Source of the DNA: Verrucomicrobiota bacterium | GTDB taxonomy: Bacteria; Verrucomicrobiota; Verrucomicrobiia; Limisphaerales; J093 | Direction of reading: 5' to 3' | Assembly: GCA_012517065.1 (NCBI GenBank) | Contig: JAAYVR010000015.1 | Coordinates: 11,978 to 75,977 of the forward strand | DNA: 64,000 bases | Part shown: piece after piece, positions 1-64,000 of the stretch | How the letters are laid out: each line of letters begins with the position of its first letter | How positions within the stretch are numbered: the stretch's first letter is position 1 | The notes under the pieces: model-generated | What the model saw: the letters and a program-made list of their open reading frames with translations, nothing else | Databases searched by the model: none | Told to the model about the DNA's origin: nothing | Program-made: the position numbers and the translations under genes

Positions 1-821
1 GGCGCTTCCTTGAGCGGCCTGCCGTCTTCGTCAAGAAACCTGCCGCCCGTCCACGAGACCGGGCGGAAATGTCCTTTACCATCGTTGATGTAAAGGAAAT
101 GCGGTTCACCATGTTCGAGCACGCGGCCGTCTGGGGTGAGTTCGAGGCGGCCACGTTCTTCCGGCGGTATCATGCGGCGCCCACCAACATTCAGCAGGGC
201 GAACCCAGTTGTGCGGACGGTATTGGTTCTGTAATTGGTGACGTACAGATCGAGGTCGCCGTCGCCATCGATATCTGCCACGGTACTCGTCATGGCTCCT
301 CCGAACCATGCGAGGCCGGCATCATCAGCTTTGGTGAAATGGCCGTGGCCGTCATTGAGAAAGAGTCTTGTCCCGGTGCCTATTCCGTTGATCAGCAGAT
401 CGAGGTCGCCGTCCCCATCGACGTCTGCAAACGTTGCGCCGGTCGAATAGTTGCCCGGGAAAAGGAGGCCGGCGGCTTCGGTGACATTGGTGAACCGCCA
501 CCCGCCGAGATTGCGATACAATGCGAGTGGCTGTTCGCAGGCGCACACGAACAAGTCGCACAAGCCGTCACCATCAACATCGCCGAGCGCGACACCCGAG
601 CCATTGAGTCGAATCTGGTTTTCAGCCGCGTGATCGGGCGAGAGAGTGTTCGTGAACCAAACGCCGGTGGTTTGCGGAGGCATCAATGTGAAGCCCGCTT
701 TGCTGGTCGGTGCGACATTCAGTGTTTGAACGCGGTAACCGGGCGCGGCCTGCGAGGAGACAATGGAGCCGAGGAAGAAAGCCAGCGTGACAAGCCCGAG
801 AAACGCGGTGTCCATTGTCAT
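1..821 (-). CDS. FG-GAP/VCBS-repeat (CRTAC1/ASPIC-UnbV-like) secreted protein, runs off the left window edge
   Basis: Manual minus-strand translation from ATG 821: MTMDTAFLGLVTLAFFLGSIVSSQAAPGYRVQ...GFTLMPPQTTGVWFTN...NGSGVALGDVDGDGLCDL; signal peptide; clear paralogue of 2460..6368. Missing from the ORF track because its stop lies outside the window. Confidence 0.85.
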   Translation of the reverse strand, partial: MTMDTAFLGLVTLAFFLGSIVSSQAAPGYRVQTLNVAPTSKAGFTLMPPQTTGVWFTNTLSPDHAAENQIRLNGSGVALGDVDGDGLCDLFVCACEQPLALYRNLGGWRFTNVTEAAGLLFPGNYSTGATFADVDGDGDLDLLINGIGTGTRLFLNDGHGHFTKADDAGLAWFGGAMTSTVADIDGDGDLDLYVTNYRTNTVRTTGFALLNVGGRRMIPPEERGRLELTPDGRVLEHGEPHFLYINDGKGHFRPVSWTGGRFLDEDGRPLKEA

Positions 822-867
822 ACGGAACAAACGAGATTTTGGCTTTACACAGTCCAAATGCACGCAA

Positions 868-2463
868 TCACCTCGTCTGGTCCTGAGCTGCAGCACGCAG
901 ATTATTTCTAAGGATGAGCAAGGAAGGCCCTTCCTTTTTCCATCGCTCCTGTAGTTCGGCTGTGGTTCTGAACGGCGTCATGTACGCGGCGCCGAGGACA
1001 ATATCAATGTCGCCGTCGCCGTCCAGATCGCCGATGCCCATTGTCAACCAACGCCCGCGCTCGCAATCGGTGAATGTATGAGCGTCAAACACCATGTTCC
1101 CGCGGTTTTCAAGGTAAACGAAGCTTTCTTCCGGGGAGCGGTCGTAATCGGGAAAAAAAGAAATCGCCGCGATGTCCAGATCACCGTCTTGATCAAAGTC
1201 AGCGGCTTTGACGTCATAAGCGCCGTTGAGCGGGTAGAAGAACGCCTCGGTAAAATTCCATTTTCCGTCGTTCAGATAAATGCGAATGCCGTGATAACGT
1301 TTCGGTGGGCAATCGAAATCGCCCATGTCGCCGTTCGCCGTCAGAATATCGAGGTGCCCGTCGCGATTGAAATCGGTCAGTTGCATTCCGACGTTTCCCC
1401 ATGTGGGCGAGTGCTTGATTGGCCGAAGCTCGGTGAAGTCTCCGTTTCCCTCGTTTCTGTAGATATAGACTCCCTCTTTGGCCTGGGCGACCAATGCAAC
1501 GATGTCAAGTCTGCCGTCCTTGTTATAGTCAACCAGGCCGCACCGAGTGGGCCCGGGCTTGTCCAACAAAACATGTTCCTCGTAACCTGAGCTGCCCGTG
1601 ATTTCGTACCATGCCAGCTTTCCGGAAACGCCTGTCAGGTTGCCGTAGCTGCACACCACAATGTCCGGCGCGCCGTTGCCCGTGAGGTCGCCGACAGCGC
1701 ATTCGATCGGGCGCACCAAACCTGTTATGATATCACGGACCTGGACGAATTGAACGCCTCTGCGGGTGAACAGTGTTATTTTGCCCAAAGGCCGGTCATC
1801 GGGCACGACCATCCCGATCTGAGTCCCAAGCCAACTGCCGTCTGGCAACTGGATCAAGTCCGTCAGAGTGCTGTCCACCTTTGTACTGGCCATGCCCTTG
1901 CCGTTCTTGTTCAGGACGTCCAGGCTGCGCGTAAGAGCATTACCGACGTAAATCTGCTGTGTCTCAGGGTCTATTTTGACCATCGTTGCGTAACAGATTT
2001 GCCGTCGGTATTGCGGGTCTTCGATGGTAAACAGCTTCAAGTCGCGGCGAATTGGCGCACGCGGCCCTTGCGGAATCGCCTCCGCAGGCGCTGTCTGAAA
2101 GTAATACTCCCAAACCAATCGCCACTGTGAAAGCGCCTCGCGTTCTTCTTCAGACCTTGACGGGTCCAACTCCGACATCCGCGCGTTTCTGTGCATCAGC
2201 GGGAAAACGTTCTTTCGCCATGTTGCTGAGTTGTGTTCGTCCGGTTTCGGCTGAACATGGCAAACAGAACAGTATCGCGCTGAAAGCTCACGCCCGCGTT
2301 CGATGTCGGTTTGCTTCCCGCTCTTGGCGGATTCTTCACCGGCACAAACCGGCCGAACCACAAACAGCAACGGCAAGCCCGTCGCAAGAATAGCCACAGC
2401 AAAGCGAATTGCATTCACTGCAAGAGTGCGGCCGTCCGTCCCAATCAAAACAGCCTTGTTCAT
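868..2463 (-). CDS. FG-GAP/VCBS-repeat protein with N-terminal c-type heme motif
   Basis: Signal peptide; YCSVCH (CxxCH) at 2257-2271; several DxDxDGxxD loops (DYNKDGRLDI, DFNRDGHLDI, DFDQDGDLDI, DLDGDGDIDI). Confidence 0.85.
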   Translation of the reverse strand: MNKAVLIGTDGRTLAVNAIRFAVAILATGLPLLFVVRPVCAGEESAKSGKQTDIERGRELSARYCSVCHVQPKPDEHNSATWRKNVFPLMHRNARMSELDPSRSEEEREALSQWRLVWEYYFQTAPAEAIPQGPRAPIRRDLKLFTIEDPQYRRQICYATMVKIDPETQQIYVGNALTRSLDVLNKNGKGMASTKVDSTLTDLIQLPDGSWLGTQIGMVVPDDRPLGKITLFTRRGVQFVQVRDIITGLVRPIECAVGDLTGNGAPDIVVCSYGNLTGVSGKLAWYEITGSSGYEEHVLLDKPGPTRCGLVDYNKDGRLDIVALVAQAKEGVYIYRNEGNGDFTELRPIKHSPTWGNVGMQLTDFNRDGHLDILTANGDMGDFDCPPKRYHGIRIYLNDGKWNFTEAFFYPLNGAYDVKAADFDQDGDLDIAAISFFPDYDRSPEESFVYLENRGNMVFDAHTFTDCERGRWLTMGIGDLDGDGDIDIVLGAAYMTPFRTTAELQERWKKEGPSLLILRNNLRAAAQDQTR

Positions 2464-5400
2464 CGTCTCAGTGTTTCAACCGTGCCATCTTTTAGCACTC
2501 TGATTTCACGCGCGCCAAGCGGAACGGCACTTTCCGTTAAGCCGTCGCCCGGCCACCGGACTTGAACGCTCGCGGGCGTTGACGGACAACCCATCACCAA
2601 CACCGGGCTGTCCTGCGACCAATAGCCGCTGCCGCCGTGCAACTCCCGAGCCGGGCCCCATCTGCCGCCAAACCGCAGCCTCACAACAGCCCCGATCCCG
2701 CACGGATTCCCTTGGTCAAGCTCTACTCGCACTCGCAAACCGGGTTTCGCCGACGCATTCTGAAAAAGCTTCGTCTGGCCGTTGTTCTGGCTCACAGCGA
2801 GATCGACCCGTCCATCCCCATCAAAATCGCACAACGCAGCGCCGCGCTGTTCGCCGTACACAATCACGCCGCAGTCATGACCCGGAACCGGCTCCAAGTT
2901 GCCGCCGCCATCGCCACGCAGCCAAAGTCCGCGCCCCGAGTCGTACCGCGAGGTGTCGAGATCAACCCCGAAAAAGTTCTGACTCAGAAATACATCCTCG
3001 TTGCCGTCTGCGTCAGCATCGCCGATGCAAATTCCGAACGCCGGGGCAAATTGCGCTTCCCGCGGAAGCAGGCGCACTTCGAAATGGTCGCCTCTGTTCA
3101 GAAGAACCGTTGATTCCAGCCACAGCGCTTCGTGCACTCTTGCGCTGACGCGCCATTCTCCCAGCACATGGTCGATCCCCGAAGTTGACCATGCGTGATG
3201 GGTCGGGAAACGTTCTCCCATTTGCGGCAGAGCCCGCATCACCGCATCCAACATCCGCTCAGGACAAAACTGTTTGAGCTCGGGAACAAAATGGGTTTCA
3301 AACAGCTCGACGGCGCCGTCCTTGTCAAAATCTCCGAAGTACACCCGGAGCGATGCGCCTCGCCAGCGCTCGTATCGGGTGTTTTGGCCCCAATTCGAGG
3401 CGAGCAGATCGAGCCGCCCGTCATTGTCAAAGTCGCCCGCGCACACGCCGGTCCACCAGCCGGTCAATTGATCAAGGTTCGTCAGCGTGACCCCGCAGAG
3501 CACAGCTTTGCCGTCGGCAAACTTGAGTTGCGGGTTTTGCATGCCGGCCTGAGATGCGATTGCCACCCGCGCATTCCATCTGGTCAGTTTCCCCTTGTCA
3601 TTTCTCAGAATGACCAACGGCCCCCACTCACAGGCCAAAACCAACTCAGGCCAGCCATCTCCGGTCAGATCAGTCCAGATCGCTCCGCTAACCAATGCGT
3701 CTGGCAACTCCTGCGCGTTCACGTCGTCGAGTGCAAATCCTTCCTCTGTGCCCTTGAGGATAACCGACCGAACCGGCATGGGATACTTACCACCAATCAC
3801 ACGAGCGCCAATGAATAGGTCCAGCTTCCCATCACAGTTGTAATCGGCAACAGCCAACGGCCCGTAAGCCGGTTCACCCAAGCCCAGAACAGGCACCATC
3901 CCACTCGCGCCCAGCCGCACCACGCCGGGTCCATTGGTGGAACAATCTTCGTAGTTCGAGAATGCCATCAACAATTCGCCATGCCGCAGTCCGGCCATCC
4001 CAGCGGTGTCCCTGTCAACCGGTGCCGTCAACACCGAACTTGTCACGCGTTCGACTTTGAGCGCAGGTGAAATCCGATAAACGCACACCTGCCCGCCCCG
4101 GCCGCTTCCGATGACCAACTCGTCGCGGCCGTCTTTGTCGATGTCCCACCATGCAACTCCAGGTCCGAGCTGGCCGAGCTTGCGCGACATCAGAGGCTGG
4201 CGCTCAAAATCGTCATACGCCGCATCATGATGTACGTGGCCGAGTTTGTCGCTCACATCCACAAAGTGAATGCGCGCGACGCCTGCCAAATCCGGGGCAG
4301 CGGACTTGTCTGGGGCCTTTCCTCGGGTTCTAACGGAAGCCATTTCTGAATGCGAAGATTCAGGGCGCGGCTCGACGACCTCCACGAGGTGGTTCGGCGG
4401 GACGTTTGAAATGACGGTCAAAACTCCGCTCGGCCATTCGACCTGCACTTTCAGGGACTCTGCGGTCCCGGCAGCAAAAGTGCGCTGGGCATGGTCGGAT
4501 GAACAATACCGGCCGCCGCAAACGATCACCTGGCTTTGGGTCACTGGTCCGCCCAACACGGTAATGCGCGCGCCAATGCCCGCGGTGTTCGGAGGACGGC
4601 CACGGAGTCTGATACCGATCCGCGGCGCTGCAGAGTCATTCCGGTACAGAGCCGCTGCATTGTTCAAATTGTTGACTGCGAGATCGAGGTCGCCGTCGTT
4701 GTCCAGATCGGCAAGGCAAATGCCCTGCGAAATCGTGGTTTGATCAAACCCCCATTCATGACTGCACTCGGCGAATCTGAGGTTGCCCATGTTGCGGAAT
4801 GCAATGTTGGGCGTGTAAAGGGGCGGGTAAATTGCACGCAGATGCAGTTCTTCCAGCGGGGTGAGCTTGCGCCTCGCTTTTTCGGCCATGATACGGTTCA
4901 TCGAATCGATATCCATGTTGTCTCGGACAAACCCGTTTGGGACCAAGAGGTCCTCGAAACCATCGAGGTCAACATCCAAGAGAACCGGGTTCCACGACCA
5001 CTCGGAACCTTCGATGCCGGCGTATTGGGCAATCTCGGCGTAAGTGCCGTCGCCCCGATTCCACAATAGCGTGTTCCTAGGATACTGCGGCCGCGCCATC
5101 ACGTCGAAGACCGGGGCAAGTTCAGCTCTGAGGATATTGCATTGGGTGAGGCGCCGCTGATGCCCAAAAGCAAGCATGTCTAAAACAACAAGATCATCGT
5201 GCCCGTCGCGGTCGAGGTCCGCTGCATCAACCGCCATGGACGCAAGGCTAGTTTGGCGGATTGCAAACCACGGAGCCAATTTGAAATTGCCGCGGCCGTC
5301 GTTCAGCCACAACCGGTCCGGGGTTCCAAAATCATTGCAGACATAAAGGTCCGGCGCGCCGTCACCATTCAGATCGCGAAACAGCACTGACAATCCCCAG

Positions 5401-6368
5401 TCGTGCGGAGCCGCGGTCAGCGCCCGCCCGTCCTCGTCCATGAAACGCCCGCTCGTGAACGGCACACCCGTGAACCCGCCACGACCGTCGTTGAGGAAAA
5501 ATGCGTCTGGTTCGCCCAATTCTTCATGCCCGAACTTGCCCCGCCCGCCGGGGGCGACCTCGAACTTGAATCGGAATCGGTTTGTCCATTCGGGGTCTGT
5601 CAGTGGCCGGCCGTTGATGCTGGTGACGAGCCACTGATCGTTGACCCGCTTGATCCCCCATCGCGCGCCCGGCATGTCAGTGAGGGTTGATACACGGTAG
5701 TTGGCAATGTACATGTCAAGGTCGCCATCACCGTCTGCGTCGGCCAAACCTAAAGAGGTGCCGGCAAACCCGTTGTTCAGCAATCCAGCCATGGTGAATC
5801 GCCCGTGCCCGTCATTGGCGAAAACCCTGGTGCCTCCGCCAATCGAATTCACAACGAGGTCCAAATCGCCATCACCGTCAATATCAGCGAAAGCCGCGCC
5901 AGTACAATCCAACCCTGCGACACTCACCCCCGCTTGTTCAGTCACGTTGGTAAAGCGCCACCCGCCAAGGTTCTTGTAAAGCTGATTGTCCGAGTCTTTC
6001 AAACCGCAGAAATACAAATCGCACAGGCCATCGCCGTCGATGTCACCCGCCGCGACGCCGGCGCCATTTGGCAGGATCTGGTTTGTGAGATGCCGTTGCT
6101 CGGGCAGCAAATTTGTGAAGCAAACACCTGTCAGAGCCGGTGGAAGCAAAGTAAAACCGCCCTTGGGTGTTCCCTGCGGATTCAGTCGCGCGATCCTGTG
6201 CTGGCCAAGCTCGACCCAGTTCAGGTGACTTGTTTGGCCAACAGCCAGGTTTGGCGCCGCCCACAGAAGCAGCAAAAGCAACGCCGCCCTCCGAACCCAG
6301 TCATTTTTCTCGATGGAGGGTTTGGGCGCCAGGTTCCACGGCAAATTGAATTGGCCGATCCGGGCCAC
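2460..6368 (-). CDS. CRTAC1-family FG-GAP repeat protein with two ASPIC/UnbV-like domains
   Basis: 1302 aa; many DxDGDGxxDL repeats; two GIGAxI/V...GGxYxS...xWPxG segments typical of ASPIC/UnbV; 4-bp overlap with the next gene; exact start uncertain. Confidence 0.88.
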   Translation of the reverse strand: MARIGQFNLPWNLAPKPSIEKNDWVRRAALLLLLLWAAPNLAVGQTSHLNWVELGQHRIARLNPQGTPKGGFTLLPPALTGVCFTNLLPEQRHLTNQILPNGAGVAAGDIDGDGLCDLYFCGLKDSDNQLYKNLGGWRFTNVTEQAGVSVAGLDCTGAAFADIDGDGDLDLVVNSIGGGTRVFANDGHGRFTMAGLLNNGFAGTSLGLADADGDGDLDMYIANYRVSTLTDMPGARWGIKRVNDQWLVTSINGRPLTDPEWTNRFRFKFEVAPGGRGKFGHEELGEPDAFFLNDGRGGFTGVPFTSGRFMDEDGRALTAAPHDWGLSVLFRDLNGDGAPDLYVCNDFGTPDRLWLNDGRGNFKLAPWFAIRQTSLASMAVDAADLDRDGHDDLVVLDMLAFGHQRRLTQCNILRAELAPVFDVMARPQYPRNTLLWNRGDGTYAEIAQYAGIEGSEWSWNPVLLDVDLDGFEDLLVPNGFVRDNMDIDSMNRIMAEKARRKLTPLEELHLRAIYPPLYTPNIAFRNMGNLRFAECSHEWGFDQTTISQGICLADLDNDGDLDLAVNNLNNAAALYRNDSAAPRIGIRLRGRPPNTAGIGARITVLGGPVTQSQVIVCGGRYCSSDHAQRTFAAGTAESLKVQVEWPSGVLTVISNVPPNHLVEVVEPRPESSHSEMASVRTRGKAPDKSAAPDLAGVARIHFVDVSDKLGHVHHDAAYDDFERQPLMSRKLGQLGPGVAWWDIDKDGRDELVIGSGRGGQVCVYRISPALKVERVTSSVLTAPVDRDTAGMAGLRHGELLMAFSNYEDCSTNGPGVVRLGASGMVPVLGLGEPAYGPLAVADYNCDGKLDLFIGARVIGGKYPMPVRSVILKGTEEGFALDDVNAQELPDALVSGAIWTDLTGDGWPELVLACEWGPLVILRNDKGKLTRWNARVAIASQAGMQNPQLKFADGKAVLCGVTLTNLDQLTGWWTGVCAGDFDNDGRLDLLASNWGQNTRYERWRGASLRVYFGDFDKDGAVELFETHFVPELKQFCPERMLDAVMRALPQMGERFPTHHAWSTSGIDHVLGEWRVSARVHEALWLESTVLLNRGDHFEVRLLPREAQFAPAFGICIGDADADGNEDVFLSQNFFGVDLDTSRYDSGRGLWLRGDGGGNLEPVPGHDCGVIVYGEQRGAALCDFDGDGRVDLAVSQNNGQTKLFQNASAKPGLRVRVELDQGNPCGIGAVVRLRFGGRWGPARELHGGSGYWSQDSPVLVMGCPSTPASVQVRWPGDGLTESAVPLGAREIRVLKDGTVETLRR

Positions 6369-6419
6369 TGCAGAACTGATTCTGCGCTCAAATCCTCAAC
6401 GAGTCAATGCCGCCCCGGC

Positions 6420-6454
6420 AAAGTTCAAACCACAATGTTCACCCTTCAACTTTC
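6420..6454 (-). repeat. Degenerate 5-unit heptamer tandem array
   Basis: Minus strand reads GAAAGTT GAAGGGT GAACATT GTGGTTT GAACTTT; same 7-nt period as arrays at 14931-15034 and 33300-33334. Confidence 0.5.
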
Positions 6455-6670
6455 AACGCGGGAAATGAAGAGGCATATGGACTGAGAATGCAGCGGGCGA
6501 GGCCATTCGCATTGCAAAAGCGCAGTCCAGACAGTTTGTCTTCGATCCACCAATCGGTTGTTTTGGCTTGCAGAATTTGTGAAAACTGATGGAATACCGG
6601 AGGATCAATGTGGCACTCACGCACTGACCGTCCATCGGGATGCACGCGGGATCAAGCTCTTGTTTTGCAA

Positions 6671-7915
6671 ATGCAGACCTCTAGCACAGTACGCGGCGTG
6701 TCGGCAACGGCATCGGCCTTGCTCGGCTTTAGCCTTGTTTGCCATGGCTTCGAAGCCAAGGACATCATGGCATACCGGGCCGGGCCTGTCCTTTTGCGAC
6801 CCCACCTCACAGTGGCGGAACAGTACAATGACAACTTGTTTTATCAGTCAGGGGGTCCTCAGACTGACGATTTCATCACAATGGTGACTCCTGCATTGGA
6901 TATCCAGGTCGGCCGCAGCGGCACAGCTTTCGATCTGGGAGTTGGCTATTCATTTACGCAGCTTTTCTACACTCAAAACCCATACGTTAGCGACGCTTCC
7001 GAACACCGCGGCACCATCGCAGCAACACTCAGCGGCGAAAGGCTCCGGTTCAGCCTCACTGGCTCGGCTTCTTATGCGAACACCATCTACGGCGGATATG
7101 AGAGTTTTGAGTTTGGGGGTTTGACATTCCTGGTGCGTGCACCCAACGTCGAGCGGTTCAACTACGCGTTCAGTCCCGGTTTGGACTACAGCCTGAGCCC
7201 GAAAACCTCGCTGCACGGAGGATTAAGCCTCAGCGGACTCGATTTTCTCGAGAACAGCCGGTTCTACGATGTCAATTCATGGAGAGCAACGGGCGGTGGT
7301 AGTTACAAAATACGCCCTAAGATCAGCGCCGTCACCGAATTTTTCTACGGCCAGTCCGCGACGGAGCCGAACAAGCCACTCCTCGGTCCAAAGCTGGCCA
7401 AACTCCCGCACCTTGAAACATTGGGCGCGTTGGTCGGCGCCAGGGGTGAAATCACGCCCAACATAAGCGGCTCTCTCAAGGTTGGATATCAGCAGAATTA
7501 CTGCGGCGAGAACGAGTTTGGAGACCCGGCTTATCAGGGTGACTTGTCGTGGAAGATATCTGAGAAGTCCCAACTTGGGCTCAATTACGCGAGAGCGAGT
7601 TCCGCCTCGGCCCAATCCGGAGCCGCGTACACAAGTGACAACGTCGGGCTTCAGTTTCAGCAGGTAATTGGCACAAGACGACCGTGGTTTGTCTCTTTAG
7701 GCGCGACTTACAGCCACAACCAGTATGAGGGCGATGGTACCAGTAGAAATCGCGGCGCCGATTATTACAGCGTGAACATGGGCGTCTCCTACCAGGTCAA
7801 ACTATGGCTGAAGACCGGACTCGCGTACCAGTACACCCAAACGGTTAGCGACTCAGAATCATTTGTTGACTACGAGATCAATCAGGTTACTGTAAGCGTG
7901 TCTATAGGGTATTGA
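6671..7915 (+). CDS. Outer-membrane beta-barrel protein associated with polysaccharide export (BBP2-like)
   Basis: Signal peptide from ATG 6671; YNDNLF...DDFITMVTP N-terminal motif; amphipathic strands; terminal aromatic residue (VSIGY); directly upstream of wza/wzc. Confidence 0.8.
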   Translation: MQTSSTVRGVSATASALLGFSLVCHGFEAKDIMAYRAGPVLLRPHLTVAEQYNDNLFYQSGGPQTDDFITMVTPALDIQVGRSGTAFDLGVGYSFTQLFYTQNPYVSDASEHRGTIAATLSGERLRFSLTGSASYANTIYGGYESFEFGGLTFLVRAPNVERFNYAFSPGLDYSLSPKTSLHGGLSLSGLDFLENSRFYDVNSWRATGGGSYKIRPKISAVTEFFYGQSATEPNKPLLGPKLAKLPHLETLGALVGARGEITPNISGSLKVGYQQNYCGENEFGDPAYQGDLSWKISEKSQLGLNYARASSASAQSGAAYTSDNVGLQFQQVIGTRRPWFVSLGATYSHNQYEGDGTSRNRGADYYSVNMGVSYQVKLWLKTGLAYQYTQTVSDSESFVDYEINQVTVSVSIGY

Positions 7916-8577
7916 GCATGAAACTGTTTGTCTGGTCAGCGCCGTGGCTCGCAGCCATCGGCATTTGGTGTTTGTTATCCCAGCCCTCCTTGGCCGCCGA
8001 GGACAAGTCGGATGTTTCCAAAGGTGCTTCCAGCGAGGTTGCCAAGGGAGATTCATCCGGTGTGGCAACTCTCCAACCACGCCGTGAAGCAGAACGGAAA
8101 ATATCTCCGACCGATACTCTGTACATTACAATAGTCGGAGAAACCGGCTTGCAGACCGATTTCAAGGTTTCGGCAAGCGGCACCATACAGTTCCCGTTCA
8201 TCGAAGTCGTCGAGGTCGCAGGACTGACTCCTTCCGAACTCTCACTCAAACTGCGCGAGTTGTTGATGAAGGATTACTTTGTGGACCCCCAGGTTCTGGT
8301 CACAGTGAAAGATTACCGGGCCGATTTCGTCACCGTTATCGGCCAGGTCCAACGCCCGGGTCCAATCATGCTCACCGGCGAACGCAAGTATGACATCGTG
8401 GATTGCATCGCACTGGCCGGCGGAACAACCCGCCTCGCAAGCAATACAATCGAGTACACCCACCGAGGCGAAACTCGAAAGCTCTCGTATGACAAAATCA
8501 AGAACGAGAAAGACCCGGCAAAACGGATTTACGTCGAGGCCGGCGATATCATCGAGGTCAAAGAAACATGGATGTAA
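7912..8577 (+). CDS. wza: Polysaccharide export protein (Wza/OPX family, Poly_export + SLBB)
   Basis: ISPTDTLYITIVGE...GTIQFPFIEVVEVAGLTPSEL...DPQVLV...VIGQVQRPG...ALAGG signature; start may be ATG 7918. Confidence 0.85.
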   Translation: MSMKLFVWSAPWLAAIGIWCLLSQPSLAAEDKSDVSKGASSEVAKGDSSGVATLQPRREAERKISPTDTLYITIVGETGLQTDFKVSASGTIQFPFIEVVEVAGLTPSELSLKLRELLMKDYFVDPQVLVTVKDYRADFVTVIGQVQRPGPIMLTGERKYDIVDCIALAGGTTRLASNTIEYTHRGETRKLSYDKIKNEKDPAKRIYVEAGDIIEVKETWM

Positions 8578-8614
8578 CCCAGTAACTTTGCCAATAACTT
8601 TGATTTTTTGAGCC

Positions 8615-10780
8615 ATGCCATACTTCCCACAAGCTGCCACAAACGATCTTATCGAATCGTCGGTTTCCCCCTCCGCAAACATCAACTTGCGGCATTATTG
8701 GCACGTCATACTCGAACGCCGGTGGCTCGTTATCGCCACTTTTGTCTCTGTCTTTGTCCTTTGCCTGGTTTATCTGTACAAGGCGCCAAAGATTTATCAG
8801 GCAACAACTCGCATCCAAATTGACCGTGAGTCGTCCACGTTCAACCTCCAGGATTTGGTTGTCTCCGGAGGCGCAGATACTGACTACCTGCAAACCCAGT
8901 ACAAAAACCTCATGAGCCGTTCGCTCATCGAAGCTGTCATAAAGAAACAAAAACTCAATGAGGACCCTAGATACGCGAAGGAACTCGACATCGCCGAAGC
9001 CGTTGCCGACGATATCACCGTCGCCCCAATCCGCATGAGCCGCCTCGTGGACGTCCGAGTCGAACATACCAACCCCAAAAAAGCCGCCGATATCGCAAAC
9101 ACCCTCGTCGAAGAATTCATCGAGCAAAACGCTGTCCTGAAACAGAAACGCACCCTCGACACACTCTTCTTCCTTAAAGCACAAGCCAACAGCCTCGAAA
9201 AAGATGTCCAAGAAGCCGAGGAAAAACTCCACAATTACCGCACTCAGGTGAAATTCGTCTCGCTCGACGAGCGCTACAATGTGATCGCTGAGGCGCTCAG
9301 CCAGGCACAATCCCGTTATACCGATGCCAAAGCAAGAGCTGAAAACGCTGAAACTGTAATCGTTGAACTGGAACAACACGTAAAGGCCGGCAAACCCGTC
9401 GAAACGTTCCCAGCAGTCGCCTCCGACCCCGTGGTCAAAGACCTGCAGCGACAACTCACTACCCAAGAAAACGATCTGGCCGTGCTCCTTAAACGGTACA
9501 AAGACAAACACCCAACCATCATCGCCGCACGATCCAGAATCGACGAAACCCGCAAGTCCCTCGATCGCACAGTCCAAAACCTCGTCGAAACTCTCCGTGC
9601 CGAAGCGCGCCTCACCCGCGTCACCGAGCAAACCATCGGATCGAACGTTAAAGATTGGGAAGAGCGCCTGACTGAATGGACCAAGGCCAAAAAGGACTAT
9701 GACATTCTTGTCCGCAAAGCCGATACCAGCAAAACACTGTTCAATCTGGTTCTTTCAAAGATGAAAGAGGTCGAGCTGCTCGGCAAGGACCGCGCCAATA
9801 ACATCAGAATAGTTGACCCAGCCTCAGTGCCCGTCAAACCAATCAAGCCCCGCATCGTGACCACTCTCTTGCTCGGCGCTTTCGGCGGTCTCGCAGTGGC
9901 CATCGGACTTGCACTGTTTGTGAATTACCTCGACGATTCAATCAAGACCCAGGACGACGTCGAAACGTACCTCCATCTGCCGTTCCTCGGTTACGTGCCA
10001 AACATCAAGTCAAACAGCGTCGTCGAGCGCGACCTCCAGTCCCACCTCCATCCTCAATCCAATGCGTCCGAAAGTTTTCGCACCGTTCGCGCAGCAATCG
10101 CCCTCGGCAGCAAAGCTGGCAAAATGCGCGTCCTGACTGTCACAAGCACAATACCTTCAGAAGGCAAGTCGCTCGTCGCATCCAACCTCGCCATCGTAAC
10201 CGCACAAACAGGACTTAAAACGCTGTTGATCGACTCTGACATGAGGCGGCCGTCGGTGCACAAGGCATTCCAATTGCACAGCCCCGTCGGACTCGCAGCA
10301 TATCTAATGGAAAAAGCACAAAGCATCGACGAGCTCATCCACACCACCGATATCCCAAATCTCGACGTGGTGTGCTGCGGCGCCACTCCATCCCAACCCT
10401 CCGAGCTTCTCGGTTCGCGTCGAATGTTGCAGTTCATGCAGGAGGTCAGCAAACGGTACGACCGCATCATAATGGACTGCCCCCCGATTTCCGCTGTCAG
10501 CGATCCTCTCGTCCTTTCCGCGATGGCCGACGGCGTTGTTTACGTCACCAAGTTCAACAAAATCCGCCGTGAACACGCGCGCAAGAGCATCCAACGCCTC
10601 CTCGATGCAGGCATTCACATTTGCGGCGTTGTCCTCAATGACATCGACTTCGAGGGCCGCGACTCTTACTACTACTCGTATTACTACTACCAGAACCGGT
10701 ATTACTCGAGCTACTACCGAAGCCGCAGTACAGGTTCAACTTCTTCCACTGCCGAACAGGCCGAGACCAAAAAGAGTTGA
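8615..10780 (+). CDS. wzc: Polysaccharide co-polymerase / tyrosine autokinase (Wzc family)
   Basis: Two TM segments flanking a coiled-coil; Walker A (STIPSEGKS), IDSDMRRP, MDCPP; C-terminal Tyr cluster SYYYSYYYYQNRYYSSYY. Confidence 0.92.
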   Translation: MPYFPQAATNDLIESSVSPSANINLRHYWHVILERRWLVIATFVSVFVLCLVYLYKAPKIYQATTRIQIDRESSTFNLQDLVVSGGADTDYLQTQYKNLMSRSLIEAVIKKQKLNEDPRYAKELDIAEAVADDITVAPIRMSRLVDVRVEHTNPKKAADIANTLVEEFIEQNAVLKQKRTLDTLFFLKAQANSLEKDVQEAEEKLHNYRTQVKFVSLDERYNVIAEALSQAQSRYTDAKARAENAETVIVELEQHVKAGKPVETFPAVASDPVVKDLQRQLTTQENDLAVLLKRYKDKHPTIIAARSRIDETRKSLDRTVQNLVETLRAEARLTRVTEQTIGSNVKDWEERLTEWTKAKKDYDILVRKADTSKTLFNLVLSKMKEVELLGKDRANNIRIVDPASVPVKPIKPRIVTTLLLGAFGGLAVAIGLALFVNYLDDSIKTQDDVETYLHLPFLGYVPNIKSNSVVERDLQSHLHPQSNASESFRTVRAAIALGSKAGKMRVLTVTSTIPSEGKSLVASNLAIVTAQTGLKTLLIDSDMRRPSVHKAFQLHSPVGLAAYLMEKAQSIDELIHTTDIPNLDVVCCGATPSQPSELLGSRRMLQFMQEVSKRYDRIIMDCPPISAVSDPLVLSAMADGVVYVTKFNKIRREHARKSIQRLLDAGIHICGVVLNDIDFEGRDSYYYSYYYYQNRYYSSYYRSRSTGSTSSTAEQAETKKS

Positions 10781-10927
10781 GTTGCTGCAAGAATACGTTC
10801 TCGCTGGAGCGGACCAATAGCACGCCCGAGTGGTTATAGTGCCTGTGTAGGTTTTTCTTCCGCAACGCATCCTGCAAACCATACAGGATGATAACCGGCA
10901 GTGCACCGAGACCACGGATCAGCCCTG

Positions 10928-11683
10928 GCCCGCATGTTCCCCAGCCCGACGTAGCCGGAACAAAATGGCCTCCCGGGCACTGCCCCGGCTCCAGCACCCC
11001 CTCGGGCTGTCCGTCACGCCTAGCTGGGAAATATGCCCCGCGACTCCATCGCTCGGAAAAGCACCAGGACCAAACCTCCACCGGACGCAACGCTGCCAGA
11101 GCAACTCCCAATCAAATGTAGCTCTTAAGCCCGAACGCTGGACTCTACTCTAATAGCCGCGGTGCTGGATTCGCCCGACGCACGGAACAACCCACCGCCG
11201 TTACAGTTCCGCGTTTACGCGAAAAACTGAAACCTTTCTGGTCCTGATTCTGGTACCCAGCGCTTTGCCCCTGAGCCAAATGCCGCCTGCGGCGTTCCAA
11301 GCCGACTACGTGTCTGTCCCCATATGGCCTGATTCGCGGTGATCCCAATAGTTTCTCACGCGCTGCCGCGGATGCAATGGGCGTTGGCAGGCGCGAAGCG
11401 TTTGGAGTGCGGCAGCTTGCTGCCGCTTTGTTTCCATGCCCAAACAACGTGTCTGTCCCCATATCGACATCCGATGGGTTCCTCCACAGACATCGGCAAC
11501 ATCGGATTGGAACAAGGGACAATTTGCGGACCACGCCGCAATCAGGGGCCAAAACCCAAATAATGAGCCTGTCCCATATTGATACTTCTCTGGCCCAAGC
11601 GCGGGTTTCCTTGGCCCGGAGATCTCACCGCCTGACCGGCCAAAGACAGCCAAGGCATTCATTGAGGTGAGATTCCCTGGTTA
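10928..11683 (+). mobile_element. Modular MITE/REP-like intergenic repeat, copy R1
   Basis: Starts GCCCGCATG; contains CAGCCCGACGTAGCCGGAAC, two GTGTCTGTCCCCATAT, TTGGAGTGCGGCAGCTTGCTGCCGCTTT and an ATCTCACC/GGTGAGAT pair shared with other copies. Confidence 0.75.
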
Positions 11684-11698
11684 GGCACACTCAAATGG

Positions 11699-12220
11699 TC
11701 ATTCAAGCGAGATGTCCTGACTAAAGTCCGAAAGGCGTTCCCGAAGCGGCTGCAGATCGGGGTCAACCTTCGCCATTTGCAGCACTGTTGATCGCCCCCC
11801 AACCGCCATTGCGCGTTGAAGCAGTCCCCACGCTTCGTCAACATGACCGGATTGCGCCGCGTAACAGGCGAGATTGTAAGGAACAAGAAAAGCCTTGGGA
11901 AACTTCTCAAGCGCAGGGTGCAGGAGCGACCATGCCTTTTCCAGCCCGCCATCTTTCATCCGTCTCGCTGCAAAAGCCCGAACAATCCAGCCATCTACTT
12001 CGTCAGGAAGCAATGCCACAAGCCGCTCTGCGATCCGAAAAGCCGCATCCCAATCGCCCAACTTGGCCCTGATCTCCCACTCCACCCGAAGCACATCGGG
12101 TGAATTCCGGTTGGACGATCGTATCCGATCCAGCTCGCCAAGCGCCGAAACAGCGTCGCCAAGCAACAGCCAGGCCCGGGCTTCTTCGAGAGCTAAGTTA
12201 TCCGGCTCGCTCAACGGCAT
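11699..12220 (-). CDS. Tetratricopeptide-repeat protein
   Basis: Helical repeats ending YNLACYAAQSGHVDEA...DPDLQPL, a common TPR C-terminal module. Confidence 0.8.
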   Translation of the reverse strand: MPLSEPDNLALEEARAWLLLGDAVSALGELDRIRSSNRNSPDVLRVEWEIRAKLGDWDAAFRIAERLVALLPDEVDGWIVRAFAARRMKDGGLEKAWSLLHPALEKFPKAFLVPYNLACYAAQSGHVDEAWGLLQRAMAVGGRSTVLQMAKVDPDLQPLRERLSDFSQDISLE

Positions 12221-12449
12221 AAAAACTTTGCGATCTGCAGCTTCTGACGGAGCAACAACCCAGTTGTTCCAGTGCTACGCGTGACCCGCATCTTGAATAA
12301 CAGGACTCCGCCCGAAGCAACAAGCACACACACAGCGTGCAATGATCGCACAGTAATTCTAACCAACCAACCCAACTCCCACAATCCGAAGTTCAAGCGG
12401 GAATCCAAGCCGCACCGCGGGCAACTTTTCGGCAGAGTTGCGCTTCGAT

Positions 12450-12501
12450 ATTTTTTTGAAAAAATTGTTGACGTGATGTTCCGCAATGTGCTAATTATAA
12501 G
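12450..12501 (+). promoter_or_regulatory. Possible sigma70-type promoter with AT-rich upstream element
   Basis: TTTTTTTGAAAAAATT followed by TTGACG (12468-12473) and an AT-rich TGCTAATTATAA box; the -10 register is imperfect. Confidence 0.35.
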
Positions 12502-12531
12502 CCTGCGTACGGTGGAACATATTTTGTGCCT

Positions 12532-13188
12532 ATGAAAAGGGAGCATACAAAGTGGGTTTTGGCCCTCGTTTTAGCGGGGTCCATCGGTGTCATTTCTACG
12601 CAGGCAGTTGCCGGCGTTGAATCAAAGGGTGCTGTGGTTAGCAAGGCCATGATGGGAGTGCGCGTGCCTGAGTTGGCTGCTAAAGCAGCAGTGCTTGTCA
12701 AGCAGGCCGATATTGGAGACCGCGAGGCCATTGCGGTGGCCGTGGTCGAATATGTGGCCAAGGCATATCCTGCTGCAGTTAAATCTGTCATTTCCTCCAT
12801 AGCAAAAGCGGAGCCTTCTCTTGCGCCAAAGATTGCTGCGAGGGCTGCTGAGTTGCTTCCTCAAGACAGTGTGGCTTTGGCGTCGGCAGCCGCATTGGGA
12901 GCCAAGCAGTTTGCCCCACAGGTCGCTGCCAGTGTCGCCAAGGCGAATCCAAAAATGGCCCCAGAAGTCACTGAGACAGTCATATTGGCCGTTCCGCAAG
13001 AAGCCGTTCGAACTGCCGATGCAGTGGCTGCCTCAGTGCCTTCCGCCAAGGATTCACTGCCCGTAATCGAGCGCTCTGCAATGGCAAGTGGCGGCACGCC
13101 TATCATCATCCAACGCAAGAAGCCCATTCCTCCATCCCAGAGCTTGACGGGACAGGATACGCCTGGGTACGACTACGCGCGCCCTTAA
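12532..13188 (+). CDS. Secreted alanine-rich helical-repeat hypothetical protein
   Basis: Signal peptide MKREHTKWVLALVLAGSIGVISTQAVA; repeated A..P..A..(I/V) helical units; followed by a terminator. Confidence 0.75.
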   Translation: MKREHTKWVLALVLAGSIGVISTQAVAGVESKGAVVSKAMMGVRVPELAAKAAVLVKQADIGDREAIAVAVVEYVAKAYPAAVKSVISSIAKAEPSLAPKIAARAAELLPQDSVALASAAALGAKQFAPQVAASVAKANPKMAPEVTETVILAVPQEAVRTADAVAASVPSAKDSLPVIERSAMASGGTPIIIQRKKPIPPSQSLTGQDTPGYDYARP

Positions 13189-13217
13189 GCAGGGCCACCA
13201 AGTGGATTTAGTAATGC

Positions 13218-13251
13218 AACGCCCGAGTGTGTGCTCGGGCGTTTTTCATTT
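13218..13251 (+). terminator. Rho-independent terminator
   Basis: AACGCCCGAG-tgtgtg-CTCGGGCGTT hairpin followed by TTTCATTT, 30 nt after the stop at 13188. Confidence 0.85.
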
Positions 13252-13346
13252 AGATCGCGCGCGCTTGCGCTCCAGTGTCCCCCTCACATCACTCTTGTAG
13301 AAATTCCTGCTCGACAGAACCTTCACAGCCGCATTGACTGAAACGC

Positions 13347-14666
13347 ATGAACACTGCACTGACAAGAAGACGGTTCCTGAGTCAAACGGTCATCTCAAGC
13401 GCGACACTCGGAGTTGCCCCCTGCTTCCTCCGCGGATTCGGCTCCCTTAACCAGAAGATTAATGTCGGGTTTGTCGGCGTGGCGAATCGTGCTGCTGACA
13501 ATTTGTCGGAAGTCAGCAAGCTAACCGACCTGGTCAATGTGGCCGCCCTCTGCGATGTTGACGACAGATACTTGGCACAGGCACGCGAGAAACATCCGGG
13601 GGCAAAAACATACAACGATTTTAGAAGACTGATCGACCAGAAAGACATTGACGCGGTCGTGGTGAGCACGCCGGATCACACACACGCTGTGGCCACTGCG
13701 GCGGCCATTCGTACAGGACGCCACGTTTACTGCGAAAAGCCGCTCACCAGAACAATCTCCGAATGCCGTAAGATCGAAGAACTCACCAAGAAGTACAAGC
13801 GAATCACACAGCTCGGCACCCAAATCCACGCCGGCGACAATTATCGCCGTGTCGTCGAACTCGTCCAAGCCGGTGCGATCGGTCCCGTCCACGAGGTGCA
13901 CGTGTGGGTCAGCGCCTCCTACGGCGGGATGAACAAGCCGACAGACAAACCGCCCGTTCCGCCCGGATTGCACTGGGATTTGTGGCTCGGGCCAGTTGGC
14001 CCTTCCGATTATCACCCGGATTACGCGCCGTTCAAATGGCGCAATTGGTGGGCGTTCGGCGGCGGTTCCCTAGCAGATTTCGGGTGCCATTTCATGGATT
14101 TGCCGCATTGGGCGCTGGACCTGCGTCATCCGTTGTCCGCTGAACCTCTTGCCGGGCCGCCGGTGCATCCAGATTCAACACCACCGTGGCTCATCGTCAG
14201 ATACGAGTACCCTGCGCGTCCTGCAATTGAAGGCCGGCCACCACAGCCTCCCGTGGTTCTAACATGGTATCACGGCGGAAAACAACCAGCGCTGCTTGAT
14301 GAGGAACAATCCAAGTATTTTCGAAGCGGAGTGATGTTCGTAGGCGAAAAGGGAATGTTGTTGGCCGACTATACGCGCAGGCAATTGTTGCCTGAAAAAG
14401 ATTTCGCCGGTTTTCAACCCCCGCCTCAGTCGATCCCAAAGTCCATCGGACATCACCGCGAGTGGATCGAAGCAATCCGAAATGGCGGCAAAACCACATG
14501 CAATTTTGATTACTCGGGCGCTCTCACGGAGGCAGCATTGCTGGGCAACGTCGCATACAGAGTCGGCCGCAAAATTGTTTGGGACGCCAAAGCACTCCGG
14601 GCAATCGGATGCCAGGAAGCCGACCAGTTCATTCAACACAGTTACCGCAAAGGCTGGAAGCTTTAG
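13347..14666 (+). CDS. Tat-exported Gfo/Idh/MocA family oxidoreductase
   Basis: TRRRFL twin-arginine motif; VSTPDHTH, YCEKP, WDLWLGP, ADFGCHFMD. Confidence 0.92.
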   Translation: MNTALTRRRFLSQTVISSATLGVAPCFLRGFGSLNQKINVGFVGVANRAADNLSEVSKLTDLVNVAALCDVDDRYLAQAREKHPGAKTYNDFRRLIDQKDIDAVVVSTPDHTHAVATAAAIRTGRHVYCEKPLTRTISECRKIEELTKKYKRITQLGTQIHAGDNYRRVVELVQAGAIGPVHEVHVWVSASYGGMNKPTDKPPVPPGLHWDLWLGPVGPSDYHPDYAPFKWRNWWAFGGGSLADFGCHFMDLPHWALDLRHPLSAEPLAGPPVHPDSTPPWLIVRYEYPARPAIEGRPPQPPVVLTWYHGGKQPALLDEEQSKYFRSGVMFVGEKGMLLADYTRRQLLPEKDFAGFQPPPQSIPKSIGHHREWIEAIRNGGKTTCNFDYSGALTEAALLGNVAYRVGRKIVWDAKALRAIGCQEADQFIQHSYRKGWKL

Positions 14667-14880
14667 CCATCACATTCCGCAGCCCGGCGTAACCGGAACC
14701 AAAGCTGCCTGCAAGGCAGTGCCCCGCTCCTGCACCCCCGGTGGCTGTCGGCCACGCCGGGCTGCGAAATATCTGCTACGACTCCGTCGCCGGGAAAAGC
14801 ACCCTGATCCCCCGACCGGACCAGGCACTGCCAGAGCGACTCCCAACCACATGTAACTCTTCCGCCTAAAGGGGGACTCA
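14664..14880 (+). mobile_element. Modular repeat copy R2a, beginning at the upstream TAG stop codon
   Basis: TAGCCATCACATTCCGCAGCCCGGCGTAACCGGAACCAAAG..., colinear with 10928-11145. Confidence 0.7.
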
Positions 14881-14930
14881 AACGGTCGAGGCGGACAACG
14901 CCACTCGGTTGGCAAACCCGCGGCCCGGTT

Positions 14931-15034
14931 CAACGTTGTAAGTTAGACGTTGTACGTTGAAAGTTTTCATAGGTTTATCAGCTTGGCCGTCTTGTTGAGA
15001 ACGTTCAACATACAACGCTCAACGTACAACGTTC
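14931..15034. repeat. Inverted pair of 5-unit heptamer arrays
   Basis: CAACGTT GTAAGTT AGACGTT GTACGTT GAAAGTT ... AACGTTC AACATAC AACGCTC AACGTAC AACGTTC; arms match 28/35 as an inverted repeat (hand count). Confidence 0.75.
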
Positions 15035-15063
15035 AGAGGTATTACTGCTCGATGAATGCTCGT

Positions 15064-15675
15064 TCCAAAGCCGCCTAAAGGCGGGACTCCGACAGCCCCG
15101 GCCGTGACATCGCCCAAAGCGCGCAACAGCCCATCGCCGTTAGAGCTCCCCGTTTACGCGGAAAACTGAAAGCTTTCTGGCCCTGATTTTTGGGACGGCA
15201 TCGCTTTACGCCTGCGCCAAGGGGCGACCCGCGGCCCTCCGACCCAACTACGTGTCTGTCCCCATATGGCCCCATTCGATCTCGCCGCTGATCCTGATGG
15301 TTTTTCACGCGCTGCCGAGGATGCAGCGTGCTTTGGTGGGCGCGGAGCGCTTGGAGTGCGGCAGCTTGCTGCCGCTTTGTATTTATGCGCAAACATCGTG
15401 CCTGGAACCAGATCGGCATGACGCAGAAAACAATGTGTCTGTCCCCATATCTGCATCCGACTGGTTCCTCCGCAGATTTCGGCAACCGCCGATTGGAGCA
15501 CGGGACAATTCTCCCGCCATGCCACGATCCGGAGGCAAGACCCAAACATCGAGCCTGTCACTCTATTTGGGTCCTTGTTCGATGTGCGTGGGTGGCAGGC
15601 AGCCCAGCGGCAGCTCCAAGAATTGAGATTCTCTCGTTTGCGGCGCGGGTTGCCAAGAACCGGAAATCTCACCAG
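15064..15675 (+). mobile_element. Modular repeat copy R2b
   Basis: 15064-15450 is nearly identical to the reverse complement of 29055-29440; also carries AACATCGAGCCTGTCACTCTATT and GAAATCTCACC modules. Confidence 0.8.
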
Positions 15676-15861
15676 AATCAGGGCCGAAAGCGCTGCATAG
15701 CGAAGTGAGGCGCACGGCTCGACCGCGCAACGAGTTCGAACATTGATTAATTCTTGTCTTGAATCCGACCGCAGTTGTTGCGATAAAGCGCGAGTCACCG
15801 ATGGCTTTCGCGTTGTAACAAAGACGGAATCAACTCAACCAACAAGCAAGAGGAGTTCAGA

Positions 15862-17430
15862 ATGACGAACAACAAGGTGTCTGGCATTTACCCGAGGTTG
15901 CAGTTGGCGTACCTGCTGCAATTTGCGATTTGGGGAAGTTGGTCTTTGGCTCTTGGGGGTTACCTGAACGGAAAAATGAGCGGGTCGCACATCGGGTACC
16001 TTTACATGGCGATCCCATGGGGTGCAATCATCGCACCAATGTTTATCGGGCCGATAGCGGACCGATATTTTTCTGCGCAAAAGATGCTTGGGCTGTTGCA
16101 CCTGATTTCGGGGTCGGCCCTGCTGGCCTGTGGGTTTGTTTGCGCCAGTGCAGAAGCGAGAGCGGCCGGGGGTGCAGTGGTGGTCCCATTTGGTCCGCTG
16201 ATGGTCTTGATGCTTCTGTCAGGGATTTGTTACATGCCATCAATCCCGCTGATCAACACTGTGGTTTTCAAGCATATTCCGGATTCAGCGTCAGCGCCCA
16301 AGGTTTTCATATTCGGCACATTGGGCTGGATTTTGGTTAATCTGGTGGTCGAGGTTTTCGCAGGGGGCGCTGCGAGGCCGACATTCTTCTTCATAGGGGG
16401 CGCGTGCGGTATTCTCTTGGGGCTGTATTCGTTCACTCTTCCTGACACACCACCCAAAGGCGCGTCAAAGGAAGGCAAAACGGACGTTTTCGGGTTGGGC
16501 GCATTGGCAATGTTCAAATCGCCTGTGTTTACCATTTTTGTTCTTTCCGCGTTCATGGTGAGCATATTTGGCAGCAACTATTTCTTCCCCTCCGTGGTTG
16601 CCTACCTGAGCGAGTACGGTTACCCGGCGCCGGTGGCTCTGACCACGCTAAACCAGGTTTCGGAGCTTTTTTTCATGGCGATCCTCGCATTTTGTGTTGC
16701 TCGCATCGGGCTGAAGTGGGTGCTTGTTATTGGCATGAGCGCGTGGGCGGTGCGGTATTTCATCTTCACGTTTGAGGGATTCCAATTTGCATTGATCGGG
16801 CTTCTTTGTCACGGGATGGCCTATGCGTTTCTCTATGCCGCGGCCTACATGTTTGGCGATCGAGTTGCGCCGTCCCATCTCAAGGCCAGCGTCCAGAGTC
16901 TGCTGGCATTTCTGTTGCTCGGAATCGGACAGGTGCTGAGCGGAGCTCTGTTCGGCTATCAAATTGAGCGATGCGCCCCTGCAGTCACCAAGACCGTCGC
17001 AGTCGAACCCGGCCAGGCTCCAAAGGCTCTGCCGCCGTGGCATGTCCCCGAAATGGAAACCTCGGCGTGGAGATATCTTGATTTGGCAAAGTCGGTAAAA
17101 TACCTGCTCGGCGACAAAGCTGTTTTCAATCTTGGCGAACACCTGGGCAAATACACGAAAGCGGATGGCACTGTTGACCTCGACAAGCTTCCGGAAACGT
17201 GGGAAGCGGGCGGTGTTAAATACAGCAAAGCCGAGTTAAAGGCCACCCTCGACAAGATCGGCACTGCGGTCACTCGCGACAAATACTTGCAGGCCCAAAG
17301 ACACAACTGGAAAGGATTCTTCATCCCGCCTGCGATATTTGTTTTGTTCTGGGTCGTTCTGTTCGCGCTTTTGGGCAAGGAACCTCCAAAAGCCGAGCCC
17401 GAGCCTGCAAAGCAACCAGCCGCGGCTTGA
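15862..17430 (+). CDS. MFS nucleoside:H+ symporter-like permease (NupG/XapB family) with large loop insertion
   Basis: LQFAIWGSW, GPIADRYFSAQK, FGTLGWI, LPDTPP, QVSELFFM motifs; GAGGAG ribosome-binding site upstream. Confidence 0.88.
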   Translation: MTNNKVSGIYPRLQLAYLLQFAIWGSWSLALGGYLNGKMSGSHIGYLYMAIPWGAIIAPMFIGPIADRYFSAQKMLGLLHLISGSALLACGFVCASAEARAAGGAVVVPFGPLMVLMLLSGICYMPSIPLINTVVFKHIPDSASAPKVFIFGTLGWILVNLVVEVFAGGAARPTFFFIGGACGILLGLYSFTLPDTPPKGASKEGKTDVFGLGALAMFKSPVFTIFVLSAFMVSIFGSNYFFPSVVAYLSEYGYPAPVALTTLNQVSELFFMAILAFCVARIGLKWVLVIGMSAWAVRYFIFTFEGFQFALIGLLCHGMAYAFLYAAAYMFGDRVAPSHLKASVQSLLAFLLLGIGQVLSGALFGYQIERCAPAVTKTVAVEPGQAPKALPPWHVPEMETSAWRYLDLAKSVKYLLGDKAVFNLGEHLGKYTKADGTVDLDKLPETWEAGGVKYSKAELKATLDKIGTAVTRDKYLQAQRHNWKGFFIPPAIFVLFWVVLFALLGKEPPKAEPEPAKQPAAA

Positions 17431-18927
17431 TCAATCCGGCCCGGCGCGATACAGCTCTTGAATTGCTTCGGTGCTGATGGCGCAGCCGTAAATACGCACG
17501 TCGTCGATCCACCCGTCAAAATGGTGTTGGCGCTCAGACATGCTTGCACCGATAACAACATTGGCGACCGGAGTTGACAGTATCTCGCCGGCGGCAGACA
17601 TGGCATCGTCTTCAACGCCGTCCACGTAAAGCGCAGCGCGCAGGCCATCATAGGTCGCTGCGATGTGGTGCCATTGACCGTCGGCCACCGGCCGTTTTGA
17701 AACCAGGACTACTTGGTTTGTCTTACTGCTGGTCTCTGGCTTCGGCCCAACCAAAACGAACCGGACGGCGTCACGTTCGCCGTTGCGTTCGATACGCCAT
17801 GCGTTGTCTGATCTGTTGATGATCGCCTGGTTCGGCTTGTCGAACTCGCGCACTTTCATCCATACCGAAACAGTCATTTCACTGCGGCAATCCATCGCGG
17901 GCGAGGATTTACAATCGACGTAACCTCTTGACCCATTAAGTTCTATAGCGCCGCCGAACCTGCCTTTCCCGGGCGCCCACATTACAGGACCTCGAAGCTG
18001 TGCCGTATGCCAGCAACCGGACGCATCGGGAACCTCAGTGCCGGTTGTTTCTTCGAACTTCCACCAAGCCACCAACCCGGTCGTACGAAAAGCCGCAACC
18101 CTGCCCGATACAACCCTGCCCCGAGCAGGCACGGCATCGACCCGCCAATAGTACGTCGTGTCGGGCTTAAGCTCCGATAGTTCAAACCGGAGCTGATCTG
18201 TCGTTCCGATCCGCCTGAGTGCGTCGGCGCCGATTCCGAGATAAACACTGTACGCGCTCGCATCAGGGACGGGGGTCCATTCGAGCGCTGTTCGTCTTAT
18301 CCCAACGCCGGTGGAACCGTCTTCGGGCTTGAGTGGTGCGGCACGTGCTGATACAGCTTCGCGAAAGACGACCTCGCTGATACCAACGGCTGAACCGGTC
18401 CCGAATGACACGAGGTTCTCGAATCGGACTTTTCGTGCCTTGACACCGTTCAATCGCAGGACGGTCCGCTGATCATAATCGGGGTTTCCTTCGGCTTCAG
18501 TGAACTCGGCGCCGGCCAAAGCTGTCTCCCACGTCGAACCGTCAGTTGAGACTCTGATGTCGGCACGGCGAACGCCATTTGTTGTTTGCCACGGATCGTT
18601 GAAGTTCCAAATCTCGATAGAGGCCAAAGGCACGGCCTCGGGCAACTCGAACTCGACGAACAAATCAGGCGCGCGCTGCGCCATCCACATGTTTCTCTTC
18701 TCGCAATCGTGCTCGAAAAGCCCGTCGCCGTCCGTGTCGGCCAAACCAGAGCCATCGGCAATGGCGGCGACATTCACACCAGATTCAGGCGCGTTGGCTC
18801 GAACGCTCGAAACCCGCACTTTCGGATTCGCAGTTGTGGGTTTGCGATCCCGCGCCTTTAGCGCAACCGGCTGTTTGAGTACAACAAAAGGAGTGTCGAA
18901 CTCGAGAGTTGCCGTAACAGGACGCAC
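17431..18927 (-). CDS. Discoidin(F5/8)-like + FN3-like + LamG-like segment; probably the C-terminal half of a UGA-readthrough protein 17431..20175
   Basis: IEIWNFN...GVRRADIRVSTDG..W; LKPDTTYYWRVDA; GLVAWWKFEE...DASG; DGQWHHIAATYDG...LYVDG...FDGWIDDVRIY. No signal peptide of its own; in frame with 18970..20175. Confidence 0.8.
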   Translation of the reverse strand: MRPVTATLEFDTPFVVLKQPVALKARDRKPTTANPKVRVSSVRANAPESGVNVAAIADGSGLADTDGDGLFEHDCEKRNMWMAQRAPDLFVEFELPEAVPLASIEIWNFNDPWQTTNGVRRADIRVSTDGSTWETALAGAEFTEAEGNPDYDQRTVLRLNGVKARKVRFENLVSFGTGSAVGISEVVFREAVSARAAPLKPEDGSTGVGIRRTALEWTPVPDASAYSVYLGIGADALRRIGTTDQLRFELSELKPDTTYYWRVDAVPARGRVVSGRVAAFRTTGLVAWWKFEETTGTEVPDASGCWHTAQLRGPVMWAPGKGRFGGAIELNGSRGYVDCKSSPAMDCRSEMTVSVWMKVREFDKPNQAIINRSDNAWRIERNGERDAVRFVLVGPKPETSSKTNQVVLVSKRPVADGQWHHIAATYDGLRAALYVDGVEDDAMSAAGEILSTPVANVVIGASMSERQHHFDGWIDDVRIYGCAISTEAIQELYRAGPD

Positions 18928-18972
18928 AACGTTCTTTGGCTCTCGCCATGAGAGCGCACAAACGCCGCCTCA
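18926..18972 (-). other. In-frame UGA plus candidate bacterial SECIS element
   Basis: Minus strand TGA GGCGGCGTT TGTGC GCTCTC-ATGGC-GAGAGC CAAAG AACGTTGT: perfect 6-bp upper stem 14 nt after UGA, G-containing loop, lower stem GCGGCGTT/AACGTTGT. Confidence 0.65.
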
Positions 18973-20175
18973 CCCAAATTGGAACGAACTGACCTTGCGA
19001 TAAGTGCCATCAACGCTTGCAAGGACAAGCTTGGGCGGCTGTGGGCGTTGCTTGTTTCGCAGCACAGTAACCGATTCCCCGAGCCGGCCCTGCAACTTCA
19101 GACCAACTGAGATGGGGTCTTTGGCACTCTTTGCTTCCGTGACTTCAAGGATCGAAAGAACCGGTTCACCGATGTCGAATCGAACGCTCTGATCCACCCC
19201 CAGCGCAAATCGTCCGTTTGCGCCGAAATCATCGCCAACCAACTGCCACGTCGCTCCCTTGTTGTCCTTGCGTTCGATTGTCCAGGACAGAATCTGGTAG
19301 GTTCCTGCGGGGAGTGTGAAACTGCCATTAGATGGGTTGCGAGTGAAGTGACCCGTTGGACCAGCGGCGGTAAACTCGGAGATCGTTTCAGGCACGGTGA
19401 CGGTCCCAAACTTGATGTCGCGAGCCTTTTCGACCTTTACGAAAGCACCGTCACGCGCAACTTCTATCCTGAACAATTGGCCATCGACCTCAACCAGCCG
19501 CCCCAGGTAACGATCGATCCTCTGATCAGTTTCCGTTGCTTTGTCGGGACTCAGAATCAGCCTGTCTGTATCTGCGGTGTCCCACCCGATGTCATCGAAT
19601 GCACCGTTAACGTTGCTGTCCACCAATCTGACCCGATATTTCTTGCCGCCAAAGTCAACATCACCCTCATACCAGCAAGCCGAACTGATATAGACACGGT
19701 CATACTGGTAATAGCGGACAATAACGTGGTACGTCACCGGCCCGTCCTCGGTTTGGAAAACGACACGAGCCGGATCGAAAATGGCGGCGTAAGCGCTGAC
19801 ATCGCCCGAAACGGCCGGATCGTCATCGAGCCGCCCGTTGCCATTCGAATCAATGAAAAGCTTGTTGGGAATCCCACGCTTGGTCGTTCTGTCGAGGCAA
19901 ATCCAGCGGAACCCGGCTTTGTCCATCGGCGTTTTCCAACGCGCGAACACAGGCTTGCCTTGAAGTTGCGGCAAAGCCAGATTCGGCGGCTGGTTGGTCA
20001 GCAGAACGATCCACTGATAAGCCGGAGCTTCATCGCACGTGTGGTATTGCAGCCATTGCTCCGGTTGGGCAAAAAGACGACACGCAAACCAAAGGAGTGC
20101 ACAGCTACCCCATACGCACGCTGCTCGGCGCAAGTTCACTTTATGATTACTACCATAGTTCGCCCCGTTACGCAA
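18970..20175 (-). CDS. Secreted hypothetical protein; probably the N-terminal half of a selenoprotein
   Basis: Signal peptide (RRAACVWGSCALLWFACRLFA-QP); two Ca-loop-like motifs (DSNGNGRLDD, DSNVNGAFDD); ends abruptly FQFG-UGA with the frame still open; start may be GTG 20139. Confidence 0.75.
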   Translation of the reverse strand: MRNGANYGSNHKVNLRRAACVWGSCALLWFACRLFAQPEQWLQYHTCDEAPAYQWIVLLTNQPPNLALPQLQGKPVFARWKTPMDKAGFRWICLDRTTKRGIPNKLFIDSNGNGRLDDDPAVSGDVSAYAAIFDPARVVFQTEDGPVTYHVIVRYYQYDRVYISSACWYEGDVDFGGKKYRVRLVDSNVNGAFDDIGWDTADTDRLILSPDKATETDQRIDRYLGRLVEVDGQLFRIEVARDGAFVKVEKARDIKFGTVTVPETISEFTAAGPTGHFTRNPSNGSFTLPAGTYQILSWTIERKDNKGATWQLVGDDFGANGRFALGVDQSVRFDIGEPVLSILEVTEAKSAKDPISVGLKLQGRLGESVTVLRNKQRPQPPKLVLASVDGTYRKVSSFQFG

Positions 20176-20229
20176 TAGGACCGAAATAAGTTCATCGCCG
20201 GGCAGCCCACCAGCAGCAAGAACCGCCCG

Positions 20230-20850
20230 TCAAAACCTGCTCTGTGGCATGGTCCCCAGAAGCTTGAAAAGCAACCATGCCGCCGCCGCGAGAAACCCCA
20301 GCGCAATAACCCCCGCAATCCACTTGAACAATCGGGCTTGAAATCTAATTCGCTCCGTCTGCGCATACTGTTCCTCCTGAAGCCGAGCGAGTTGTGCAGT
20401 CAGGTGCTCAGGCAATGCCGGTCCCTCGCGCAAAACGAGTGTAAGCCATCTGCCCGAACCATCACCGAATGCCTTTGGCAAAGTCACCAGTTCGTCGTTG
20501 TCCGGCTGCCGAAACCCGGCTGATCGCCAAAAACCGGTTACAATGCCTTTCATCCAAAGCCGTTCGCACCCGTGGTTGCGCGCCAAAACAAGAAGCTTCT
20601 CCCACAAGAAGGGACGCACCTGTTCTTCCTGGTGCGCAGAGGAAAAGGATTCGCCGTAAATGAGCCCGTGCGCCCCCGAGACTCGCAAACCCATCGTACC
20701 GACAAGAACCCCGTCAGGTCGCACCACGACCTGAAAATCTGTCAGGTGCTTTTCAAGATCCAGCACAGGCAGGCACGCAGTCTCCCACAGGCCCCGCAGC
20801 ACGGGCAAATCATCCAGATTTGCTCTGCGAATCGAATACTCGCTTTGCAT
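20230..20850 (-). CDS. GNAT-fold (ArgA-like) protein with C-terminal membrane anchor
   Basis: IRRANLDDLPVLRGLWETACLPVLDLE...ARNHGCERLW...FWRSAGF GNAT pattern; C-terminal hydrophobic helix; ATG 20850 preferred as start. Confidence 0.65.
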   Translation of the reverse strand: MQSEYSIRRANLDDLPVLRGLWETACLPVLDLEKHLTDFQVVVRPDGVLVGTMGLRVSGAHGLIYGESFSSAHQEEQVRPFLWEKLLVLARNHGCERLWMKGIVTGFWRSAGFRQPDNDELVTLPKAFGDGSGRWLTLVLREGPALPEHLTAQLARLQEEQYAQTERIRFQARLFKWIAGVIALGFLAAAAWLLFKLLGTMPQSRF

Positions 20851-21019
20851 CAACGCCTCTCGCCTGCAACGTCCCGCCCCGGCACGGCCGGAAAACATCA
20901 GCGCAACAGAAATCTACATAACTTGACGCGACAATGCCCATTTCCATTCAGCGTGGAGCACCCCGGAGACGCATTACCCCAGAATCAAAGACACACTATC
21001 ATCTTCACACCTGCTGTCT

Positions 21020-21631
21020 TCAATTCCCCTGCTTGTTTTTCTTGAACTGGATTTTGATTGTGTCCAGCAACCTGCTGGCAAACGATTTGCGCTTCGGGGG
21101 CGCCGCAACGCCTGTCACCGGCTGGCAGGAGCCGCTGCACGCCGGACAAAAGAGGCGCGATTTCCCGCCCACCAAGTGCAGCTCGCGCACACAAGCCTCA
21201 CAATACATTCGACCGCATTGAGTGCACTTGAGCACAGCCTCGATGCCGGGATGGTTAATACAAGCGGGGCGACCGTCATCAAGCGTCGTCTGGACGGGTT
21301 CGGCAGGTTTCGGCAACGGAGGAATGGATATCTCGGCAGGCAACACAGAAAGCCGCATCTCCATGCTGCCAAGCATCAGCACCTGGCCATTTCTGATCTC
21401 GGCGTCGAGTACGCGCCGGTTGTCAATCCATGTGCCATTTGTTGAGCCCAAATCACGAACGCGAACAGAGAAGTCCGTGACAATGACCTCGCAGTGCCTG
21501 GCCGAAACAGTGACATCGTTCAAAACGAAGTCATTGGCTTCCGCGCGCCCAAGAAAATTGGACCCCCGTTGCAACTCGAGTTCATCGCCCTTTTGAGCGC
21601 CGTTCAATATGATCAGCCGGGCTGTGGCCAT
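21020..21631 (-). CDS. FHA domain protein with C-terminal B-box-like zinc finger
   Basis: LGRAEAND...VSARHC...DLGSTNGTW (FHA); CINHPGIEAVLKCTQCGRMYCEAC...CPAC; ATG 21631. Confidence 0.88.
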   Translation of the reverse strand: MATARLIILNGAQKGDELELQRGSNFLGRAEANDFVLNDVTVSARHCEVIVTDFSVRVRDLGSTNGTWIDNRRVLDAEIRNGQVLMLGSMEMRLSVLPAEISIPPLPKPAEPVQTTLDDGRPACINHPGIEAVLKCTQCGRMYCEACVRELHLVGGKSRLFCPACSGSCQPVTGVAAPPKRKSFASRLLDTIKIQFKKNKQGN

Positions 21632-21946
21632 ATAACTCACTTGTTTTGCTGCTCGAAATGATACTACCATAATGCACCTTAACCGCAACTGCAGAGAATC
21701 GGGATCAAGACGGACCAGACCATTGCAAATTGACAACGGCCCTCAACACCCGCGCACGAACTTAAGGCTGGCATAAACCAAGCAGTGTCGGTATGGTCAA
21801 TAAATGAACTCGGCCAACCAGGCTTCTTGGGCGACTGGCACATGATTGCGCGAACGGGAATGCACGTGTGGTTGCAGTAGCGCCTTGCGTCCCAGTTCCC
21901 TGTGCGGTTGCTTTGAAGACAAGGCAGTCGAACGCCGTCCATTAAC

Positions 21947-24019
21947 ATGATTATGGCTAGAGCAAGCGGTTATGCGCGGGCAACAGCCGCAGTGGCGGCC
22001 TGCGCCATAGTCATTTCTTTGCTCACTTCGTGCCAGAACCAGAAGGTTACCGGTGGAAGCAGTGTCAAGTACCCGCCTCCTCCAGCAGCAGAGACGTCTG
22101 ACAGCCAATCACCCCCCCCGAACAAGACCTCCGCAAAGCAGCAAAAGCAGAAGTCAAAACAGGCCCCTGTCAAATACAGCACAAGCTACGAAAACGAAAT
22201 CAAAGAGGTATTTGATCTCGCTGAAAAAGGGGATTGGGACGCAGCCGAGAACCGCGCAAACGCCCTTTACGCAAGGGAACCCCGGGACCCGGCTGTTCAA
22301 CGCCTCCGCGAATGGGTCAGAAAACGGCGTGAGCAAAGCCGTGAACGCGCAATCGAAGACCGCATAAGGACCCTTGACGCCCGCGATTCAGTTTTTAATC
22401 CAACACTCAAGAGTCTTGCGACCGAAAAGAAAGACCGCGGTCTTCCGCCCAGAAAAGACGTTCGGGACGCGGTTCAGCAAATAGAAGCCACACCTTATAT
22501 ACCGCCGACCTATGGCAAGACGAACATATTGGCAGACACCGGGCTGCTTTTTGATTTCGAATCCCGCCAAGGTCGAATGTCCAAAATCTTGGATAAAGAG
22601 ATTTCCGTTCACCTCGACGACGCCACACTCGAATCAATCATTTTCACAATCGGCCAGGCTGAAGGAATCAATTTTGTCGCTGACAAGTCCTTGCCTGCAT
22701 TCCAGACGAAAATGAGCATCAACATGCATCGAGTTAAGCTATCCGAATTCCTGCGTTACGTGTCGCGAAACCTCGACCTTCAATTCCAGGTGGGCGACGA
22801 TCTTGTCTGGATAGTCGATGCCAAGGACCCGAAGAAGATAATGGAAGAAACACGATTCTACCGCTTGCGCAAAGGCTTTATCCTCCCCGCCCAACTTGGG
22901 CCAAGCGAGGTGGTCCGCACCGAAACCAGGGCGCAAAACGCCGTCACAGTCACCGAAGTCCAGAAGGTCGATAGATTCGTAAACGACCTGGCGCCGCCCA
23001 CGCCATCCATCGAGCGCGCAATCACAAACTTCTTCACCGGCAAGTACCAGATCGACTACGAACGGAACATCATAGTTGCGCGTGGCACACGCGAACAGTT
23101 GGACGTGCTCGAGCAGATAATCAAGGAATTCGATCAACCAATCCAGCAGGTGCTCATCGAGGCAAGGTTTATTACTGTGACTCAGGGCGCATTTCTGCGC
23201 CTCGGAGTTATTTGGGGATCAAAAGGTGGCGACCTTGTTGTTGAAGCGCCCGCTGATCAACTTGGCATGGCGAAGCTGCCCGTTTCCTCTGCTTTCACAT
23301 GGAATTGGACGAACGTTTTTGGCGTGCCGGATTTGTCGGCCGTTCTGACAGCACTCGAACAGTCAGGCGAAAGCCAGGAACTCAGCGCCCCACGTCTCAC
23401 CGTTCTCAACAACCTGCCCGCAACCATCTCCGACGGCAAAGTGCAGTACTACTATGAAGAGTACCAGGTGAAAACCACCATACTCGAGCGCCGTTCGTCA
23501 TCCCAACTCGTGCCAGCCGGAAAACCCACCAAGATCACCGCCGGCGCTTCGTTGGAAGTCCTGGCAAGCATAGGCGGCGACGGAAAAACCGTGCTGCTTG
23601 CTCTGAATCCGAAGGTGAATTCGGACGTGCAACTCACACCTTTCATGACAATCACTGACACCGACGACACCGGCAAAGTTGTCAGCAAAGTGGATATTCG
23701 CCTTCCGGAGTACCGCACCCAAGACCTCGCAACGCGCGTGGCCGTCCAGTCCGGCCAAACGGTCGTCATGGGCGGTGTCCTCGAACGTCAGCAGAATACG
23801 TATGTCGAGTCAGTTCCAGTACTCGGCAACCTGCCGATTATTGGCCCAATTTTCAGGCGCCGAACCGAGATTGACCGGCCCCGGTACCTGTTGATTTTTG
23901 TCACGGCTACCATTTTGTCCGAAACCGGCGAGTACGTTATTTACACACAGGAACCTTCAACCCAAAACCGTCCAACACCACGACCGGACGAGCAGGCAAC
24001 CCCGGCACAGACTCCGTAA
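21947..24019 (+). CDS. Secretin (GspD/PilQ family), predicted lipoprotein
   Basis: Lipobox LLTSC; STN/N-domain; QVLIEARFI, SAPRLTVLNN, GQTVVMGG...VPVLGNLPIIGPIFR...LLIFVTATI. Confidence 0.92.
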   Translation: MIMARASGYARATAAVAACAIVISLLTSCQNQKVTGGSSVKYPPPPAAETSDSQSPPPNKTSAKQQKQKSKQAPVKYSTSYENEIKEVFDLAEKGDWDAAENRANALYAREPRDPAVQRLREWVRKRREQSRERAIEDRIRTLDARDSVFNPTLKSLATEKKDRGLPPRKDVRDAVQQIEATPYIPPTYGKTNILADTGLLFDFESRQGRMSKILDKEISVHLDDATLESIIFTIGQAEGINFVADKSLPAFQTKMSINMHRVKLSEFLRYVSRNLDLQFQVGDDLVWIVDAKDPKKIMEETRFYRLRKGFILPAQLGPSEVVRTETRAQNAVTVTEVQKVDRFVNDLAPPTPSIERAITNFFTGKYQIDYERNIIVARGTREQLDVLEQIIKEFDQPIQQVLIEARFITVTQGAFLRLGVIWGSKGGDLVVEAPADQLGMAKLPVSSAFTWNWTNVFGVPDLSAVLTALEQSGESQELSAPRLTVLNNLPATISDGKVQYYYEEYQVKTTILERRSSSQLVPAGKPTKITAGASLEVLASIGGDGKTVLLALNPKVNSDVQLTPFMTITDTDDTGKVVSKVDIRLPEYRTQDLATRVAVQSGQTVVMGGVLERQQNTYVESVPVLGNLPIIGPIFRRRTEIDRPRYLLIFVTATILSETGEYVIYTQEPSTQNRPTPRPDEQATPAQTP

Positions 24020-25857
24020 TGGCTCGCGTTCGCGTTTCCATTCTTCAGCACATTGTGCCACTGGCATGCCACCGCGTGCTGGTCATAGACCCGGGACGCC
24101 GCCAGCTCAAACTGCTCCTGGCTGAATCCAGACTCGGCAGGTTCCGCGTCGTCCACCGCCAAGCCGTCAGCGTCCCGGAAGAAGGCGCTCTCGACCCGGA
24201 TGAAATGCGCCAGCACATGGCGTTGCTTGTTCCAGAACTTGGCGCGCATCAGACTGCTATTGTGCTTCCTCAGCACAAGGCCATAACTCAAACAATAGAC
24301 CTCCCGCACAATCACCTTCAGGCGCCCCGCGAGTACCTCGTTGCAGAAGCACGCAAGTTGAGCGGTCTTTCCGAAGACGAATTGGCTGTCGCATTCACTC
24401 GGCTCCAACCATGGGCAACTTTGAGCCACCCGCATGTGCTCTCGTTCTGCAAACGCAAAGAACTCGATTTGTTGATCGATCAGTTCGCACCCGAAAAAAG
24501 CGAAGACGCAGACGAAGATGATCAGTTGATCGAAATAACCACCACCGCCCAGGGACTAATAGCCGCCAGCAGAACGCTCCACCCGCCTCCACTCGACGCG
24601 GTACTCGTGGACCTCGGCGCCCAGGAAACAACCGTGGTGATTCTCGTGGCAGGACAGGGCGTCTTCGCAACCAGTTTCGAGGGTGGTAGTGACAGCTTCA
24701 CCCGCGCCCTGCTCGAAGCTGGTTGCACCACTGCCGAGGAAGCTGAATCTGCCCAGCGTGCAACAGATTTCTTCCAAGGACCAAACACGGCGCAGGCCTT
24801 GGTCAGCACTGTTACCAAATGGCACACCGAGCTCACCCGCTGTATAACCGAATGGACGGATGACAACCCTGCTTTGAAGATCGCCCCCGGCGATCTGCCC
24901 GTGTACCTCGCAGGCGGCGGCGCCGCACAAAAGGGACTGGTCGATTACCTGAACAAGCTCGGTCCGATGCGCTTCCAATGTTGGCCCAACCCACCCGGAG
25001 CCAGCCCAATGGACAGTTTCTGGGTCGCATGCGGAGTGGCTCGAGTCGCTCTCGGCAAAGAACCCGGCCGTTTGTCTTTCCTGCCGGATGATTTTCAGCA
25101 ACGTCGTGCCAAACGCGCTTTCTGGGAAGCCGTCCAAGCCGCCGTGTTTGCGCTTTTGGTAACTGTCGCGACTCTGCTCTCGGTCGGCACGTGGCAGAAC
25201 TCCAAGCTTCTCGAGCGCAAACGCGCGCTCATCGCTCAAACAACAAGCGCCCTCGAGTCGGCCCGTGCTGTTGGTGAACTCATGCAACAGGTGGACGCCA
25301 AATATGCCGCTCTGCGTCCAATCATACTGCGCCGGGCGCAAACCATCGCAACCCTGCAGAGTTGGACCGCCGTAAACCAGGTACGCACAAACAACGATTA
25401 CTGGATGGTCCTGTTCGCCGACAGCCTCAGTTACCTCGAAGGCGCTACTGCACCACAAGCTTCCACGAACCAAGCTGCCCTTGGACCTGCGCAAACGCAC
25501 CTCAATCCCGGCCGCCGCGCAGAATTCGTTACCGAGGTCTGCATTCCGCAGCAGGGCGAACCTGCCCGCAGAATCTTGAACCAGTTCGTTCTCTCCCTGA
25601 AAGGGCTTGGAGTATTCGCCCGAGTCGATGAACTGCCAGCCGAACGAAAGCGCGAAATCGTCGATCCGCGAGTGATAATCAGCAACCAGGTTTATGGCGT
25701 GTCCATGGAAATGGCGCCGCCATCGCCTCTGGGAGCCGAAGACTCCGAATTCCGGCGGAACAGTTCGCCCGGTGCGTCGCGGCGGCTCCCGGCTCCAGCG
25801 TCCACGAACAACCAACCAGAGGCGCCAACGCCCACCGCCACATCGACCAACCGCTGA
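24019..25857 (+). CDS. PilM/GspL-like actin-fold protein fused to a TM helix and a PilN-like region
   Basis: LVIDPG, VLVDLGAQET, GGSDSFTRAL, VYLAGGGA...GLVDYL actin-like motifs, then a TM helix and coiled-coil. Confidence 0.75.
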   Translation: MARVRVSILQHIVPLACHRVLVIDPGRRQLKLLLAESRLGRFRVVHRQAVSVPEEGALDPDEMRQHMALLVPELGAHQTAIVLPQHKAITQTIDLPHNHLQAPREYLVAEARKLSGLSEDELAVAFTRLQPWATLSHPHVLSFCKRKELDLLIDQFAPEKSEDADEDDQLIEITTTAQGLIAASRTLHPPPLDAVLVDLGAQETTVVILVAGQGVFATSFEGGSDSFTRALLEAGCTTAEEAESAQRATDFFQGPNTAQALVSTVTKWHTELTRCITEWTDDNPALKIAPGDLPVYLAGGGAAQKGLVDYLNKLGPMRFQCWPNPPGASPMDSFWVACGVARVALGKEPGRLSFLPDDFQQRRAKRAFWEAVQAAVFALLVTVATLLSVGTWQNSKLLERKRALIAQTTSALESARAVGELMQQVDAKYAALRPIILRRAQTIATLQSWTAVNQVRTNNDYWMVLFADSLSYLEGATAPQASTNQAALGPAQTHLNPGRRAEFVTEVCIPQQGEPARRILNQFVLSLKGLGVFARVDELPAERKREIVDPRVIISNQVYGVSMEMAPPSPLGAEDSEFRRNSSPGASRRLPAPASTNNQPEAPTPTATSTNR

Positions 25858-25865
25858 ACAGCGCC

Positions 25866-26717
25866 ATGGCACTCATATCCCACATAAAATGGTTCCCTTC
25901 CGCCGCGTTCATCGCAACAGTGCTGCTTGGTGCATATTACAGGCTTGCGTACCAGCCTCTGGTCCGTGCCTCAGCGGCACAAGACAAGGAACTCGTCACC
26001 CTGTGGGGCCGATTGGTGTCGAGCAATGAACAGGTTCGCGCGTGCCGTGGGCTGTCGATAGAAAACCACAACGAACGCGTCATGGAATTGAATGGTGCAT
26101 TGGCCAACCTCGATCGAGCTCAGGAACTGATCAAACAACGCATCGAAATAGGCGTCGCCACTCGCGCCAAAATGGAGCAACCATGGCAATTGATAGATTT
26201 TCAAATCGAGCGCCTCCAACAGGCCGGCGCACTTTTGCGCATCGCCAAGGAAAATCGTGTTACTGTTGAAGCCGCCGCTCTTGCAGGACTGCCAGAGTAC
26301 TCGGTGGACCTTCCCGAGCCGCGTTTGCTCTGGCCAAGGCTTGACATGGCAGCGCAGCTCCTGACCGCGGCGATCCAAAGCAAGGTAACCTCGATTCGAA
26401 ACATCAATCAGTTAAGCCCAATCACGCACCCGGGACCAACACGCGATGCGCCTGCGCTTGAAGAAGTCGCCATGCGAATCGAGTTGGTCGGCTCCGCAGA
26501 ATCCGCAACTCGCTTCCTCAAAAGCATTCCCGCAACCGGCGATCGGTTGGTCGCATTGGGATTCACAGGCACCGTGACAAACAAACCTGTCTTTTTCATC
26601 GACAAGGTCCTGGTCCGCAAATTTGCCCCCGACCGGCCCGGCGAGGTCCAGCTCGAAGCCCGTGTTTGCGGGTTCGTTCCATGGCCAACCGGACAAAATG
26701 CCGGAGGCGCCCGTTGA
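25866..26717 (+). CDS. PilO/GspM-like assembly protein (possibly Amuc_1100-like)
   Basis: N-terminal TM helix, coiled-coil and ferredoxin-like C-terminus (MRIELVGSAESATRFL...FFIDKVLV); position after the PilM/N-like gene. Confidence 0.6.
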   Translation: MALISHIKWFPSAAFIATVLLGAYYRLAYQPLVRASAAQDKELVTLWGRLVSSNEQVRACRGLSIENHNERVMELNGALANLDRAQELIKQRIEIGVATRAKMEQPWQLIDFQIERLQQAGALLRIAKENRVTVEAAALAGLPEYSVDLPEPRLLWPRLDMAAQLLTAAIQSKVTSIRNINQLSPITHPGPTRDAPALEEVAMRIELVGSAESATRFLKSIPATGDRLVALGFTGTVTNKPVFFIDKVLVRKFAPDRPGEVQLEARVCGFVPWPTGQNAGGAR

Positions 26718-26730
26718 CGAGAATCGACCT

Positions 26731-27234
26731 ATGGTAAGGCTTTTCGAGCGCAAAACCTGGGTGTCAGCCGCAATAGCCTTCGCGCTGTTGGTGCTCGCTG
26801 TGGCTGTCGCTGTGAACCTGCGTGGCACGCTGCCAGATTTGAAGCCGCTGCCCGCAAGAAACCCGCCACCAATTCACTTCTCGAATGAGACCGAAGAACA
26901 GGGCTGGCAGACTTTGGACGCTTCCCTCCAAGTTCAATTGCCTACGAATGTCATCAATCCTTTCTTCACACTCCACTTCCAGCCGCCGCCGCCGCCGCCA
27001 ACCAAGAAGGTTGCATTGCAATATCAAGGTTGTCTCATGTCCTCAAAAGGCGTCGGACTCGCTTATGTCCTTGTGGACAAGTCGCTCCTGATCCTGACCA
27101 ACGGCGCACGCGTGGTCGCCGATCATGCAATAAGCGAAATCGGGGTGACAAACCTTACTTTGACCAACAGCGCCGGGGTTACGAACATCCTGAAGTTCAG
27201 AACAACAACGGTGCTCGAAGTCCCAGCCTCCTGA
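26731..27234 (+). CDS. PilP/GspC-like bitopic protein
   Basis: N-terminal TM helix, NPFF + poly-Pro linker, small beta domain (LQYQG...AYV); sits between the PilO-like gene and the ATPase. Confidence 0.55.
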   Translation: MVRLFERKTWVSAAIAFALLVLAVAVAVNLRGTLPDLKPLPARNPPPIHFSNETEEQGWQTLDASLQVQLPTNVINPFFTLHFQPPPPPPTKKVALQYQGCLMSSKGVGLAYVLVDKSLLILTNGARVVADHAISEIGVTNLTLTNSAGVTNILKFRTTTVLEVPAS

Positions 27235-27236
27235 GC

Positions 27237-28985
27237 ATGGATACACAACCGTCAAAAAAAGAAGTCGGCGACATCCTCCACGAACGAGGAAAGTTGACCG
27301 ATGCTCAGTTGGACACAATCCGAAGACGCCAACAACGCTGGCACACCCCACAACACGTCGCCATACTCAATCTCGGTTACGCTTCCGAGGAGGACACTTA
27401 TCGCGCCCTGGCAGAGCTTCACCAAATTGAGTTCCGCGACCTTGCCAATTTTCAGTTCTCCGATTCTCTGAAGGAACTCGTGCCGGTCGCCGTCATGCTC
27501 AATTACAGAGTACTGCCACTCGGATCAGAACCCGACGCACTCATTCTCGCTTTCACCGAACCACCCCGCCAAACAGAAATCAACAACCTCAGGCTTCTCC
27601 TCAACCGCAAAATCAAACCCGTCCTCATTACCCCAAGCTGCCTGCGAGCAATCATCAGACAACACTTCGGCCTCGGCGCCGAGACAATTCAGCGCCTCCG
27701 CGAAGACCGCGAACTCAAGGACGGTGCAAGAGAGATCGTCTTCGACATCACAACCGGCGAAGGCACACCCGCTGTCGATGCAAGCATCTCACGGCTCGTC
27801 GAGCAAATCCTCTCAGAAGCCCTTCGCCTCTCCGCAAGTGACATCCATATCGAGCCGTACCCTTCCGCAATCCGACTCCGCTATCGCATCGACGGTGTAT
27901 TGCAGTCCGTGCCCGTGCCCGCTGATCTGCGTCAAATCTACGCTGCGTTGGTTTCACGACTCAAAATCATGGCCGGTCTGGACATAACCGAGAAACGCGT
28001 CCCGCATGACGGCCGCATTTCAATGAAAACTGAACGCGAGGAATATGACCTGCGCGTATCCATCATCCCAACCAAACACGGCGAAAGCATCTGCCTGCGC
28101 ATCCTCGGGCGCCAAAGCCTGTTCTTGGACTTGAAAGAGTTGGGTCTCAATCCTTCCCAAGAAGAGCTCATCCGACAGCTCACGCAGCTCCCTCAAGGGT
28201 TGGTCCTGTTGACTGGCCCAACAGGCAGTGGCAAAACCACAACGTTGTATGCCGCCCTCGCTCATGCCAACGACGAAGGCCGCAAAATCATCACCATCGA
28301 GGACCCTGTCGAGTACCAATTGGAAGGAGTCATCCAAATACAGGTCTGGGAAGAGGTCGGCCTCACGTTCGCAAGCGGTTTGCGCTCAATCCTCCGGCAT
28401 GACCCCGACGTTGTCCTGATCGGAGAAATTCGCGATCCCGAAACAGCAGAGATAGCTGTTCGCGCCGCCCAAACCGGGCATCTGGTTTTCTCCACAGTTC
28501 ATACCAACGACAGCGTCAGCGTCGTGACCAGGCTGCTGGACATGGGCGTGGAACCATTCTTGCTAGGTTCTTCCCTTGTTTGCAGCATTGCCCAACGCCT
28601 CGCCCAGCGCATATGTCCACATTGCAAGGAACCCGACACATCCATTCCCAAGCAGTTCCGTGAAGAAATGGCAACTGCATTGGCAATCAACCCTGCCGAC
28701 CTGCGAGCTTTCCACGGCGCCGGCTGCATCGAATGCAACAACAAAGGACACCGAGGCCGCGTAGCGCTTTATGAGTTCTTTGTCATGACGGAAGAGATCG
28801 CCGACATGCTGGGCTCGAGAGTACCCACGGGCCAGTTGCGTGCTGCAGCGCGCGAACGAGGTTGGCGATGCCTGCGCGATGAAGGCTGGGCCAAGGTCCA
28901 GGCAGGTCTGATCCCCATCGCCGAACTCCAAAGGCTCACGAGGAGAATCATCCCGCCTCCCTCATTGATAACACCCTCAAAATAG
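27237..28985 (+). CDS. Type II secretion / type IV pilus assembly ATPase (GspE/PilB family)
   Basis: ASDIHIEP, GPTGSGKTTTL, TIEDPVE, DPDVVLIGEIRD, TGHLVFSTVHTN, two CxxC; ATG 27237 lies 2 nt after the previous stop. Confidence 0.93.
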   Translation: MDTQPSKKEVGDILHERGKLTDAQLDTIRRRQQRWHTPQHVAILNLGYASEEDTYRALAELHQIEFRDLANFQFSDSLKELVPVAVMLNYRVLPLGSEPDALILAFTEPPRQTEINNLRLLLNRKIKPVLITPSCLRAIIRQHFGLGAETIQRLREDRELKDGAREIVFDITTGEGTPAVDASISRLVEQILSEALRLSASDIHIEPYPSAIRLRYRIDGVLQSVPVPADLRQIYAALVSRLKIMAGLDITEKRVPHDGRISMKTEREEYDLRVSIIPTKHGESICLRILGRQSLFLDLKELGLNPSQEELIRQLTQLPQGLVLLTGPTGSGKTTTLYAALAHANDEGRKIITIEDPVEYQLEGVIQIQVWEEVGLTFASGLRSILRHDPDVVLIGEIRDPETAEIAVRAAQTGHLVFSTVHTNDSVSVVTRLLDMGVEPFLLGSSLVCSIAQRLAQRICPHCKEPDTSIPKQFREEMATALAINPADLRAFHGAGCIECNNKGHRGRVALYEFFVMTEEIADMLGSRVPTGQLRAAARERGWRCLRDEGWAKVQAGLIPIAELQRLTRRIIPPPSLITPSK

Positions 28986-29054
28986 CCACCTTTTCACAGC
29001 TTGGTTACCCCGGAAAATCTCCCGGGCGTGGCCGACTGCCCGAGTGAGCGCAAG

Positions 29055-29473
29055 GATATGGGGACAGACACATTGTTTTCGGCGTCATGCCGATCTGGTT
29101 CCAGGCACGATGTTTGCGCATAAACACAAAGCGGCAGCAAGCTGCCGCATTCCAAGCGCTCCGCGCCCACCAAAGCACGCTGCATCCTCGGCAGCGCCTG
29201 AAAAACCATCAGGATCAGCGGCGAGATCGAATGACCAGATATGGGGACAGACACGTAGTTGGGTCGGAGTGCCGCGGGTCGCCCCTTGGCGCAGGCGTAA
29301 AGCGATGCCGTACCACAATCTGGACCAGAAAGCTTTCAGTTTTCCGCGTGAACGCGGGACTCTAACGGCGATGGGTTGTTGCGCGCTTTGGGCGATGTCA
29401 CGGCCGGGGCTGTCGGAGTCCTGCCTTTAGGCGGCTTTGGTTCCGGCTATGCCGGGCTGCAAAATATACGGGC
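29055..29473 (-). mobile_element. Modular repeat copy R3
   Basis: Reverse complement of R2b core; ends TTGGTTCCGGCTATGCCGGGCTG...ATATACGGGC. Confidence 0.8.
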
Positions 29474-29506
29474 CAAGAATTCGATGCAGGTCCACCCTCA
29501 GCAAGC

Positions 29507-29935
29507 TCAAGCAGAGGTCGAGCTTTTCTTTTCTGTTTCGGTCCCTTGCCGGTTCTTTGGAAGGAAAGGCTTTCGGAAAGCCTCGTAAAAATCATAGCCG
29601 TCCTGGAAATCGGCACGGCTGTCCGTCTCGGTTTTTTTAAGTAAACCGTGATCGACAAGGTTGAAAACTATTTCGCCGAAATCTTCGCAACGTTTCACGC
29701 CCCACTCATCAAAAAGCGTGATCGCCATGGGCCCGTATCGATCCAACGCGTAGGTCTTGATCCCTGCGAGCAATTCCTGCCCCGAAATATGCCTGATTCG
29801 GCCCTTGTTGGCTTTGCTGATCGCCTTTTGCGTGAATTCAACAGCCTGCGTAACGAAAACGTAGGCATCACGGTGAAACCGTTTGTCTTTCTCCACAATC
29901 TGATCCAAAACCTCGTCAAAATCGTCTTTCCCCAT
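29507..29935 (-). CDS. Minf_1886 family protein (PVC-type conserved hypothetical)
   Basis: DKRFHRDAYVFV...RHISGQELL...YGPMA...WGV...EDFGEIVFNLV...DSRADF...YDF.EAF. Confidence 0.85.
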   Translation of the reverse strand: MGKDDFDEVLDQIVEKDKRFHRDAYVFVTQAVEFTQKAISKANKGRIRHISGQELLAGIKTYALDRYGPMAITLFDEWGVKRCEDFGEIVFNLVDHGLLKKTETDSRADFQDGYDFYEAFRKPFLPKNRQGTETEKKSSTSA

Positions 29936-30102
29936 ACGCATAGAATCACTCTTTAACCTGGACTGGGAATTCTCCGGGCAATTCATGCGCTGTGCGCCAG
30001 GCTTTCACGGCCCAACCCACAAGCAAAAGCCCAATCACCAAACAAATCACTCTTTGTTCGCGTTGCGTCAGTCGAAACATCGCTAGAAGTATCGCCCAAG
30101 TG

Positions 30103-33165
<3,063 letters not shown>

Positions 33166-33299
33166 GCGCGGATTATGCTCAAGCGGCGCTCACATTCGCA
33201 ATCACCGAGTTGTCTGTCGCGGCAGGGCCGCGCTCTTGTCGTGAGCGTGGCCACGCCCCCAGCGTTCACAAAGCATGTGGCCCTTTATTCCCTACCCTT

Positions 33300-33334
33300 G
33301 AAAGTCGTGAGTTGTATGTTGCATGTTGAACGTG
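33300..33334 (+). repeat. 5-unit heptamer tandem array
   Basis: GAAAGTC GTGAGTT GTATGTT GCATGTT GAACGTG in the divergent leuS/macrodomain intergenic region. Confidence 0.6.
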
Positions 33335-33368
33335 CCCAACCAGTATGCCAATCAGCGAGCCCTGTTGA

Positions 33369-33414
33369 TAGCCCGCTACGCCCAAAGCTTCATTCCGATG
33401 AGATTTCCGGGTTA
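33369..33414. repeat. Miniature (46 bp) member of the repeat family
   Basis: TAGCCCG...CCCAAAGCTTCATTCCGATGAGATTTCC...GGGTTA; core matches 46286-46312; TA-flanked inverted ends. Confidence 0.6.
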
Positions 33415-33470
33415 GACTTGCGCCACCCAGCCCACTAGTAGCAGTCTTTCAACCGGACAATCACGACGCA

Positions 33471-34013
33471 ATGAAAGAAACAAATCGTCACTTGGAACGA
33501 TTGCGGGTCATTGAAGGCGATATCACCCGTCAAAATGTCGATGCGATTGTTAACGCGGCAAACACCACGCTCCTCGGCGGCGGTGGAGTTGACGGCGCGA
33601 TTCACCGCGCCGCCGGCCCTGAGTTGCTCGCCGAATGCCGAACGATCGGCGGCTGCCCGACCGGCGAGGCCAAAATAACCCGCGGATATCGGCTGCCGGC
33701 AAAATGGGTTATCCACACTGTCGGCCCCGTGTGGCACGGGGGTGACCGTGGCGAGGACGAATTGCTCGCAAGTTGTTATCGAAACAGCCTCGAACTTGCC
33801 ATTCAACATGGTGTTAAAACCATCGCTTTCCCCGCCATCAGCACCGGCGCATACGGTTTCCCGCTCGAGCGCGCAGCGCGGATTGCCGTGCGCGAATGCC
33901 TCAGTTTCTTGCGCAACCACCTCGAGTTTGGTGAAATTCGCCTTGTGTGTTTCGGAACGAAGGCTCTGGACGCTTACAAGGCAGCGCTCGCCGAATCGGC
34001 GCGGGAAAAGTGA
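33471..34013 (+). CDS. ymdB: Macrodomain O-acetyl-ADP-ribose deacetylase (YmdB family)
   Basis: GDIT...[24 protein letters not shown]...VIHTVGP...[11 protein letters not shown]. Confidence 0.93.
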
Positions 34014-34218
34014 CGCTGATCTGCCGCGATTCAATCCGCGTGTTATGGCACCGCATGTCCGGTCGGTCTGAAGCGGAGCTTCGCCAGTCCATAAACCACA
34101 GCGCTGAAAGCAGGGATGTATCTGTGGGTCTGTCCGGAAAATTTCCGGGCCAAGAAATTGTTCGCTCAGTTTAATTGAGCTCTGATGATGCTTGTGCACG
34201 CCGACGTCTAACTCATCA

Positions 34219-36750
34219 ATGCCGGAAAACGAATCGCTTGAAAAACATGTAAGAGTAGATGGCCGGTTCTTTCGCGCAGGCCGGGACAAGTTTCATTTGC
34301 GTGGGGTGGCTTACGGGCCGTTCGCCCCAAACAGCAAAGGCGAGCCTGTTGGCGAGAAGGACGAAGTATTGCGCGACTTTTCCCTGATACGCGAGTTGGG
34401 CGCAAATCTTCTTCGCGTTTATTTCGTGCCACCGAAATGGTTCATGGACCTTGCGGCCGAACATCGACTGCGGCTGCTCATCGACGTGCCATGGAACCAA
34501 ACGGTGTGCTTTTTGGATCGGCCGGAACTCACGCGGCAATCGATCGAAGCCGTCCGCAAGGCAGCAATTGAATGCGGACATCATCCGGCGGTGTTTGCGC
34601 TGTCCGTCGCGAACGAGTTTCCGCCAGATATCGTCCGATGGTCCGGGGCGGCGGCTATAGCAGACCATGTTGATCGACTTGTCAGGGCGGTCAAAGAAGT
34701 TGCGCCACAGTGCCTTTGCACATTCGGCAATTTCCCGACAACGGAGTTCCTGGCCCCGACCGAGGTTGATTTCGTGTGTTTCAATGTTTATCTCCATGAT
34801 GGCGCGGCCTTTGACAACTATCTTGCGCGGCTGCATATGCTGGCCGACGTCAAACCTCTGGTGATTGGCGAGGTGGGAGTTGACTCATTTCGCGAGGGAC
34901 AACAACGGCAGGCGGACATTTTGAAGAACCTGACGCAGATCGCTTTTGCCGGAGCCACCGCAGGTGTCGTGGTGTTCAGGTTCACAGACTCATGGTACAA
35001 AGACGGGCAATCGGTCGAAGACTGGGAGTTTGGTCTCACAACCAGAGACCGGCGGCCAAAACCCGCGTTTTTCGCTGTGCAACAAGTCTTCAGGGCAGCC
35101 CCTTATTTCATCCATCACCGACAACCAAAGGTGTCCGTGATCGTTGCGGCTTATAACGCAGCAAAAACATTGCCCGCATGCCTCGAGTCACTCGCAAACC
35201 TGAACTACCCGGATTACGAGGTCATACTGGTGGACGACGGTTCCACAGACGCCACAGCCAATATCGCAGCCCAGCACCCGAACGTGCGCTATATACGACA
35301 CCCAACAAACCAAGGACTCTCAGTCGCTCGCAACACCGGCATCGCGGCTGCCACCGGAGAAATCGTAGCGTTCACCGATGCCGATTGCCGCGTGGACGAG
35401 GATTGGCTTCATTATCTGGTGGGCACGCTTGTTGAGAACAGATATGCAGGCGTGGGCGGACACAATCTTCTGCCGCCCGACGACTCCGCAGTGGCAGCGG
35501 TCGTCCAAGCTTCCCCGGGCGTCCCAACGCACGTCATGCTCACCGACAGAATCGCCGAGCACATCCCGGGGTGCAATATGGCGTTTTGGAAGTCGGCACT
35601 CGTAGAAGTCGGGTGTTTCGACCCGATATTCCAAAGGGCGGGCGACGATGTGGACATCTGCTGGCGATTACAGCAACAAGGATTCCAGCTCGGGTTTAGC
35701 CCTGGCGCGTTCGTCTGGCATTACCGCCGATCGACCGTCTCGGATTACCTCAAACAGCAACGCGGGTACGGCGAAGCAGAAGCGCTCCTTGACCACAAGC
35801 ACCCGGAAAAATTTGGCCCGTTCGGTCATAGCATCTGGCGCGGCCAAATCTATGGCACCGGCAATGTCGGAATCACAACAAGGCATCCCGTCATCTACCG
35901 CGGAAGATATGGAGCGGCCCTGTTCCAACGCCTCTATCCGGCGCCTAATTCGCTGGCAGTGATGTTGCTGACCAGCATCGAGTACCACGCATTCGTCACG
36001 GTGCCCTTGTTGCTTTTGTCGCTGGTATTCAGTTGGGTGGTCCCGCTTGCTCTTGCCAGTGTTGCCTTGTCAACAGGAGTTTGCATTGCGGCCGCCGCTC
36101 AAGCTCCAATCCCGCGGCAAAAGAAACGGTTATGGTCAAGGCCCCTTGTGGCTCTGCTGTTTGCTTTGCACCCAATTGTGCGGGGTTGGGCGCGGTACAG
36201 AGGCCGGCTGTTGCTCCGGCGAACGAAGCTCGGCGAACTTGAAACCCTCGAGTCAATCAGCAGAAAGCAACAACACCGGATTCCCAGAGAACTTGCCTAC
36301 ACCGCCCCGCCCGGGTTCTTGCGCCAGGAATTCCTCGACGCGGTCCTGTATCGCCTGAGCCGTGAAGGTTTCGCCGCAAGAACCGACACTGGTTGGAGCG
36401 ATTTCGACATCGAGGTCTATGGCGGGCCATGGTCAAGACTTCATCTGGTCACAGCCAGCGAATACTGGCCGGGCGGCGGCCAGTCAATTCGCTGTCGGCT
36501 GCGTCCCAGAACGACGCTGGCGGCCAACGTCGCTGGCTTCTGCATATGCGCTTTGACGGTCGTTCTTGTCGCTCTGGCCACCAAAGGACATCACTGGCTG
36601 TGGACGTCACTGGTGTTGATGCCGGCTTTCGTCCTTTGGGTTTGGAGGGAACAGCGAGATTTGCAGAGGCTGACCGGCGTGCTGCTTGATGATGTTGCGA
36701 AGCGATTGGGGCTGCAGCCCGATCCCGGCACCGCGCCCGCAAAAACGTGA
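34219..36750 (+). CDS. Fusion of clan GH-A-like TIM barrel and GT2 glycosyltransferase with TM helices
   Basis: LRGVAYGP, LGANLLRVY, ANEF, IGEVG then VSVIVAAYN, LVDDGSTD, ARNTG, FTDADC, GCNMAF, GDDVD.CWR, QQRGY. Confidence 0.88.
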   Translation: MPENESLEKHVRVDGRFFRAGRDKFHLRGVAYGPFAPNSKGEPVGEKDEVLRDFSLIRELGANLLRVYFVPPKWFMDLAAEHRLRLLIDVPWNQTVCFLDRPELTRQSIEAVRKAAIECGHHPAVFALSVANEFPPDIVRWSGAAAIADHVDRLVRAVKEVAPQCLCTFGNFPTTEFLAPTEVDFVCFNVYLHDGAAFDNYLARLHMLADVKPLVIGEVGVDSFREGQQRQADILKNLTQIAFAGATAGVVVFRFTDSWYKDGQSVEDWEFGLTTRDRRPKPAFFAVQQVFRAAPYFIHHRQPKVSVIVAAYNAAKTLPACLESLANLNYPDYEVILVDDGSTDATANIAAQHPNVRYIRHPTNQGLSVARNTGIAAATGEIVAFTDADCRVDEDWLHYLVGTLVENRYAGVGGHNLLPPDDSAVAAVVQASPGVPTHVMLTDRIAEHIPGCNMAFWKSALVEVGCFDPIFQRAGDDVDICWRLQQQGFQLGFSPGAFVWHYRRSTVSDYLKQQRGYGEAEALLDHKHPEKFGPFGHSIWRGQIYGTGNVGITTRHPVIYRGRYGAALFQRLYPAPNSLAVMLLTSIEYHAFVTVPLLLLSLVFSWVVPLALASVALSTGVCIAAAAQAPIPRQKKRLWSRPLVALLFALHPIVRGWARYRGRLLLRRTKLGELETLESISRKQQHRIPRELAYTAPPGFLRQEFLDAVLYRLSREGFAARTDTGWSDFDIEVYGGPWSRLHLVTASEYWPGGGQSIRCRLRPRTTLAANVAGFCICALTVVLVALATKGHHWLWTSLVLMPAFVLWVWREQRDLQRLTGVLLDDVAKRLGLQPDPGTAPAKT

Positions 36751-36770
36751 CCTCCGCCGCATCAAACAGG

Positions 36771-37454
36771 TCAGCTCTTCACTGAAAAAACACTGGAAAG
36801 AATCAGTTCTTTGATCCTCCAGATGAGCGTCATTGTCAACGCCAACGGCAGAAGCAGCAGCAACAGCAACAGAAAAATCCCCGCCCGCGAAAGAGTCGCA
36901 AGAAGCTGGGCCGGCAGGTAAAACCCGCGATATGTGTAGGCAAGCATTATCCAACCTGCGCTGAAAAGAGCCAACGCTGCCAGCAGCCAGATGTTGAGCG
37001 TCGTGAACAGTTTGGCCTCAATCCGCAGCGTTTCGTCGGGCAACATCGCAACCAAACGCTGAAGAGCATGATTGAGCAACAGTAGAAAAGCGAAACCCGA
37101 CAGCGCCATCAAAAATGTTGCGATCCTGTAATGGGGAACCTCTGGCATCACTTTCCACCAATAGAGAAAAGGTGAGAGCCCAAGGCTGATCAAAGCCGCA
37201 GTTTTCGTCCGCTCGAGGGCAGCACGCCATACACGTTCGTTTTGGCGAAAATACCCGAGCTGAGCAACAGCGTAATACAGCACGCCAGTGACCATCATCG
37301 GCGGCAGTATTCCGAAAGGCTCAAAGAATCCTGTCCTGGCCGTCTGGACACAGACAACCAGCGCAACGGGCATTCCCCAGAACAGTGCCGACAGGCCCCT
37401 GACAAGCCTGCCCAGTGAAAACATCAATTGTGCCGGTGGCGCCTGGTCGCTCAT
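36771..37454 (-). CDS. Integral membrane hypothetical protein (~6 TM)
   Basis: 227-aa ORF with multiple hydrophobic helices filling the gap between flanking genes. Confidence 0.75.
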   Translation of the reverse strand: MSDQAPPAQLMFSLGRLVRGLSALFWGMPVALVVCVQTARTGFFEPFGILPPMMVTGVLYYAVAQLGYFRQNERVWRAALERTKTAALISLGLSPFLYWWKVMPEVPHYRIATFLMALSGFAFLLLLNHALQRLVAMLPDETLRIEAKLFTTLNIWLLAALALFSAGWIMLAYTYRGFYLPAQLLATLSRAGIFLLLLLLLLPLALTMTLIWRIKELILSSVFSVKS

Positions 37455-37653
37455 TGACCTTGGGACCTTGTGCTGTTCACTCCCGTGGGTCTGTGGGGCT
37501 TTGCCGGCAAACTGCTTTGGCGGAATTTGCTGACGCGGTTTGCTGCGGCATGATCAGACGAGAGCATCGTGGCGCATGATTGGCTGTGGTGTTCCGGGCT
37601 GGTAGCAAGGCCTTGTTGCATAGATCATTTGGTTGTGGCTCTCGATCCCTGAC

Positions 37654-39597
37654 CTACTGAATGCCGAGGTACGTGTAATCGGTCAGTCCCCGCTCGTATT
37701 CGTCCAACAACCGCATCGCTTCAGAGGGCTTCAGTCTGTCAGTCTTAATTGCCTCGTCAACCTGCGCTTTCATCAGGCGCTTGAGCTCATTGTCGTCATA
37801 TTGAACAGCAGCCAGCGATTGAACGATTGTGGTGCCTTCGATGATTTCTTCCACATAGTAGCCGCAGGGCTCGTCGGGGTCGAGGAACACGTGCACTTCG
37901 TTCACGCGGCCAAAAAGGTTGTGCAGGTCGCCCATGATATCCTGATATGCGCCCATGAGGAAGAACCCGAGATAATACGGTTCGATTGCGCCGTTGCCGT
38001 TCCGATTCAAAGCGTGCAGGGGTATGGTGTCGCGCGGATCGCACAGGTCGATGAATTTGCTGATTTGGCCATCGGAATCGCAGGTGATATCGACCAATGT
38101 TGCTTCGCGAGTCGGGCGTTCGTTGAGGCGGCTGACTGGCATGATCGGAAACAACTGACCCAATGCCCAGTGATCCAGCAGCGATTGAAAGACCGAGAAA
38201 TTGCAAATGTATTGGTCACCCAGGCTGTCTTCGAGCCGCCGAATCTCCTCCGGCACATAACTCTGTTCTTTGAAGCTGCGAACAACTTCTTCGCTGATCT
38301 CCCAGTACAGGTTTTCGATCTTTGCCTTTGAAACCAAATCGAGCAAACCGAGAGTGAACATGTTGTACGCGTCTTCCTTGCGTTCGAGAGCGTCGTGGTA
38401 GGCTTCGAGTTTGTTGAGCCGGGGCAGATTCCGCTTTATGTCGAGCAACTCGCGGACAAGCGGGTGCTCATCGTTCCCGTAACTGAGGTGCTCCCACTTG
38501 CGTTGTTTGGCGATCGCACCGAAAGCCTCAACAATCAACACGCTGTGATGCGCAACAATGGCCCGGCCGCTCTCACTGATGATGTCCGGGTGCGGCACTT
38601 TCTCTGCGTTGCACACATCGGCGATGTAATAGACGATGTCGTTGGTGTATTCCTGAAGGGTGTAATTGGTGGAACTGTCAAACGCTGATCTGCTGCCGTC
38701 GTAGTCAACCCCAAGGCCGCCCCCAACATCAAGGTACTGAATCGGAAACCCCATCGTCACAAGCTTGGCATAAAAGCGGCTCGCCTCCTGGACGGCCTTC
38801 TTGATCGCGAGGATGTCAGGAACCTGCGAGCCGATGTGAAAATGCAGGAGTTTGAGGCAATGGGAAAGGTTCTCGGACCGCAACATCTCGGCCGCCGCCA
38901 GTATCTCGGAGGTTGTGAGGCCGAACTTGGCGTGTTCACCCCCGCTTTCAACCCATTTGCCGCCGCCTCTGCACATCAGCCTAACCCGAATCCCAATCAA
39001 CGGCTCCACCCCTATTTGCTTCGAAATGCCGAGAATCTGGCGGAGTTCCTCAAGTTTTTCGACCACAAGAATCACCTTCTTGCCAAGCTTGATCCCCATC
39101 AGCGCCATGCGAATAAACGCGCCGTCTTTGTACCCATTGCAAATAATCAGGCTCCCCACCTGGCTCTGAAGAGCAAGGCCGGCAAACAACTCCGGTTTGC
39201 TTCCCACTTCGAGGCCGAACTGGTATGGTCGGCCCGCATCGAGAATCTCCTCCACCACCTCGCGCAATTGATTGACCTTTATGGGAAACACACCACGGTA
39301 CGAACCTTGGTAGTTGAACTCGGCGATCGAGTTGCGAAATGCAAGATTGATGGCTTCCACCCTGTGCCGGAGTATGTCTTGAAACCTGATCAACAGCGGA
39401 AACTTGAGCCCGCGCCCGCGCGCTTCTTCAATCACGTCTGTAAGGTCCACTACCGCGCCGTTCTCCTGCAGCGGCCTTGCTACAACGTGGCCTTCGTCGC
39501 TGATGTCGAAGTATCCCGCGCCCCAGCGATCGATGTGATAAAGAGCACGGGCATCCTGGATACTCCAGGGACTGCTATCTTCTGAAGCTTTGCTCAT
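37654..39597 (-). CDS. speA: Biosynthetic arginine decarboxylase
   Basis: WGAGYF, VFPIKVNQ (PLP Lys), GLEVGSKPEL, HFHIGSQ, DVGGGLGVDYDGS, DITCDSDG, GAYQDIMGDLHNLFG; ATG 39597. Confidence 0.96.
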   Translation of the reverse strand: MSKASEDSSPWSIQDARALYHIDRWGAGYFDISDEGHVVARPLQENGAVVDLTDVIEEARGRGLKFPLLIRFQDILRHRVEAINLAFRNSIAEFNYQGSYRGVFPIKVNQLREVVEEILDAGRPYQFGLEVGSKPELFAGLALQSQVGSLIICNGYKDGAFIRMALMGIKLGKKVILVVEKLEELRQILGISKQIGVEPLIGIRVRLMCRGGGKWVESGGEHAKFGLTTSEILAAAEMLRSENLSHCLKLLHFHIGSQVPDILAIKKAVQEASRFYAKLVTMGFPIQYLDVGGGLGVDYDGSRSAFDSSTNYTLQEYTNDIVYYIADVCNAEKVPHPDIISESGRAIVAHHSVLIVEAFGAIAKQRKWEHLSYGNDEHPLVRELLDIKRNLPRLNKLEAYHDALERKEDAYNMFTLGLLDLVSKAKIENLYWEISEEVVRSFKEQSYVPEEIRRLEDSLGDQYICNFSVFQSLLDHWALGQLFPIMPVSRLNERPTREATLVDITCDSDGQISKFIDLCDPRDTIPLHALNRNGNGAIEPYYLGFFLMGAYQDIMGDLHNLFGRVNEVHVFLDPDEPCGYYVEEIIEGTTIVQSLAAVQYDDNELKRLMKAQVDEAIKTDRLKPSEAMRLLDEYERGLTDYTYLGIQ

Positions 39598-39616
39598 CTC
39601 AGAGTTGTTCGACAGC

Positions 39617-39644
39617 ACTATAAGAATGTCAGTGCAGTTTTCAA
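39617..39644 (-). promoter_or_regulatory. Putative sigma70 promoter of speA
   Basis: TTGAAA-N16-TATAGT ending about 20 nt upstream of ATG 39597. Confidence 0.45.
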
Positions 39645-39847
39645 TATGCAGCGTGAAAACCCATGTGAATTGCAAGAAAGAAAAATCTCGATTCACTCTT
39701 CGTTCCTCTTTGACGAGGCAAGCAAGGTGACAAGGCCGACGGCAGCCCCCGAGCGTCGTCGCGCCGCCCGCATAGCTGGTCTGAGGCTGGGCTGCGCTAA
39801 AGCAAAATGCCTTTGCATGTTCACACGCCGCCTGATTCACTGAATCC

Positions 39848-40609
39848 ATGCCGTTTGTCACCTTGTCCGCGATCGTTAAGGAGTGCAATCGCCTGTTGAA
39901 ACCGGAGCGTTTCAATGATTGGGATGGCGCAGTAAACGGTCTGCAGGTCGAAAACCGTGGCAAGGTCCATCGCATCGCAGCCGCCGTGGACGCCACTCTC
40001 AGCACGGTCCAGTCCGCAGTTCAAGTACACGCAAACCTCCTCCTCGTCCACCACGGCTTGTTCTGGTCGCCGAGTTATCCATGGACCGGTTCGCGCTACA
40101 GGCTTTTGAGGCTGCTGTTGGACAACGATCTCGCCGTTTACAGCGCGCATCTCCCGCTCGATGCCCACCCGCGACTGGGAAACAGCGCCGGCCTCTGCGC
40201 TGCGCTCGGCCTCGGCCGAGTCCAGCCTTTTTTTGAATGCCGGGGCCACCTCTTGGGGTTTAAGGCTGCCACGCGATTGTCCCGCGACGTTTTGGCGGAA
40301 CGATTGGAGAAAGCCACGGGCGCAAGAGTCACACTGCTCCCCGGCGGGCCGTCCATATGTCGGCGAATAGGCGTTGTCACAGGCTCGGCAGGAGCTGAGC
40401 TCGCACAAGCCGCGCTCGAAGGCGTGGATACGTTCATTACTGGGGAAGGACCGCACTGGACATTCGGCGCTGCCGAGTTCGCCGGAATCAACGTGATGTA
40501 CGCCGGCCATTATGCGACCGAGACATTCGGTGTGAAAGCCCTCGCAAGGCATCTCTCCCAGAAGTTTCGGGTGCCATGGGTTTTCATAGACAATCCGTCC
40601 GGATTGTAA
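39848..40609 (+). CDS. NIF3/YbgI-family dinuclear metal-centre protein
   Basis: NGLQVEN, LVHHGLFW, YSAHLPLDAHP..GN, FITGE, AGHYATETFG. Confidence 0.93.
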   Translation: MPFVTLSAIVKECNRLLKPERFNDWDGAVNGLQVENRGKVHRIAAAVDATLSTVQSAVQVHANLLLVHHGLFWSPSYPWTGSRYRLLRLLLDNDLAVYSAHLPLDAHPRLGNSAGLCAALGLGRVQPFFECRGHLLGFKAATRLSRDVLAERLEKATGARVTLLPGGPSICRRIGVVTGSAGAELAQAALEGVDTFITGEGPHWTFGAAEFAGINVMYAGHYATETFGVKALARHLSQKFRVPWVFIDNPSGL

Positions 40610-40683
40610 GGGTCGGCGCATATTCCCGGCGCTTAAAGTTCGCGCATTGGGAATGCGATGCAACGCCGACAATCGCGCAGTCT

Positions 40684-41083
40684 TAGCCCGCATAATTCCC
40701 AGTCCGGCGCAGCCCGAACCAAAGTTGCCTGACTGGCATTGACCCGGCTCCTGCGCCCCCCTGTGGCTGTCTGTCGCGCCGGTCTGCGAAGTATCCCCTG
40801 CGACTCCGTCGCAAGGAAGAGCGCGCTGATCCCACTGGTTTTTCACGCGCTGGCGCGGATGCAGTGGGCGTTGGCAGGCGCGAAGCGCTTGGAGTGCGGC
40901 TGCTTGCTGCCGCTTTGTTTCTATGCCGAAACAACGTGCCTAGAACCAGATCGGCATGAAGCCACAAACAATGTGTCTGTCCCCATATCTTCATTCCGGT
41001 GAGATTTCCGGAGCCCGCATATTCCTTGGTTGCTTGAAGACACCCGTTTCGCAGACTGCTCAGGGTATGAGATATGCGGGCTA
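40684..41083. mobile_element. Modular repeat copy R4 with perfect terminal inverted repeats
   Basis: TAGCCCGCATA (40684) ... TATGCGGGCTA (41083), 11/11 inverted match including flanking TA. Confidence 0.82.
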
Positions 41084-41222
41084 GCGCATTTCGTCAGCAC
41101 CGGATCGGAACACGGGTAGTCTGCAAGCCGCGAAGTGAAGGCGCACATAACGGAAGGGGATGGTTGCCACGAGCACTTCCGTGTTGGCGACGCGGTGACC
41201 GTCGGCTAAACTTGGCGCCGCG

Positions 41223-42053
41223 ATGCGCAGCGCGGAACGCCATTTCAGTGCTTTGCCCGGGTTTCGGTTCACGCTCGGGTACACGATGTTCTACCTTGGC
41301 GTTATCGTGGTCATTCCGATGGCCGCCCTTGCACTGAAAGCCCTCGAGTTGTCGCCGGGCGAGTTTTTTCGGCTTGTGAGCACGCCGCGCGCAATAGCGG
41401 CACTGCAGCTTACATTTGGGGCATCATTTGTTGCAGCCTTCGTCAACGCAGTGTTTGGCACATTGTTGGCGTGGGTGCTGGTGCGTTATGAGTTTCCGGG
41501 GCGCCGCTGGGTGGATGCGCTGGTTGATTTTCCGTTTGCTTTGCCAACGGCCGTGGCTGGTCTTACTCTCGCGAGTCTGTTCGCTGAGAACGGTTGGCTG
41601 GGGCGATTTCTAGTGCCTTTGGGGTTTCATGGGGCTTTCACGCGGGCCGGCGTTGTAATAGCGCTTACGTTTGTCGGTCTGCCGTTCATGGTAAGGACGC
41701 TGCAGCCCATGCTCGAGAACTTCGAGCGCGACGTTGAGGAAGCGGCTGCCATCCTGGGCGCAAGCCGGCTTCGGACGTTCCTGACGATAATTGCGCCGAC
41801 GCTGCTTCCTGGCGTGCTAACCGGTTTCACTCTCGCATTCGCGCGCGCTGTGGGCGAGTACGGCTCGATAGTCTTTATTTCCGGGAACCTTCCATTCCGG
41901 ACCGAGATAGCGCCGTTTCTGGTCGTGATTCGACTCGAGGAATACGATTACAACGGTGCCACGGCAATAGCAGTGGTGTTATTGGTGGTGTCCTTCTTGA
42001 TTCTCGCCGGGATAAACAAACTTCAGCTTTGGGCCAACAGATTCAATCGGTGA
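41223..42053 (+). CDS. cysT: Sulfate/thiosulfate ABC permease CysT (CysU)
   Basis: LPGF...AWVLVRYEFPGRR..DALVDFPFALPTAVAG...EEAA..LGA...FARAVGEYGS. Confidence 0.93.
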   Translation: MRSAERHFSALPGFRFTLGYTMFYLGVIVVIPMAALALKALELSPGEFFRLVSTPRAIAALQLTFGASFVAAFVNAVFGTLLAWVLVRYEFPGRRWVDALVDFPFALPTAVAGLTLASLFAENGWLGRFLVPLGFHGAFTRAGVVIALTFVGLPFMVRTLQPMLENFERDVEEAAAILGASRLRTFLTIIAPTLLPGVLTGFTLAFARAVGEYGSIVFISGNLPFRTEIAPFLVVIRLEEYDYNGATAIAVVLLVVSFLILAGINKLQLWANRFNR

Positions 42054-42075
42054 ACACGGACCGTACTGGCAACTC

Positions 42076-42987
42076 ATGATAACTGAACGCCAAACTGCCA
42101 GAGGATCGCCACCGCGCGTGGCAGGATCGGGTTCGGGCGCAGGACGGTTCTTGTTGGTGGTGATTGCGATGCTTTTCGCGTTGGTGTTTCTGTTTTTGCC
42201 GTTGTTGAACGTTTTTGCAAAGGCTTTTGAAAAGGGCTGGACAGTGTTTTATGGTGCGTTGGTAAATCCCGACACGGTCTCGGCCATCAAGCTTTCGCTC
42301 ACGATCACAGCAATTACTGTCCCACTGAACCTCATTTTCGGCATCGCAGCGGCATGGGCCATCGCAAAGTTCGAGTTCAGATGGAAATCCCTGTTGGTTG
42401 CGCTCATTGATCTTCCGTTCTCAGTCTCACCGGTTGTCACCGGTCTGATGTTTGTGTTGCTGTTTGGCTTGCGCGGGTATTTGGGGCCGTGGCTGGATGC
42501 GCACAACATCCAGGTTATTTATGCAGTGCCGGGCATGGTGTTGGCCACAACATTCGTGACCTTGCCGTTCGTGGCGAGGGAGTTGATCCCCGTCATGCAG
42601 TCCGCAGGCAACGAACAGGAACAGGCGGCGTTGACCCTTGGGGCAAGCGGCTGGCAGACGTTCTGGCATGTGACGCTTCCGTCGGTCAAACTGGCGCTGC
42701 TGTACGGCGTGATCCTGTGCAACGCCCGTGCGCTTGGCGAGTTCGGCGCCGTCTCAGTGGTCTCGGGGCATATTACGGGTCTGACAGATACGCTCCCGCT
42801 CCGGGTGGAGAAGTTGTACCAGGAGTACAATTCGACCGCAGCATTTGCCGTGGCGAGCATTCTGGCGCTGCTGGCTCTTGTCACACTCGCAATCAAGACG
42901 GCGTTCGAATGGCATACTCAGCGGGTTTATGCCAGAGCTGAGCGCGCCACTTCGGACGCCCGAACAACTCGCACGAAGTCAACTTGA
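42076..42987 (+). CDS. cysW: Sulfate/thiosulfate ABC permease CysW
   Basis: LIDLPFSVSPVV.GL...FVTLPFVARELIP...EQAALTLGASGWQTFW...NARALGEFGAVSVVSG. Confidence 0.94.
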   Translation: MITERQTARGSPPRVAGSGSGAGRFLLVVIAMLFALVFLFLPLLNVFAKAFEKGWTVFYGALVNPDTVSAIKLSLTITAITVPLNLIFGIAAAWAIAKFEFRWKSLLVALIDLPFSVSPVVTGLMFVLLFGLRGYLGPWLDAHNIQVIYAVPGMVLATTFVTLPFVARELIPVMQSAGNEQEQAALTLGASGWQTFWHVTLPSVKLALLYGVILCNARALGEFGAVSVVSGHITGLTDTLPLRVEKLYQEYNSTAAFAVASILALLALVTLAIKTAFEWHTQRVYARAERATSDARTTRTKST

Positions 42988-44075
42988 GTATTGCGCTGAA
43001 AAGCGTGACGAAGCGGTTCGGCGACACAATCGCTGTAAACGACCTTTCTTTTGCCGTGAACGAAGGCGAGCTGGTGGCTTTGCTCGGGCCAAGCGGCGGC
43101 GGCAAGACAACAGTGCTCAGGTTGATTGCCGGACTGGAAACGCCAACTTCCGGTGACATCTTCATTCGCGGCCATCGTGTGAACGACCTGCCTGTGCAGA
43201 AGCGAAACATAGGGTTCGTGTTCCAGAGCTATGCGCTGTTCAAGAACATGACCGTGTACCGAAACATCGCTTTTGGACTTCGCGTCAAGAAATGGAAACG
43301 CCGTGCAGCAAGAGAGCGTGTCGAGGAATTAATGCAATTGTTCGGGCTCGAGCAGCTTGGCCACCGTTATCCGCACCAGCTTTCAGGCGGCCAGCGACAG
43401 CGCGTGGCAATCGCGCGCGCGCTTGCACCCAAACCCGACGTTCTGTTGCTGGACGAACCGTTTGGGGCGGTTGACGCCAAGATTCGCCAGGAACTGCGCG
43501 AATGGCTGGTACGACTGCATCACCAGTTCAACGTTACAACGCTGTTCGTCACGCATGACCAGGAAGAAGCCATGGAAGTCGCCAGCCGCATTGGCATCCT
43601 CAATTGCGGCCGTCTCGAGCAGGTGGGTTCTCCCCAAGAGGTCTATGAGCAGCCCGCCAACGAGTTCGTGGCAAGGTTCATCGGCGTCATGAACGTAATC
43701 GAACTCGAAGTTCGCAACGGCATGGCGTGTTTGGATCAGATTGCGTTCCCTGCCCCTGGGTACAAAGACGGCGACAAAGTGCGCGTTGGGTTCCGGCCCT
43801 ATAATGTCCGGGTTTCGCCCTCGACCGATGAGTATCGGTGTCAGGCAGTGATCAGGCACACGTATTTCCTCGGCATAATGATGCGGCTGGACCTTGAACT
43901 GCCTTCTGGCGCCCGCGTATGCGCCCGGTTGACAAAGGAAGATTATAAACGTTTGGGACTGGCCACAGGCATGCGGGTATCATTCCAGATCGCAGAACAC
44001 AAAATCCTCGGCGCCGCACAGAACAGCAACGCTCACACCGCGGCCGGATCAGGGTGCACCCACGGCGAACGGTAA
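42984..44075 (+). CDS. cysA: Sulfate ABC transporter ATP-binding protein
   Basis: GPSGGGKT, FVFQSYALF, LSGGQRQR, LLLDEPFGA, VTHDQEEA, C-terminal TOBE-like region. Confidence 0.9.
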   Translation: MSIALKSVTKRFGDTIAVNDLSFAVNEGELVALLGPSGGGKTTVLRLIAGLETPTSGDIFIRGHRVNDLPVQKRNIGFVFQSYALFKNMTVYRNIAFGLRVKKWKRRAARERVEELMQLFGLEQLGHRYPHQLSGGQRQRVAIARALAPKPDVLLLDEPFGAVDAKIRQELREWLVRLHHQFNVTTLFVTHDQEEAMEVASRIGILNCGRLEQVGSPQEVYEQPANEFVARFIGVMNVIELEVRNGMACLDQIAFPAPGYKDGDKVRVGFRPYNVRVSPSTDEYRCQAVIRHTYFLGIMMRLDLELPSGARVCARLTKEDYKRLGLATGMRVSFQIAEHKILGAAQNSNAHTAAGSGCTHGER

Positions 44076-45385
44076 GGACGCTTCAGCAACCGCGTCGCTT
44101 CCGGGTCGTCGGTCACGATACCTTTCTCCGGGTCGTATTGCAGTGTGCGGCCGACGCTCATGGCGATGTTCGCCAAAATGCATGACGCGCTCGAGATGAA
44201 ACCCTGTTCGATGTCCGCCACGGGCCGCGTGCGCGAATCAACTGCAGCAAGAAAGTTCTGCCAGTGCCGGCGCATTGGCGCTGCGCAATGGCGCTCGAGG
44301 TCTTTTTCGGTGCGATCCTCCGGATACTTGTCGTATTCGTAAATTGCCTCGCCGTGCATGGGTTCGCCCCCGCCCAAAGGCGTGAAATCGTAGCTGAAAA
44401 CACTGGCTTTGAGCGTTCCCTTGTCGCCGTAGATTGTTGCTGACCACGGGTATTTGGGGTCTGGCGCTTCGCCCCATGTCCGATGCTTCCAAACGACCTG
44501 CAGATCGCCGTAGTCGAAAGTGGCGATTTGAGTGTCGGTAATGTTTGCCCTGCTTGCCTTGTCCACGAGAATGCCGCCACTGGATGAGATTCGCTTGGGC
44601 CAGCCCAATTCGAGCAGCCACCGGACCATGTCAAACATGTGAATGCACATGTCACCGACGATGCCGTTGCCGTACTCCATGAATGCGCGCCAACTGCGCG
44701 GATGGACAAGCTTGTTGTAAGGCCGCATTGGCGCCGGCCCGGTCCACATTTCATAATCCAGATACTCGGGCGGCTCTGTGTCGGGCGGGTTCTCGCGGGC
44801 ACGCATGTGCCAGTAACAGCATATTTCCACGTGGGCGATCTTTCCAAGTTTGCCCTCGCGTAAAACCCTGTCGCGCGCCTCGATCAGATGCGGCGTGCTG
44901 CGGCGTTGAGTGTTGATTTGTACGACGCGCCCGTACTTTCTTGCGGCAGCGAGCATTGCCTGGCCTTCGACGACATCGACCGAAATCGGCTTCTCGCAGT
45001 ACACGTCGGCGCCTGCCTGCATTGCAGCGATCGATGGCAGGGCATGCCAATGATCCGGGGTCGAAACCATGACAATGTCAAGGTCCTTCTCCTTGAGCAT
45101 TTCCCGCCAATCACTGTACGTGCGCGGCTTTTTCCGCGATTTCTGTCGCTCGGCCACCATTTCTGCCGCTTCTGCCAGCATTCGCCGGTCAACATCGCAC
45201 AGCGACACCACTTCGACCGGTTCGACCTGCAGAAGCCGGAAGAGGCTGCTCTTGCCGTACCATCCGGTGCCTATGAGGCCGACACGTCTGGTTTTTTCTG
45301 CGGCGAAGGTTATTGGCAGGTAACTTGCAGCCGTCACGGCCAGCCCTGTGGCGGCACCCATCCGAAGAAAACCGCGGCGATTCAT
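44033..45385 (-). CDS. Tat-exported Gfo/Idh/MocA family oxidoreductase
   Basis: MNRRGFL start at 45385; VGLIGTG, VSTPDHWH, YCEKP, GDMCIHMFD. Confidence 0.92.
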   Translation of the reverse strand: MNRRGFLRMGAATGLAVTAASYLPITFAAEKTRRVGLIGTGWYGKSSLFRLLQVEPVEVVSLCDVDRRMLAEAAEMVAERQKSRKKPRTYSDWREMLKEKDLDIVMVSTPDHWHALPSIAAMQAGADVYCEKPISVDVVEGQAMLAAARKYGRVVQINTQRRSTPHLIEARDRVLREGKLGKIAHVEICCYWHMRARENPPDTEPPEYLDYEMWTGPAPMRPYNKLVHPRSWRAFMEYGNGIVGDMCIHMFDMVRWLLELGWPKRISSSGGILVDKASRANITDTQIATFDYGDLQVVWKHRTWGEAPDPKYPWSATIYGDKGTLKASVFSYDFTPLGGGEPMHGEAIYEYDKYPEDRTEKDLERHCAAPMRRHWQNFLAAVDSRTRPVADIEQGFISSASCILANIAMSVGRTLQYDPEKGIVTDDPEATRLLKRPYRSPWVHPDPAAV

Positions 45386-45421
45386 GGCGTTTTTTAGTAA
45401 CTGAAAACCCCGACACGGGCA

Positions 45422-45489
45422 AGCGCGAATAAAGTGCCAGGCTCGTTGTTGTTTTTTCAGCGCGAATAAAGTGCCAGGCTCGTTGTTGT
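45422..45489. repeat. Perfect 31-bp direct repeat (period 37)
   Basis: AGCGCGAATAAAGTGCCAGGCTCGTTGTTGT at 45422-45452 and 45459-45489; reverse complement of the AACAACGAGCCTG(T/G)CACT module. Confidence 0.85.
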
Positions 45490-45783
45490 ATCTGCCTTTC
45501 ATGAAACCGCGCACGAGGCAGGACGGGTGCTCCGCACGCTGGATTTGTTCTCTCTGTCCTGATTCCGGCTCAGCGGGACGGCGCGTCCTACCGTGCATGG
45601 AACCGCACACGACGTGGTCGGGGCTTTTTGAAATGGCACGGGCGCGGGTTCTCTGGTATGGAATATGACTGGCACGGCTGGGCCGAGTCACGGTCTCATT
45701 GGAATGGGCAAACGGCCCCCAATCCAAGCGGGCTGCAAACACGGTCCGGTCAGGGCCAAACGAGTCGGTGTAACCACCTTTCA

Positions 45784-46251
45784 GTGAAAGCATTTAAGGC
45801 TATCGGCGCCATGTCTCTCAACCGCGTCATAGGACGCGGAGGCCGAATTCCGTGGCACATACCGGAGGAATTCAAGTGGTTCAAGAGAACCACAATGGGG
45901 CATGTGCTGGTCATGGGCAGGCGGACGTTTGAGTCGATAGGACGCCCTCTGCCGGGCCGGGAGACAATAGTCCTGAGCCGAACGGGATTTACACATCCCG
46001 GGGTAAGAACAGTGGCGAGCCTCGATGAAATCGGCCTTGGGAATGATCAGCGCGACATATTCATATGCGGGGGCGCTCAGGTGTACACAGCGGCGCTGCC
46101 GCGCTGCTCAGACCTTTTCCTGACGGTTGTTGAACAGATTGTTGACGGCGACAGTTTCTTCCCGCCCTTCGAGCACTTGTTTGACGCGGGCGAGCTGGTC
46201 TTTGAAGGACCGGGTTTCAAAGTGATGCACTACCTTAGGAGGCAATCCTAG
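45784..46251 (+). CDS. folA: Dihydrofolate reductase
   Basis: AMSLNRVIG..G.IPWHIPEEFKWFK..T.G..LVMGRRTFESIGRPLPGR.TIVLSR...ICGGAQVY...GDSFFP; GTG 45784. Confidence 0.95.
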   Translation: MKAFKAIGAMSLNRVIGRGGRIPWHIPEEFKWFKRTTMGHVLVMGRRTFESIGRPLPGRETIVLSRTGFTHPGVRTVASLDEIGLGNDQRDIFICGGAQVYTAALPRCSDLFLTVVEQIVDGDSFFPPFEHLFDAGELVFEGPGFKVMHYLRRQS

Positions 46252-46387
46252 CCCGCAAATCTCACCGCTTGACAAACCCAAGAGACCCAAAGCTTCATTC
46301 CGGTGAGATTTCCAGGGCCCGCATATTCCTTGGTCGCTTGAAGACACCCGTTTCGCAGACTGCTCAGGGTATGAAATATGCCGGCTA
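46249..46387. mobile_element. Short repeat copy R5 with inverted ends, starting at the folA TAG stop
   Basis: c-TAGCCCGCAAAT...ATATGCCGGCTA-g; right part nearly identical to 40990-41083; internal ATCTCACCG/CGGTGAGAT inverted pair. Confidence 0.8.
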
Positions 46388-46485
46388 GAGCCAATAGTTG
46401 GAGACCCCATCTCAGAACAACCAAACCTCCGGCACGATGACGTCCGAACATCGAGCCTGACACTCTATTCAGGTCAAATTTCAGC

Positions 46486-48159
46486 TTGTTGAGCAATGGA
46501 CTTGGCAATATGGTATTCCAAGCTGGGTTAAGGCCCGATGTCATGACGCAAAGCTCTAAATACACCAGAATTTCAATGATCACATCCAGATTCAGTGTGC
46601 CAGACACACAAGCGGTCTTGGCTGCCTTTTTATTGTTGTTTGGGTTGCCGGACGCAAATGCACAAACGACCCGGGTATCCAGCGCTCGAAACAGTCCACG
46701 CTTCATCAACCTCGAAGCAGCCCGCAAATCCGGTTCGACATGGGAAACTCATTCTGCGCCAGCATGGCAATATCGGCTGCTGCCAGGCGCACAGTTCATC
46801 GACGACTGCATGACGTGCGGACGTCCAACCTATCTGTTGCCGATGGAAGGGACATTCTCGTTGCGGCTTGTCGAGGAAAACCCTCTGTTCTCAACGTACG
46901 CGGTCGAAGACATATCTTTTCGTGCCGGCACACCGCCCGGGTTGTACTACAAGATCAGCGGCACCGGCACGTATCAAGTGGGCGGTGAAGTGGCCCTGGT
47001 TCAGACCATGAGCCTCAAGGTTCACGTTGACGACGATTCCACGACCAGGCCCTGCACATTTACAAACAATCCGTCTCACGTGACACGCGGCTGGCCCCTG
47101 ATCGAAATTGGCCTCGATCAGGCTGACGGCAACCCGATGCAGTTTTTCCGGATGACGTTCGTTGCCGCTCCCATTCGTGAGGTTTGGTTTTCGACCTCTC
47201 ATGGTTTCACCCCGGGTGTTCAACCTGCTCCGGCAGAACACGTTCGCGGAGGTGACCTTGTTTCTGACACTGGTCGGCTGGTCCTGCTCAACACGTATCT
47301 CAGGGGACGCCTCGGGCTGATGCCGTCTCCTGATCCTCCGGACATTGGACTGGACTGCGTGGACATTCTCCACGGTGGCGAAGTCGCTTTCTCGATCGAA
47401 GAAGACGCATTCAGCGAAACACTTGGGTTCATTAGCCACGGCGATGTGCTTTCCGATCGCAGCAGGGTGATTGCTGCCTACTCTGAGCTGATCGCGCCGT
47501 TTCGGCCAATGCCACCAATTGTTAATCCGGGCCTTGATGCGCTCCAGGTTTTCGATTCGGGTGAGATTTACTTCTCCGTCAAAAGCGAATTCTTTTCCGA
47601 AAGCCTCGGCGCAACGATCAGGCGCGGCGACCTGCTTTCGAACAAAGGAGTGATCGTCAAAACCCAAGAACAGCTCCTTGCGAAGTTCCATCCGCCACCA
47701 ATCCCCATGGATTTCGGGCTCGATGCAGTGTATGTCTGGCCCAGCGGTGAAATCTGGTTTTCTCTCGAGGAAACTTTGCAGGATGCTTCATTGGGGATAG
47801 TCCGCCATGGGGATCTTTTGAGCGACCGCGGCGAGATTGTTTATCGAAATTACGACCTGCTCCGGAACTTCCAGCCGCTGGAAGAACTGGCCGATTTTGG
47901 ATTGGACTCGGTTTTCATTGTAAGCGACGCGATTGCTCTGCCTGCGGGTGTTGCGCGCTGCACGGGAATGGAATTGCTTCCGGATGGTGCCATCCGCTTG
48001 CACTGGAAAACCACTGGAAAACTCCGGCAACTGGAAAAAGCAACTTCTGTCCTCGGCCCGTGGAAAGCCGTCAGCCCGATAACCGTCGATCTCACTTTCG
48101 ATGATCCAGAGGGACCAAAGCATGTTCCACAGGCTTTCTACCGCCTGCGTGAATGGTAG
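46486..48159 (+). CDS. Secreted hypothetical protein with four ~60-aa propeller-like repeats and a Verrucomicrobia-type C-terminal domain
   Basis: Hydrophobic signal segment (true start probably 46543 or 46576); DDCMTC; repeats GLD...GE(I/V).FS...GD(L/V)LS..G; C-terminus LHW...QLEKA..VLGPW...FYRL. Confidence 0.78.
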   Translation: MLSNGLGNMVFQAGLRPDVMTQSSKYTRISMITSRFSVPDTQAVLAAFLLLFGLPDANAQTTRVSSARNSPRFINLEAARKSGSTWETHSAPAWQYRLLPGAQFIDDCMTCGRPTYLLPMEGTFSLRLVEENPLFSTYAVEDISFRAGTPPGLYYKISGTGTYQVGGEVALVQTMSLKVHVDDDSTTRPCTFTNNPSHVTRGWPLIEIGLDQADGNPMQFFRMTFVAAPIREVWFSTSHGFTPGVQPAPAEHVRGGDLVSDTGRLVLLNTYLRGRLGLMPSPDPPDIGLDCVDILHGGEVAFSIEEDAFSETLGFISHGDVLSDRSRVIAAYSELIAPFRPMPPIVNPGLDALQVFDSGEIYFSVKSEFFSESLGATIRRGDLLSNKGVIVKTQEQLLAKFHPPPIPMDFGLDAVYVWPSGEIWFSLEETLQDASLGIVRHGDLLSDRGEIVYRNYDLLRNFQPLEELADFGLDSVFIVSDAIALPAGVARCTGMELLPDGAIRLHWKTTGKLRQLEKATSVLGPWKAVSPITVDLTFDDPEGPKHVPQAFYRLREW

Positions 48160-48212
48160 AGAACTGATACGGCCAGATATGGACATTCAATGCCAACCAG
48201 AACAGTGACTCG

Positions 48213-51155
48213 ATGGTAACAATGAAAAGGATTAGTATGCAGCCGTCTTGCGAGTTGGTGCGGCTTGGATTTGAACCGGCCTACTTGGCCCTGCTCACAT
48301 GTGCAGGGCTCAAGCCAATGAGCCGGCTTGAAAACTGTTCAAACCCTGATCATCAGCGCGTCCTGCAAGCGGCCGGACTCAAAACGCGCGTGATCCATCG
48401 CTGGACAAGGTCGGGCAAACGCATTCCAGAAATCATTTTCGCCCGCTCGGACGTAGTTCTGTCCGAATACGCTGCGCGCTTCGACAACAAAACCCTCGAA
48501 CGCACGCCGGATGACATGCGGTTTGAGGGCCGCATGTTTGGCTATCCTGCTTGCTGCACCGAGAGTTACATCACACGCGGTTACGCCCCCAATTCGTTGC
48601 GCCGCGCCGACCAGAGTATTCTGTTTCACTGGGCCTGCGATGGTTGCAAAGTCACCCCCACGTTACTGCCCGAATACCGGCGCGTTTACCGCCGGTGCAG
48701 ACAGTTATTCCGCAGAAAACCCAACGCCTGCATCAGGCCTCCAAAACCAACCTCATCCCGAAACGTCAAACGAACACTCGCGTTTGCGGCATCGGTGGCA
48801 GCCGTGTTGACGCTTCCGCAAACAGCGCTCCATAGCAGCCCCTCCATGCCACCCATCGACCCTCACTGGCTCCAACTCGGACCGGACACCGACCCCGACG
48901 GCGATTTGCTCACCACCGAGGAGGAAATCGTTCTTGGCACCAACCCAGCCCAGCCCGACCAGAATCAAAACGCAGTGCCGGATGGCCCCGACCTCGCATT
49001 CCAGTTCGCAGACATGATTGCTCTACTGCCAACAAAGACATCCGACACCGAACCTTATGCAATTCACAACATGGCTTTCGGACTCGAGACCTGCAAGGTC
49101 TGCGGCCAAACAGCCAACATGGGCTTCATCACTATCGTCAACCCCCTCGAAAACCAGATAATCCACATCCCATACATCGGACTTCATTACCTCGAACACG
49201 GCAGTTTTCAGTTCGATGGCACGGTGCACTCCGGTCGCGTCAATCCCCCGCTTCTCCGGACGGTCCTGACGAGCGATGGCCGCAGGCATTTCATATCGGA
49301 ACCCGAAGCGTACGACTCCGACAATGACGGGCTGCGCGATTGGGAAGAGCCACTCCTCGGCACCAACCCAAACATGGCCGATTCGAACGGTAACCTCGTC
49401 ATTGACGGTGCGGAAACGATGCGCGCTTTCCGAGCTTCTCTCGAACAGCTCCCTCGAGCTGTCAGCCCCGACGCCGGCCCGAAAGACACGCCGTTCGTTG
49501 TCGAGCATCCGATGAAGGGTATCGAAACCTGCCCTCGCTGCGGCGAACAGGTCGCAATGAACATCTGGGATGTGATCAACCCGGTCACCCACGCCAAAAT
49601 GTCCATCCCTTCAATGGCTCTGCATTACCTCGAACATTGTGGACCAACATGGGAAGGCGGCCAGTTAATGGGCGGTAAAGGCCGCGTCGAACCGCTTCGC
49701 CTGCAAGGCCTGCTCAACGGTCAGCTCGACGGACATTGCCTCGAAGTCCCATCGGACATCGACAGCGACCTCCTGTCCGATCAGGAGGAAACAGACCTTG
49801 GCATGGACCCGCGTTGCACTGACCATGACAAAAACCAAGTGCCCGACGGAGCCGATCTTGCCCGCGCCACAGCCGCTCAAATCGAGGGTTTGCCCACAGA
49901 ACCAACCGCCGCCGTTCACAGGCTCGACTTCAAGCTGCGCGGCCTCGAGCAATGCGAAATCTGTGGTGACACCGTCAACATGGGTCACCTCACCGTCTGC
50001 AATACTGCCGCAGACCTCTATGCAAAAGTCCCTTACATCAGCCTGCATTACTTGCAGCACGGCAGTTTCTCTTTCGCCGGTGATGTCCACGGAAGCGGCC
50101 GCCTCGAGGTCAAGCTGCTCATAAACGCCCTTCACTCAAAAGGCCCGTCCCACCTGCTCCCGACTTACGGCGACGCCGACCGAGACGGACTCAAGGATTT
50201 CGAGGAAGCCCGCTTTGGGTTCGACAAAAGCAGACCCGACAGCGACGACGACGGTGTTCCCGACGGGTTCTGGCTCGCGCGCAAGATGTTCAATGAAATC
50301 CAGGCCCTCAGCCGCACACCTAACCAAACCTGTTTTGCAGTCGAAAACCCGTTGCGCGGGATCGACACTTGCGATGTCTGCGGCGTCAACGTCAACATGG
50401 GCTGGCTCGACATCATCAACCCACCCGAACAACTGAAAGTCCAGGTCAGTTATCTCGCTCTCCATTTCCTTGACCACGGGAGTTTCGCGTCCTCACCCGG
50501 TAATCGACTCAACCCTTGTCTTTTGGACATCGCACTCCATGGGAACGGCTCATCTCACCTCGTTGTCTGGAAAGGCGATTCAGACAGTGATGGGTTGCTC
50601 GACGGTGAGGAAACGTACTTCGACACCCGCCCTGACCGCGCCGATACGGACGGCGACGGCGTTCTTGATGGAATTGCTATCGCGCGGCAATTGTACCAGA
50701 AAGTCCAGGCACTGCCAGTCGGACGGCACCAGAGCGGTCGTTACCGCCTTTTGTATGAGACCGACTGCTTGACCCCTTGCCCCGTGTGCGGCGAAAGCGT
50801 CAACTGCGGTCATTTGGAAGTGGTTAGCGAATGGGCTGGCAAATCGGTTCACATTTCTTTCCTCAACCTCCATTACCTTGAACACGGCAGCTTCGCCGTC
50901 TCGCAATCCGAACGCATCGATCCCGTGGCATTGGACGAGTTGCTCAAGCCGATTCCTTCCATTGCGCTCACAGCAGAGGGCGTAACGCTGCGCTGGCCAA
51001 GCCGCACGGACAAAACATACCAGGTCTTCACGTCCATGAACGCCCTCGGCCCATGGCTGCCCGGACCAGTGTTCAGCGGGACCGGCGAAGAGCTTTCATT
51101 CACCGATCCCGACACCAGCTCGCCACTCAAGCTGTACCAAGTTCGAACGAATTAG
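48213..51155 (+). CDS. DUF483-like head + five CxxC/HxxxH/Ca-loop repeats + C-terminal domain
   Basis: GRMFGYPACC; internal hydrophobic segment; five units DxDxD(G)L...C..CG..(V)NMG...LH(Y/F)L.H; C-terminus LRW...YQV..S..LGPW...FTD...YQV. Confidence 0.82.
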   Translation: MVTMKRISMQPSCELVRLGFEPAYLALLTCAGLKPMSRLENCSNPDHQRVLQAAGLKTRVIHRWTRSGKRIPEIIFARSDVVLSEYAARFDNKTLERTPDDMRFEGRMFGYPACCTESYITRGYAPNSLRRADQSILFHWACDGCKVTPTLLPEYRRVYRRCRQLFRRKPNACIRPPKPTSSRNVKRTLAFAASVAAVLTLPQTALHSSPSMPPIDPHWLQLGPDTDPDGDLLTTEEEIVLGTNPAQPDQNQNAVPDGPDLAFQFADMIALLPTKTSDTEPYAIHNMAFGLETCKVCGQTANMGFITIVNPLENQIIHIPYIGLHYLEHGSFQFDGTVHSGRVNPPLLRTVLTSDGRRHFISEPEAYDSDNDGLRDWEEPLLGTNPNMADSNGNLVIDGAETMRAFRASLEQLPRAVSPDAGPKDTPFVVEHPMKGIETCPRCGEQVAMNIWDVINPVTHAKMSIPSMALHYLEHCGPTWEGGQLMGGKGRVEPLRLQGLLNGQLDGHCLEVPSDIDSDLLSDQEETDLGMDPRCTDHDKNQVPDGADLARATAAQIEGLPTEPTAAVHRLDFKLRGLEQCEICGDTVNMGHLTVCNTAADLYAKVPYISLHYLQHGSFSFAGDVHGSGRLEVKLLINALHSKGPSHLLPTYGDADRDGLKDFEEARFGFDKSRPDSDDDGVPDGFWLARKMFNEIQALSRTPNQTCFAVENPLRGIDTCDVCGVNVNMGWLDIINPPEQLKVQVSYLALHFLDHGSFASSPGNRLNPCLLDIALHGNGSSHLVVWKGDSDSDGLLDGEETYFDTRPDRADTDGDGVLDGIAIARQLYQKVQALPVGRHQSGRYRLLYETDCLTPCPVCGESVNCGHLEVVSEWAGKSVHISFLNLHYLEHGSFAVSQSERIDPVALDELLKPIPSIALTAEGVTLRWPSRTDKTYQVFTSMNALGPWLPGPVFSGTGEELSFTDPDTSSPLKLYQVRTN

Positions 51156-51349
51156 CGCTCCGCCACCTCAGACCGGCCAAGAGCGCCGCATCCATCGGCA
51201 TCTTCGTTGCCCGCCCATTTCCGACTGGTGCGGTTGGGCTGGCTACATGTTTCTGATCCTCATAACCCTGGAATCTCACCCGCCACCCGCTCAGGTACAC
51301 CCATGCGTTTAACCCGGTGACGTTCTTGAGGCCAGGCCCACCTCTGTTT

Positions 51350-52807
51350 TTATTCTACGAACCGGAGCGAATACAAGTCGGCGTCCCGCATCACAAACCT
51401 GAGCCGCACTTCCTGCCCTGCAAGCGAGCCAACATCCGGTCCCTTTTTCCATGTCACGATTCGGTCAATGTCATCGCCAATCTGTTCCACCGCATCAGCA
51501 AGCCCAAAGCCTTCGAGCGCACGGCCGTTCGCGTCCTGAATCTCGACGCGCACTTCGCCTGCAGCACCGGTAGCAAAATTGATCGACAACTTCTGCCCGG
51601 CGAAAACGAGCGGCCGGGTCACCATCTCGCCACCCGAATACGGGGCGTTCACAGAAACAAACCCGTCGGTGCGCAGTATGTATCGGACCAGCCTGCTGGT
51701 GGGTTGCGCGTAGCTGGCCTGCTTGTAGATGGACATTTCAGCGGGACCGGTTGGAACGACGCCTAACGCTGCCATCCCGGCGCGTGAAACCCAGTTGCCG
51801 AGGTCCGAGCCAGGACGAATAAAAGACTCCAAAAACAAACGCACAAATCTGTCGCCGCCGCGCGTCGCCATGAACACAGTGTCCGCGGTGTCGCCAGCGT
51901 ACCCTGGTTTCACACCGAGCGTTCTTGCCTGTTCGTCCGTAAGCACTTTCCGCCCCGGCACAAATCGCATCGGGGTCGCCACGTAAATGTGTGGCGCACG
52001 AAAGTACGGATGGGTTTGGCTCGTATAAAGATGCTCGGGCGGAGTGTCACCGAATTTCATTTCAACCGGCTCCGACCATGCCACGAAATCGGGCGAAGTA
52101 GCGCGGCTGATCGTTCGGTACCCGGCAAACCCGCCGCCGGTCCATGTTCGGAAGTATGCCACATAGCATTGTTCGGATTGCGACCAGAAAGCCACGTTTT
52201 GCGAATCAAACGCGCCTTTGGTCAACAGTGGCTTGGCCCCGAACCGGCGCCAGCGGATTCCATCCTCTGAAACAAATCCGCATAGCCCCGATTCAGCCGT
52301 GCCCGCAAGCGCCTTGTACCGCTCCGAATGCTGCACGCCAGGCCGCGTATCAAGAAACGGCGCGAAATTATGTGAAAAGGGCGGCTGATGCGCGAGCACG
52401 ACGTTGTTTCTCTTTGAACCGTTGACTTCGAACAACCCAAGACACGGCTTTTCCCAGTGAACGCCATCCGAACTCTCCGCCAAACAGGTCACTTCCGCAC
52501 TCGAACCGTCTTTTCCCGCTGTCGGCAGCCCCCTATAATACAGTCGATACCGCCCCTGATCCATGATCACCGTCGGATAACCGCAAAACGGCCCTTCCCA
52601 TGGCAGATCGAATCGGATAGCCACTCCTGCTTCGACCGGTTGATGCAGCCGCAACGCCGCGCCTGCCATCCGCTCGATCAACAGATCATCAACGAACAGT
52701 TCCCGCCGTGAACCGATCGCAATCGCAGCCTCAGCATCGGTCCAGTTGGCCATACCGGCCAAACAGATCGGCAGAACCACACAACCGAGTATTGTTTGCG
52801 TTTTCAA
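51350..52807 (-). CDS. Secreted beta-propeller glycoside-hydrolase-like protein (GH32/GH43-like clan)
   Basis: IGSRRELFVDD, YRLYYRG, AESSDGVHWEKP, FDSQNVAFW, LRTDGFVS, ADLYSLRF. Confidence 0.75.
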   Translation of the reverse strand: MKTQTILGCVVLPICLAGMANWTDAEAAIAIGSRRELFVDDLLIERMAGAALRLHQPVEAGVAIRFDLPWEGPFCGYPTVIMDQGRYRLYYRGLPTAGKDGSSAEVTCLAESSDGVHWEKPCLGLFEVNGSKRNNVVLAHQPPFSHNFAPFLDTRPGVQHSERYKALAGTAESGLCGFVSEDGIRWRRFGAKPLLTKGAFDSQNVAFWSQSEQCYVAYFRTWTGGGFAGYRTISRATSPDFVAWSEPVEMKFGDTPPEHLYTSQTHPYFRAPHIYVATPMRFVPGRKVLTDEQARTLGVKPGYAGDTADTVFMATRGGDRFVRLFLESFIRPGSDLGNWVSRAGMAALGVVPTGPAEMSIYKQASYAQPTSRLVRYILRTDGFVSVNAPYSGGEMVTRPLVFAGQKLSINFATGAAGEVRVEIQDANGRALEGFGLADAVEQIGDDIDRIVTWKKGPDVGSLAGQEVRLRFVMRDADLYSLRFVE

Positions 52808-52825
52808 GGTTAACAGTCGTGTCTC

Positions 52826-53686
52826 TCACTCTGGTTTCTGGTCAGCCCTCGCGCGAACTTCCTCGACCATTTTCTCCCAATAGGCGCTCAGAAACGGCGG
52901 GTTTCGCATGCTCTCGAGCGCATAAAAACGATCCGCGCGCTCGATGTCCAGCACCGCAGTAATCATTTCTTCCTGATACCAACCAGCCTCGGCCAACGGC
53001 AACCCGTTCACATCCCGTATGAATGATTGGCCGCTCGATGTCTGCTTGCCGTCAGGAGATTGACCCACAGTATTGGCCACGCAATGGAATATCCGCGAGT
53101 TCGGCCCAGCCGGTTGCTGTGCCCGACCGGAAACCCTCTTCCACACAACAGCCTCGATCTCGTCAGAACTGCAAGATGGATGGAAAAGTATCTTCGCCCC
53201 GGCCATCGCAGGCAGCCGGTACAACTCCGGATGCCGCCCGTCCCGGCAAATAGCAAGGGTGCACATCACACCATCGATCTCAAACAACGCAAGCTTGTTC
53301 CCGCCACGACAGTACTTGCGCTCGTCTCGCCCTGCCATGTGCACTTTTGCGTATTCGTAAGCTATTGTGCCCTTCGGCGAAACCACATGCGCGAGATTCA
53401 AACAACGGTCGGATGTCTTCTTGAGCGTGCCCACAATGACCCAAATGTCGTTTGCGGCCGCTGCCTTGCAAACCGCCTCGAGCGCACGGTCAATTGATTC
53501 AGGAGGAAGTCTTGTAACCTCAGGAAAATAATATCCCGTCAGGTTTGCCTCGGGAAAAAGGACCACTCGACTGCCCTCCTCAGCCGCCAGCCTGATGTAG
53601 CGAATCGTTTGATCCAGATTGCGATCGAGTGACCTTGCCCAGTGAAGCTGGACACACGAAACACAGAGTGTCTTGGTCGATTTCAT
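52826..53686 (-). CDS. Carbon-nitrogen hydrolase (nitrilase superfamily)
   Basis: Catalytic triad context VLFPE / YAKVH / AICRD..HPE. Confidence 0.9.
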   Translation of the reverse strand: MKSTKTLCVSCVQLHWARSLDRNLDQTIRYIRLAAEEGSRVVLFPEANLTGYYFPEVTRLPPESIDRALEAVCKAAAANDIWVIVGTLKKTSDRCLNLAHVVSPKGTIAYEYAKVHMAGRDERKYCRGGNKLALFEIDGVMCTLAICRDGRHPELYRLPAMAGAKILFHPSCSSDEIEAVVWKRVSGRAQQPAGPNSRIFHCVANTVGQSPDGKQTSSGQSFIRDVNGLPLAEAGWYQEEMITAVLDIERADRFYALESMRNPPFLSAYWEKMVEEVRARADQKPE

Positions 53687-53910
53687 TCGTTGCCACGCCT
53701 TTTAAGCAGCACAGAACCCGATGTCAAATATCACAAACCGGCCGCGACGCGCCACTGCAAGAAATCGTGAATTGTTCGAGTTCGTCAGTTCCGCCAACAG
53801 ATAACTCTCACCGCACGTGTTCCTTGTTTTCATCCTGTTCCTCCGTTTGGTCGTTCAACTCTGATGTCGTACAACGCTTTGCCTGCCAATTGGAGAAGAA
53901 ACCCGTCAGC

Positions 53911-54290
53911 CAGAATATCAAGCCTGGCACTCTATTGCGTCATGAAACGAAATATCGAGCCTGGCACTCTATTCAAGCCAGTGATGCAGTCCCAACGGCA
54001 CGGCCTTTGGGATTGAGTCGAAATAAGGTGACAGGCTCGTTGTTTGGGTGTTCTCCCGGATCGTGGCATGGCGAGCAGATTGTCCCTTGTTCCAATCGGC
54101 GGTTGCCGAAGTCCGTGGAGGAACCCCTCTCATACCAACATGGGGACAGACACGTTGTTCCTCGCATGCCAATATGCGGAGACACACATTGTTTCAGGGG
54201 GCGCAGGAGCCGGGTCACTGCCCGCCGGACAGGTTTGGTTCCGGCTACGCCGGACTGCGGAATATGCGGGCGCCCGGACATCTCACCGGA
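53911..54290. mobile_element. Modular repeat copy R6
   Basis: Two tandem AATATC(A/G)AGCCTGGCACTCTATT, an inverted AATAAGGTGACAGGCTCGTTGTT, GGGGACAGACACGTT, TTGGTTCCGGCTACGCCGG...ATATGCGGGC. Confidence 0.75.
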
Positions 54291-54400
54291 CTCGAGGCCT
54301 GGGTGTTTCTTGGGAATCGGCCGGTAAGGCTTCCGGGACAGCAGGCTCTGTCCTATGGAGCGTCATGCATGTGAGTTGCCCACTAATCGTGGCTGCAAAG

Positions 54401-54484
54401 TTGACTGGAATCAGAAACTGAATATGGTATGCCGCAGCACGGCAATGCTGAGTGACAAGAGGAATTAAGCAAACACAAGGAGGT
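54401..54484 (+). promoter_or_regulatory. Putative promoter and strong Shine-Dalgarno of the 54490 gene
   Basis: TTGACT-N16-TATGGT (54401-54428); AAGGAGGT at 54477-54484, 5 nt before ATG. Confidence 0.5.
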
Positions 54485-54489
54485 GCAAG

Positions 54490-55674
54490 ATGGCATTCAG
54501 AATTGAAGACAGTGTGGTGCGCGGTGAGATTGACAACCGCGTCAAGGGAATCGTCAGGGGAAAAATCTGGCTGGAAGGTAGGCCGGACCCGATGCTTCTC
54601 GAACTCAAGGGCAATCCGTGGCCAGACCTCGCAGGATGCCTGCTGACATTTGTTAACCCAAACAAACGCATTCCGTACCATTCTTTGGATGCGCTTGGTC
54701 AGGTGCAGCGCGGTGCCGTTGGTGATATGACCGCTTCCAGGAAAGTGCGTGTTTTGGAAGTTCCGGTCGCCGAAGCATACATGATGGCCAAGCGCGGCGA
54801 AAAACCGCCCGAACATATGGCCAATAGTCTATACCTTGAATGGTTCAGTGAAACAAATGGGCGGGTCGTCATCGAAAGCAGCGATTACGAACTCAACGTT
54901 TCACAGCCGGAATGGCGAATGACACCCGAGGACGAAGTCGAACGCGCCAAACAGGCTGCCACAGCTATGCAAGAGTTCATGGCCAGGCTCACAGATGCAG
55001 TCGAGCAGCACAAACGGAGACGAAAGCCCGATGACGAGGACTGGGATCAGTTCGATTACGAGAGCTTCATGAAAGAGTGTGACGCCCGTTCCGAAAAGTA
55101 TGCCGAGTTGCTGGATGAATACGGTCTTTCAGACGAAGCCCAAGATATAATCGACAAGGAAATGGGCTGGGACACCGAGCCTGGAGAAGAGCTGTTCGAT
55201 GAGATTACCGACACCTTTGAGGAGGCATTGAACGAACCTGAACCTGAACCCGACCCCACCCGGCAAGGCATCGACTGGATTCGCACCAAAGATGGCCACA
55301 TTCGCCACCCGCTTCAGCACCGTTGTCACCAAAGCGCAGCCAAATTCTCCAACAAGGTCAAGCGGCTGGGACTCGACAGAACCAAGGACAAGGACCTTGA
55401 CCAGTTCCTGTTCGAGTTCCAAATGACTGCTGTGAAACTCGCAGGCGCACTCAATACCGTCGCTCAAGCCCGTTACACGCCCCCACCCGCATTCACTGTG
55501 GCGTATCTCAAGCGTGCGTTGGACCACCTGCACAAGTCACAGGCTGGCCTCGAGGGCCTCGCAAAGCGGAAGGTCCTTGCGGACAAACTGATTTCCAGTG
55601 CACGCAAGGAGTTGTTTGCGATTCGAGAAAGCGTCCTCAAATTAATGAACGACTTCAGGCGAAAGCAGCGTTAG
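54490..55674 (+). CDS. Hypothetical cytoplasmic protein (beta-rich N-terminus, acidic linker, helical-bundle C-terminus)
   Basis: 394-aa ORF with strong RBS; VRGEIDNR, GNPWPDLAGC, LYLEWFS..NGRVVIE; no recognised catalytic motif. Confidence 0.8.
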   Translation: MAFRIEDSVVRGEIDNRVKGIVRGKIWLEGRPDPMLLELKGNPWPDLAGCLLTFVNPNKRIPYHSLDALGQVQRGAVGDMTASRKVRVLEVPVAEAYMMAKRGEKPPEHMANSLYLEWFSETNGRVVIESSDYELNVSQPEWRMTPEDEVERAKQAATAMQEFMARLTDAVEQHKRRRKPDDEDWDQFDYESFMKECDARSEKYAELLDEYGLSDEAQDIIDKEMGWDTEPGEELFDEITDTFEEALNEPEPEPDPTRQGIDWIRTKDGHIRHPLQHRCHQSAAKFSNKVKRLGLDRTKDKDLDQFLFEFQMTAVKLAGALNTVAQARYTPPPAFTVAYLKRALDHLHKSQAGLEGLAKRKVLADKLISSARKELFAIRESVLKLMNDFRRKQR

Positions 55675-55776
55675 CGAAGTTACGACGAGTTACGACTGAG
55701 GCCGATACGGGATGCGGTGCCAAAGTGCTCAACGTGCTCTCGCCGATCCCGATGTCTGGCCTGCTCCCGCCAACCA

Positions 55777-55970
55777 GGAAATCTCACCGGCCACACTCTC
55801 GGATTCACCCGCTCCTTCATTTAAGTGAGATTTCCGCGGCGCGCATATTCCTTGAGCTCTTGAAGGCACACGTTTCGCAGACGGCTGAGAGCATACCGTC
55901 ATATTTCAGAGTCGTTCATATTCACATAGATTGTCAGGCTGTGAGTTTGGTTCCGGCTACGCCGGGCTGG
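55777..55970. repeat. Diverged repeat copy R7a
   Basis: GAAATCTCACC...GTGAGATTTCC, GCATATTCCTTG...CGTTTCGCAGAC and TTGGTTCCGGCTACGCCGGGCTG modules. Confidence 0.65.
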
Positions 55971-56098
55971 ATTGTCATATTGTAAAGCCATTCTAATTGG
56001 CGAAGATTCTCACGCCGCGAGTTTGCTCAGTTTCTCTGTATCTGCTTCTCTGGCCGTAAGTAGGGCGGTCACAACAGGACCGCCTTCTGGGGTGAGTC

Positions 56099-56739
56099 GT
56101 ATAAGGTGACAGGCACGTTGTTTGGGTTTTGACCCCGATTGCGGCGTGGTCCGCGAATTGTCCCTTGTTCAAATCGGCGGCTGCCGAAGTGTGCGGAGGA
56201 ACCCCTCGGATGCCAATATGGGGACAGACACGTTGTTTGCGCATCCCCAGCCGGTGAATGTTCGGGCGCCGCATTTGCGGGATCGAAACGGGTCGTAGGG
56301 TTGGTCGTAACGTTGATGCGGCCGAGGACGGCCGCGCTCCCGACTGTCGGTGTTTCCTCCAACGCGTCGGCAGGAGCGCGGCGATTCTTCGCCGCACCCA
56401 ACCGGTGTATGTTCGGTGGCCCGATTTGCGGGATCGAAACGGGTCGTATGACCGGTCATCGGGCTGATGGGGAACATGGGGACAGACACGTTGTTTGGGC
56501 GTAAAGACAAAGCGGCAGCAAGCTGCCGCACTCCAAGCGCTTCGCGCCTGCCAACGCCCACTGCATCCGCGGCAGTGCGTGAGAAACCATCGAGATCAGC
56601 GCGCTGTTCCTTGCGACGAAGTCGCAGGGCATGTTTCCCAGCCCGGCGTGGCTGAAAGTCCGGGGGCGCAACAGCCGGGGGCGTTGCTCGTCAGGCGACT
56701 TTGGTTCCGGCTACGCCGGGCTGGGAGCTATGCGGGCTA
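56099..56739 (-). mobile_element. Modular repeat copy R7b, starting at the GH51 TAG stop
   Basis: Ends TATGCGGGCTA-g; 56476-56739 is colinear with the reverse complement of R4; two GGGGACAGACACGTT; internal direct repeat at 56273 and 56424. Confidence 0.8.
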
Positions 56740-59130
56740 GAACTGCACTCTTGCGCGTAAGACTGTCACCGAGTTACCCGGGGAAGTCCACCGGAAGTCT
56801 GGCCCACTGGCATCAAACTGCGTCGCGCGTGGAGAAACCTTCTTCGGTTCTTCAAGCGAGTTTTCGTCGTTTGGACTGGCCGATGCTAGCACAACAGCGT
56901 GAACCGGCGCGGTGATTTTCTTGACGCCCGCCAGGTTGATTGAAGACACGATGTCTTTGTCGGAAACATTGACGAGCTTGATGATAACCTGGTCCGATGA
57001 TGTTTCGCGTGTAGCGCTGGCGTAGAGGGGCTTGATTGTTGGATAGCGCACATCATGTACGAGCTTGCCGTCGAGGTAACACTTGATGCTTTGGCCTTTG
57101 ACTTCCACCTTTACGTCGTACCATCTGCCCATCTCGATACTGCCGGGCACGTGACGTCCGATCTGGCTCTTTCCTCCGTTGGTGCAGAGTTCAATGGCGT
57201 GTTCACGATTCCCCCAACCGCCAAGGTTCCACCACGTCCAGTTGTTTTCGTCGCGGACATGAAACATCACAAGGAACCCTTCGGCGCCACCCAGCTTTCG
57301 CGCCTTCAGCGTGTAGGTGTAATCGTCCCAATCGGTGCTGCCCGAATGAGCCTGGACGTTTTCCGCGTCACTGTTTTGGCGGTAAGCCCCATCGACGACT
57401 GTCCAGTTGCCACTTACTGCGTGCCAACCTGCATCGCCCTTTGCGAAGTCGTGCTCGTAAAGCACCTTCCCATCTTTCACGACTCGAATGTCTTTGAATT
57501 CGGCTCGAGTGAGCCATGTGCCAAGCCCGATCCGACCCCGGCGAGGCGCGGGTTCAATCGCCGGGGCATCCATTTGCAGCGGCAGGGTAACGTCACCACG
57601 ATTGAGGCTGAACATCTGCTGGACGTAATAGCTCGGAAGCCCGTAAGCGCGTGAGCTGTCGAAGTTGATGAGGTCGGGGTTCCAGCGTTTGTGGTTGATG
57701 TTAACGAAAAGGGGCGCGTAGCTCGCCATCCAGACAATGTCCGAGTTGCGCTCGAGGCCCGTCATGAATGCTGCTTCGCCTATGGCGGCGCGGAGGTTGC
57801 CCTGACCACACCCTGATGTCACTGCGTATTCGCCAACGAACACTTTCGGGCCGTTCCGATCGTAAGCGTCATACCTGTCCGCTTGCTGCATGAAAAACTC
57901 AGGGTTGCTGTAGTAATGCTCATCGATGATATCCGGAGGCGGATTTGTCGGGTAACCGCCCCAGACATTGGCTATCAATTGAATCTCAGGGTATCTCGAC
58001 TTGATCGCGCGGTAGAACATGCCCCAGCGCACATTATAGTCAGGACCGCCGTTTTCATTGCCAATTTCGATGTATTTTAATCTGAACGGCGCGGGATGAC
58101 CGTTCATGGCGCGCAGACCGCCCCAGACAGTGTTTGTCGGGCCATTGGCATACTCGATTGCGTCCAAGGCGTCCTGCACCCACTGACTCATTCTGTCCAG
58201 CGGCACGACTTCCCTGTGTGACATTCCGACATTGATGCAGAAAACAGGTTCAGCGCCGAGGTCTTCGCTCAACTGAAGGTGCTCGTGAAAGCCGAGACCG
58301 TGCGTGGCCCAATACTGCCAAATGTTCCAGAGCGGTTCCCGTGTTGCGATGTCGCCCACCGTCTTCTTCCACTGATACATGTGGGCAAGGTCGTCGCCTT
58401 CAACCCAGCAACCACCGGGAAAACGCATGAACGACGGTTTGAGATCGTCCAGCAGTTCGCACAGGTCGGGGCGCAACCCGTGGTTCTTCCACGTTCTCTC
58501 GGGCATCAGGGACACCATGTCCAGCCAGAGCGTTCCGGTGCCCTCAGCGATGATCTTTAGCTTGCCCTTCGGATGGCCGGATTCGGCCTTCAATTCGGCG
58601 CTGAACCATTTCCACTGCGACGTGATCCCGCTGAACGTGGCGCGGGCGGTTTCTTTGCCGTTGGCATCGATCAGCACGTGAACAGGGCCGGAAAAACCGT
58701 CTGCTCTGGCAGCAAACCGTAGATTGTACCTTTCACCCGCCACAATGTTCATTCCCCAATAACCCTCGTTTACAATGCAAGCCCGGCCTTCGAGCCGAAT
58801 CCGCAGGCTTTTCCGGTTGAAAGGATTCAAGGGATGCCGGGTGTCGATGCTTGCTTCGCCTGTAACGTCTTGTTCTCGAACCACGGTCCAGTGCTCCGGT
58901 TGCATCGAGTCTTCAAAAGACCTGTTTCGGACAAGTTCAGGATAGATACCGCCGTCAGCGGAATGATTGATGTCTTCAAAGAAAATACCCCACAGCATGG
59001 GGCTCACACTGTGACCGGGCTCGTTGGCTCGGACTGTGATGCGTGCCAGTTGTGCTTTCACGTGAAGACAAGCCTGCAACAGAATCGAAGCGAGCAATGC
59101 TCGAACTGCGTGTTTGTATCTCGGTTGCAT
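56737..59130 (-). CDS. Alpha-L-arabinofuranosidase (GH51) with inserted jelly-roll domain
   Basis: GIFFEDINHSADGGIYPE, RFPGGC, IEIGNEN, DEHYY, FVGEYA, ERNSDIV.MASYAP; ~170-aa insert (IGLGTW...GRWYDVKVEV...YLDGK). Confidence 0.93.
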   Translation of the reverse strand: MQPRYKHAVRALLASILLQACLHVKAQLARITVRANEPGHSVSPMLWGIFFEDINHSADGGIYPELVRNRSFEDSMQPEHWTVVREQDVTGEASIDTRHPLNPFNRKSLRIRLEGRACIVNEGYWGMNIVAGERYNLRFAARADGFSGPVHVLIDANGKETARATFSGITSQWKWFSAELKAESGHPKGKLKIIAEGTGTLWLDMVSLMPERTWKNHGLRPDLCELLDDLKPSFMRFPGGCWVEGDDLAHMYQWKKTVGDIATREPLWNIWQYWATHGLGFHEHLQLSEDLGAEPVFCINVGMSHREVVPLDRMSQWVQDALDAIEYANGPTNTVWGGLRAMNGHPAPFRLKYIEIGNENGGPDYNVRWGMFYRAIKSRYPEIQLIANVWGGYPTNPPPDIIDEHYYSNPEFFMQQADRYDAYDRNGPKVFVGEYAVTSGCGQGNLRAAIGEAAFMTGLERNSDIVWMASYAPLFVNINHKRWNPDLINFDSSRAYGLPSYYVQQMFSLNRGDVTLPLQMDAPAIEPAPRRGRIGLGTWLTRAEFKDIRVVKDGKVLYEHDFAKGDAGWHAVSGNWTVVDGAYRQNSDAENVQAHSGSTDWDDYTYTLKARKLGGAEGFLVMFHVRDENNWTWWNLGGWGNREHAIELCTNGGKSQIGRHVPGSIEMGRWYDVKVEVKGQSIKCYLDGKLVHDVRYPTIKPLYASATRETSSDQVIIKLVNVSDKDIVSSINLAGVKKITAPVHAVVLASASPNDENSLEEPKKVSPRATQFDASGPDFRWTSPGNSVTVLRARVQF

Positions 59131-59351
59131 GCCTCACTCATAAACGCTTGATGCGTTTGAGGGCAAGTAAGGACTTGAGCCGGAACTCCCACTGGCTCAT
59201 TGGACATCGCGAGTGCCGCACGGCGGCGCCTTGAGTCCCGGAAGCCCGCGCCAGCCCGTAGCTTGGAAGCCTTCGCCAAGCAACAGTTTTTCTTTGGCAC
59301 ACCAGCGGCGGTTGCATATGATTGCGGCTTTGCAAGCAGCCGAAAGCGCAC

Positions 59352-61847
59352 ATGAAAGTCACGCTCAACTGGCTTCGACAGTACGTCGATTTTGATTTTA
59401 CGCCGGATCAACTGGCCGAGCGAATCACCATGCTCGGCATGGAAGTCGAAAACGTCCAAAAACTCGGCGGAGAATTCGAAGGCATAGTGGTCGCCCAAGT
59501 TCTATCGATCGACAAGCACCCAAATGCCGACAAACTCACTGTGTGCCGGGTCGCTGACGGAAAAGGCGAGAGACAGATTGTTTGTGGCGCCAGCAATTTC
59601 AAGGTCGGCGACAAAGTGCCTCTGATTCAGCCCGGATACTCCCTGCCAGCGCAGCAAGGCGAAAAACCGTTCACAATCAAGGTAGGCAAAATCCGCGGCG
59701 TGGAATCATACGGCATGATGTGTTCGCCAAAGGAGCTTGGGATATCCGAGGACGCGGCAGGTTTGATGATTTTGCCCGAGACCGCGAGGGTCGGGCAGCC
59801 GTTTGGCGAGTTTCTTGGTCGCACCGAAAGCGATGTTGTGTTTGATCTTGAAATCACGCCAAACCGGCCCGACCTGAACAGTGTTATTGGCATCGCAAGG
59901 GAAATCGCCGCAATCACCGGAAACCCGCTCCGTATCCCGGACGTTAGCCTCGAGGAAGACCAGTCCGCGCCCGCGGCGTCAGGTCTGGTGGCAGTCCGGA
60001 TCGAAGACGCCGAGCTTTGCCCGCGTTACACGGCGCGGGTTGTGCTCGGGGTGAAGGTGGGCCCCAGCCCCGACTGGTTGCGGGCGAGGCTCGAGGCCGT
60101 TGGCTTGCGCAGCATTAGCAACGTGGTCGATGTGACCAATTACGTCATGCTCGAGTGCGGACAGCCACTGCACGCATTCGATTACCATCTGATTGCTAAG
60201 AACGCCGCCGGCGTCCCAACGATTGTCGTGCGCAGAGCCGCTGCCGGTGAACGGTTCGTCACCCTTGACGAGCAGGAGCATGTCCTCACCGACGAAATGC
60301 TGCTCATTGCGGATGAACAAAAAGGCATTGCGCTGGCAGGTGTAATGGGGGGGCGCAACTCGGAGATTAACGACCAAACCGTGGACGTGCTGATCGAGAG
60401 CGCTTATTTCAAGCCCACCAATATCCGCCGCACTTCGAAGCGGCTGGGGCTGCGCACGGACGCGTCGTATCGATTTGAGCGCGGCGCTGACCTTGGCAAC
60501 ACCGATTGGGCCAGCCGCCGTTGCGCCCAACTCATCCTTCAAACAGCCGGCGGCCGGCTCGCCCGCGGCGTGGTCGATGCTTGTCCCAAACCGGCAACAC
60601 CGGTCCGCATCACCCTTCGACATCACAAAGTCAACGACTTGCTCGGTCTGGAACTTAAACCGGAGGAGATCGAGTATTACCTGTCTCAGTTGGGCTTGAA
60701 GATCGAAGATCACAAACCGCGGCCGGTCGGCTCTCCCGCATCTGGGCCGCAGCCGGTCACGTTCCTGATCCCCAGTTTCAGAGTCGATCTGAAACGCGAA
60801 ACGGATTTGATCGAAGAAGTCGGCCGCCTCCATGGCGTCGAGAAAATCCCGGCGACCCAGCCCCGGGGCGCGCGTGGTGCCAACGAGTATGACCCGGTTC
60901 ATGACAATTTGGCCGAAGCACGCCGGATACTGGCAGGGCTTGGCCTTAACGAAGCGCAGGGCCAAACCCTTATCAGCGAGGATGCGGCGCGCCTTGTCTG
61001 CAGTGATTTTGTGCCGCTCGAGAACCCGTTGAGCGCAGATATGAACGTCTTGCGACCGAGCCTGTTGCCCGGCTTGCTCGATTCTTTGCGACACAACGTG
61101 AGTCGGAAAACCGAAGACGTCGCTTTGTTCGAGATCGGTCGCGTGTTCACAAGACCGGCGTCCCATGGTGAAAGTGCCGCCAAAGACAATAACGGGCCAG
61201 CGGTGTTGGAACGCCGCCGGGTTGCAATGGCTTTGACCGGGCGCAGGAGCAGCCCATTCTGGACCGGTGAAAACCGGGATGCGCTTTATGATTTGTTCGA
61301 TCTGAAAGGAATTGTCGAAGAGTTTCTTGACCGGTACGGGGTCCGCGGCGTCACCTACGTAAGCCGCGCCAACAGAACAGCCCTGTTCGTCGAATCTGCA
61401 AGAGTTCACCTTGGCCGAATCGAGCTGGGGGAGATGGGCCGCGTACTGCCACCACTGGCGGAACGGTACGATATCCGGCAACCGGTCCTGCTCGCCGAGC
61501 TTGACCTGGACGAACTGCTTCGGCTTCGCAATACAACCCGCGTTTTCAAGCCGTTGCCGCTGTTCCCCAGCGTTCGCCGGGACATCGCGATGATCGTGCC
61601 CGAAAGCGTTACTCATGACGCGGTTCTTGCGGCTGTTAAACAAGCCAAACCGCCGTTTCTGGAAAGCGTCGAACTGTTCGACGTGTTCCGCGGCAAGCAC
61701 GTGCCGCCCGGCCACAAGAGCATGGCGTACGCATTCACCTACCGGAGTCCGGACAGAACCCTCACTGATGCAGAGGTCAACGCCGCACATCAGCAGGTCG
61801 TGAACCGATTCAAAGAGGCTCTCAAAGCCACGGTGCGCGAAGCGTGA
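59352..61847 (+). CDS. pheT: Phenylalanine--tRNA ligase beta subunit
   Basis: MKVTLNWL, HPNADKL, IRGVESYGMMCS, EITPNRPD, VVDVTNYV, RFERG, LRPSLLPGLL, C-terminal FDX-ACB domain. Confidence 0.98.
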   Translation: MKVTLNWLRQYVDFDFTPDQLAERITMLGMEVENVQKLGGEFEGIVVAQVLSIDKHPNADKLTVCRVADGKGERQIVCGASNFKVGDKVPLIQPGYSLPAQQGEKPFTIKVGKIRGVESYGMMCSPKELGISEDAAGLMILPETARVGQPFGEFLGRTESDVVFDLEITPNRPDLNSVIGIAREIAAITGNPLRIPDVSLEEDQSAPAASGLVAVRIEDAELCPRYTARVVLGVKVGPSPDWLRARLEAVGLRSISNVVDVTNYVMLECGQPLHAFDYHLIAKNAAGVPTIVVRRAAAGERFVTLDEQEHVLTDEMLLIADEQKGIALAGVMGGRNSEINDQTVDVLIESAYFKPTNIRRTSKRLGLRTDASYRFERGADLGNTDWASRRCAQLILQTAGGRLARGVVDACPKPATPVRITLRHHKVNDLLGLELKPEEIEYYLSQLGLKIEDHKPRPVGSPASGPQPVTFLIPSFRVDLKRETDLIEEVGRLHGVEKIPATQPRGARGANEYDPVHDNLAEARRILAGLGLNEAQGQTLISEDAARLVCSDFVPLENPLSADMNVLRPSLLPGLLDSLRHNVSRKTEDVALFEIGRVFTRPASHGESAAKDNNGPAVLERRRVAMALTGRRSSPFWTGENRDALYDLFDLKGIVEEFLDRYGVRGVTYVSRANRTALFVESARVHLGRIELGEMGRVLPPLAERYDIRQPVLLAELDLDELLRLRNTTRVFKPLPLFPSVRRDIAMIVPESVTHDAVLAAVKQAKPPFLESVELFDVFRGKHVPPGHKSMAYAFTYRSPDRTLTDAEVNAAHQQVVNRFKEALKATVREA

Positions 61848-61916
61848 CTGACCCTGTTCGGCCCTTTCGGCGCAGGGGCGGTTATGCGGTGTTGTCAACC
61901 CGCGGCAGTGCACCCA

Positions 61917-62830
61917 GCCCGCATATTTGGCCAGCCCCCGGCCTGGCCAGAACCAAAGTTGCCTGACGGCCAGTGACCTGCGGCCTGCGCCCGTTGATGA
62001 GCACTGTCGCCCGCGCCGGGCTGCGAAATATCCCCTGCGACTCCGTCGCCAAAAAGAGCGCGCTGATCCCGATGGTTTCTCACGCGCCGCCGCGGATGCA
62101 GCGGGCGTTGGCAGGCGCGAAGCGCTTGGAGTGCGGCAGCTTGCTGCCGCTTTGTTCTTATGTCCAACAACGTGTCTGTCCCCATATCTTCACATCAACC
62201 TTTTCCGCCTGAACCCGGGACTCTAATAGCCGCGGTGCTGGCTTCGCCCGACGCGCGGTACAACCCATCGCCGCTAGAGTTCCGCGTTCACGCGGAAAAC
62301 TGAAAGCTTTCTGGTCCTGATTGTGGTACCCCAGCGCTTTGCCCCACCGCCAAGGGACGGCCCGCGGCGCTCCAAGCCAACTACGTGTCTGTCCCCGTAT
62401 CACGTTTCGGGAGCGCGGCCGTCCTCGGCTGCATCAACCGGGCAGCCGATCTAAAGACCAGTTTCGATCCACTAGAAGGGGGAGCCCGGACGTTGACTGG
62501 TTGGGCAACAACGTGTCTGTCCCCATAGGGCTTCATTCGATCTCGCCGCTGGTCCCGATGGCTTCTAACGCGCTGCCGCGGATGCATTGGGCGTTGCTAG
62601 GCGCGAAGCGCTTGGAGTGCGGCAGCTTGCTGCCGCTTTGTTTCCATGCCGAAGCAACGTGCCTAGAACAAGATCGGCATGACGTCACAAATAACGTGTC
62701 TGTCCCCATATCGGCATCCGAGGGGTACCTGCACAGACTTCGGCAACCGCCGATTGGAACAAGGAACAGTCTGCGGGCCACGCCGCAGTCCAGGGACAAA
62801 ACCCGAACAACGAGCCTGTCACTCTATTGC
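61917..62830 (+). mobile_element. Longest modular repeat copy R8
   Basis: Starts GCCCGCATAT; four GTGTCTGTCCCC, two TTGGAGTGCGGCAGCTTGCTGCCGCTTT, GGGAGCGCGGCCGTCCTCGGCTGC; ends AACAACGAGCCTGTCACTCTATT. Confidence 0.8.
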
Positions 62831-62956
62831 GCCTCCAAGAAGCATTGCGGGGGGGTGTGGATCGGCTCGAGTCGCTTCCGGCCGTCCCGGTGTTGCCAAA
62901 CCTTTCTCCGGCCAGTAATGTCCTTTAATCTTTGGGCGGCGTTGGTTCAGACGCAC

Positions 62957-63820
62957 ATGGCCGAGTATAAAGTTCAGTTCGAAGTATTCGAAGGACCGTT
63001 GGACCTCCTTCTCTATCTTGTCAAGAAGGAGGAAGTGGACATTTATCAGGTCAATCTGACCAAGCTGGCCACAGAATTTTTGGAGTACGTGGAGCTGATG
63101 CGCGAGCTGGACCTCGACATTGCTGGGGAGTTCCTCGTCATGGCCGCTACGCTGATGTACATAAAAAGCCGCGAATTGCTGCCGCGGGACCAACAGGTTG
63201 TCGATGAGCAGGATGTCCAGGACGAGGAAGACCCGCGCTGGGAACTGATCAAGCGCCTCGTCGAATACAAAAAGTTCAAGGACGCCGCAACGCGACTGCA
63301 GGAACTGGAAATCCGCCAGGAGCAAACCTACAAGCGCCAACCGCAGACACAGCCACTTGATCAGGCCCCTGTTCGCACCCAGGTCTCGGTGTTCGACCTC
63401 ATCGCCGGTGTCAATGCCGTACTCAAACGCATCAAGGAGAAAGAAACAGGGAAAGAGCTTGTCCCCGACCGATGGACCGTCAGCGAGAAAATTGAGTTCA
63501 TCCGCTCGACGCTTGCCGAGCGTGGGCGCGTGAGTTTTCTCGAATTGTTCGGTGACAGTGCAACGCGCGGGGAAGTGGTGGCGACATTTTTGGCGCTGCT
63601 GGAGTTGATGCGGCTCGGCGTGGCTCGCGCCGTTCAACTGGAGCCATTCGGCGAGATTGAGATAACTTCTGCTGCACCTGATGATTCTGAGGCCCAGCCA
63701 CCAGACATTCAGGCCGACCAAGCCACAGCAACGCCGGTGGAATCTTCGGCCATGCCCGAGGTCCATGAACCATCCCACCCCGCGTCCGGCGCTCACTCGA
63801 CAGCACAGCCTGAATCATGA
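62957..63820 (+). CDS. scpA: Segregation and condensation protein A (kleisin)
   Basis: FEGPLDLLLYLV, EFLVMAATLMYIKSR.LLP, LVEYKKFK, VATFLALLEL; ATG 62957. Confidence 0.95.
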   Translation: MAEYKVQFEVFEGPLDLLLYLVKKEEVDIYQVNLTKLATEFLEYVELMRELDLDIAGEFLVMAATLMYIKSRELLPRDQQVVDEQDVQDEEDPRWELIKRLVEYKKFKDAATRLQELEIRQEQTYKRQPQTQPLDQAPVRTQVSVFDLIAGVNAVLKRIKEKETGKELVPDRWTVSEKIEFIRSTLAERGRVSFLELFGDSATRGEVVATFLALLELMRLGVARAVQLEPFGEIEITSAAPDDSEAQPPDIQADQATATPVESSAMPEVHEPSHPASGAHSTAQPES

Positions 63821-64000
63821 TCGAATTGAAACGCATTGTTGAAGCCATGTTATTCGCGGCAGACCGTCCGTTAGCGCCCGCCGATGTGAAAGCGGCGTTA
63901 GCCAAGGCCGCCGAACAGACGGCTGAAACCGACGTGCGCACCTTCCGGAAGGTCAAGCTGGATGAAATCGAACGGGCTCTTCACGACCTTGCCGCAGAGA
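63817..64000 (+). CDS. scpB: SMC-Scp complex subunit ScpB, runs off the right window edge
   Basis: ATGA overlap with scpA; MIELKRIVEAMLFAADRPL... matches the ScpB N-terminus. Confidence 0.85.
   Translation, partial: MIELKRIVEAMLFAADRPLAPADVKAALAKAAEQTAETDVRTFRKVKLDEIERALHDLAAE

Follow-up and report, generated by a model that had tools for sequence, protein, structure and literature searches.

What are the short repeats that fill the intergenic spaces of this DNA, and which enzymes move them? The window, i.e. the whole stretch of 64,000 nucleotides analysed here, belongs to a 5.26-Mb Verrucomicrobiota MAG (wastewater or sludge) in which 14-mers with at least ten copies account for 5.7% of the sequence. 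An earlier note, made from the letters alone, had described seven modules (a to g), termed palindromic, as shuffled into composites more complex than typical BIMEs. Below we argue that the repeats are probably lineage-specific non-coding mobile DNA, driven in two layers by HuH Y1 transposases that are encoded elsewhere in the genome.

Repeat loci of the window

A blastn comparison of the window with its own genome returned 11 stretches, each present at least 5 times and at most about 470 times in the genome. They sum to 5195 nt, i.e. about 5.2 kb or 8% of the window, and are positioned between long ORFs. They are listed here by locus; at the loci beginning at 46242 and 53914 the stretch itself spans 46242-46392 and 53968-54314, respectively. 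Labels such as U1 denote units, and b and d denote copies of the 22-nt motif treated below.

10921-11687, plus strand: repeat array 1, between convergent genes (Wzz/tyrosine-kinase-like, 8615-10780, plus; TPR, 11699-12220, minus). An a-type module (GCCCGCAT..CCGACGTAGCCGGAAC) comes first, then an f-type unit ending in b (11304-11325), U1 with the module c hairpin ending in b (11443-11464), a U0-like unit closing with a weak d-like motif near 11560-11583, and an e-type inverted pair (11620-11680).
14654-15676, plus strand: repeat array 2. An a module, an F19 module, an AACGTTG tandem/palindrome block and an f unit, with b at 15246-15267, 15392-15413, 15429-15450 and 15545-15566 (units U1, U2, U0) and an e-type tail last.
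29054-29477, minus strand: repeat array 3, in which the block of f-unit, U1 and U2 from array 2 recurs, with b at 29056-29077, 29093-29114 and 29239-29260 and an a module at the far end.
33370-33423, no strand assigned: isolated e-type fragment (CATTCCGATGAGATTTCCGGG; family D14, up to 60 genome copies).
34043-34084: a further repeat stretch.
40676-41089, plus strand: repeat array 4. An a module, F19 and U1 (module c), b at 40930-40951 and 40967-40988, an e half, then an 84-nt hairpin element with GCCCGCATAT...ATATGCGGGC ends (family 18).
45426-45487, minus strand: U4-type doublet, two d-type motifs 37 nt apart (family D17).
46242-46468, plus strand: an e half and the GCCCGCATAT hairpin element (46242-46392), then a d-type motif (46447-46468); the locus matches 40982-41087 at 92% (family D9).
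53914-54314, no single strand: mixed locus with d-type motifs on the plus strand (53914-53935, 53951-53972) and a minus-strand array (motifs 54023-54044, 54138-54159 and 54172-54193; a module 54231-54258), one of the few neighbourhoods with oppositely oriented motifs.
55765-56747, minus strand: array starting at an a module (56697-56724), with motifs at 56474-56495, 56216-56237 and 56101-56122, two REPIN-type units of about 150 nt with module g (56246-56321, 56397-56472), a second a module (55943-55970) and an e-type inverted pair (55777-55870; families D20, D18).
61910-62837, plus strand: the longest array, between convergent genes (pheT, 59322-61847, plus; an ORF, 62819-63796, minus). An a module and F19 are followed by head-to-tail units, five in number, that close in b motifs: U1/c (b 62166-62187), an f unit (b 62379-62400), a g unit (b 62507-62528), U1/c plus U2 (62653-62674, 62690-62711) and U0, which ends in a d motif (62806-62827). 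Unique DNA comes after it.

The stretches agree with the loci of the earlier note, so the claim of about 5 kb of repeats at many intergenic sites stands; the copies are spread genome-wide and are not restricted to the window. Only the fragment at 51263 drops out as a family member, being a decayed GGAATCTCACC...GGTGA pair with fewer than 5 genome copies. Module b occurs 15 times in the window at up to three mismatches, against 0.01 expected from shuffles, a count matched by none of the 100 shuffles. Genome counts at up to two mismatches are 177 (a), 614 (b), 369 (c), 94 (d), 314 (f) and 331 (g). The pair that had been called near-identical is indeed so: 15064-15450 and the reverse complement of 29055-29440 agree with a mean column identity of 97%. 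Because this 387-nt block of three units was duplicated whole, part of the spread is by blocks and not by single units.

One motif closes the units

Modules b and d, kept apart in the earlier note, are one 22-nt motif, AACAACGTGYCTGTCMCYATAT, of which d is a sequence variant; a single PWM captured both. Genome-wide it gave about 1436-1440 hits versus 0 for a reversed PWM control. The orientation of the motifs is strictly polar: 743 of 764 adjacent pairs are co-oriented and 21 opposite, and mixed orientation is confined to 21 of 425 multi-motif arrays. The consensus contains no internal dyad; contrary to the earlier description, b is not palindromic. As a side line, the d variant was considered as a sigma-54 promoter (TGGCAC-N5-TGC) and rejected, the GG-GC spacing being one base short and the main variant having no GG.

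Between the motifs lie 708 internal units. They fall into a few length-defined families (170, 134, 122, 55, 52 and 39 members). Unit ends are asymmetric, discrete units of 37, 116, 126, 146 and 263 nt each close with the 22-nt motif and some units hold other hairpin modules, e.g. c and g, as cargo. That b marks junctions was therefore correctly seen. The modules are not freely shuffled, however, but obey a polar grammar, {U1,U2,U5}* followed by U0 and optionally by U4. In 0 of 182 cases was U0 followed by U1, U2 or U5, whereas the middle units vary in order and number: after U1 came U0 46 times, U1 30 times, U2 56 times and U5 27 times.

The fixed terminal units bring up an alternative. The arrays could be copies of one or a few long composites with a fixed start (a) and end (U0/d), diversified at the 22-nt motif by unequal homologous recombination and gene conversion; the motif would then be just a microhomology hotspot and the units would not move individually. 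Besides the polar grammar, the 387-nt block is in line with this, as are 16 solo motifs with unique flanks, which may be recombination scars. The many orders and numbers of the middle units argue against it, as do two properties of the transposase genes given below, and we consider long composites unlikely.

A second alternative is raised by a group II intron. Its 20 domain V/VI matches are located exactly at the motif/unit junction, unit starts follow its 3' end, and 17 contig ends read ...CCCCATAT|CGCGTCATGAAAAGCCC. The motif might thus mainly be kept as a site at which other elements land or attach, or for the sake of a host protein, like dRS3 of the Neisseria NIMEs, with the Y1 gene described next as one lander among others. 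Yet dRS3 is a dyad-symmetric 20-mer and b is without a dyad. Together with the distribution of the motif among relatives (see below) this makes a mere landing site improbable.

Three Y1 transposases outside the window

As the earlier note had stated, the window lacks a transposase; this holds for the 37 ORFs scanned. The contig of the window begins within a transposase copy (C226:2-163), 11.8 kb ahead of the window. Outside the window the genome encodes three HuH Y1 transposases, each adjoining its own module (a Pfam Y1_Tnp profile search of the genome gave 8 matches). The search for Y1 genes flanked by modules, which the note had proposed, thus turned up a 322-aa gene beside module-b motifs and a RAYT gene on contig C169 inside a module-g array.

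The 322-aa protein scored 43.7 bits against Pfam Y1_Tnp (cut-off 23) and 43.5 bits against the RAYT equivalog NF047646, below the curated cut-off of 80. H60, H62, Y169, L172 and N173 are invariant in an alignment of 24 sequences with the consensus NHFH ... YIDLNPVR (HuH, Y---NP). The best PDB structural match of an AF2 model (pLDDT 81.6) was 4er8_A, the E. coli RAYT with REP hairpin (E 1.2e-5, TMt 0.77), which ranked ahead of the ISDra2 and IS608 TnpA structures; a PDB sequence search returned nothing below E 0.3. By its HuH motif, its Y---NP and its RAYT-like fold the protein is a member of the RAYT class (class 2 Y1 HuH). C-terminal helices at 242-286 were modelled with low to moderate confidence, and a C-terminal HTH domain (Bac_DnaA_C, HTH_23, HTH_28) had no Pfam match at E up to 1.

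At least 47 starts of this gene are present, each with a b-type motif at -134 to -140, a fixed distance that recombination between long composites does not explain on its own. Of 20 downstream flanks that were aligned, 18 have co-oriented b motifs near +290 and +405. Upstream and downstream motifs are therefore direct, not inverted, in this genome. The protein fragments are 93-100% identical. They run into contig edges, the N-terminus at about 27 contig ends and the C-terminus at about 34, and in this genome a complete transposase element was not assembled.

The other strand of b, which is the strand of the transposase gene, reads GGGGACAG in the commonest variant and fits GGGGWSAS at 8 of 8 positions. 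In the variant adjoining the gene, AGGGACAG, 7 of the 8 positions agree; the d variant (AGTGACAG) is no match. GGGGWSAS is given as the TIR motif of TIRYTs (Di Nocera et al. 2013, PMC3733652) and as assigned to TnpA(REP) subclass 2.1 (Quentin et al. 2018, PMC6006769). What had been taken for a recombination junction is better read as the conserved end motif of the transposase, of the GGGGWSAS type; recombination at b may occur in addition.

The RAYT on C169 (6940-7662) scored 84 bits on NF047646, above the cut-off of 80, and has tandem 150-bp g units on both sides (6201-6830 and 7700-8140). Each g unit consists of GGAGC plus stem-loop and stem-loop plus GCTCC, inverted and about 75 nt apart. 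The genome contains 526 GGAGCGCGGC sites of module g, and the module has three stem variants which differ on both arms. Module g is a canonical REPIN with a single-copy RAYT gene inside its own array. The third enzyme is a separate 150-aa IS200-type TnpA on C124 (71 bits on NF033573, cut-off 55), flanked by inverted hairpins. Modules a, e and f, likewise hairpin repeats, could not be assigned to an enzyme.

Distribution among relatives

Copies of the b core number 995 here and 131 in the sister species G002. Elsewhere the core did not rise above background: each of the remaining 31 family genomes, and each of 16 more from the order, had 6 copies or fewer. A function for the host is unlikely, given that one of the two sister species and every other family genome searched had the motif at background level only; this tells against a landing site. 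Homologues of the 322-aa protein in other Verrucomicrobiota (37-58% identity) are preceded by a co-oriented b-like motif, 40-150 nt upstream, at 5 of 13 loci in one set and at 4 of 5 in another; an inverted downstream copy is present at 3 of the 13 (L017, L021, L022). That the motif is kept beside such diverged homologues is again left unexplained by recombination alone. In distant genomes the homologous transposases carry the b-like motif without any arrays, which likewise tells against a landing site. In the genome G024 two transposase copies share exactly 1080 bp, beginning about 25 nt outside the upstream b-like motif.

Module c behaves separately. The genome G023 has 85 copies of it without b expansion and without a 322-aa homologue; therefore cargo modules are spread or kept independently of b. 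Two Y1 genes were found in G023, neither in convincing association with module c.

An empty-site search was carried out in G002. The flanking genes are 92% identical and both spacers examined were rearranged beyond alignment; the spacer orthologous to array 2 has the first ~15 nt in common and from there on other content and another orientation. At other arrays the contigs of G002 break, and G001 is just 74% identical. Among public contigs from 4 runs of 4 studies that cover 52800-63800 none bridges an array, and contigs break there as well (listed contig joints in this region have sides of 21-43 nt inside repeats and were not used). The RNA run X20 contained a fraction of 0.09 of the sequence words. 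In the G002 spacers and the public contigs of the 4 runs neither an insertion event nor an empty site or excision product was seen.

Structure and gene context

Could the units be structured RNAs with a function, or regulatory sites (terminators, promoters, sRNAs), maintained by selection? Strong hairpins are formed by modules c and g and by the U0 consensus (-37 kcal/mol), and arrays lie between convergent genes somewhat more often than spacers in general (83 of 301 classified arrays vs 456 of 2415 spacers; the counts use crude ORF calls and leave out 308 of 651 arrays that lie at contig edges and are unclassifiable). Several results contradict this notion. RNAalifold gave no consensus structure for U0 or U3, and covariation in both was essentially absent, with at most 3 double changes per pair among about 165 U0 copies. 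An Rfam scan of the window with E up to 1 returned only mir-6301 and sR45 at chance level, far below their gathering scores, and tRNAs were not found in the window. The orientation of arrays was not biased relative to the direction of flanking genes (64 same, 82 opposite, p 0.16). Considering also the lineage-specific distribution, we regard selected RNAs or regulatory sites as very improbable.

Array orientation was at best weakly associated with local GC skew (Mann-Whitney p 0.008, Fisher p 0.07). A strong replication-strand bias as in IS200/IS605 was not evident from this comparison.

Two probable layers of mobile DNA and their relation to known systems

The RAYT class is generally regarded as domesticated and single-copy. 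With regard to mobile DNA driven by Y1 enzymes, a first layer would be formed by the module-g REPINs with the single-copy RAYT inside their array. In a second layer the b/d motif, a GGGGWSAS-type end, would belong to the 322-aa RAYT-class transposase, which with its 47 or more copies seems to behave like an insertion sequence. The enzyme may recognise the 22-nt motif on one strand, and new units may be joined directly beside an existing motif, after ...ATAT, so that arrays would grow in a single orientation. Unequal recombination between direct motif copies could then expand, contract and reshuffle the arrays and leave solo motifs. Insertion beside a specific short sequence which resembles the element's own end is established for IS608 and ISDra2; this property of IS200/IS605 elements would yield head-to-tail stacking. 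As a tentative extension, the RAYT-class, TIRYT-like transposase might be an autonomous, highly proliferative element that builds polar 'cassette stacks' from short non-coding units behind its own 22-nt motif, with REPINs of other transposases as cargo in some of the units. If true, arrays in bacterial intergenic DNA would grow directionally through an HuH enzyme, a mode not described before.

TIRYT or TIRtron, TnpA(REP) subclass 2.1 and RAYT Group 1 (Bertels et al. 2017, bioRxiv 10.1101/119735) are the same group. In the passages of the literature that deal with it, Group 1 genes are low-copy, with 1.3-1.8 per replicon and 6.3% duplicates (bioRxiv 10.1101/119735), TIR families are 'moderately abundant' (TIRYT literature, PMC3733652), and the genes are portrayed as low-copy and host-like (PMC3733652, PMC6006769, bioRxiv 10.1101/119735); a cleavage or transposition mechanism is not given in these passages of the three sources. 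The present system shares with TIRYT a long RAYT-class Y1 protein with HuH and Y---NP, a flanking motif at conserved distance which, judged against the consensus as published, fits GGGGWSAS and is not a REP hairpin, and the dispersal of motif copies in the genome, often in clusters. It differs in that 47 or more near-identical copies of the gene stand beside 1436 motifs, whereas the genes are low-copy in the published descriptions cited. Furthermore, the motifs run head-to-tail around the gene and in arrays, whereas TIRYT repeats are inverted, defined cargo units lie between motifs, and the C-terminal HTH lacks a match in Pfam.

Module g resembles the REPIN-RAYT systems of Pseudomonas and E. 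coli: REP hairpins come as inverted pairs, flanked by a conserved pentanucleotide, in hundreds of copies, and a single RAYT gene above the NCBIfam cut-off has them on both sides. Here, however, the tag is GGAGC and not GTAG, and the REPINs form 150-bp tandem units, besides being carried as cargo within units that b terminates. With BIMEs and NIMEs the arrays have in common that several intergenic repeat classes are combined, with a short junction repeat between variable modules which is also a landing site for another mobile element, here the group II intron. E. coli BIMEs alternate REP orientation, in contrast to the co-oriented neighbours here. Hence, of the spread originally proposed, genome-wide selfish DNA of the REP/RAYT type is borne out and BIME-like arrays are not. 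The CGTC repeat family, to which the 2013 paper assigns dRS3, lacks a dedicated transposase according to that paper (PMC3733652); here a transposase is linked to the junction motif. IS200/IS605 elements and gene-less PATEs are similar in their Y1 HuH enzyme, asymmetric ends, multi-copy gene and gene-less derivatives. They are dissimilar in that the 322-aa protein has the class 2 Y---NP and not Y---Q, that a conserved subterminal hairpin is absent beside b, U0 and U3 giving no consensus structure, and that a clear replication-strand bias is missing here. The repeats, then, are a hyper-expanded, directional variant of REP/RAYT-TIRYT systems, for which we infer the stacking mechanism.

The lineage offers a natural case in which a TIRYT-like enzyme has 47 or more gene copies, along with some 1400 cognate motifs of fixed orientation. 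These provide defined substrates (the 22-nt motif, the separate units, the precise joint after ...ATAT) with which the way this enzyme class cuts and joins DNA can be tested. Nested within each other, several Y1 systems and a group II intron occupy 5-7% of the genome; MAGs of the genus are so fragmented because contigs end in these elements.

A polar junction motif throughout the genome

The genome studied (5,258,718 bases in 298 contigs, 57% G+C) contains the repeat modules a to d, f and g in 94 to 614 copies each at ≤2 mismatches, and 14-mers with at least 10 copies cover 298,069 bases, i.e. 5.7% of it. Because of these numbers the possibility raised in the earlier note, that copies are restricted to the window, does not hold. 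The repeat system is real and genome-wide. The window occupies C226:11978-75977. When it was compared with its own genome by blastn, 11 stretches (5195 nt in total) had a genome copy number of ≥5 that reaches about 470; long ORFs flank all of them and none lies inside. A repeat scan returned 56 direct-repeat families in the window, and the large ones all coincided with the loci first reported. The 37 window ORFs scanned with Pfam are ordinary chromosomal genes, among them leuS, pheT, DHFR, arginine decarboxylase, EPS export and FG-GAP protein genes, a type II/IV secretion ATPase and a secretin. As noticed before, no transposase was found in the window (0/37 ORFs with a transposase domain).

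Module b occurs 15 times in the window at ≤3 mismatches, compared to an expectation of 0.01. Modules b and d had been listed separately; both turned out to be variants of a single motif that is described by one PWM. The consensus from the iterated PWM is CCCAAACAACGTGYCTGTCMCYATAT. There were 1440 genome matches at ≥14 bits (1436 without overlaps) versus 0 for the reversed PWM. An internal dyad is lacking. The most striking feature of the motif is its polar arrangement. Neighbouring motifs up to 600 nt apart had the same orientation in 743/764 pairs and the opposite one in 21/764. Their spacing was quantised at 37, 100-120, 140-160 and 250-300 nt. The motifs form 672 arrays, 247 with a single and 425 with several motifs, and only 21 are of mixed orientation; 16 solo motifs are located within unique DNA. 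This is opposite to the behaviour of published REP families. A TIR-like layout is rare in this genome: at C274:34410 and C274:50897 (minus strand) a spacer of about 10 nt separates two b motifs that are perfectly inverted to each other, reading GGGACAGACACG..N10..CGTGTCTGTCCC.

Arrays in the window start with module a, preceded by GCCCGCATAT-like sequence; their ends are commonly formed by e-type hairpins or by a hairpin element of 84 nt (GCCCGCATAT...ATATGCGGGC). At 51263, earlier counted as a fragment of the family, the e-type inverted pair is present, but it is decayed and nothing more was found. The 46-nt 'repeat family' D3 (window 233-6047) is unrelated to the intergenic repeats. It is coding and consists of FG-GAP/VCBS-type repeats (..DxDGDGxxD..) in two large FG-GAP protein genes. 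A palindromic AACGTTG/TACGTTG repeat block at window 14934-15031, found with module f, is one member of a family for which about 125 seed copies were counted, and was the source of a spurious Rfam match to mir-6301.

Units and their order

Clustering of the 708 segments that separate consecutive motifs of like orientation gave a small number of families, each of constant length.

Unit families between successive co-oriented motifs
U0: 116 nt, 170 copies, d variant at the end
U1: 146 nt, 134 copies, contains the module-c hairpin
U2: 37 nt, 122 copies
U3: 126 nt, 55 copies
U4: 37 nt, 52 copies
U5: 263 nt, 39 copies, contains the module-g inverted hairpin pair

The modules had been described as shuffled, and unit order is in fact neither free nor fixed. 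U1, U2 and U5 succeed one another in many combinations; U1 was followed by U0 (46), U1 (30), U2 (56) or U5 (27). After U0 came U4 (43), other units (7) or the array end (132), and never U1, U2 or U5 (0/182). U3 combines with U3 only. The near-identity reported for one pair of window copies (15064-15450 and 29055-29440) was borne out; the two lie on opposite strands and have a mean column identity of 97%. Within these three-unit blocks the five bases right after the ...CCCCATAT junction are wholly different (GGCCC at 15267-15272, CTGGT at 29234-29239). Among genome copies of U1 the first 4-6 bases are variable and a constant CAT follows.

A group II intron marks the same boundary. It has about 20 copies in the genome, judged from 20 matches to group II intron domain V/VI, mostly at contig ends (e.g. 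C12:5011-5085, C17:12740-12814 and the ends of C111, C116 and C125). The intron 3' end reads ...CTACCCGGAT, and U0 begins directly behind it in ≥11/15 copies examined. At 17 contig ends ...GTCTGTCCCCATAT is followed by one common sequence, CGCGTCATGAAAAGCCC..., which is taken to be the intron 5' end. Since the 3' end meets unit starts and the 5' side meets the motif, the intron is situated exactly at the boundary of motif and unit. Its position independently marks ...ATAT| as the junction.

Transposases linked to the repeats

With Pfam Y1_Tnp, 8 matches were obtained in the genome, and they are of three kinds. The first is a 241-aa protein (C169:6940-7662) that reaches 84 bits on the NCBIfam model for REP-associated tyrosine transposases (cut-off 80). 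Its gene is surrounded by tandem 150-bp units, at least four on the upstream and at least three on the downstream side, each consisting of GGAGC and a hairpin and, about 75 nt on, a hairpin and GCTCC. A RAYT flanked by the modules, for which the earlier note had proposed to look, thus exists amid module-g units. There are 526 GGAGCGCGGC sites in the genome, and three stem variants of module g differ on both arms. The C169 locus is a canonical REPIN-RAYT system and accounts for module g. The second kind, C124:4592-5044, is a 150-aa IS200-type TnpA (71 bits, cut-off 55). On both sides it has ATACCAGC-TGGGGCGAAGCCCCA-type hairpins, inverted relative to each other (C124:4480-5110), with module f pairs further out; these hairpin families, about 90 copies each, are outside the original module list. 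An enzyme for modules a, e and f was not found in the genome.

All other matches derive from a single gene that contig ends have cut into pieces. The complete 322-aa protein, P0002, came from a database search. With tblastn the N-terminus was located at some 27 contig ends and the C-terminus at some 34; this gene element is one of the main causes of the assembly's fragmentation. In a DNA search 47 starts of the gene were identified, and all have a b-type motif 134-140 nt in front. Further b-type motifs follow about 290 and 405 nt past the stop in the same orientation in 18/20 aligned copies. Because the motifs are co-oriented on both sides, the gene is one more head-to-tail unit. The window's own contig begins inside a copy of this gene (C226:2-163, residues 269-322), 11.8 kb ahead of the first window base and followed by b-type motifs at C226:430 and C226:556. 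A recurrent segment of about 110 nt after the last b motif 3' of many copies (e.g. C226:580-700) reads as an ORF end (..GLIKPDGS.RRLRLHL..KADIEVA.VS*) and may represent a further family of units or what remains of a gene.

P0002 has 43.7 bits with Pfam Y1_Tnp, and the HuH histidines and the Y---NP tyrosine motif are invariant across 24 homologues. It stays below the NCBIfam RAYT cut-off (43.5 vs 80 bits), and Pfam matched no HTH domain. The AlphaFold model (pLDDT 81.6) was best matched by the E. coli RAYT-REP complex 4er8 (E 1.2e-5, TMt 0.77), with the ISDra2 and IS608 TnpAs ranking behind. The commonest b variant on the gene's strand is ATATGGGGACAGACAC, containing GGGGACAG; the variant nearest the gene is AGGGACAG. 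According to PMC3733652, TIRYTs are RAYT-like genes whose flanking inverted repeats are not REPs, and many of these repeats share GGGGWSAS; PMC6006769 lets TIRYTs correspond to subclass 2.1, i.e. Bertels Group 1. New here is the tie of the junction motif to GGGGWSAS and to a RAYT-class transposase with many gene copies.

Distribution in other genomes

In other Verrucomicrobiota, a b-like motif (..GAGCCTGTCACC.. or ..GAACCTGTCACTT..) lies in the same orientation 40-150 nt upstream of the start of homologues with 37-58% identity. It is present in 5/13 loci from named MAGs and 4/5 loci from family relatives; 3/13 named-MAG loci have an inverted downstream copy. In genome G024 two gene copies have exactly 1080 bp in common, from about 25 nt outside the motif to 11 nt past the stop. 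As the upstream motif is kept beside distant homologues and lies within this shared stretch, it travels with the transposase gene across long evolutionary distances. The b-like motif is rare in homologue genomes (23, 6, 17, 5 and 2 vs 2, 5, 0, 2 and 1 for controls). The b core is present 995 times in the genome studied and 131 times in the sister species; it was at background (≤6) in a third species of the genus, 30 other family genomes and 16 further order genomes. Module c has 369 copies here, 42 in the sister species and 85 (15 exact) in G023, another genus of the family. G023 has neither a b-motif expansion nor a homologue of P0002, and its two Y1 genes are without clear link to module c. 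Therefore, cargo hairpins and junction motif have separate histories. Transposase homologues are multi-copy in some other genera, with 81 matches in G007. Six G007 copies (L059-L064) are 84-88% identical over about 1160 bp, which is the coding region only; their flanks are unrelated and each has a TTGACA-type box upstream. Judged from these boundaries, they resemble a gene family more than they do an IS that has ends of its own.

Probable selfish DNA and its possible expansion

Alternatively, the repeats might be selected RNA or regulatory elements. Rfam has no family for them. RNAalifold returned no consensus structure for U0 and U3, and for U1 and U5 it recovered nothing beyond the known hairpins. 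The U0 consensus folds as a long hairpin; copy differences are almost all one-sided, with at most three double changes per pair among about 165 copies. Array orientation was unrelated to the direction of flanking genes (64 same, 82 opposite, p 0.16), based on crude ORF calls and with 308/651 arrays unclassifiable at contig edges. On the same calls, convergent and divergent spacers were mildly enriched in arrays, and the link to local GC skew was weak. Together, these results favour selfish DNA and argue against selected elements.

IS200/IS605 enzymes insert beside a short sequence that resembles their own end. Together with the polarity, the discrete unit lengths and the exact junction, this habit suggests that units may have been stacked at the motif. 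Unequal recombination between direct motifs surely contributes too, because block duplication and solo motifs are seen. The BIME-type mosaic brought up earlier does not fit: the repeats are not a BIME. They are best filed as a variant of REP/RAYT-TIRYT systems that is hyper-expanded and directional and in which REPINs and an intron are nested. The sister-species spacers orthologous to arrays 1 and 2 (window 10921-11687 and 14654-15676) have different content, one with a solo d-type motif and the other with an inverted a module at the far end; a transposition event was not observed in them. Public contigs from four wastewater/sludge studies stop at the arrays, where depth is 100-400 times that of the flanks.

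Follow-up and report, generated by a model that had tools for sequence, protein, structure and literature searches.

We report a gene in a Verrucomicrobiota bacterium (order Limisphaerales) in which one UGA codon interrupts an otherwise continuous reading frame and very probably encodes selenocysteine (Sec). The gene occupies positions 17431-20175 of the window, the 64,000-nucleotide stretch of contig JAAYVR010000015.1 (assembly GCA_012517065.1) analysed here. With the UGA at 18970-18972 decoded as Sec, its product would be exported and would belong to a large family. Comparative evidence indicates that this is a real, apparently undescribed, Sec-obligate family of extracytoplasmic selenoproteins.

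Results

Gene architecture

Two ORFs annotated at 18970..20175 (401 aa) and 17431..18927 (498 aa) share one minus-strand frame, and retranslation of the window gave TGA 18970-18972 as the sole internal stop, as the first-pass annotation had it. Translation of this TGA as U produced 914 residues and a terminal stop, in agreement with the joined protein of ~914 aa proposed earlier. The residues around the codon are SSFQFG-U-GGVCALSWREP. The start is uncertain and could be the TTG at 20175 or an internal codon ~12 codons in. Homologues L023 and L105 are full-length and have the architecture of the window protein. Features of the gene are listed in Table 1.

Table 1. Features of the predicted read-through gene (positions in the window)
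Feature	Positions	Strand	Description and basis
Full read-through CDS	17431..20175	-	914 residues; terminal stop TGA 17431-17433
Hydrophobic N-terminal leader, likely signal peptide	20068..20175	-	Ends ...RLFAQP, followed by EQW; sequence inspection by eye
N-terminal all-beta region	19171..20067	-	~Residues 37-335; pLDDT mostly >90
Sec-bearing Ig/FN3/MG-like beta-sandwich domain	18847..19170	-	Residues 336-443; structure model
In-frame TGA, very probably read as Sec402	18970..18972	-	Motif FQFG-U-GGVC-ALSW-REP; same-column TGA in relatives
SECIS-like apical hairpin	18939..18955	-	6-bp stem GCUCUC/GAGAGC, loop AUGGC; fold and covariation
F5/8 type C (discoidin-like) domain	18409..18699	-	Residues 493-589; F5_F8_type_C E 1.9e-7
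FN3-like stretch, weak	18115..18288	-	Residues 630-687; fn3 E 0.013, below Pfam cut-off
Laminin_G_3 (concanavalin A-like) domain	17458..17934	-	Residues 748-906; E 1.5e-26

The hydrophobic N-terminus (...LFAQPEQW), as judged by eye, is likely a signal peptide, and the product is likely exported; the start of the mature part, EQW, is conserved among relatives (alignment A1). The N-terminal all-beta region carries D-x-N-x-N/D-G-x-x-D/N-D motifs and matched no Pfam or NCBIfam family. Discoidin-, FN3- and LamG-like modules had been noted downstream of the UGA. The first and last of these scored above the Pfam gathering cut-offs (31.7 versus 28.2 bits for F5_F8_type_C and 93.8 versus 27.6 bits for Laminin_G_3), and the FN3-like stretch was only a weak match. 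In NCBIfam, the window protein matched TafC only, with a score far under the cut-off and confined to the LamG part.

The family comprises ~1074 clusters at 50% identity (E <= 0.001) and occurs mainly in Verrucomicrobiota. Its constant part is the Sec domain. The C-terminal parts vary: some members have no more than ~40 residues there, others a membrane domain of 7-8 helices, one anchor helix or modules of the LamG type. Tethering of a Sec domain to adhesion-type modules, as previously suggested, would describe the window protein, but the modules are an optional C-terminal addition found in one subgroup. The N-terminal region and the ~110-aa Ig-like Sec domain together form the conserved unit.

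Conservation of the UGA codon

TGA was present at the same column in 12 genes of 10 related genomes, within the motif F-E/Q-Y/F-G-U-G-G/F-x-C-x-x-x-W. By search, it was found in 5/5 relatives from the family/order level, in all six matches (25-29% identity) from 5 of 401 phylum genomes, in 21/21 profile matches from the same 401-genome sample and in 85/85 matches from 80 metagenome loci, the last with a pattern that had NNN at the Sec codon and so left this codon free; because the relatives share kinship, these counts overstate the statistical weight. None of the homologues read as DNA had TAA or TAG at this column, and coding conservation continued across the TGA (alignments A1 and A4).

Sharing of the same TGA by more than 100 independent assemblies, from near-identical (P0002, 97%) to distant relatives (21-25% identity), refutes a pseudogene lesion, or an error of sequencing or assembly, as the origin of the codon in the window genome. 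Nothing beyond the stop codon itself speaks for such a lesion or error, and we regard its probability as negligible.

Another possibility is a true stop. The gene would then encode a ~400-residue secreted protein, the downstream frame would be silent or separately translated from an internal start, and the hairpin described below would serve another purpose, e.g., mRNA stability or translational coupling. Public gene calls of family members all end at the UGA, the window has a GTG 15 codons further on, and TGA is the commonest stop in the window genome (G000), where it terminates 990/1648 open frames with 400 or more codons as well as the window gene itself. However, the frame runs on for at least 38 codons past the TGA in every relative read, wherever the contig allows, and the G, C and W that follow the TGA are invariant while the third positions of the Gly and Cys codons vary. 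After the G-U-G-G-x-C segment, W is invariant and R and P nearly so. Many members have only ~41 codons after the TGA, which is too short for a separate gene. Termination would also remove four strands from the Ig-like domain, and the family is confined to selA-positive genomes (see below). Taken with these observations, termination at the UGA appears very unlikely. The upstream part ends uniformly: F-x-[FYW]-G closes 120/120 homologues of the 401-aa ORF among the matches listed, and [FYWHRA]G closes 129 of the best 150 cluster representatives.

A conserved hairpin downstream of the UGA

The stem GCTCTC/GAGAGC with loop ATGGC, 14 nt after the UGA, which had been pointed out earlier, was recovered at the same coordinates: 18955-18950 pairs with 18944-18939, and 18949-18945 forms the loop. 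The distance from UGA to loop is 20 nt, and the hairpin alone has a folding energy of -9.4 kcal/mol. The 86-nt region folded no better than shuffled sequences (z -0.73). A lower stem reported previously is present in the window sequence, but among the 106 relatives, no more than 18 to 56 pair at these flanking positions. The downstream GTG, previously placed inside the hairpin, is located in this window-specific lower stem and outside the apical hairpin.

Among 106 distinct sequences, the six pairs of the hairpin were formed in 99.2% of 636 cells, compared to 84.8% after shuffling and 23-64% in slid controls. Two-sided changes occurred in 77 cells, and covariation was 0.424 versus 0.128, a value matched by 0/500 shuffles. 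The hairpin is maintained through compensatory changes. For example, CUCUC/GAGAG, UACUC/GAGUA and GCCAC/GUGGC are three different stems and encode different residues (LSWRE, YSWRV and ATWRG, respectively). Because TGA and hairpin are conserved, and the latter covaries, across more than 100 sequences, their combination is beyond chance.

The bSECIS model, as outlined in PMC13188914 (section 5), involves a stem-loop 16-37 nt after the UGA, an upper stem of 4-16 bp, a loop of 3-9 nt, MFE <= -7.5 kcal/mol and a G at position 1 or 2 of the apical loop. The window hairpin lies within the limits of distance (20 nt), stem (6 bp), loop (5 nt) and MFE (-9.4 kcal/mol), and 86/106 relatives have hairpins at or below -7.5 kcal/mol. 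In the window loop, AUGGC, the Gs are at positions 3-4, with G at position 2 only if an A.C pair closes the loop. The caveat raised earlier about the loop G therefore holds for the window; however, 62/106 relatives start the loop with G (GUGGC 61, GUGGU 1). Loops of the 106 relatives were GUGGC in 61, AUGGC in 39 and other sequences in 6. In BSepDB, 87.4% of entries are reported to carry a canonical SECIS. Rfam at gathering thresholds yielded no matches in the window, which says little because its bSECIS coverage is narrow. At locus L076, a deiodinase-like selenoprotein gene (T-U-PPF) was observed beside family members; its downstream hairpins differ from those of the family.

Association with the Sec machinery

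The window genome contains selA (535 bits), selB (279.6 bits), selD (335.9 bits) and a tRNA-Sec with anticodon TCA. It has two copies of the family gene. A Sec-type FdhA or SelD was not found in this genome; its best FdhA (TIGR01553) match scored 91.7 bits and had no stop, so no FdhA SECIS is available there for comparison. tRNA-Sec was also detected in G002, G005, G007, G012 and G030, and selB above the family cut-off in G030, G189, G240 and G348, with G374 just under it (236.8 versus 242.25 bits). G030 (91% complete) has a TGA-containing homologue, selB and tRNA-Sec, and selA was not found in it.

In the phylum sample, the family occurred in 13/401 genomes (10 genera), which corresponded to 13/23 selA-positive and 0/378 selA-negative genomes. 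The family gene is ~0.5 kb from selA in two genomes (G415 and G302), no more than 5-12 kb from selA, selB or tRNA-Sec in three others (G213, G348 and G005), and directly adjoins selA-selB in two metagenome loci (L083 and L100).

These associations bear on a possible read-through of UGA without Sec. Downstream structure can stimulate stop-codon read-through in general, and a near-cognate or suppressor tRNA might insert Trp, Cys, Arg or Gly at this UGA, the hairpin acting only as a stimulator. UGA-to-Trp reassignment is reported for some Verrucomicrobiota in PMC13462651. However, each family gene has one internal TGA and TGA is the dominant terminator, and UGA is therefore not reassigned. Restriction of family holders to selA-positive genomes and physical linkage to selA, selB and tRNA-Sec also stand against such read-through, as does the absence of sense-codon variants among the 85 free-codon matches, which would be odd were an ordinary residue wanted. 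We consider this explanation, too, to have little chance of being correct. Under the favoured explanation, decoding as Sec, SelB and tRNA-Sec would insert Sec at the UGA under the direction of the hairpin 20 nt further on.

Sense-codon forms

A sense codon at the TGA column was absent from the 85 metagenome matches with a free Sec codon, including Cys forms (0/85), but individual exceptions exist. L054 is the only Cys form found: it has TGT at the Sec column, a retained hairpin and an in-frame TAA elsewhere, and it may have arisen by recent change or by error, or be a pseudogene. It came from a contig scan with a Cys pattern, by which only Cys forms were detectable and in which 1/33 stretches was a relative. 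One cluster representative, P0186, has Leu at the Sec column. Five others (P0131, P0202, P0239, P0246 and P0270) continue past this site, but with another loop in which the U-x-x-x-C pair is missing. Weak word-index searches for untruncated forms gave one match, itself truncated, with the A4 profile at longer lengths, and 0/128 candidates with P0001 region 340-460. Homologues with Cys aligned to Sec, a usual mark of selenoproteins, are scarcely represented among the sequences found.

Predicted structure of the Sec domain

An AlphaFold model of 431 residues had pLDDT 93.8 and pTM 0.89. In this model, the Sec domain spans residues 307-414. Strands 364-368 and 377-381 form a beta-hairpin, with U (residue 373) in the turn at its tip. 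Four strands of the domain come after the UGA, and a stop there would therefore halve the Ig-like domain. A thioredoxin fold for the Sec/Cys motif was considered and rejected on the basis of the all-beta model, which places Sec within an Ig-like sandwich.

Foldseek searches of PDB with the 431-residue model detected no global relative (TM <= 0.22), and a model of the Sec domain plus membrane domain had no matches at E <= 0.001. With VIA-align, the Sec domain matched Ig-like folds only generically (Z up to 7.2 and 9.7), and the membrane domain had one unconvincing helical row (Z 7.9). Weak generic matches to the Sec domain included the periplasmic metal-binding sandwiches HftA, Tp34, FtrA-P19 and CrdA (Z 5.2-5.5), and Foldseek gave a weak SoxYZ row (2oxh_A, E 0.035).

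The latter matches would fit a Sec that is inserted but non-catalytic, and that binds or carries a soft metal or metalloid (Cu, Hg, As or Se) or, in a SoxY-like manner, a covalent sulfur or selenium species. Fusion of one subgroup to the 7-8-helix membrane domain points in the same direction, as do NapH-like Fer4_5 membrane proteins, which adjoin family genes in 3/12 loci. However, structural resemblance of this degree is to be expected of any Ig-like domain, and a conserved thioredoxin-fold neighbour suggests thiol/selenol chemistry. A carrier or binding role is conceivable, though we are inclined to doubt it.

This neighbour was present in 13/16 loci of genes with the 'SWREP' motif, directly downstream in 12. 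The protein consists of CarboxypepD_reg repeats and a C-terminal thioredoxin-fold domain without CxxC. In the window genome, its gene is on another contig (C265) and not adjacent to the window gene. Sox genes were not seen among the neighbours scanned.

Discussion

The checks named earlier as possible refutations all came out on the side of Sec. The proposal of a possibly new selenoprotein family is supported by our searches: Pfam, NCBIfam and the 119 families of a 2026 catalogue contained no match to the Sec family. Specifically, P0001 did not match TsoA (NF045695), UGSC (NF041046), DUF1573 'UGC' (PF07610) or OS_HP2 (NF041425), and 0/18 full-length members matched catalogued selenoprotein models at E <= 1. 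OS_HP2 was touched by 1/98 Sec domains, at noise level (E 0.0074). No description of the family was found in the literature on bacterial and Verrucomicrobiota selenoproteins, and the string 'Verrucomicrobi' occurred 0 times in the consulted texts of PMC13188914, PMC12013277, PMC13326102 and PMC5029168; the scope was that of article text, and a candidate could be listed in supplementary tables (e.g., S9 of PMC4807772, Table S2 of PMC13326102 and Table S2 of PMC12013277).

Like bacterial selenoprotein genes in general, those of this family have a UGA with a hairpin at 20 nt, a 6-bp stem and a 5-nt GG-containing loop, Sec machinery in the genome, frequent proximity to selA/selB and a nearby Cys. 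They differ in that the window loop, AUGGC, has G at positions 3-4, that the loop UGG doubles as the codon of an invariant Trp, and that almost no Cys homologues were found. TsoA, UGSC, DUF1573 'UGC' and OS_HP2 similarly have a Cys close to Sec within a short motif and were found computationally, and the TsoA motif 'LULAxC' has U-x-x-x-C spacing (PMC13188914, Table 1), whereas the present family has G-U-G-G/F-x-C, carried by an Ig-like fold. According to section 7 of PMC13188914, thioredoxin-fold proteins are the majority of known selenoprotein families. As in these proteins (Trx, Grx, Prx and DsbA-like), a Cys a few residues from Sec suggests thiol/selenol redox function. However, the present domain is an Ig/FN3/MG-like beta-sandwich with U-x-x-x-C rather than UxxC, and the thioredoxin fold is in a separate neighbour protein, without CxxC. 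SoxY is an Ig-like sulfur carrier whose reactive Cys is flanked by Gly in a GGCGG C-terminal arm. Both proteins would present a Gly-flanked chalcogen nucleophile on an Ig-like periplasmic domain, but Sec is here in an internal beta-hairpin instead of a C-terminal arm, no sox genes were seen nearby and the structural signal is the weak Foldseek row.

The exported product would consist of an N-terminal all-beta region and an Ig-like domain that bears Sec on a beta-hairpin tip, to which the window subgroup would add discoidin, FN3 and LamG modules. A U...C redox pair in the window protein is plausible, and a redox role is our best guess for the function of the family. More specifically, Sec and the Cys four residues later might form an exposed redox-active (selenylsulfide) centre outside the cytoplasm, a suggestion that we make tentatively. 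In the 'SWREP' subgroup, the Sec protein probably works with the conserved thioredoxin-fold neighbour. A much more speculative scenario is that the Ig-like Sec-hairpin domain founds a Sec-obligate extracytoplasmic class that is the main reason Verrucomicrobiota keep the Sec machinery, and that the 'SWREP' U-x-x-x-C hairpin supplies in trans the redox centre of the CxxC-less thioredoxin-fold neighbour. The two would then make up a surface-exposed oxidoreductase that is split and depends on selenium.

Confirmation of Sec insertion would mean that hundreds to thousands of ~385-residue 'hypothetical proteins' in public databases are truncated halves of selenoproteins, and that the separately called downstream halves (LamG and membrane proteins) carry wrong annotations. 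The natural alignment of bSECIS variants, with loop R-UGG-C in which UGG is a Trp codon, could be used to improve SECIS predictors. Thioredoxin-fold, cytoplasmic or anaerobe-associated enzymes predominate in the selenoprotein catalogue, to which this family would add a large, phylogenetically coherent group with an Ig-like fold, an extracellular location and a near-absolute dependence on Sec over Cys. It also hints at selenium use in Verrucomicrobiota of soils, sediments and waters.

Conservation of the in-frame UGA

As the first-pass annotation had proposed, read-through translation placed the two ORFs of the window gene in the same minus-strand frame, with one TGA as the only interruption. 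With TGA read as U, the product has 914 residues plus a terminal stop and the Sec context ...YRKVSSFQFG-U-GGVCALSWREPKN.... No Pfam match was found in residues 1-490. Pfam confirmed the discoidin-, FN3- and LamG-type modules described after the UGA, the fn3 match being weak. In NCBIfam the only match of this protein was to TafC, on the LamG part and below threshold, and Rfam at gathering thresholds gave no match anywhere in the window. Immediately upstream on the same strand is a 222-residue ORF with a hydrophobic C-terminal helix and no Pfam match (E <= 1e-4). An FHA/B-box zinc-finger gene follows and adjoins a secretin/PilM-like/T2SS-T4P ATPase cluster; this region (21020-28985) lies upstream of the selenoprotein gene and is divergent from it.

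In a six-frame search of 41 genomes (the source genome G000 and 40 relatives) with the read-through protein, the N-terminal part was matched in four relatives (G030, G005, G012 and G007), each match containing exactly one TGA. This TGA occupied one column, F-E/Q-Y/F-G-U-G-G-x-C-S/A-L-S-W-R-E-P, in all five genes, including that of the window. We also searched an even draw of 401 genomes of the phylum with a 460-aa query (E <= 1e-10), which matched five genomes, with one TGA in each of six matches. Identity was 25-29%, the TGA column was unchanged (e.g., FEFG-U-GGSCAYSWRVP and FEYG-U-GFTCSATWRGP), and tandem paralogues each carried their own TGA. Metagenome contigs were scanned with a degenerate motif pattern in which the Sec codon was NNN; at least 120 stretches were found and 80 were taken as loci. 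All 85 pattern matches within these loci had TGA, and none had TGT, TGC or any other codon at the Sec column.

The 401-aa ORF had 519 relatives in protein databases at E <= 0.001 (4610 candidates). Among the matches listed, 120 of 120 ended in F-x-[FYW]-G, the exact TGA site; source names were "hypothetical protein" throughout, and organism labels were Verrucomicrobiota or Verrucomicrobiia except for one Bacillota-labelled MAG. When the first 460 residues were compared with 1.84 billion representatives, 1074 matched at E <= 0.001 (413 at 1e-10 and 167 at 1e-30). Among the best 150 of these 1074 cluster representatives, [FYWHRA]G was the C-terminal end in 129; of the other 21, six crossed the Sec column and the remainder were fragments or had a different end point. 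One read-through representative (P0186) had Leu at the column (FAYG-L-SGTC...), and the other five (P0131, P0202, P0239, P0246 and P0270) crossed it with a different loop that lacked the U-x-x-x-C pair. The only Cys form found, with TGT at the Sec column, was on L054, a Pirellulales MAG contig of 3.1 kb, and extends the family beyond Verrucomicrobiota. Its hairpin was kept and a separate in-frame TAA was present elsewhere; it could have arisen by recent replacement of Sec with Cys or by an assembly error, or be a pseudogene. Taken at the sequence level, these comparisons with homologues show a UGA universally conserved at one column in a frame that is coding on both sides.

A covarying hairpin downstream of the UGA

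In the window, the stem GCUCUC/GAGAGC with loop AUGGC was drawn by RNAfold and alone had -9.4 kcal/mol; for the 86-nt region as a whole, stability did not exceed that of shuffled sequences (z -0.73). An alignment was made of 106 distinct segments of 63 nt surrounding the TGA (U of UGA = 1). Standard pairing was observed in 99.2% of the 636 cells of the six stem pairs (nt 18-23 with 29-34) vs 84.8% when shuffled, and both sides had changed in 77 stem cells. The covariation score was 0.424 vs 0.128 shuffled and was equalled by none of 500 shuffles, counts that are not probabilities because the sequences were motif-selected and the relatives are not independent. Pairing fell to 23-64% when the stem partner was shifted by 1-3 columns. 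Exchanges were spread over several pairs, including 19-33 (UA 54, CG 30, UG 14, GC 6, AU 1, GU 1), 20-32 (AU 75, UA 16, CG 7, GU 4, GC 1, other 3) and 22-30 (UA 85, UG 10, AU 8, CG 2, GC 1). These changes switch the encoded residues (LSWRE, YSWRV, ATWRG) while the stem itself is preserved, which matches the prediction of RNA constraint.

The loop was GUGGC in 61 sequences, AUGGC in 39, AUGGA in four, and AUGGG and GUGGU in one each, its UGG being the invariant Trp codon. Mean MFE was -9.4 kcal/mol, with 86 of 106 hairpins at or below -7.5. The family hairpin agrees with the bSECIS model quoted in PMC13188914, which asks for a 3-9-nt loop, a 4-16-bp stem, a distance of 16-37 nt to the UGA, MFE <= -7.5 and a G at loop position 1 or 2; the AUGGC loop of the window gene departs from the last of these. 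The lower stem first proposed is peculiar to the window sequence, its flanking positions pairing in just 18 to 56 of 106 relatives. Alignment evidence shows a covarying hairpin at SECIS distance from the UGA.

Sec machinery and family distribution

The source genome (95% complete, 298 contigs) contains the Sec machinery that the proposal implied: selB and selA are adjacent on contig C107, selD is on C248, and ARAGORN identified a tRNA-SeC with anticodon TCA on C202. Reassignment of UGA in this organism was excluded, since TGA terminates most long frames (990 of 1648 open frames >= 400 codons, and the window gene too) and four of seven Pfam-supported neighbours end in TGA and carry none internally.

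Among the 41 genomes, selA was detected in 22, including family holders G002, G005, G007 and G012. No selA match was found at E <= 0.001 in G030 (91% complete), which has a full-length TGA-containing homologue, tRNA-Sec (74 bits) and selB (333 bits); an ORF upstream of its selB had no Pfam match. In the phylum sample, selA was present in 23 of 401 genomes. A profile of 98 Sec domains matched 13 genomes of 10 genera at E <= 1e-6, with one TGA in each of 21 matches. All 13 holders were among the 23 selA-positive genomes, and none of the other 378 matched. The distance from a family gene to selA is ~0.5 kb in G415 and G302 and 6.5 kb in G213; in G348 selA/selB are 3-9 kb away, and in G005 tRNA-Sec is ~6 kb and selA 12 kb away. 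In the metagenome loci L083 and L100, members also adjoin selA-selB. L100 further encodes a SelD-like protein (AIRS + AIRS_C) that carries a fused carboxymuconolactone decarboxylase (CMD/AhpD-like) domain; it lies close to selA, selB and a 174-residue member. Genome comparison shows the family to be restricted to Sec-pathway genomes and physically linked to Sec genes. The conserved TGA, the covarying hairpin and this link support the selenoprotein reading, in which Sec would be inserted at the UGA in a SelB-dependent manner, a mechanism the same as that of ordinary bacterial selenoproteins.

Fold, architecture and neighbours

An AlphaFold2 model of residues 30-460 (132 aligned sequences) was all beta, with pLDDT 93.8 and pTM 0.89. 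Sec (model residue 373) is placed in a turn between strands 364-368 and 377-381 of the last domain (307-414), and four strands of this domain come after the UGA, so that termination there would be predicted to leave half a domain. Foldseek found no global relative of the 431-residue model. By VIA-align the last domain resembles numerous sandwiches of the Ig, FN3 and macroglobulin types (Z <= 7.2; second model, Z <= 9.7), levels typical of what a common fold gives. Across the 98 Sec domains, G-U-G, C at +4 and W at +8 were invariant, and P, F, R and P nearly so.

Tails after Sec were compared in 98 genes with a complete tail. They had <= 60 codons and no further content in 47 genes, 61-150 codons in 12, 151-350 codons in 34 (mostly a 7-8-helix membrane domain; model pLDDT 80.9) and > 350 codons in five (the LamG-type window gene, L105 and three more). 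Single anchor helices occurred in L023, L107 and L125 (tails of 100-569 codons), and the smallest members (174-220 residues) consist of a membrane anchor and one Sec domain. Since tail contents vary and minimal members exist, the discoidin/FN3/LamG tail is an accessory of one subgroup. The L105 protein (914 aa) resembles the window protein in overall length and in its Laminin_G_3 tail.

Pfam was used to scan 83 neighbouring ORFs in 12 long loci. Recurrent neighbours were selA/selB (2 of 12) and NapH-like Fer4_5 (4Fe-4S) membrane proteins (3 of 12), the latter near "RYSWRVP"-type members. In the SWREP subgroup, recurrent neighbours are very large secreted proteins of CarboxypepD_reg repeats with a thioredoxin-fold end domain (Thioredoxin_8/AhpC-TSA). 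CxxC is absent from this domain, which has [FW]-D-x-x-Q-R-[PS]-S-R at that position. By local tblastn, such a protein was present in 13 of 16 SWREP loci, directly downstream in 12; of the other three, two had too little flank and the third is the window, where a convergent nucleoside:H+ symporter gene comes next downstream. The source genome encodes one such candidate partner on another contig.

Coordinates of the window gene, related genes and neighbours
Feature	Location	Strand	Description
Probable selenoprotein gene	window 17431-20175	-	Sec402, Cys406
Upstream ORF	window 18970..20175	-	401 aa, TTG start
Downstream ORF	window 17431..18927	-	498 aa
In-frame TGA	window 18970-18972	-	sole internal TGA
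Hairpin	window 18955-18939	-	begins 14 nt past UGA
F5_F8_type_C	residues 493-589		Pfam, downstream of Sec
fn3 (weak)	residues 630-687		Pfam, downstream of Sec
Laminin_G_3	residues 748-906		Pfam, downstream of Sec
222-residue ORF	window 20230-20898	-	
FHA/B-box zinc finger	window 21020-21736	-	
Secretin, PilM-like, T2SS/T4P ATPase	window 21947-28985	+	
Second G000 member	C27:20401-22497 (= L056:2091-4187)	+	
CarboxypepD_reg candidate partner, G000	C265:929-4159 (locus L177)	+	
CarboxypepD_reg/thioredoxin-fold	L103:9728-13057		
CarboxypepD_reg/thioredoxin-fold	L105:7228-9837 and 10000-13044		
CarboxypepD_reg/thioredoxin-fold	L125:971-9981		
CarboxypepD_reg/thioredoxin-fold	L127:4096-7362		
NapH-like Fer4_5	L059:13149-14018; L076:80-946; L079:841-1710		
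Cys form	L054:1634-3140	+	
ORF upstream of selB, G030	L053:3752-4891		
SelD-CMD fusion	L100:1705-3273	+	
Deiodinase-like fusion	L076:1029-2723	+	

Other selenoprotein candidates

A second family member in the source genome, FEFG-U-GGTCSYSWRVP, has GUACUC/GAGUAC as its hairpin stem. It continues into a ~290-residue membrane domain with 7-8 helices, for which no Pfam or structural relative was found. No Sec-type FdhA was found in this genome, and its SelD had no internal stop. Between a Fer4_5 gene and a family member in L076 lies a gene for a deiodinase-like domain, which has an in-frame TGA of its own (...SSYT-U-PPF...) and is joined to a part resembling the multihaem cytochromes MtrC/MtrF. 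The product is probably a selenoprotein of known type in an unusual fusion.

Function and relation to known selenoproteins

The protein would be exported and may present Sec402 and Cys406 as a reactive pair at an exposed hairpin. An extracytoplasmic redox role is tentatively favoured because of the U...C pair with an invariant Trp and near-invariant Arg beside it, the thioredoxin-fold candidate partner, and the neighbouring Fe-S and cytochrome proteins. The main functional rival, binding or carriage of a metal, metalloid or chalcogen, is considered somewhat less likely. The scarcity of Cys forms would fit with dependence on selenium, which resists irreversible oxidation, in a protein working outside the cell.

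NCBIfam selenoprotein models had no match in the window protein or in 18 full-length members (E <= 1), and only one OS_HP2 touch (E 0.0074) among the 98 Sec domains; Pfam gave three weak MG2 touches on these domains and nothing else. Table 1 of a 2026 review (PMC13188914) has 119 selenoprotein families and subfamilies, none of which matches in motif, fold or architecture. No description of the family appeared among the papers that our literature searches listed. Within these sources, the suggestion of a possibly new family stands, and the family seems to be absent from the existing catalogues.

The feature is real, and most likely represents a new family using a known selenoprotein mechanism. 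The family is notable for its size, Ig-like fold, predicted extracytoplasmic location and near-total Sec dependence, and its members are systematically mis-annotated in public databases.
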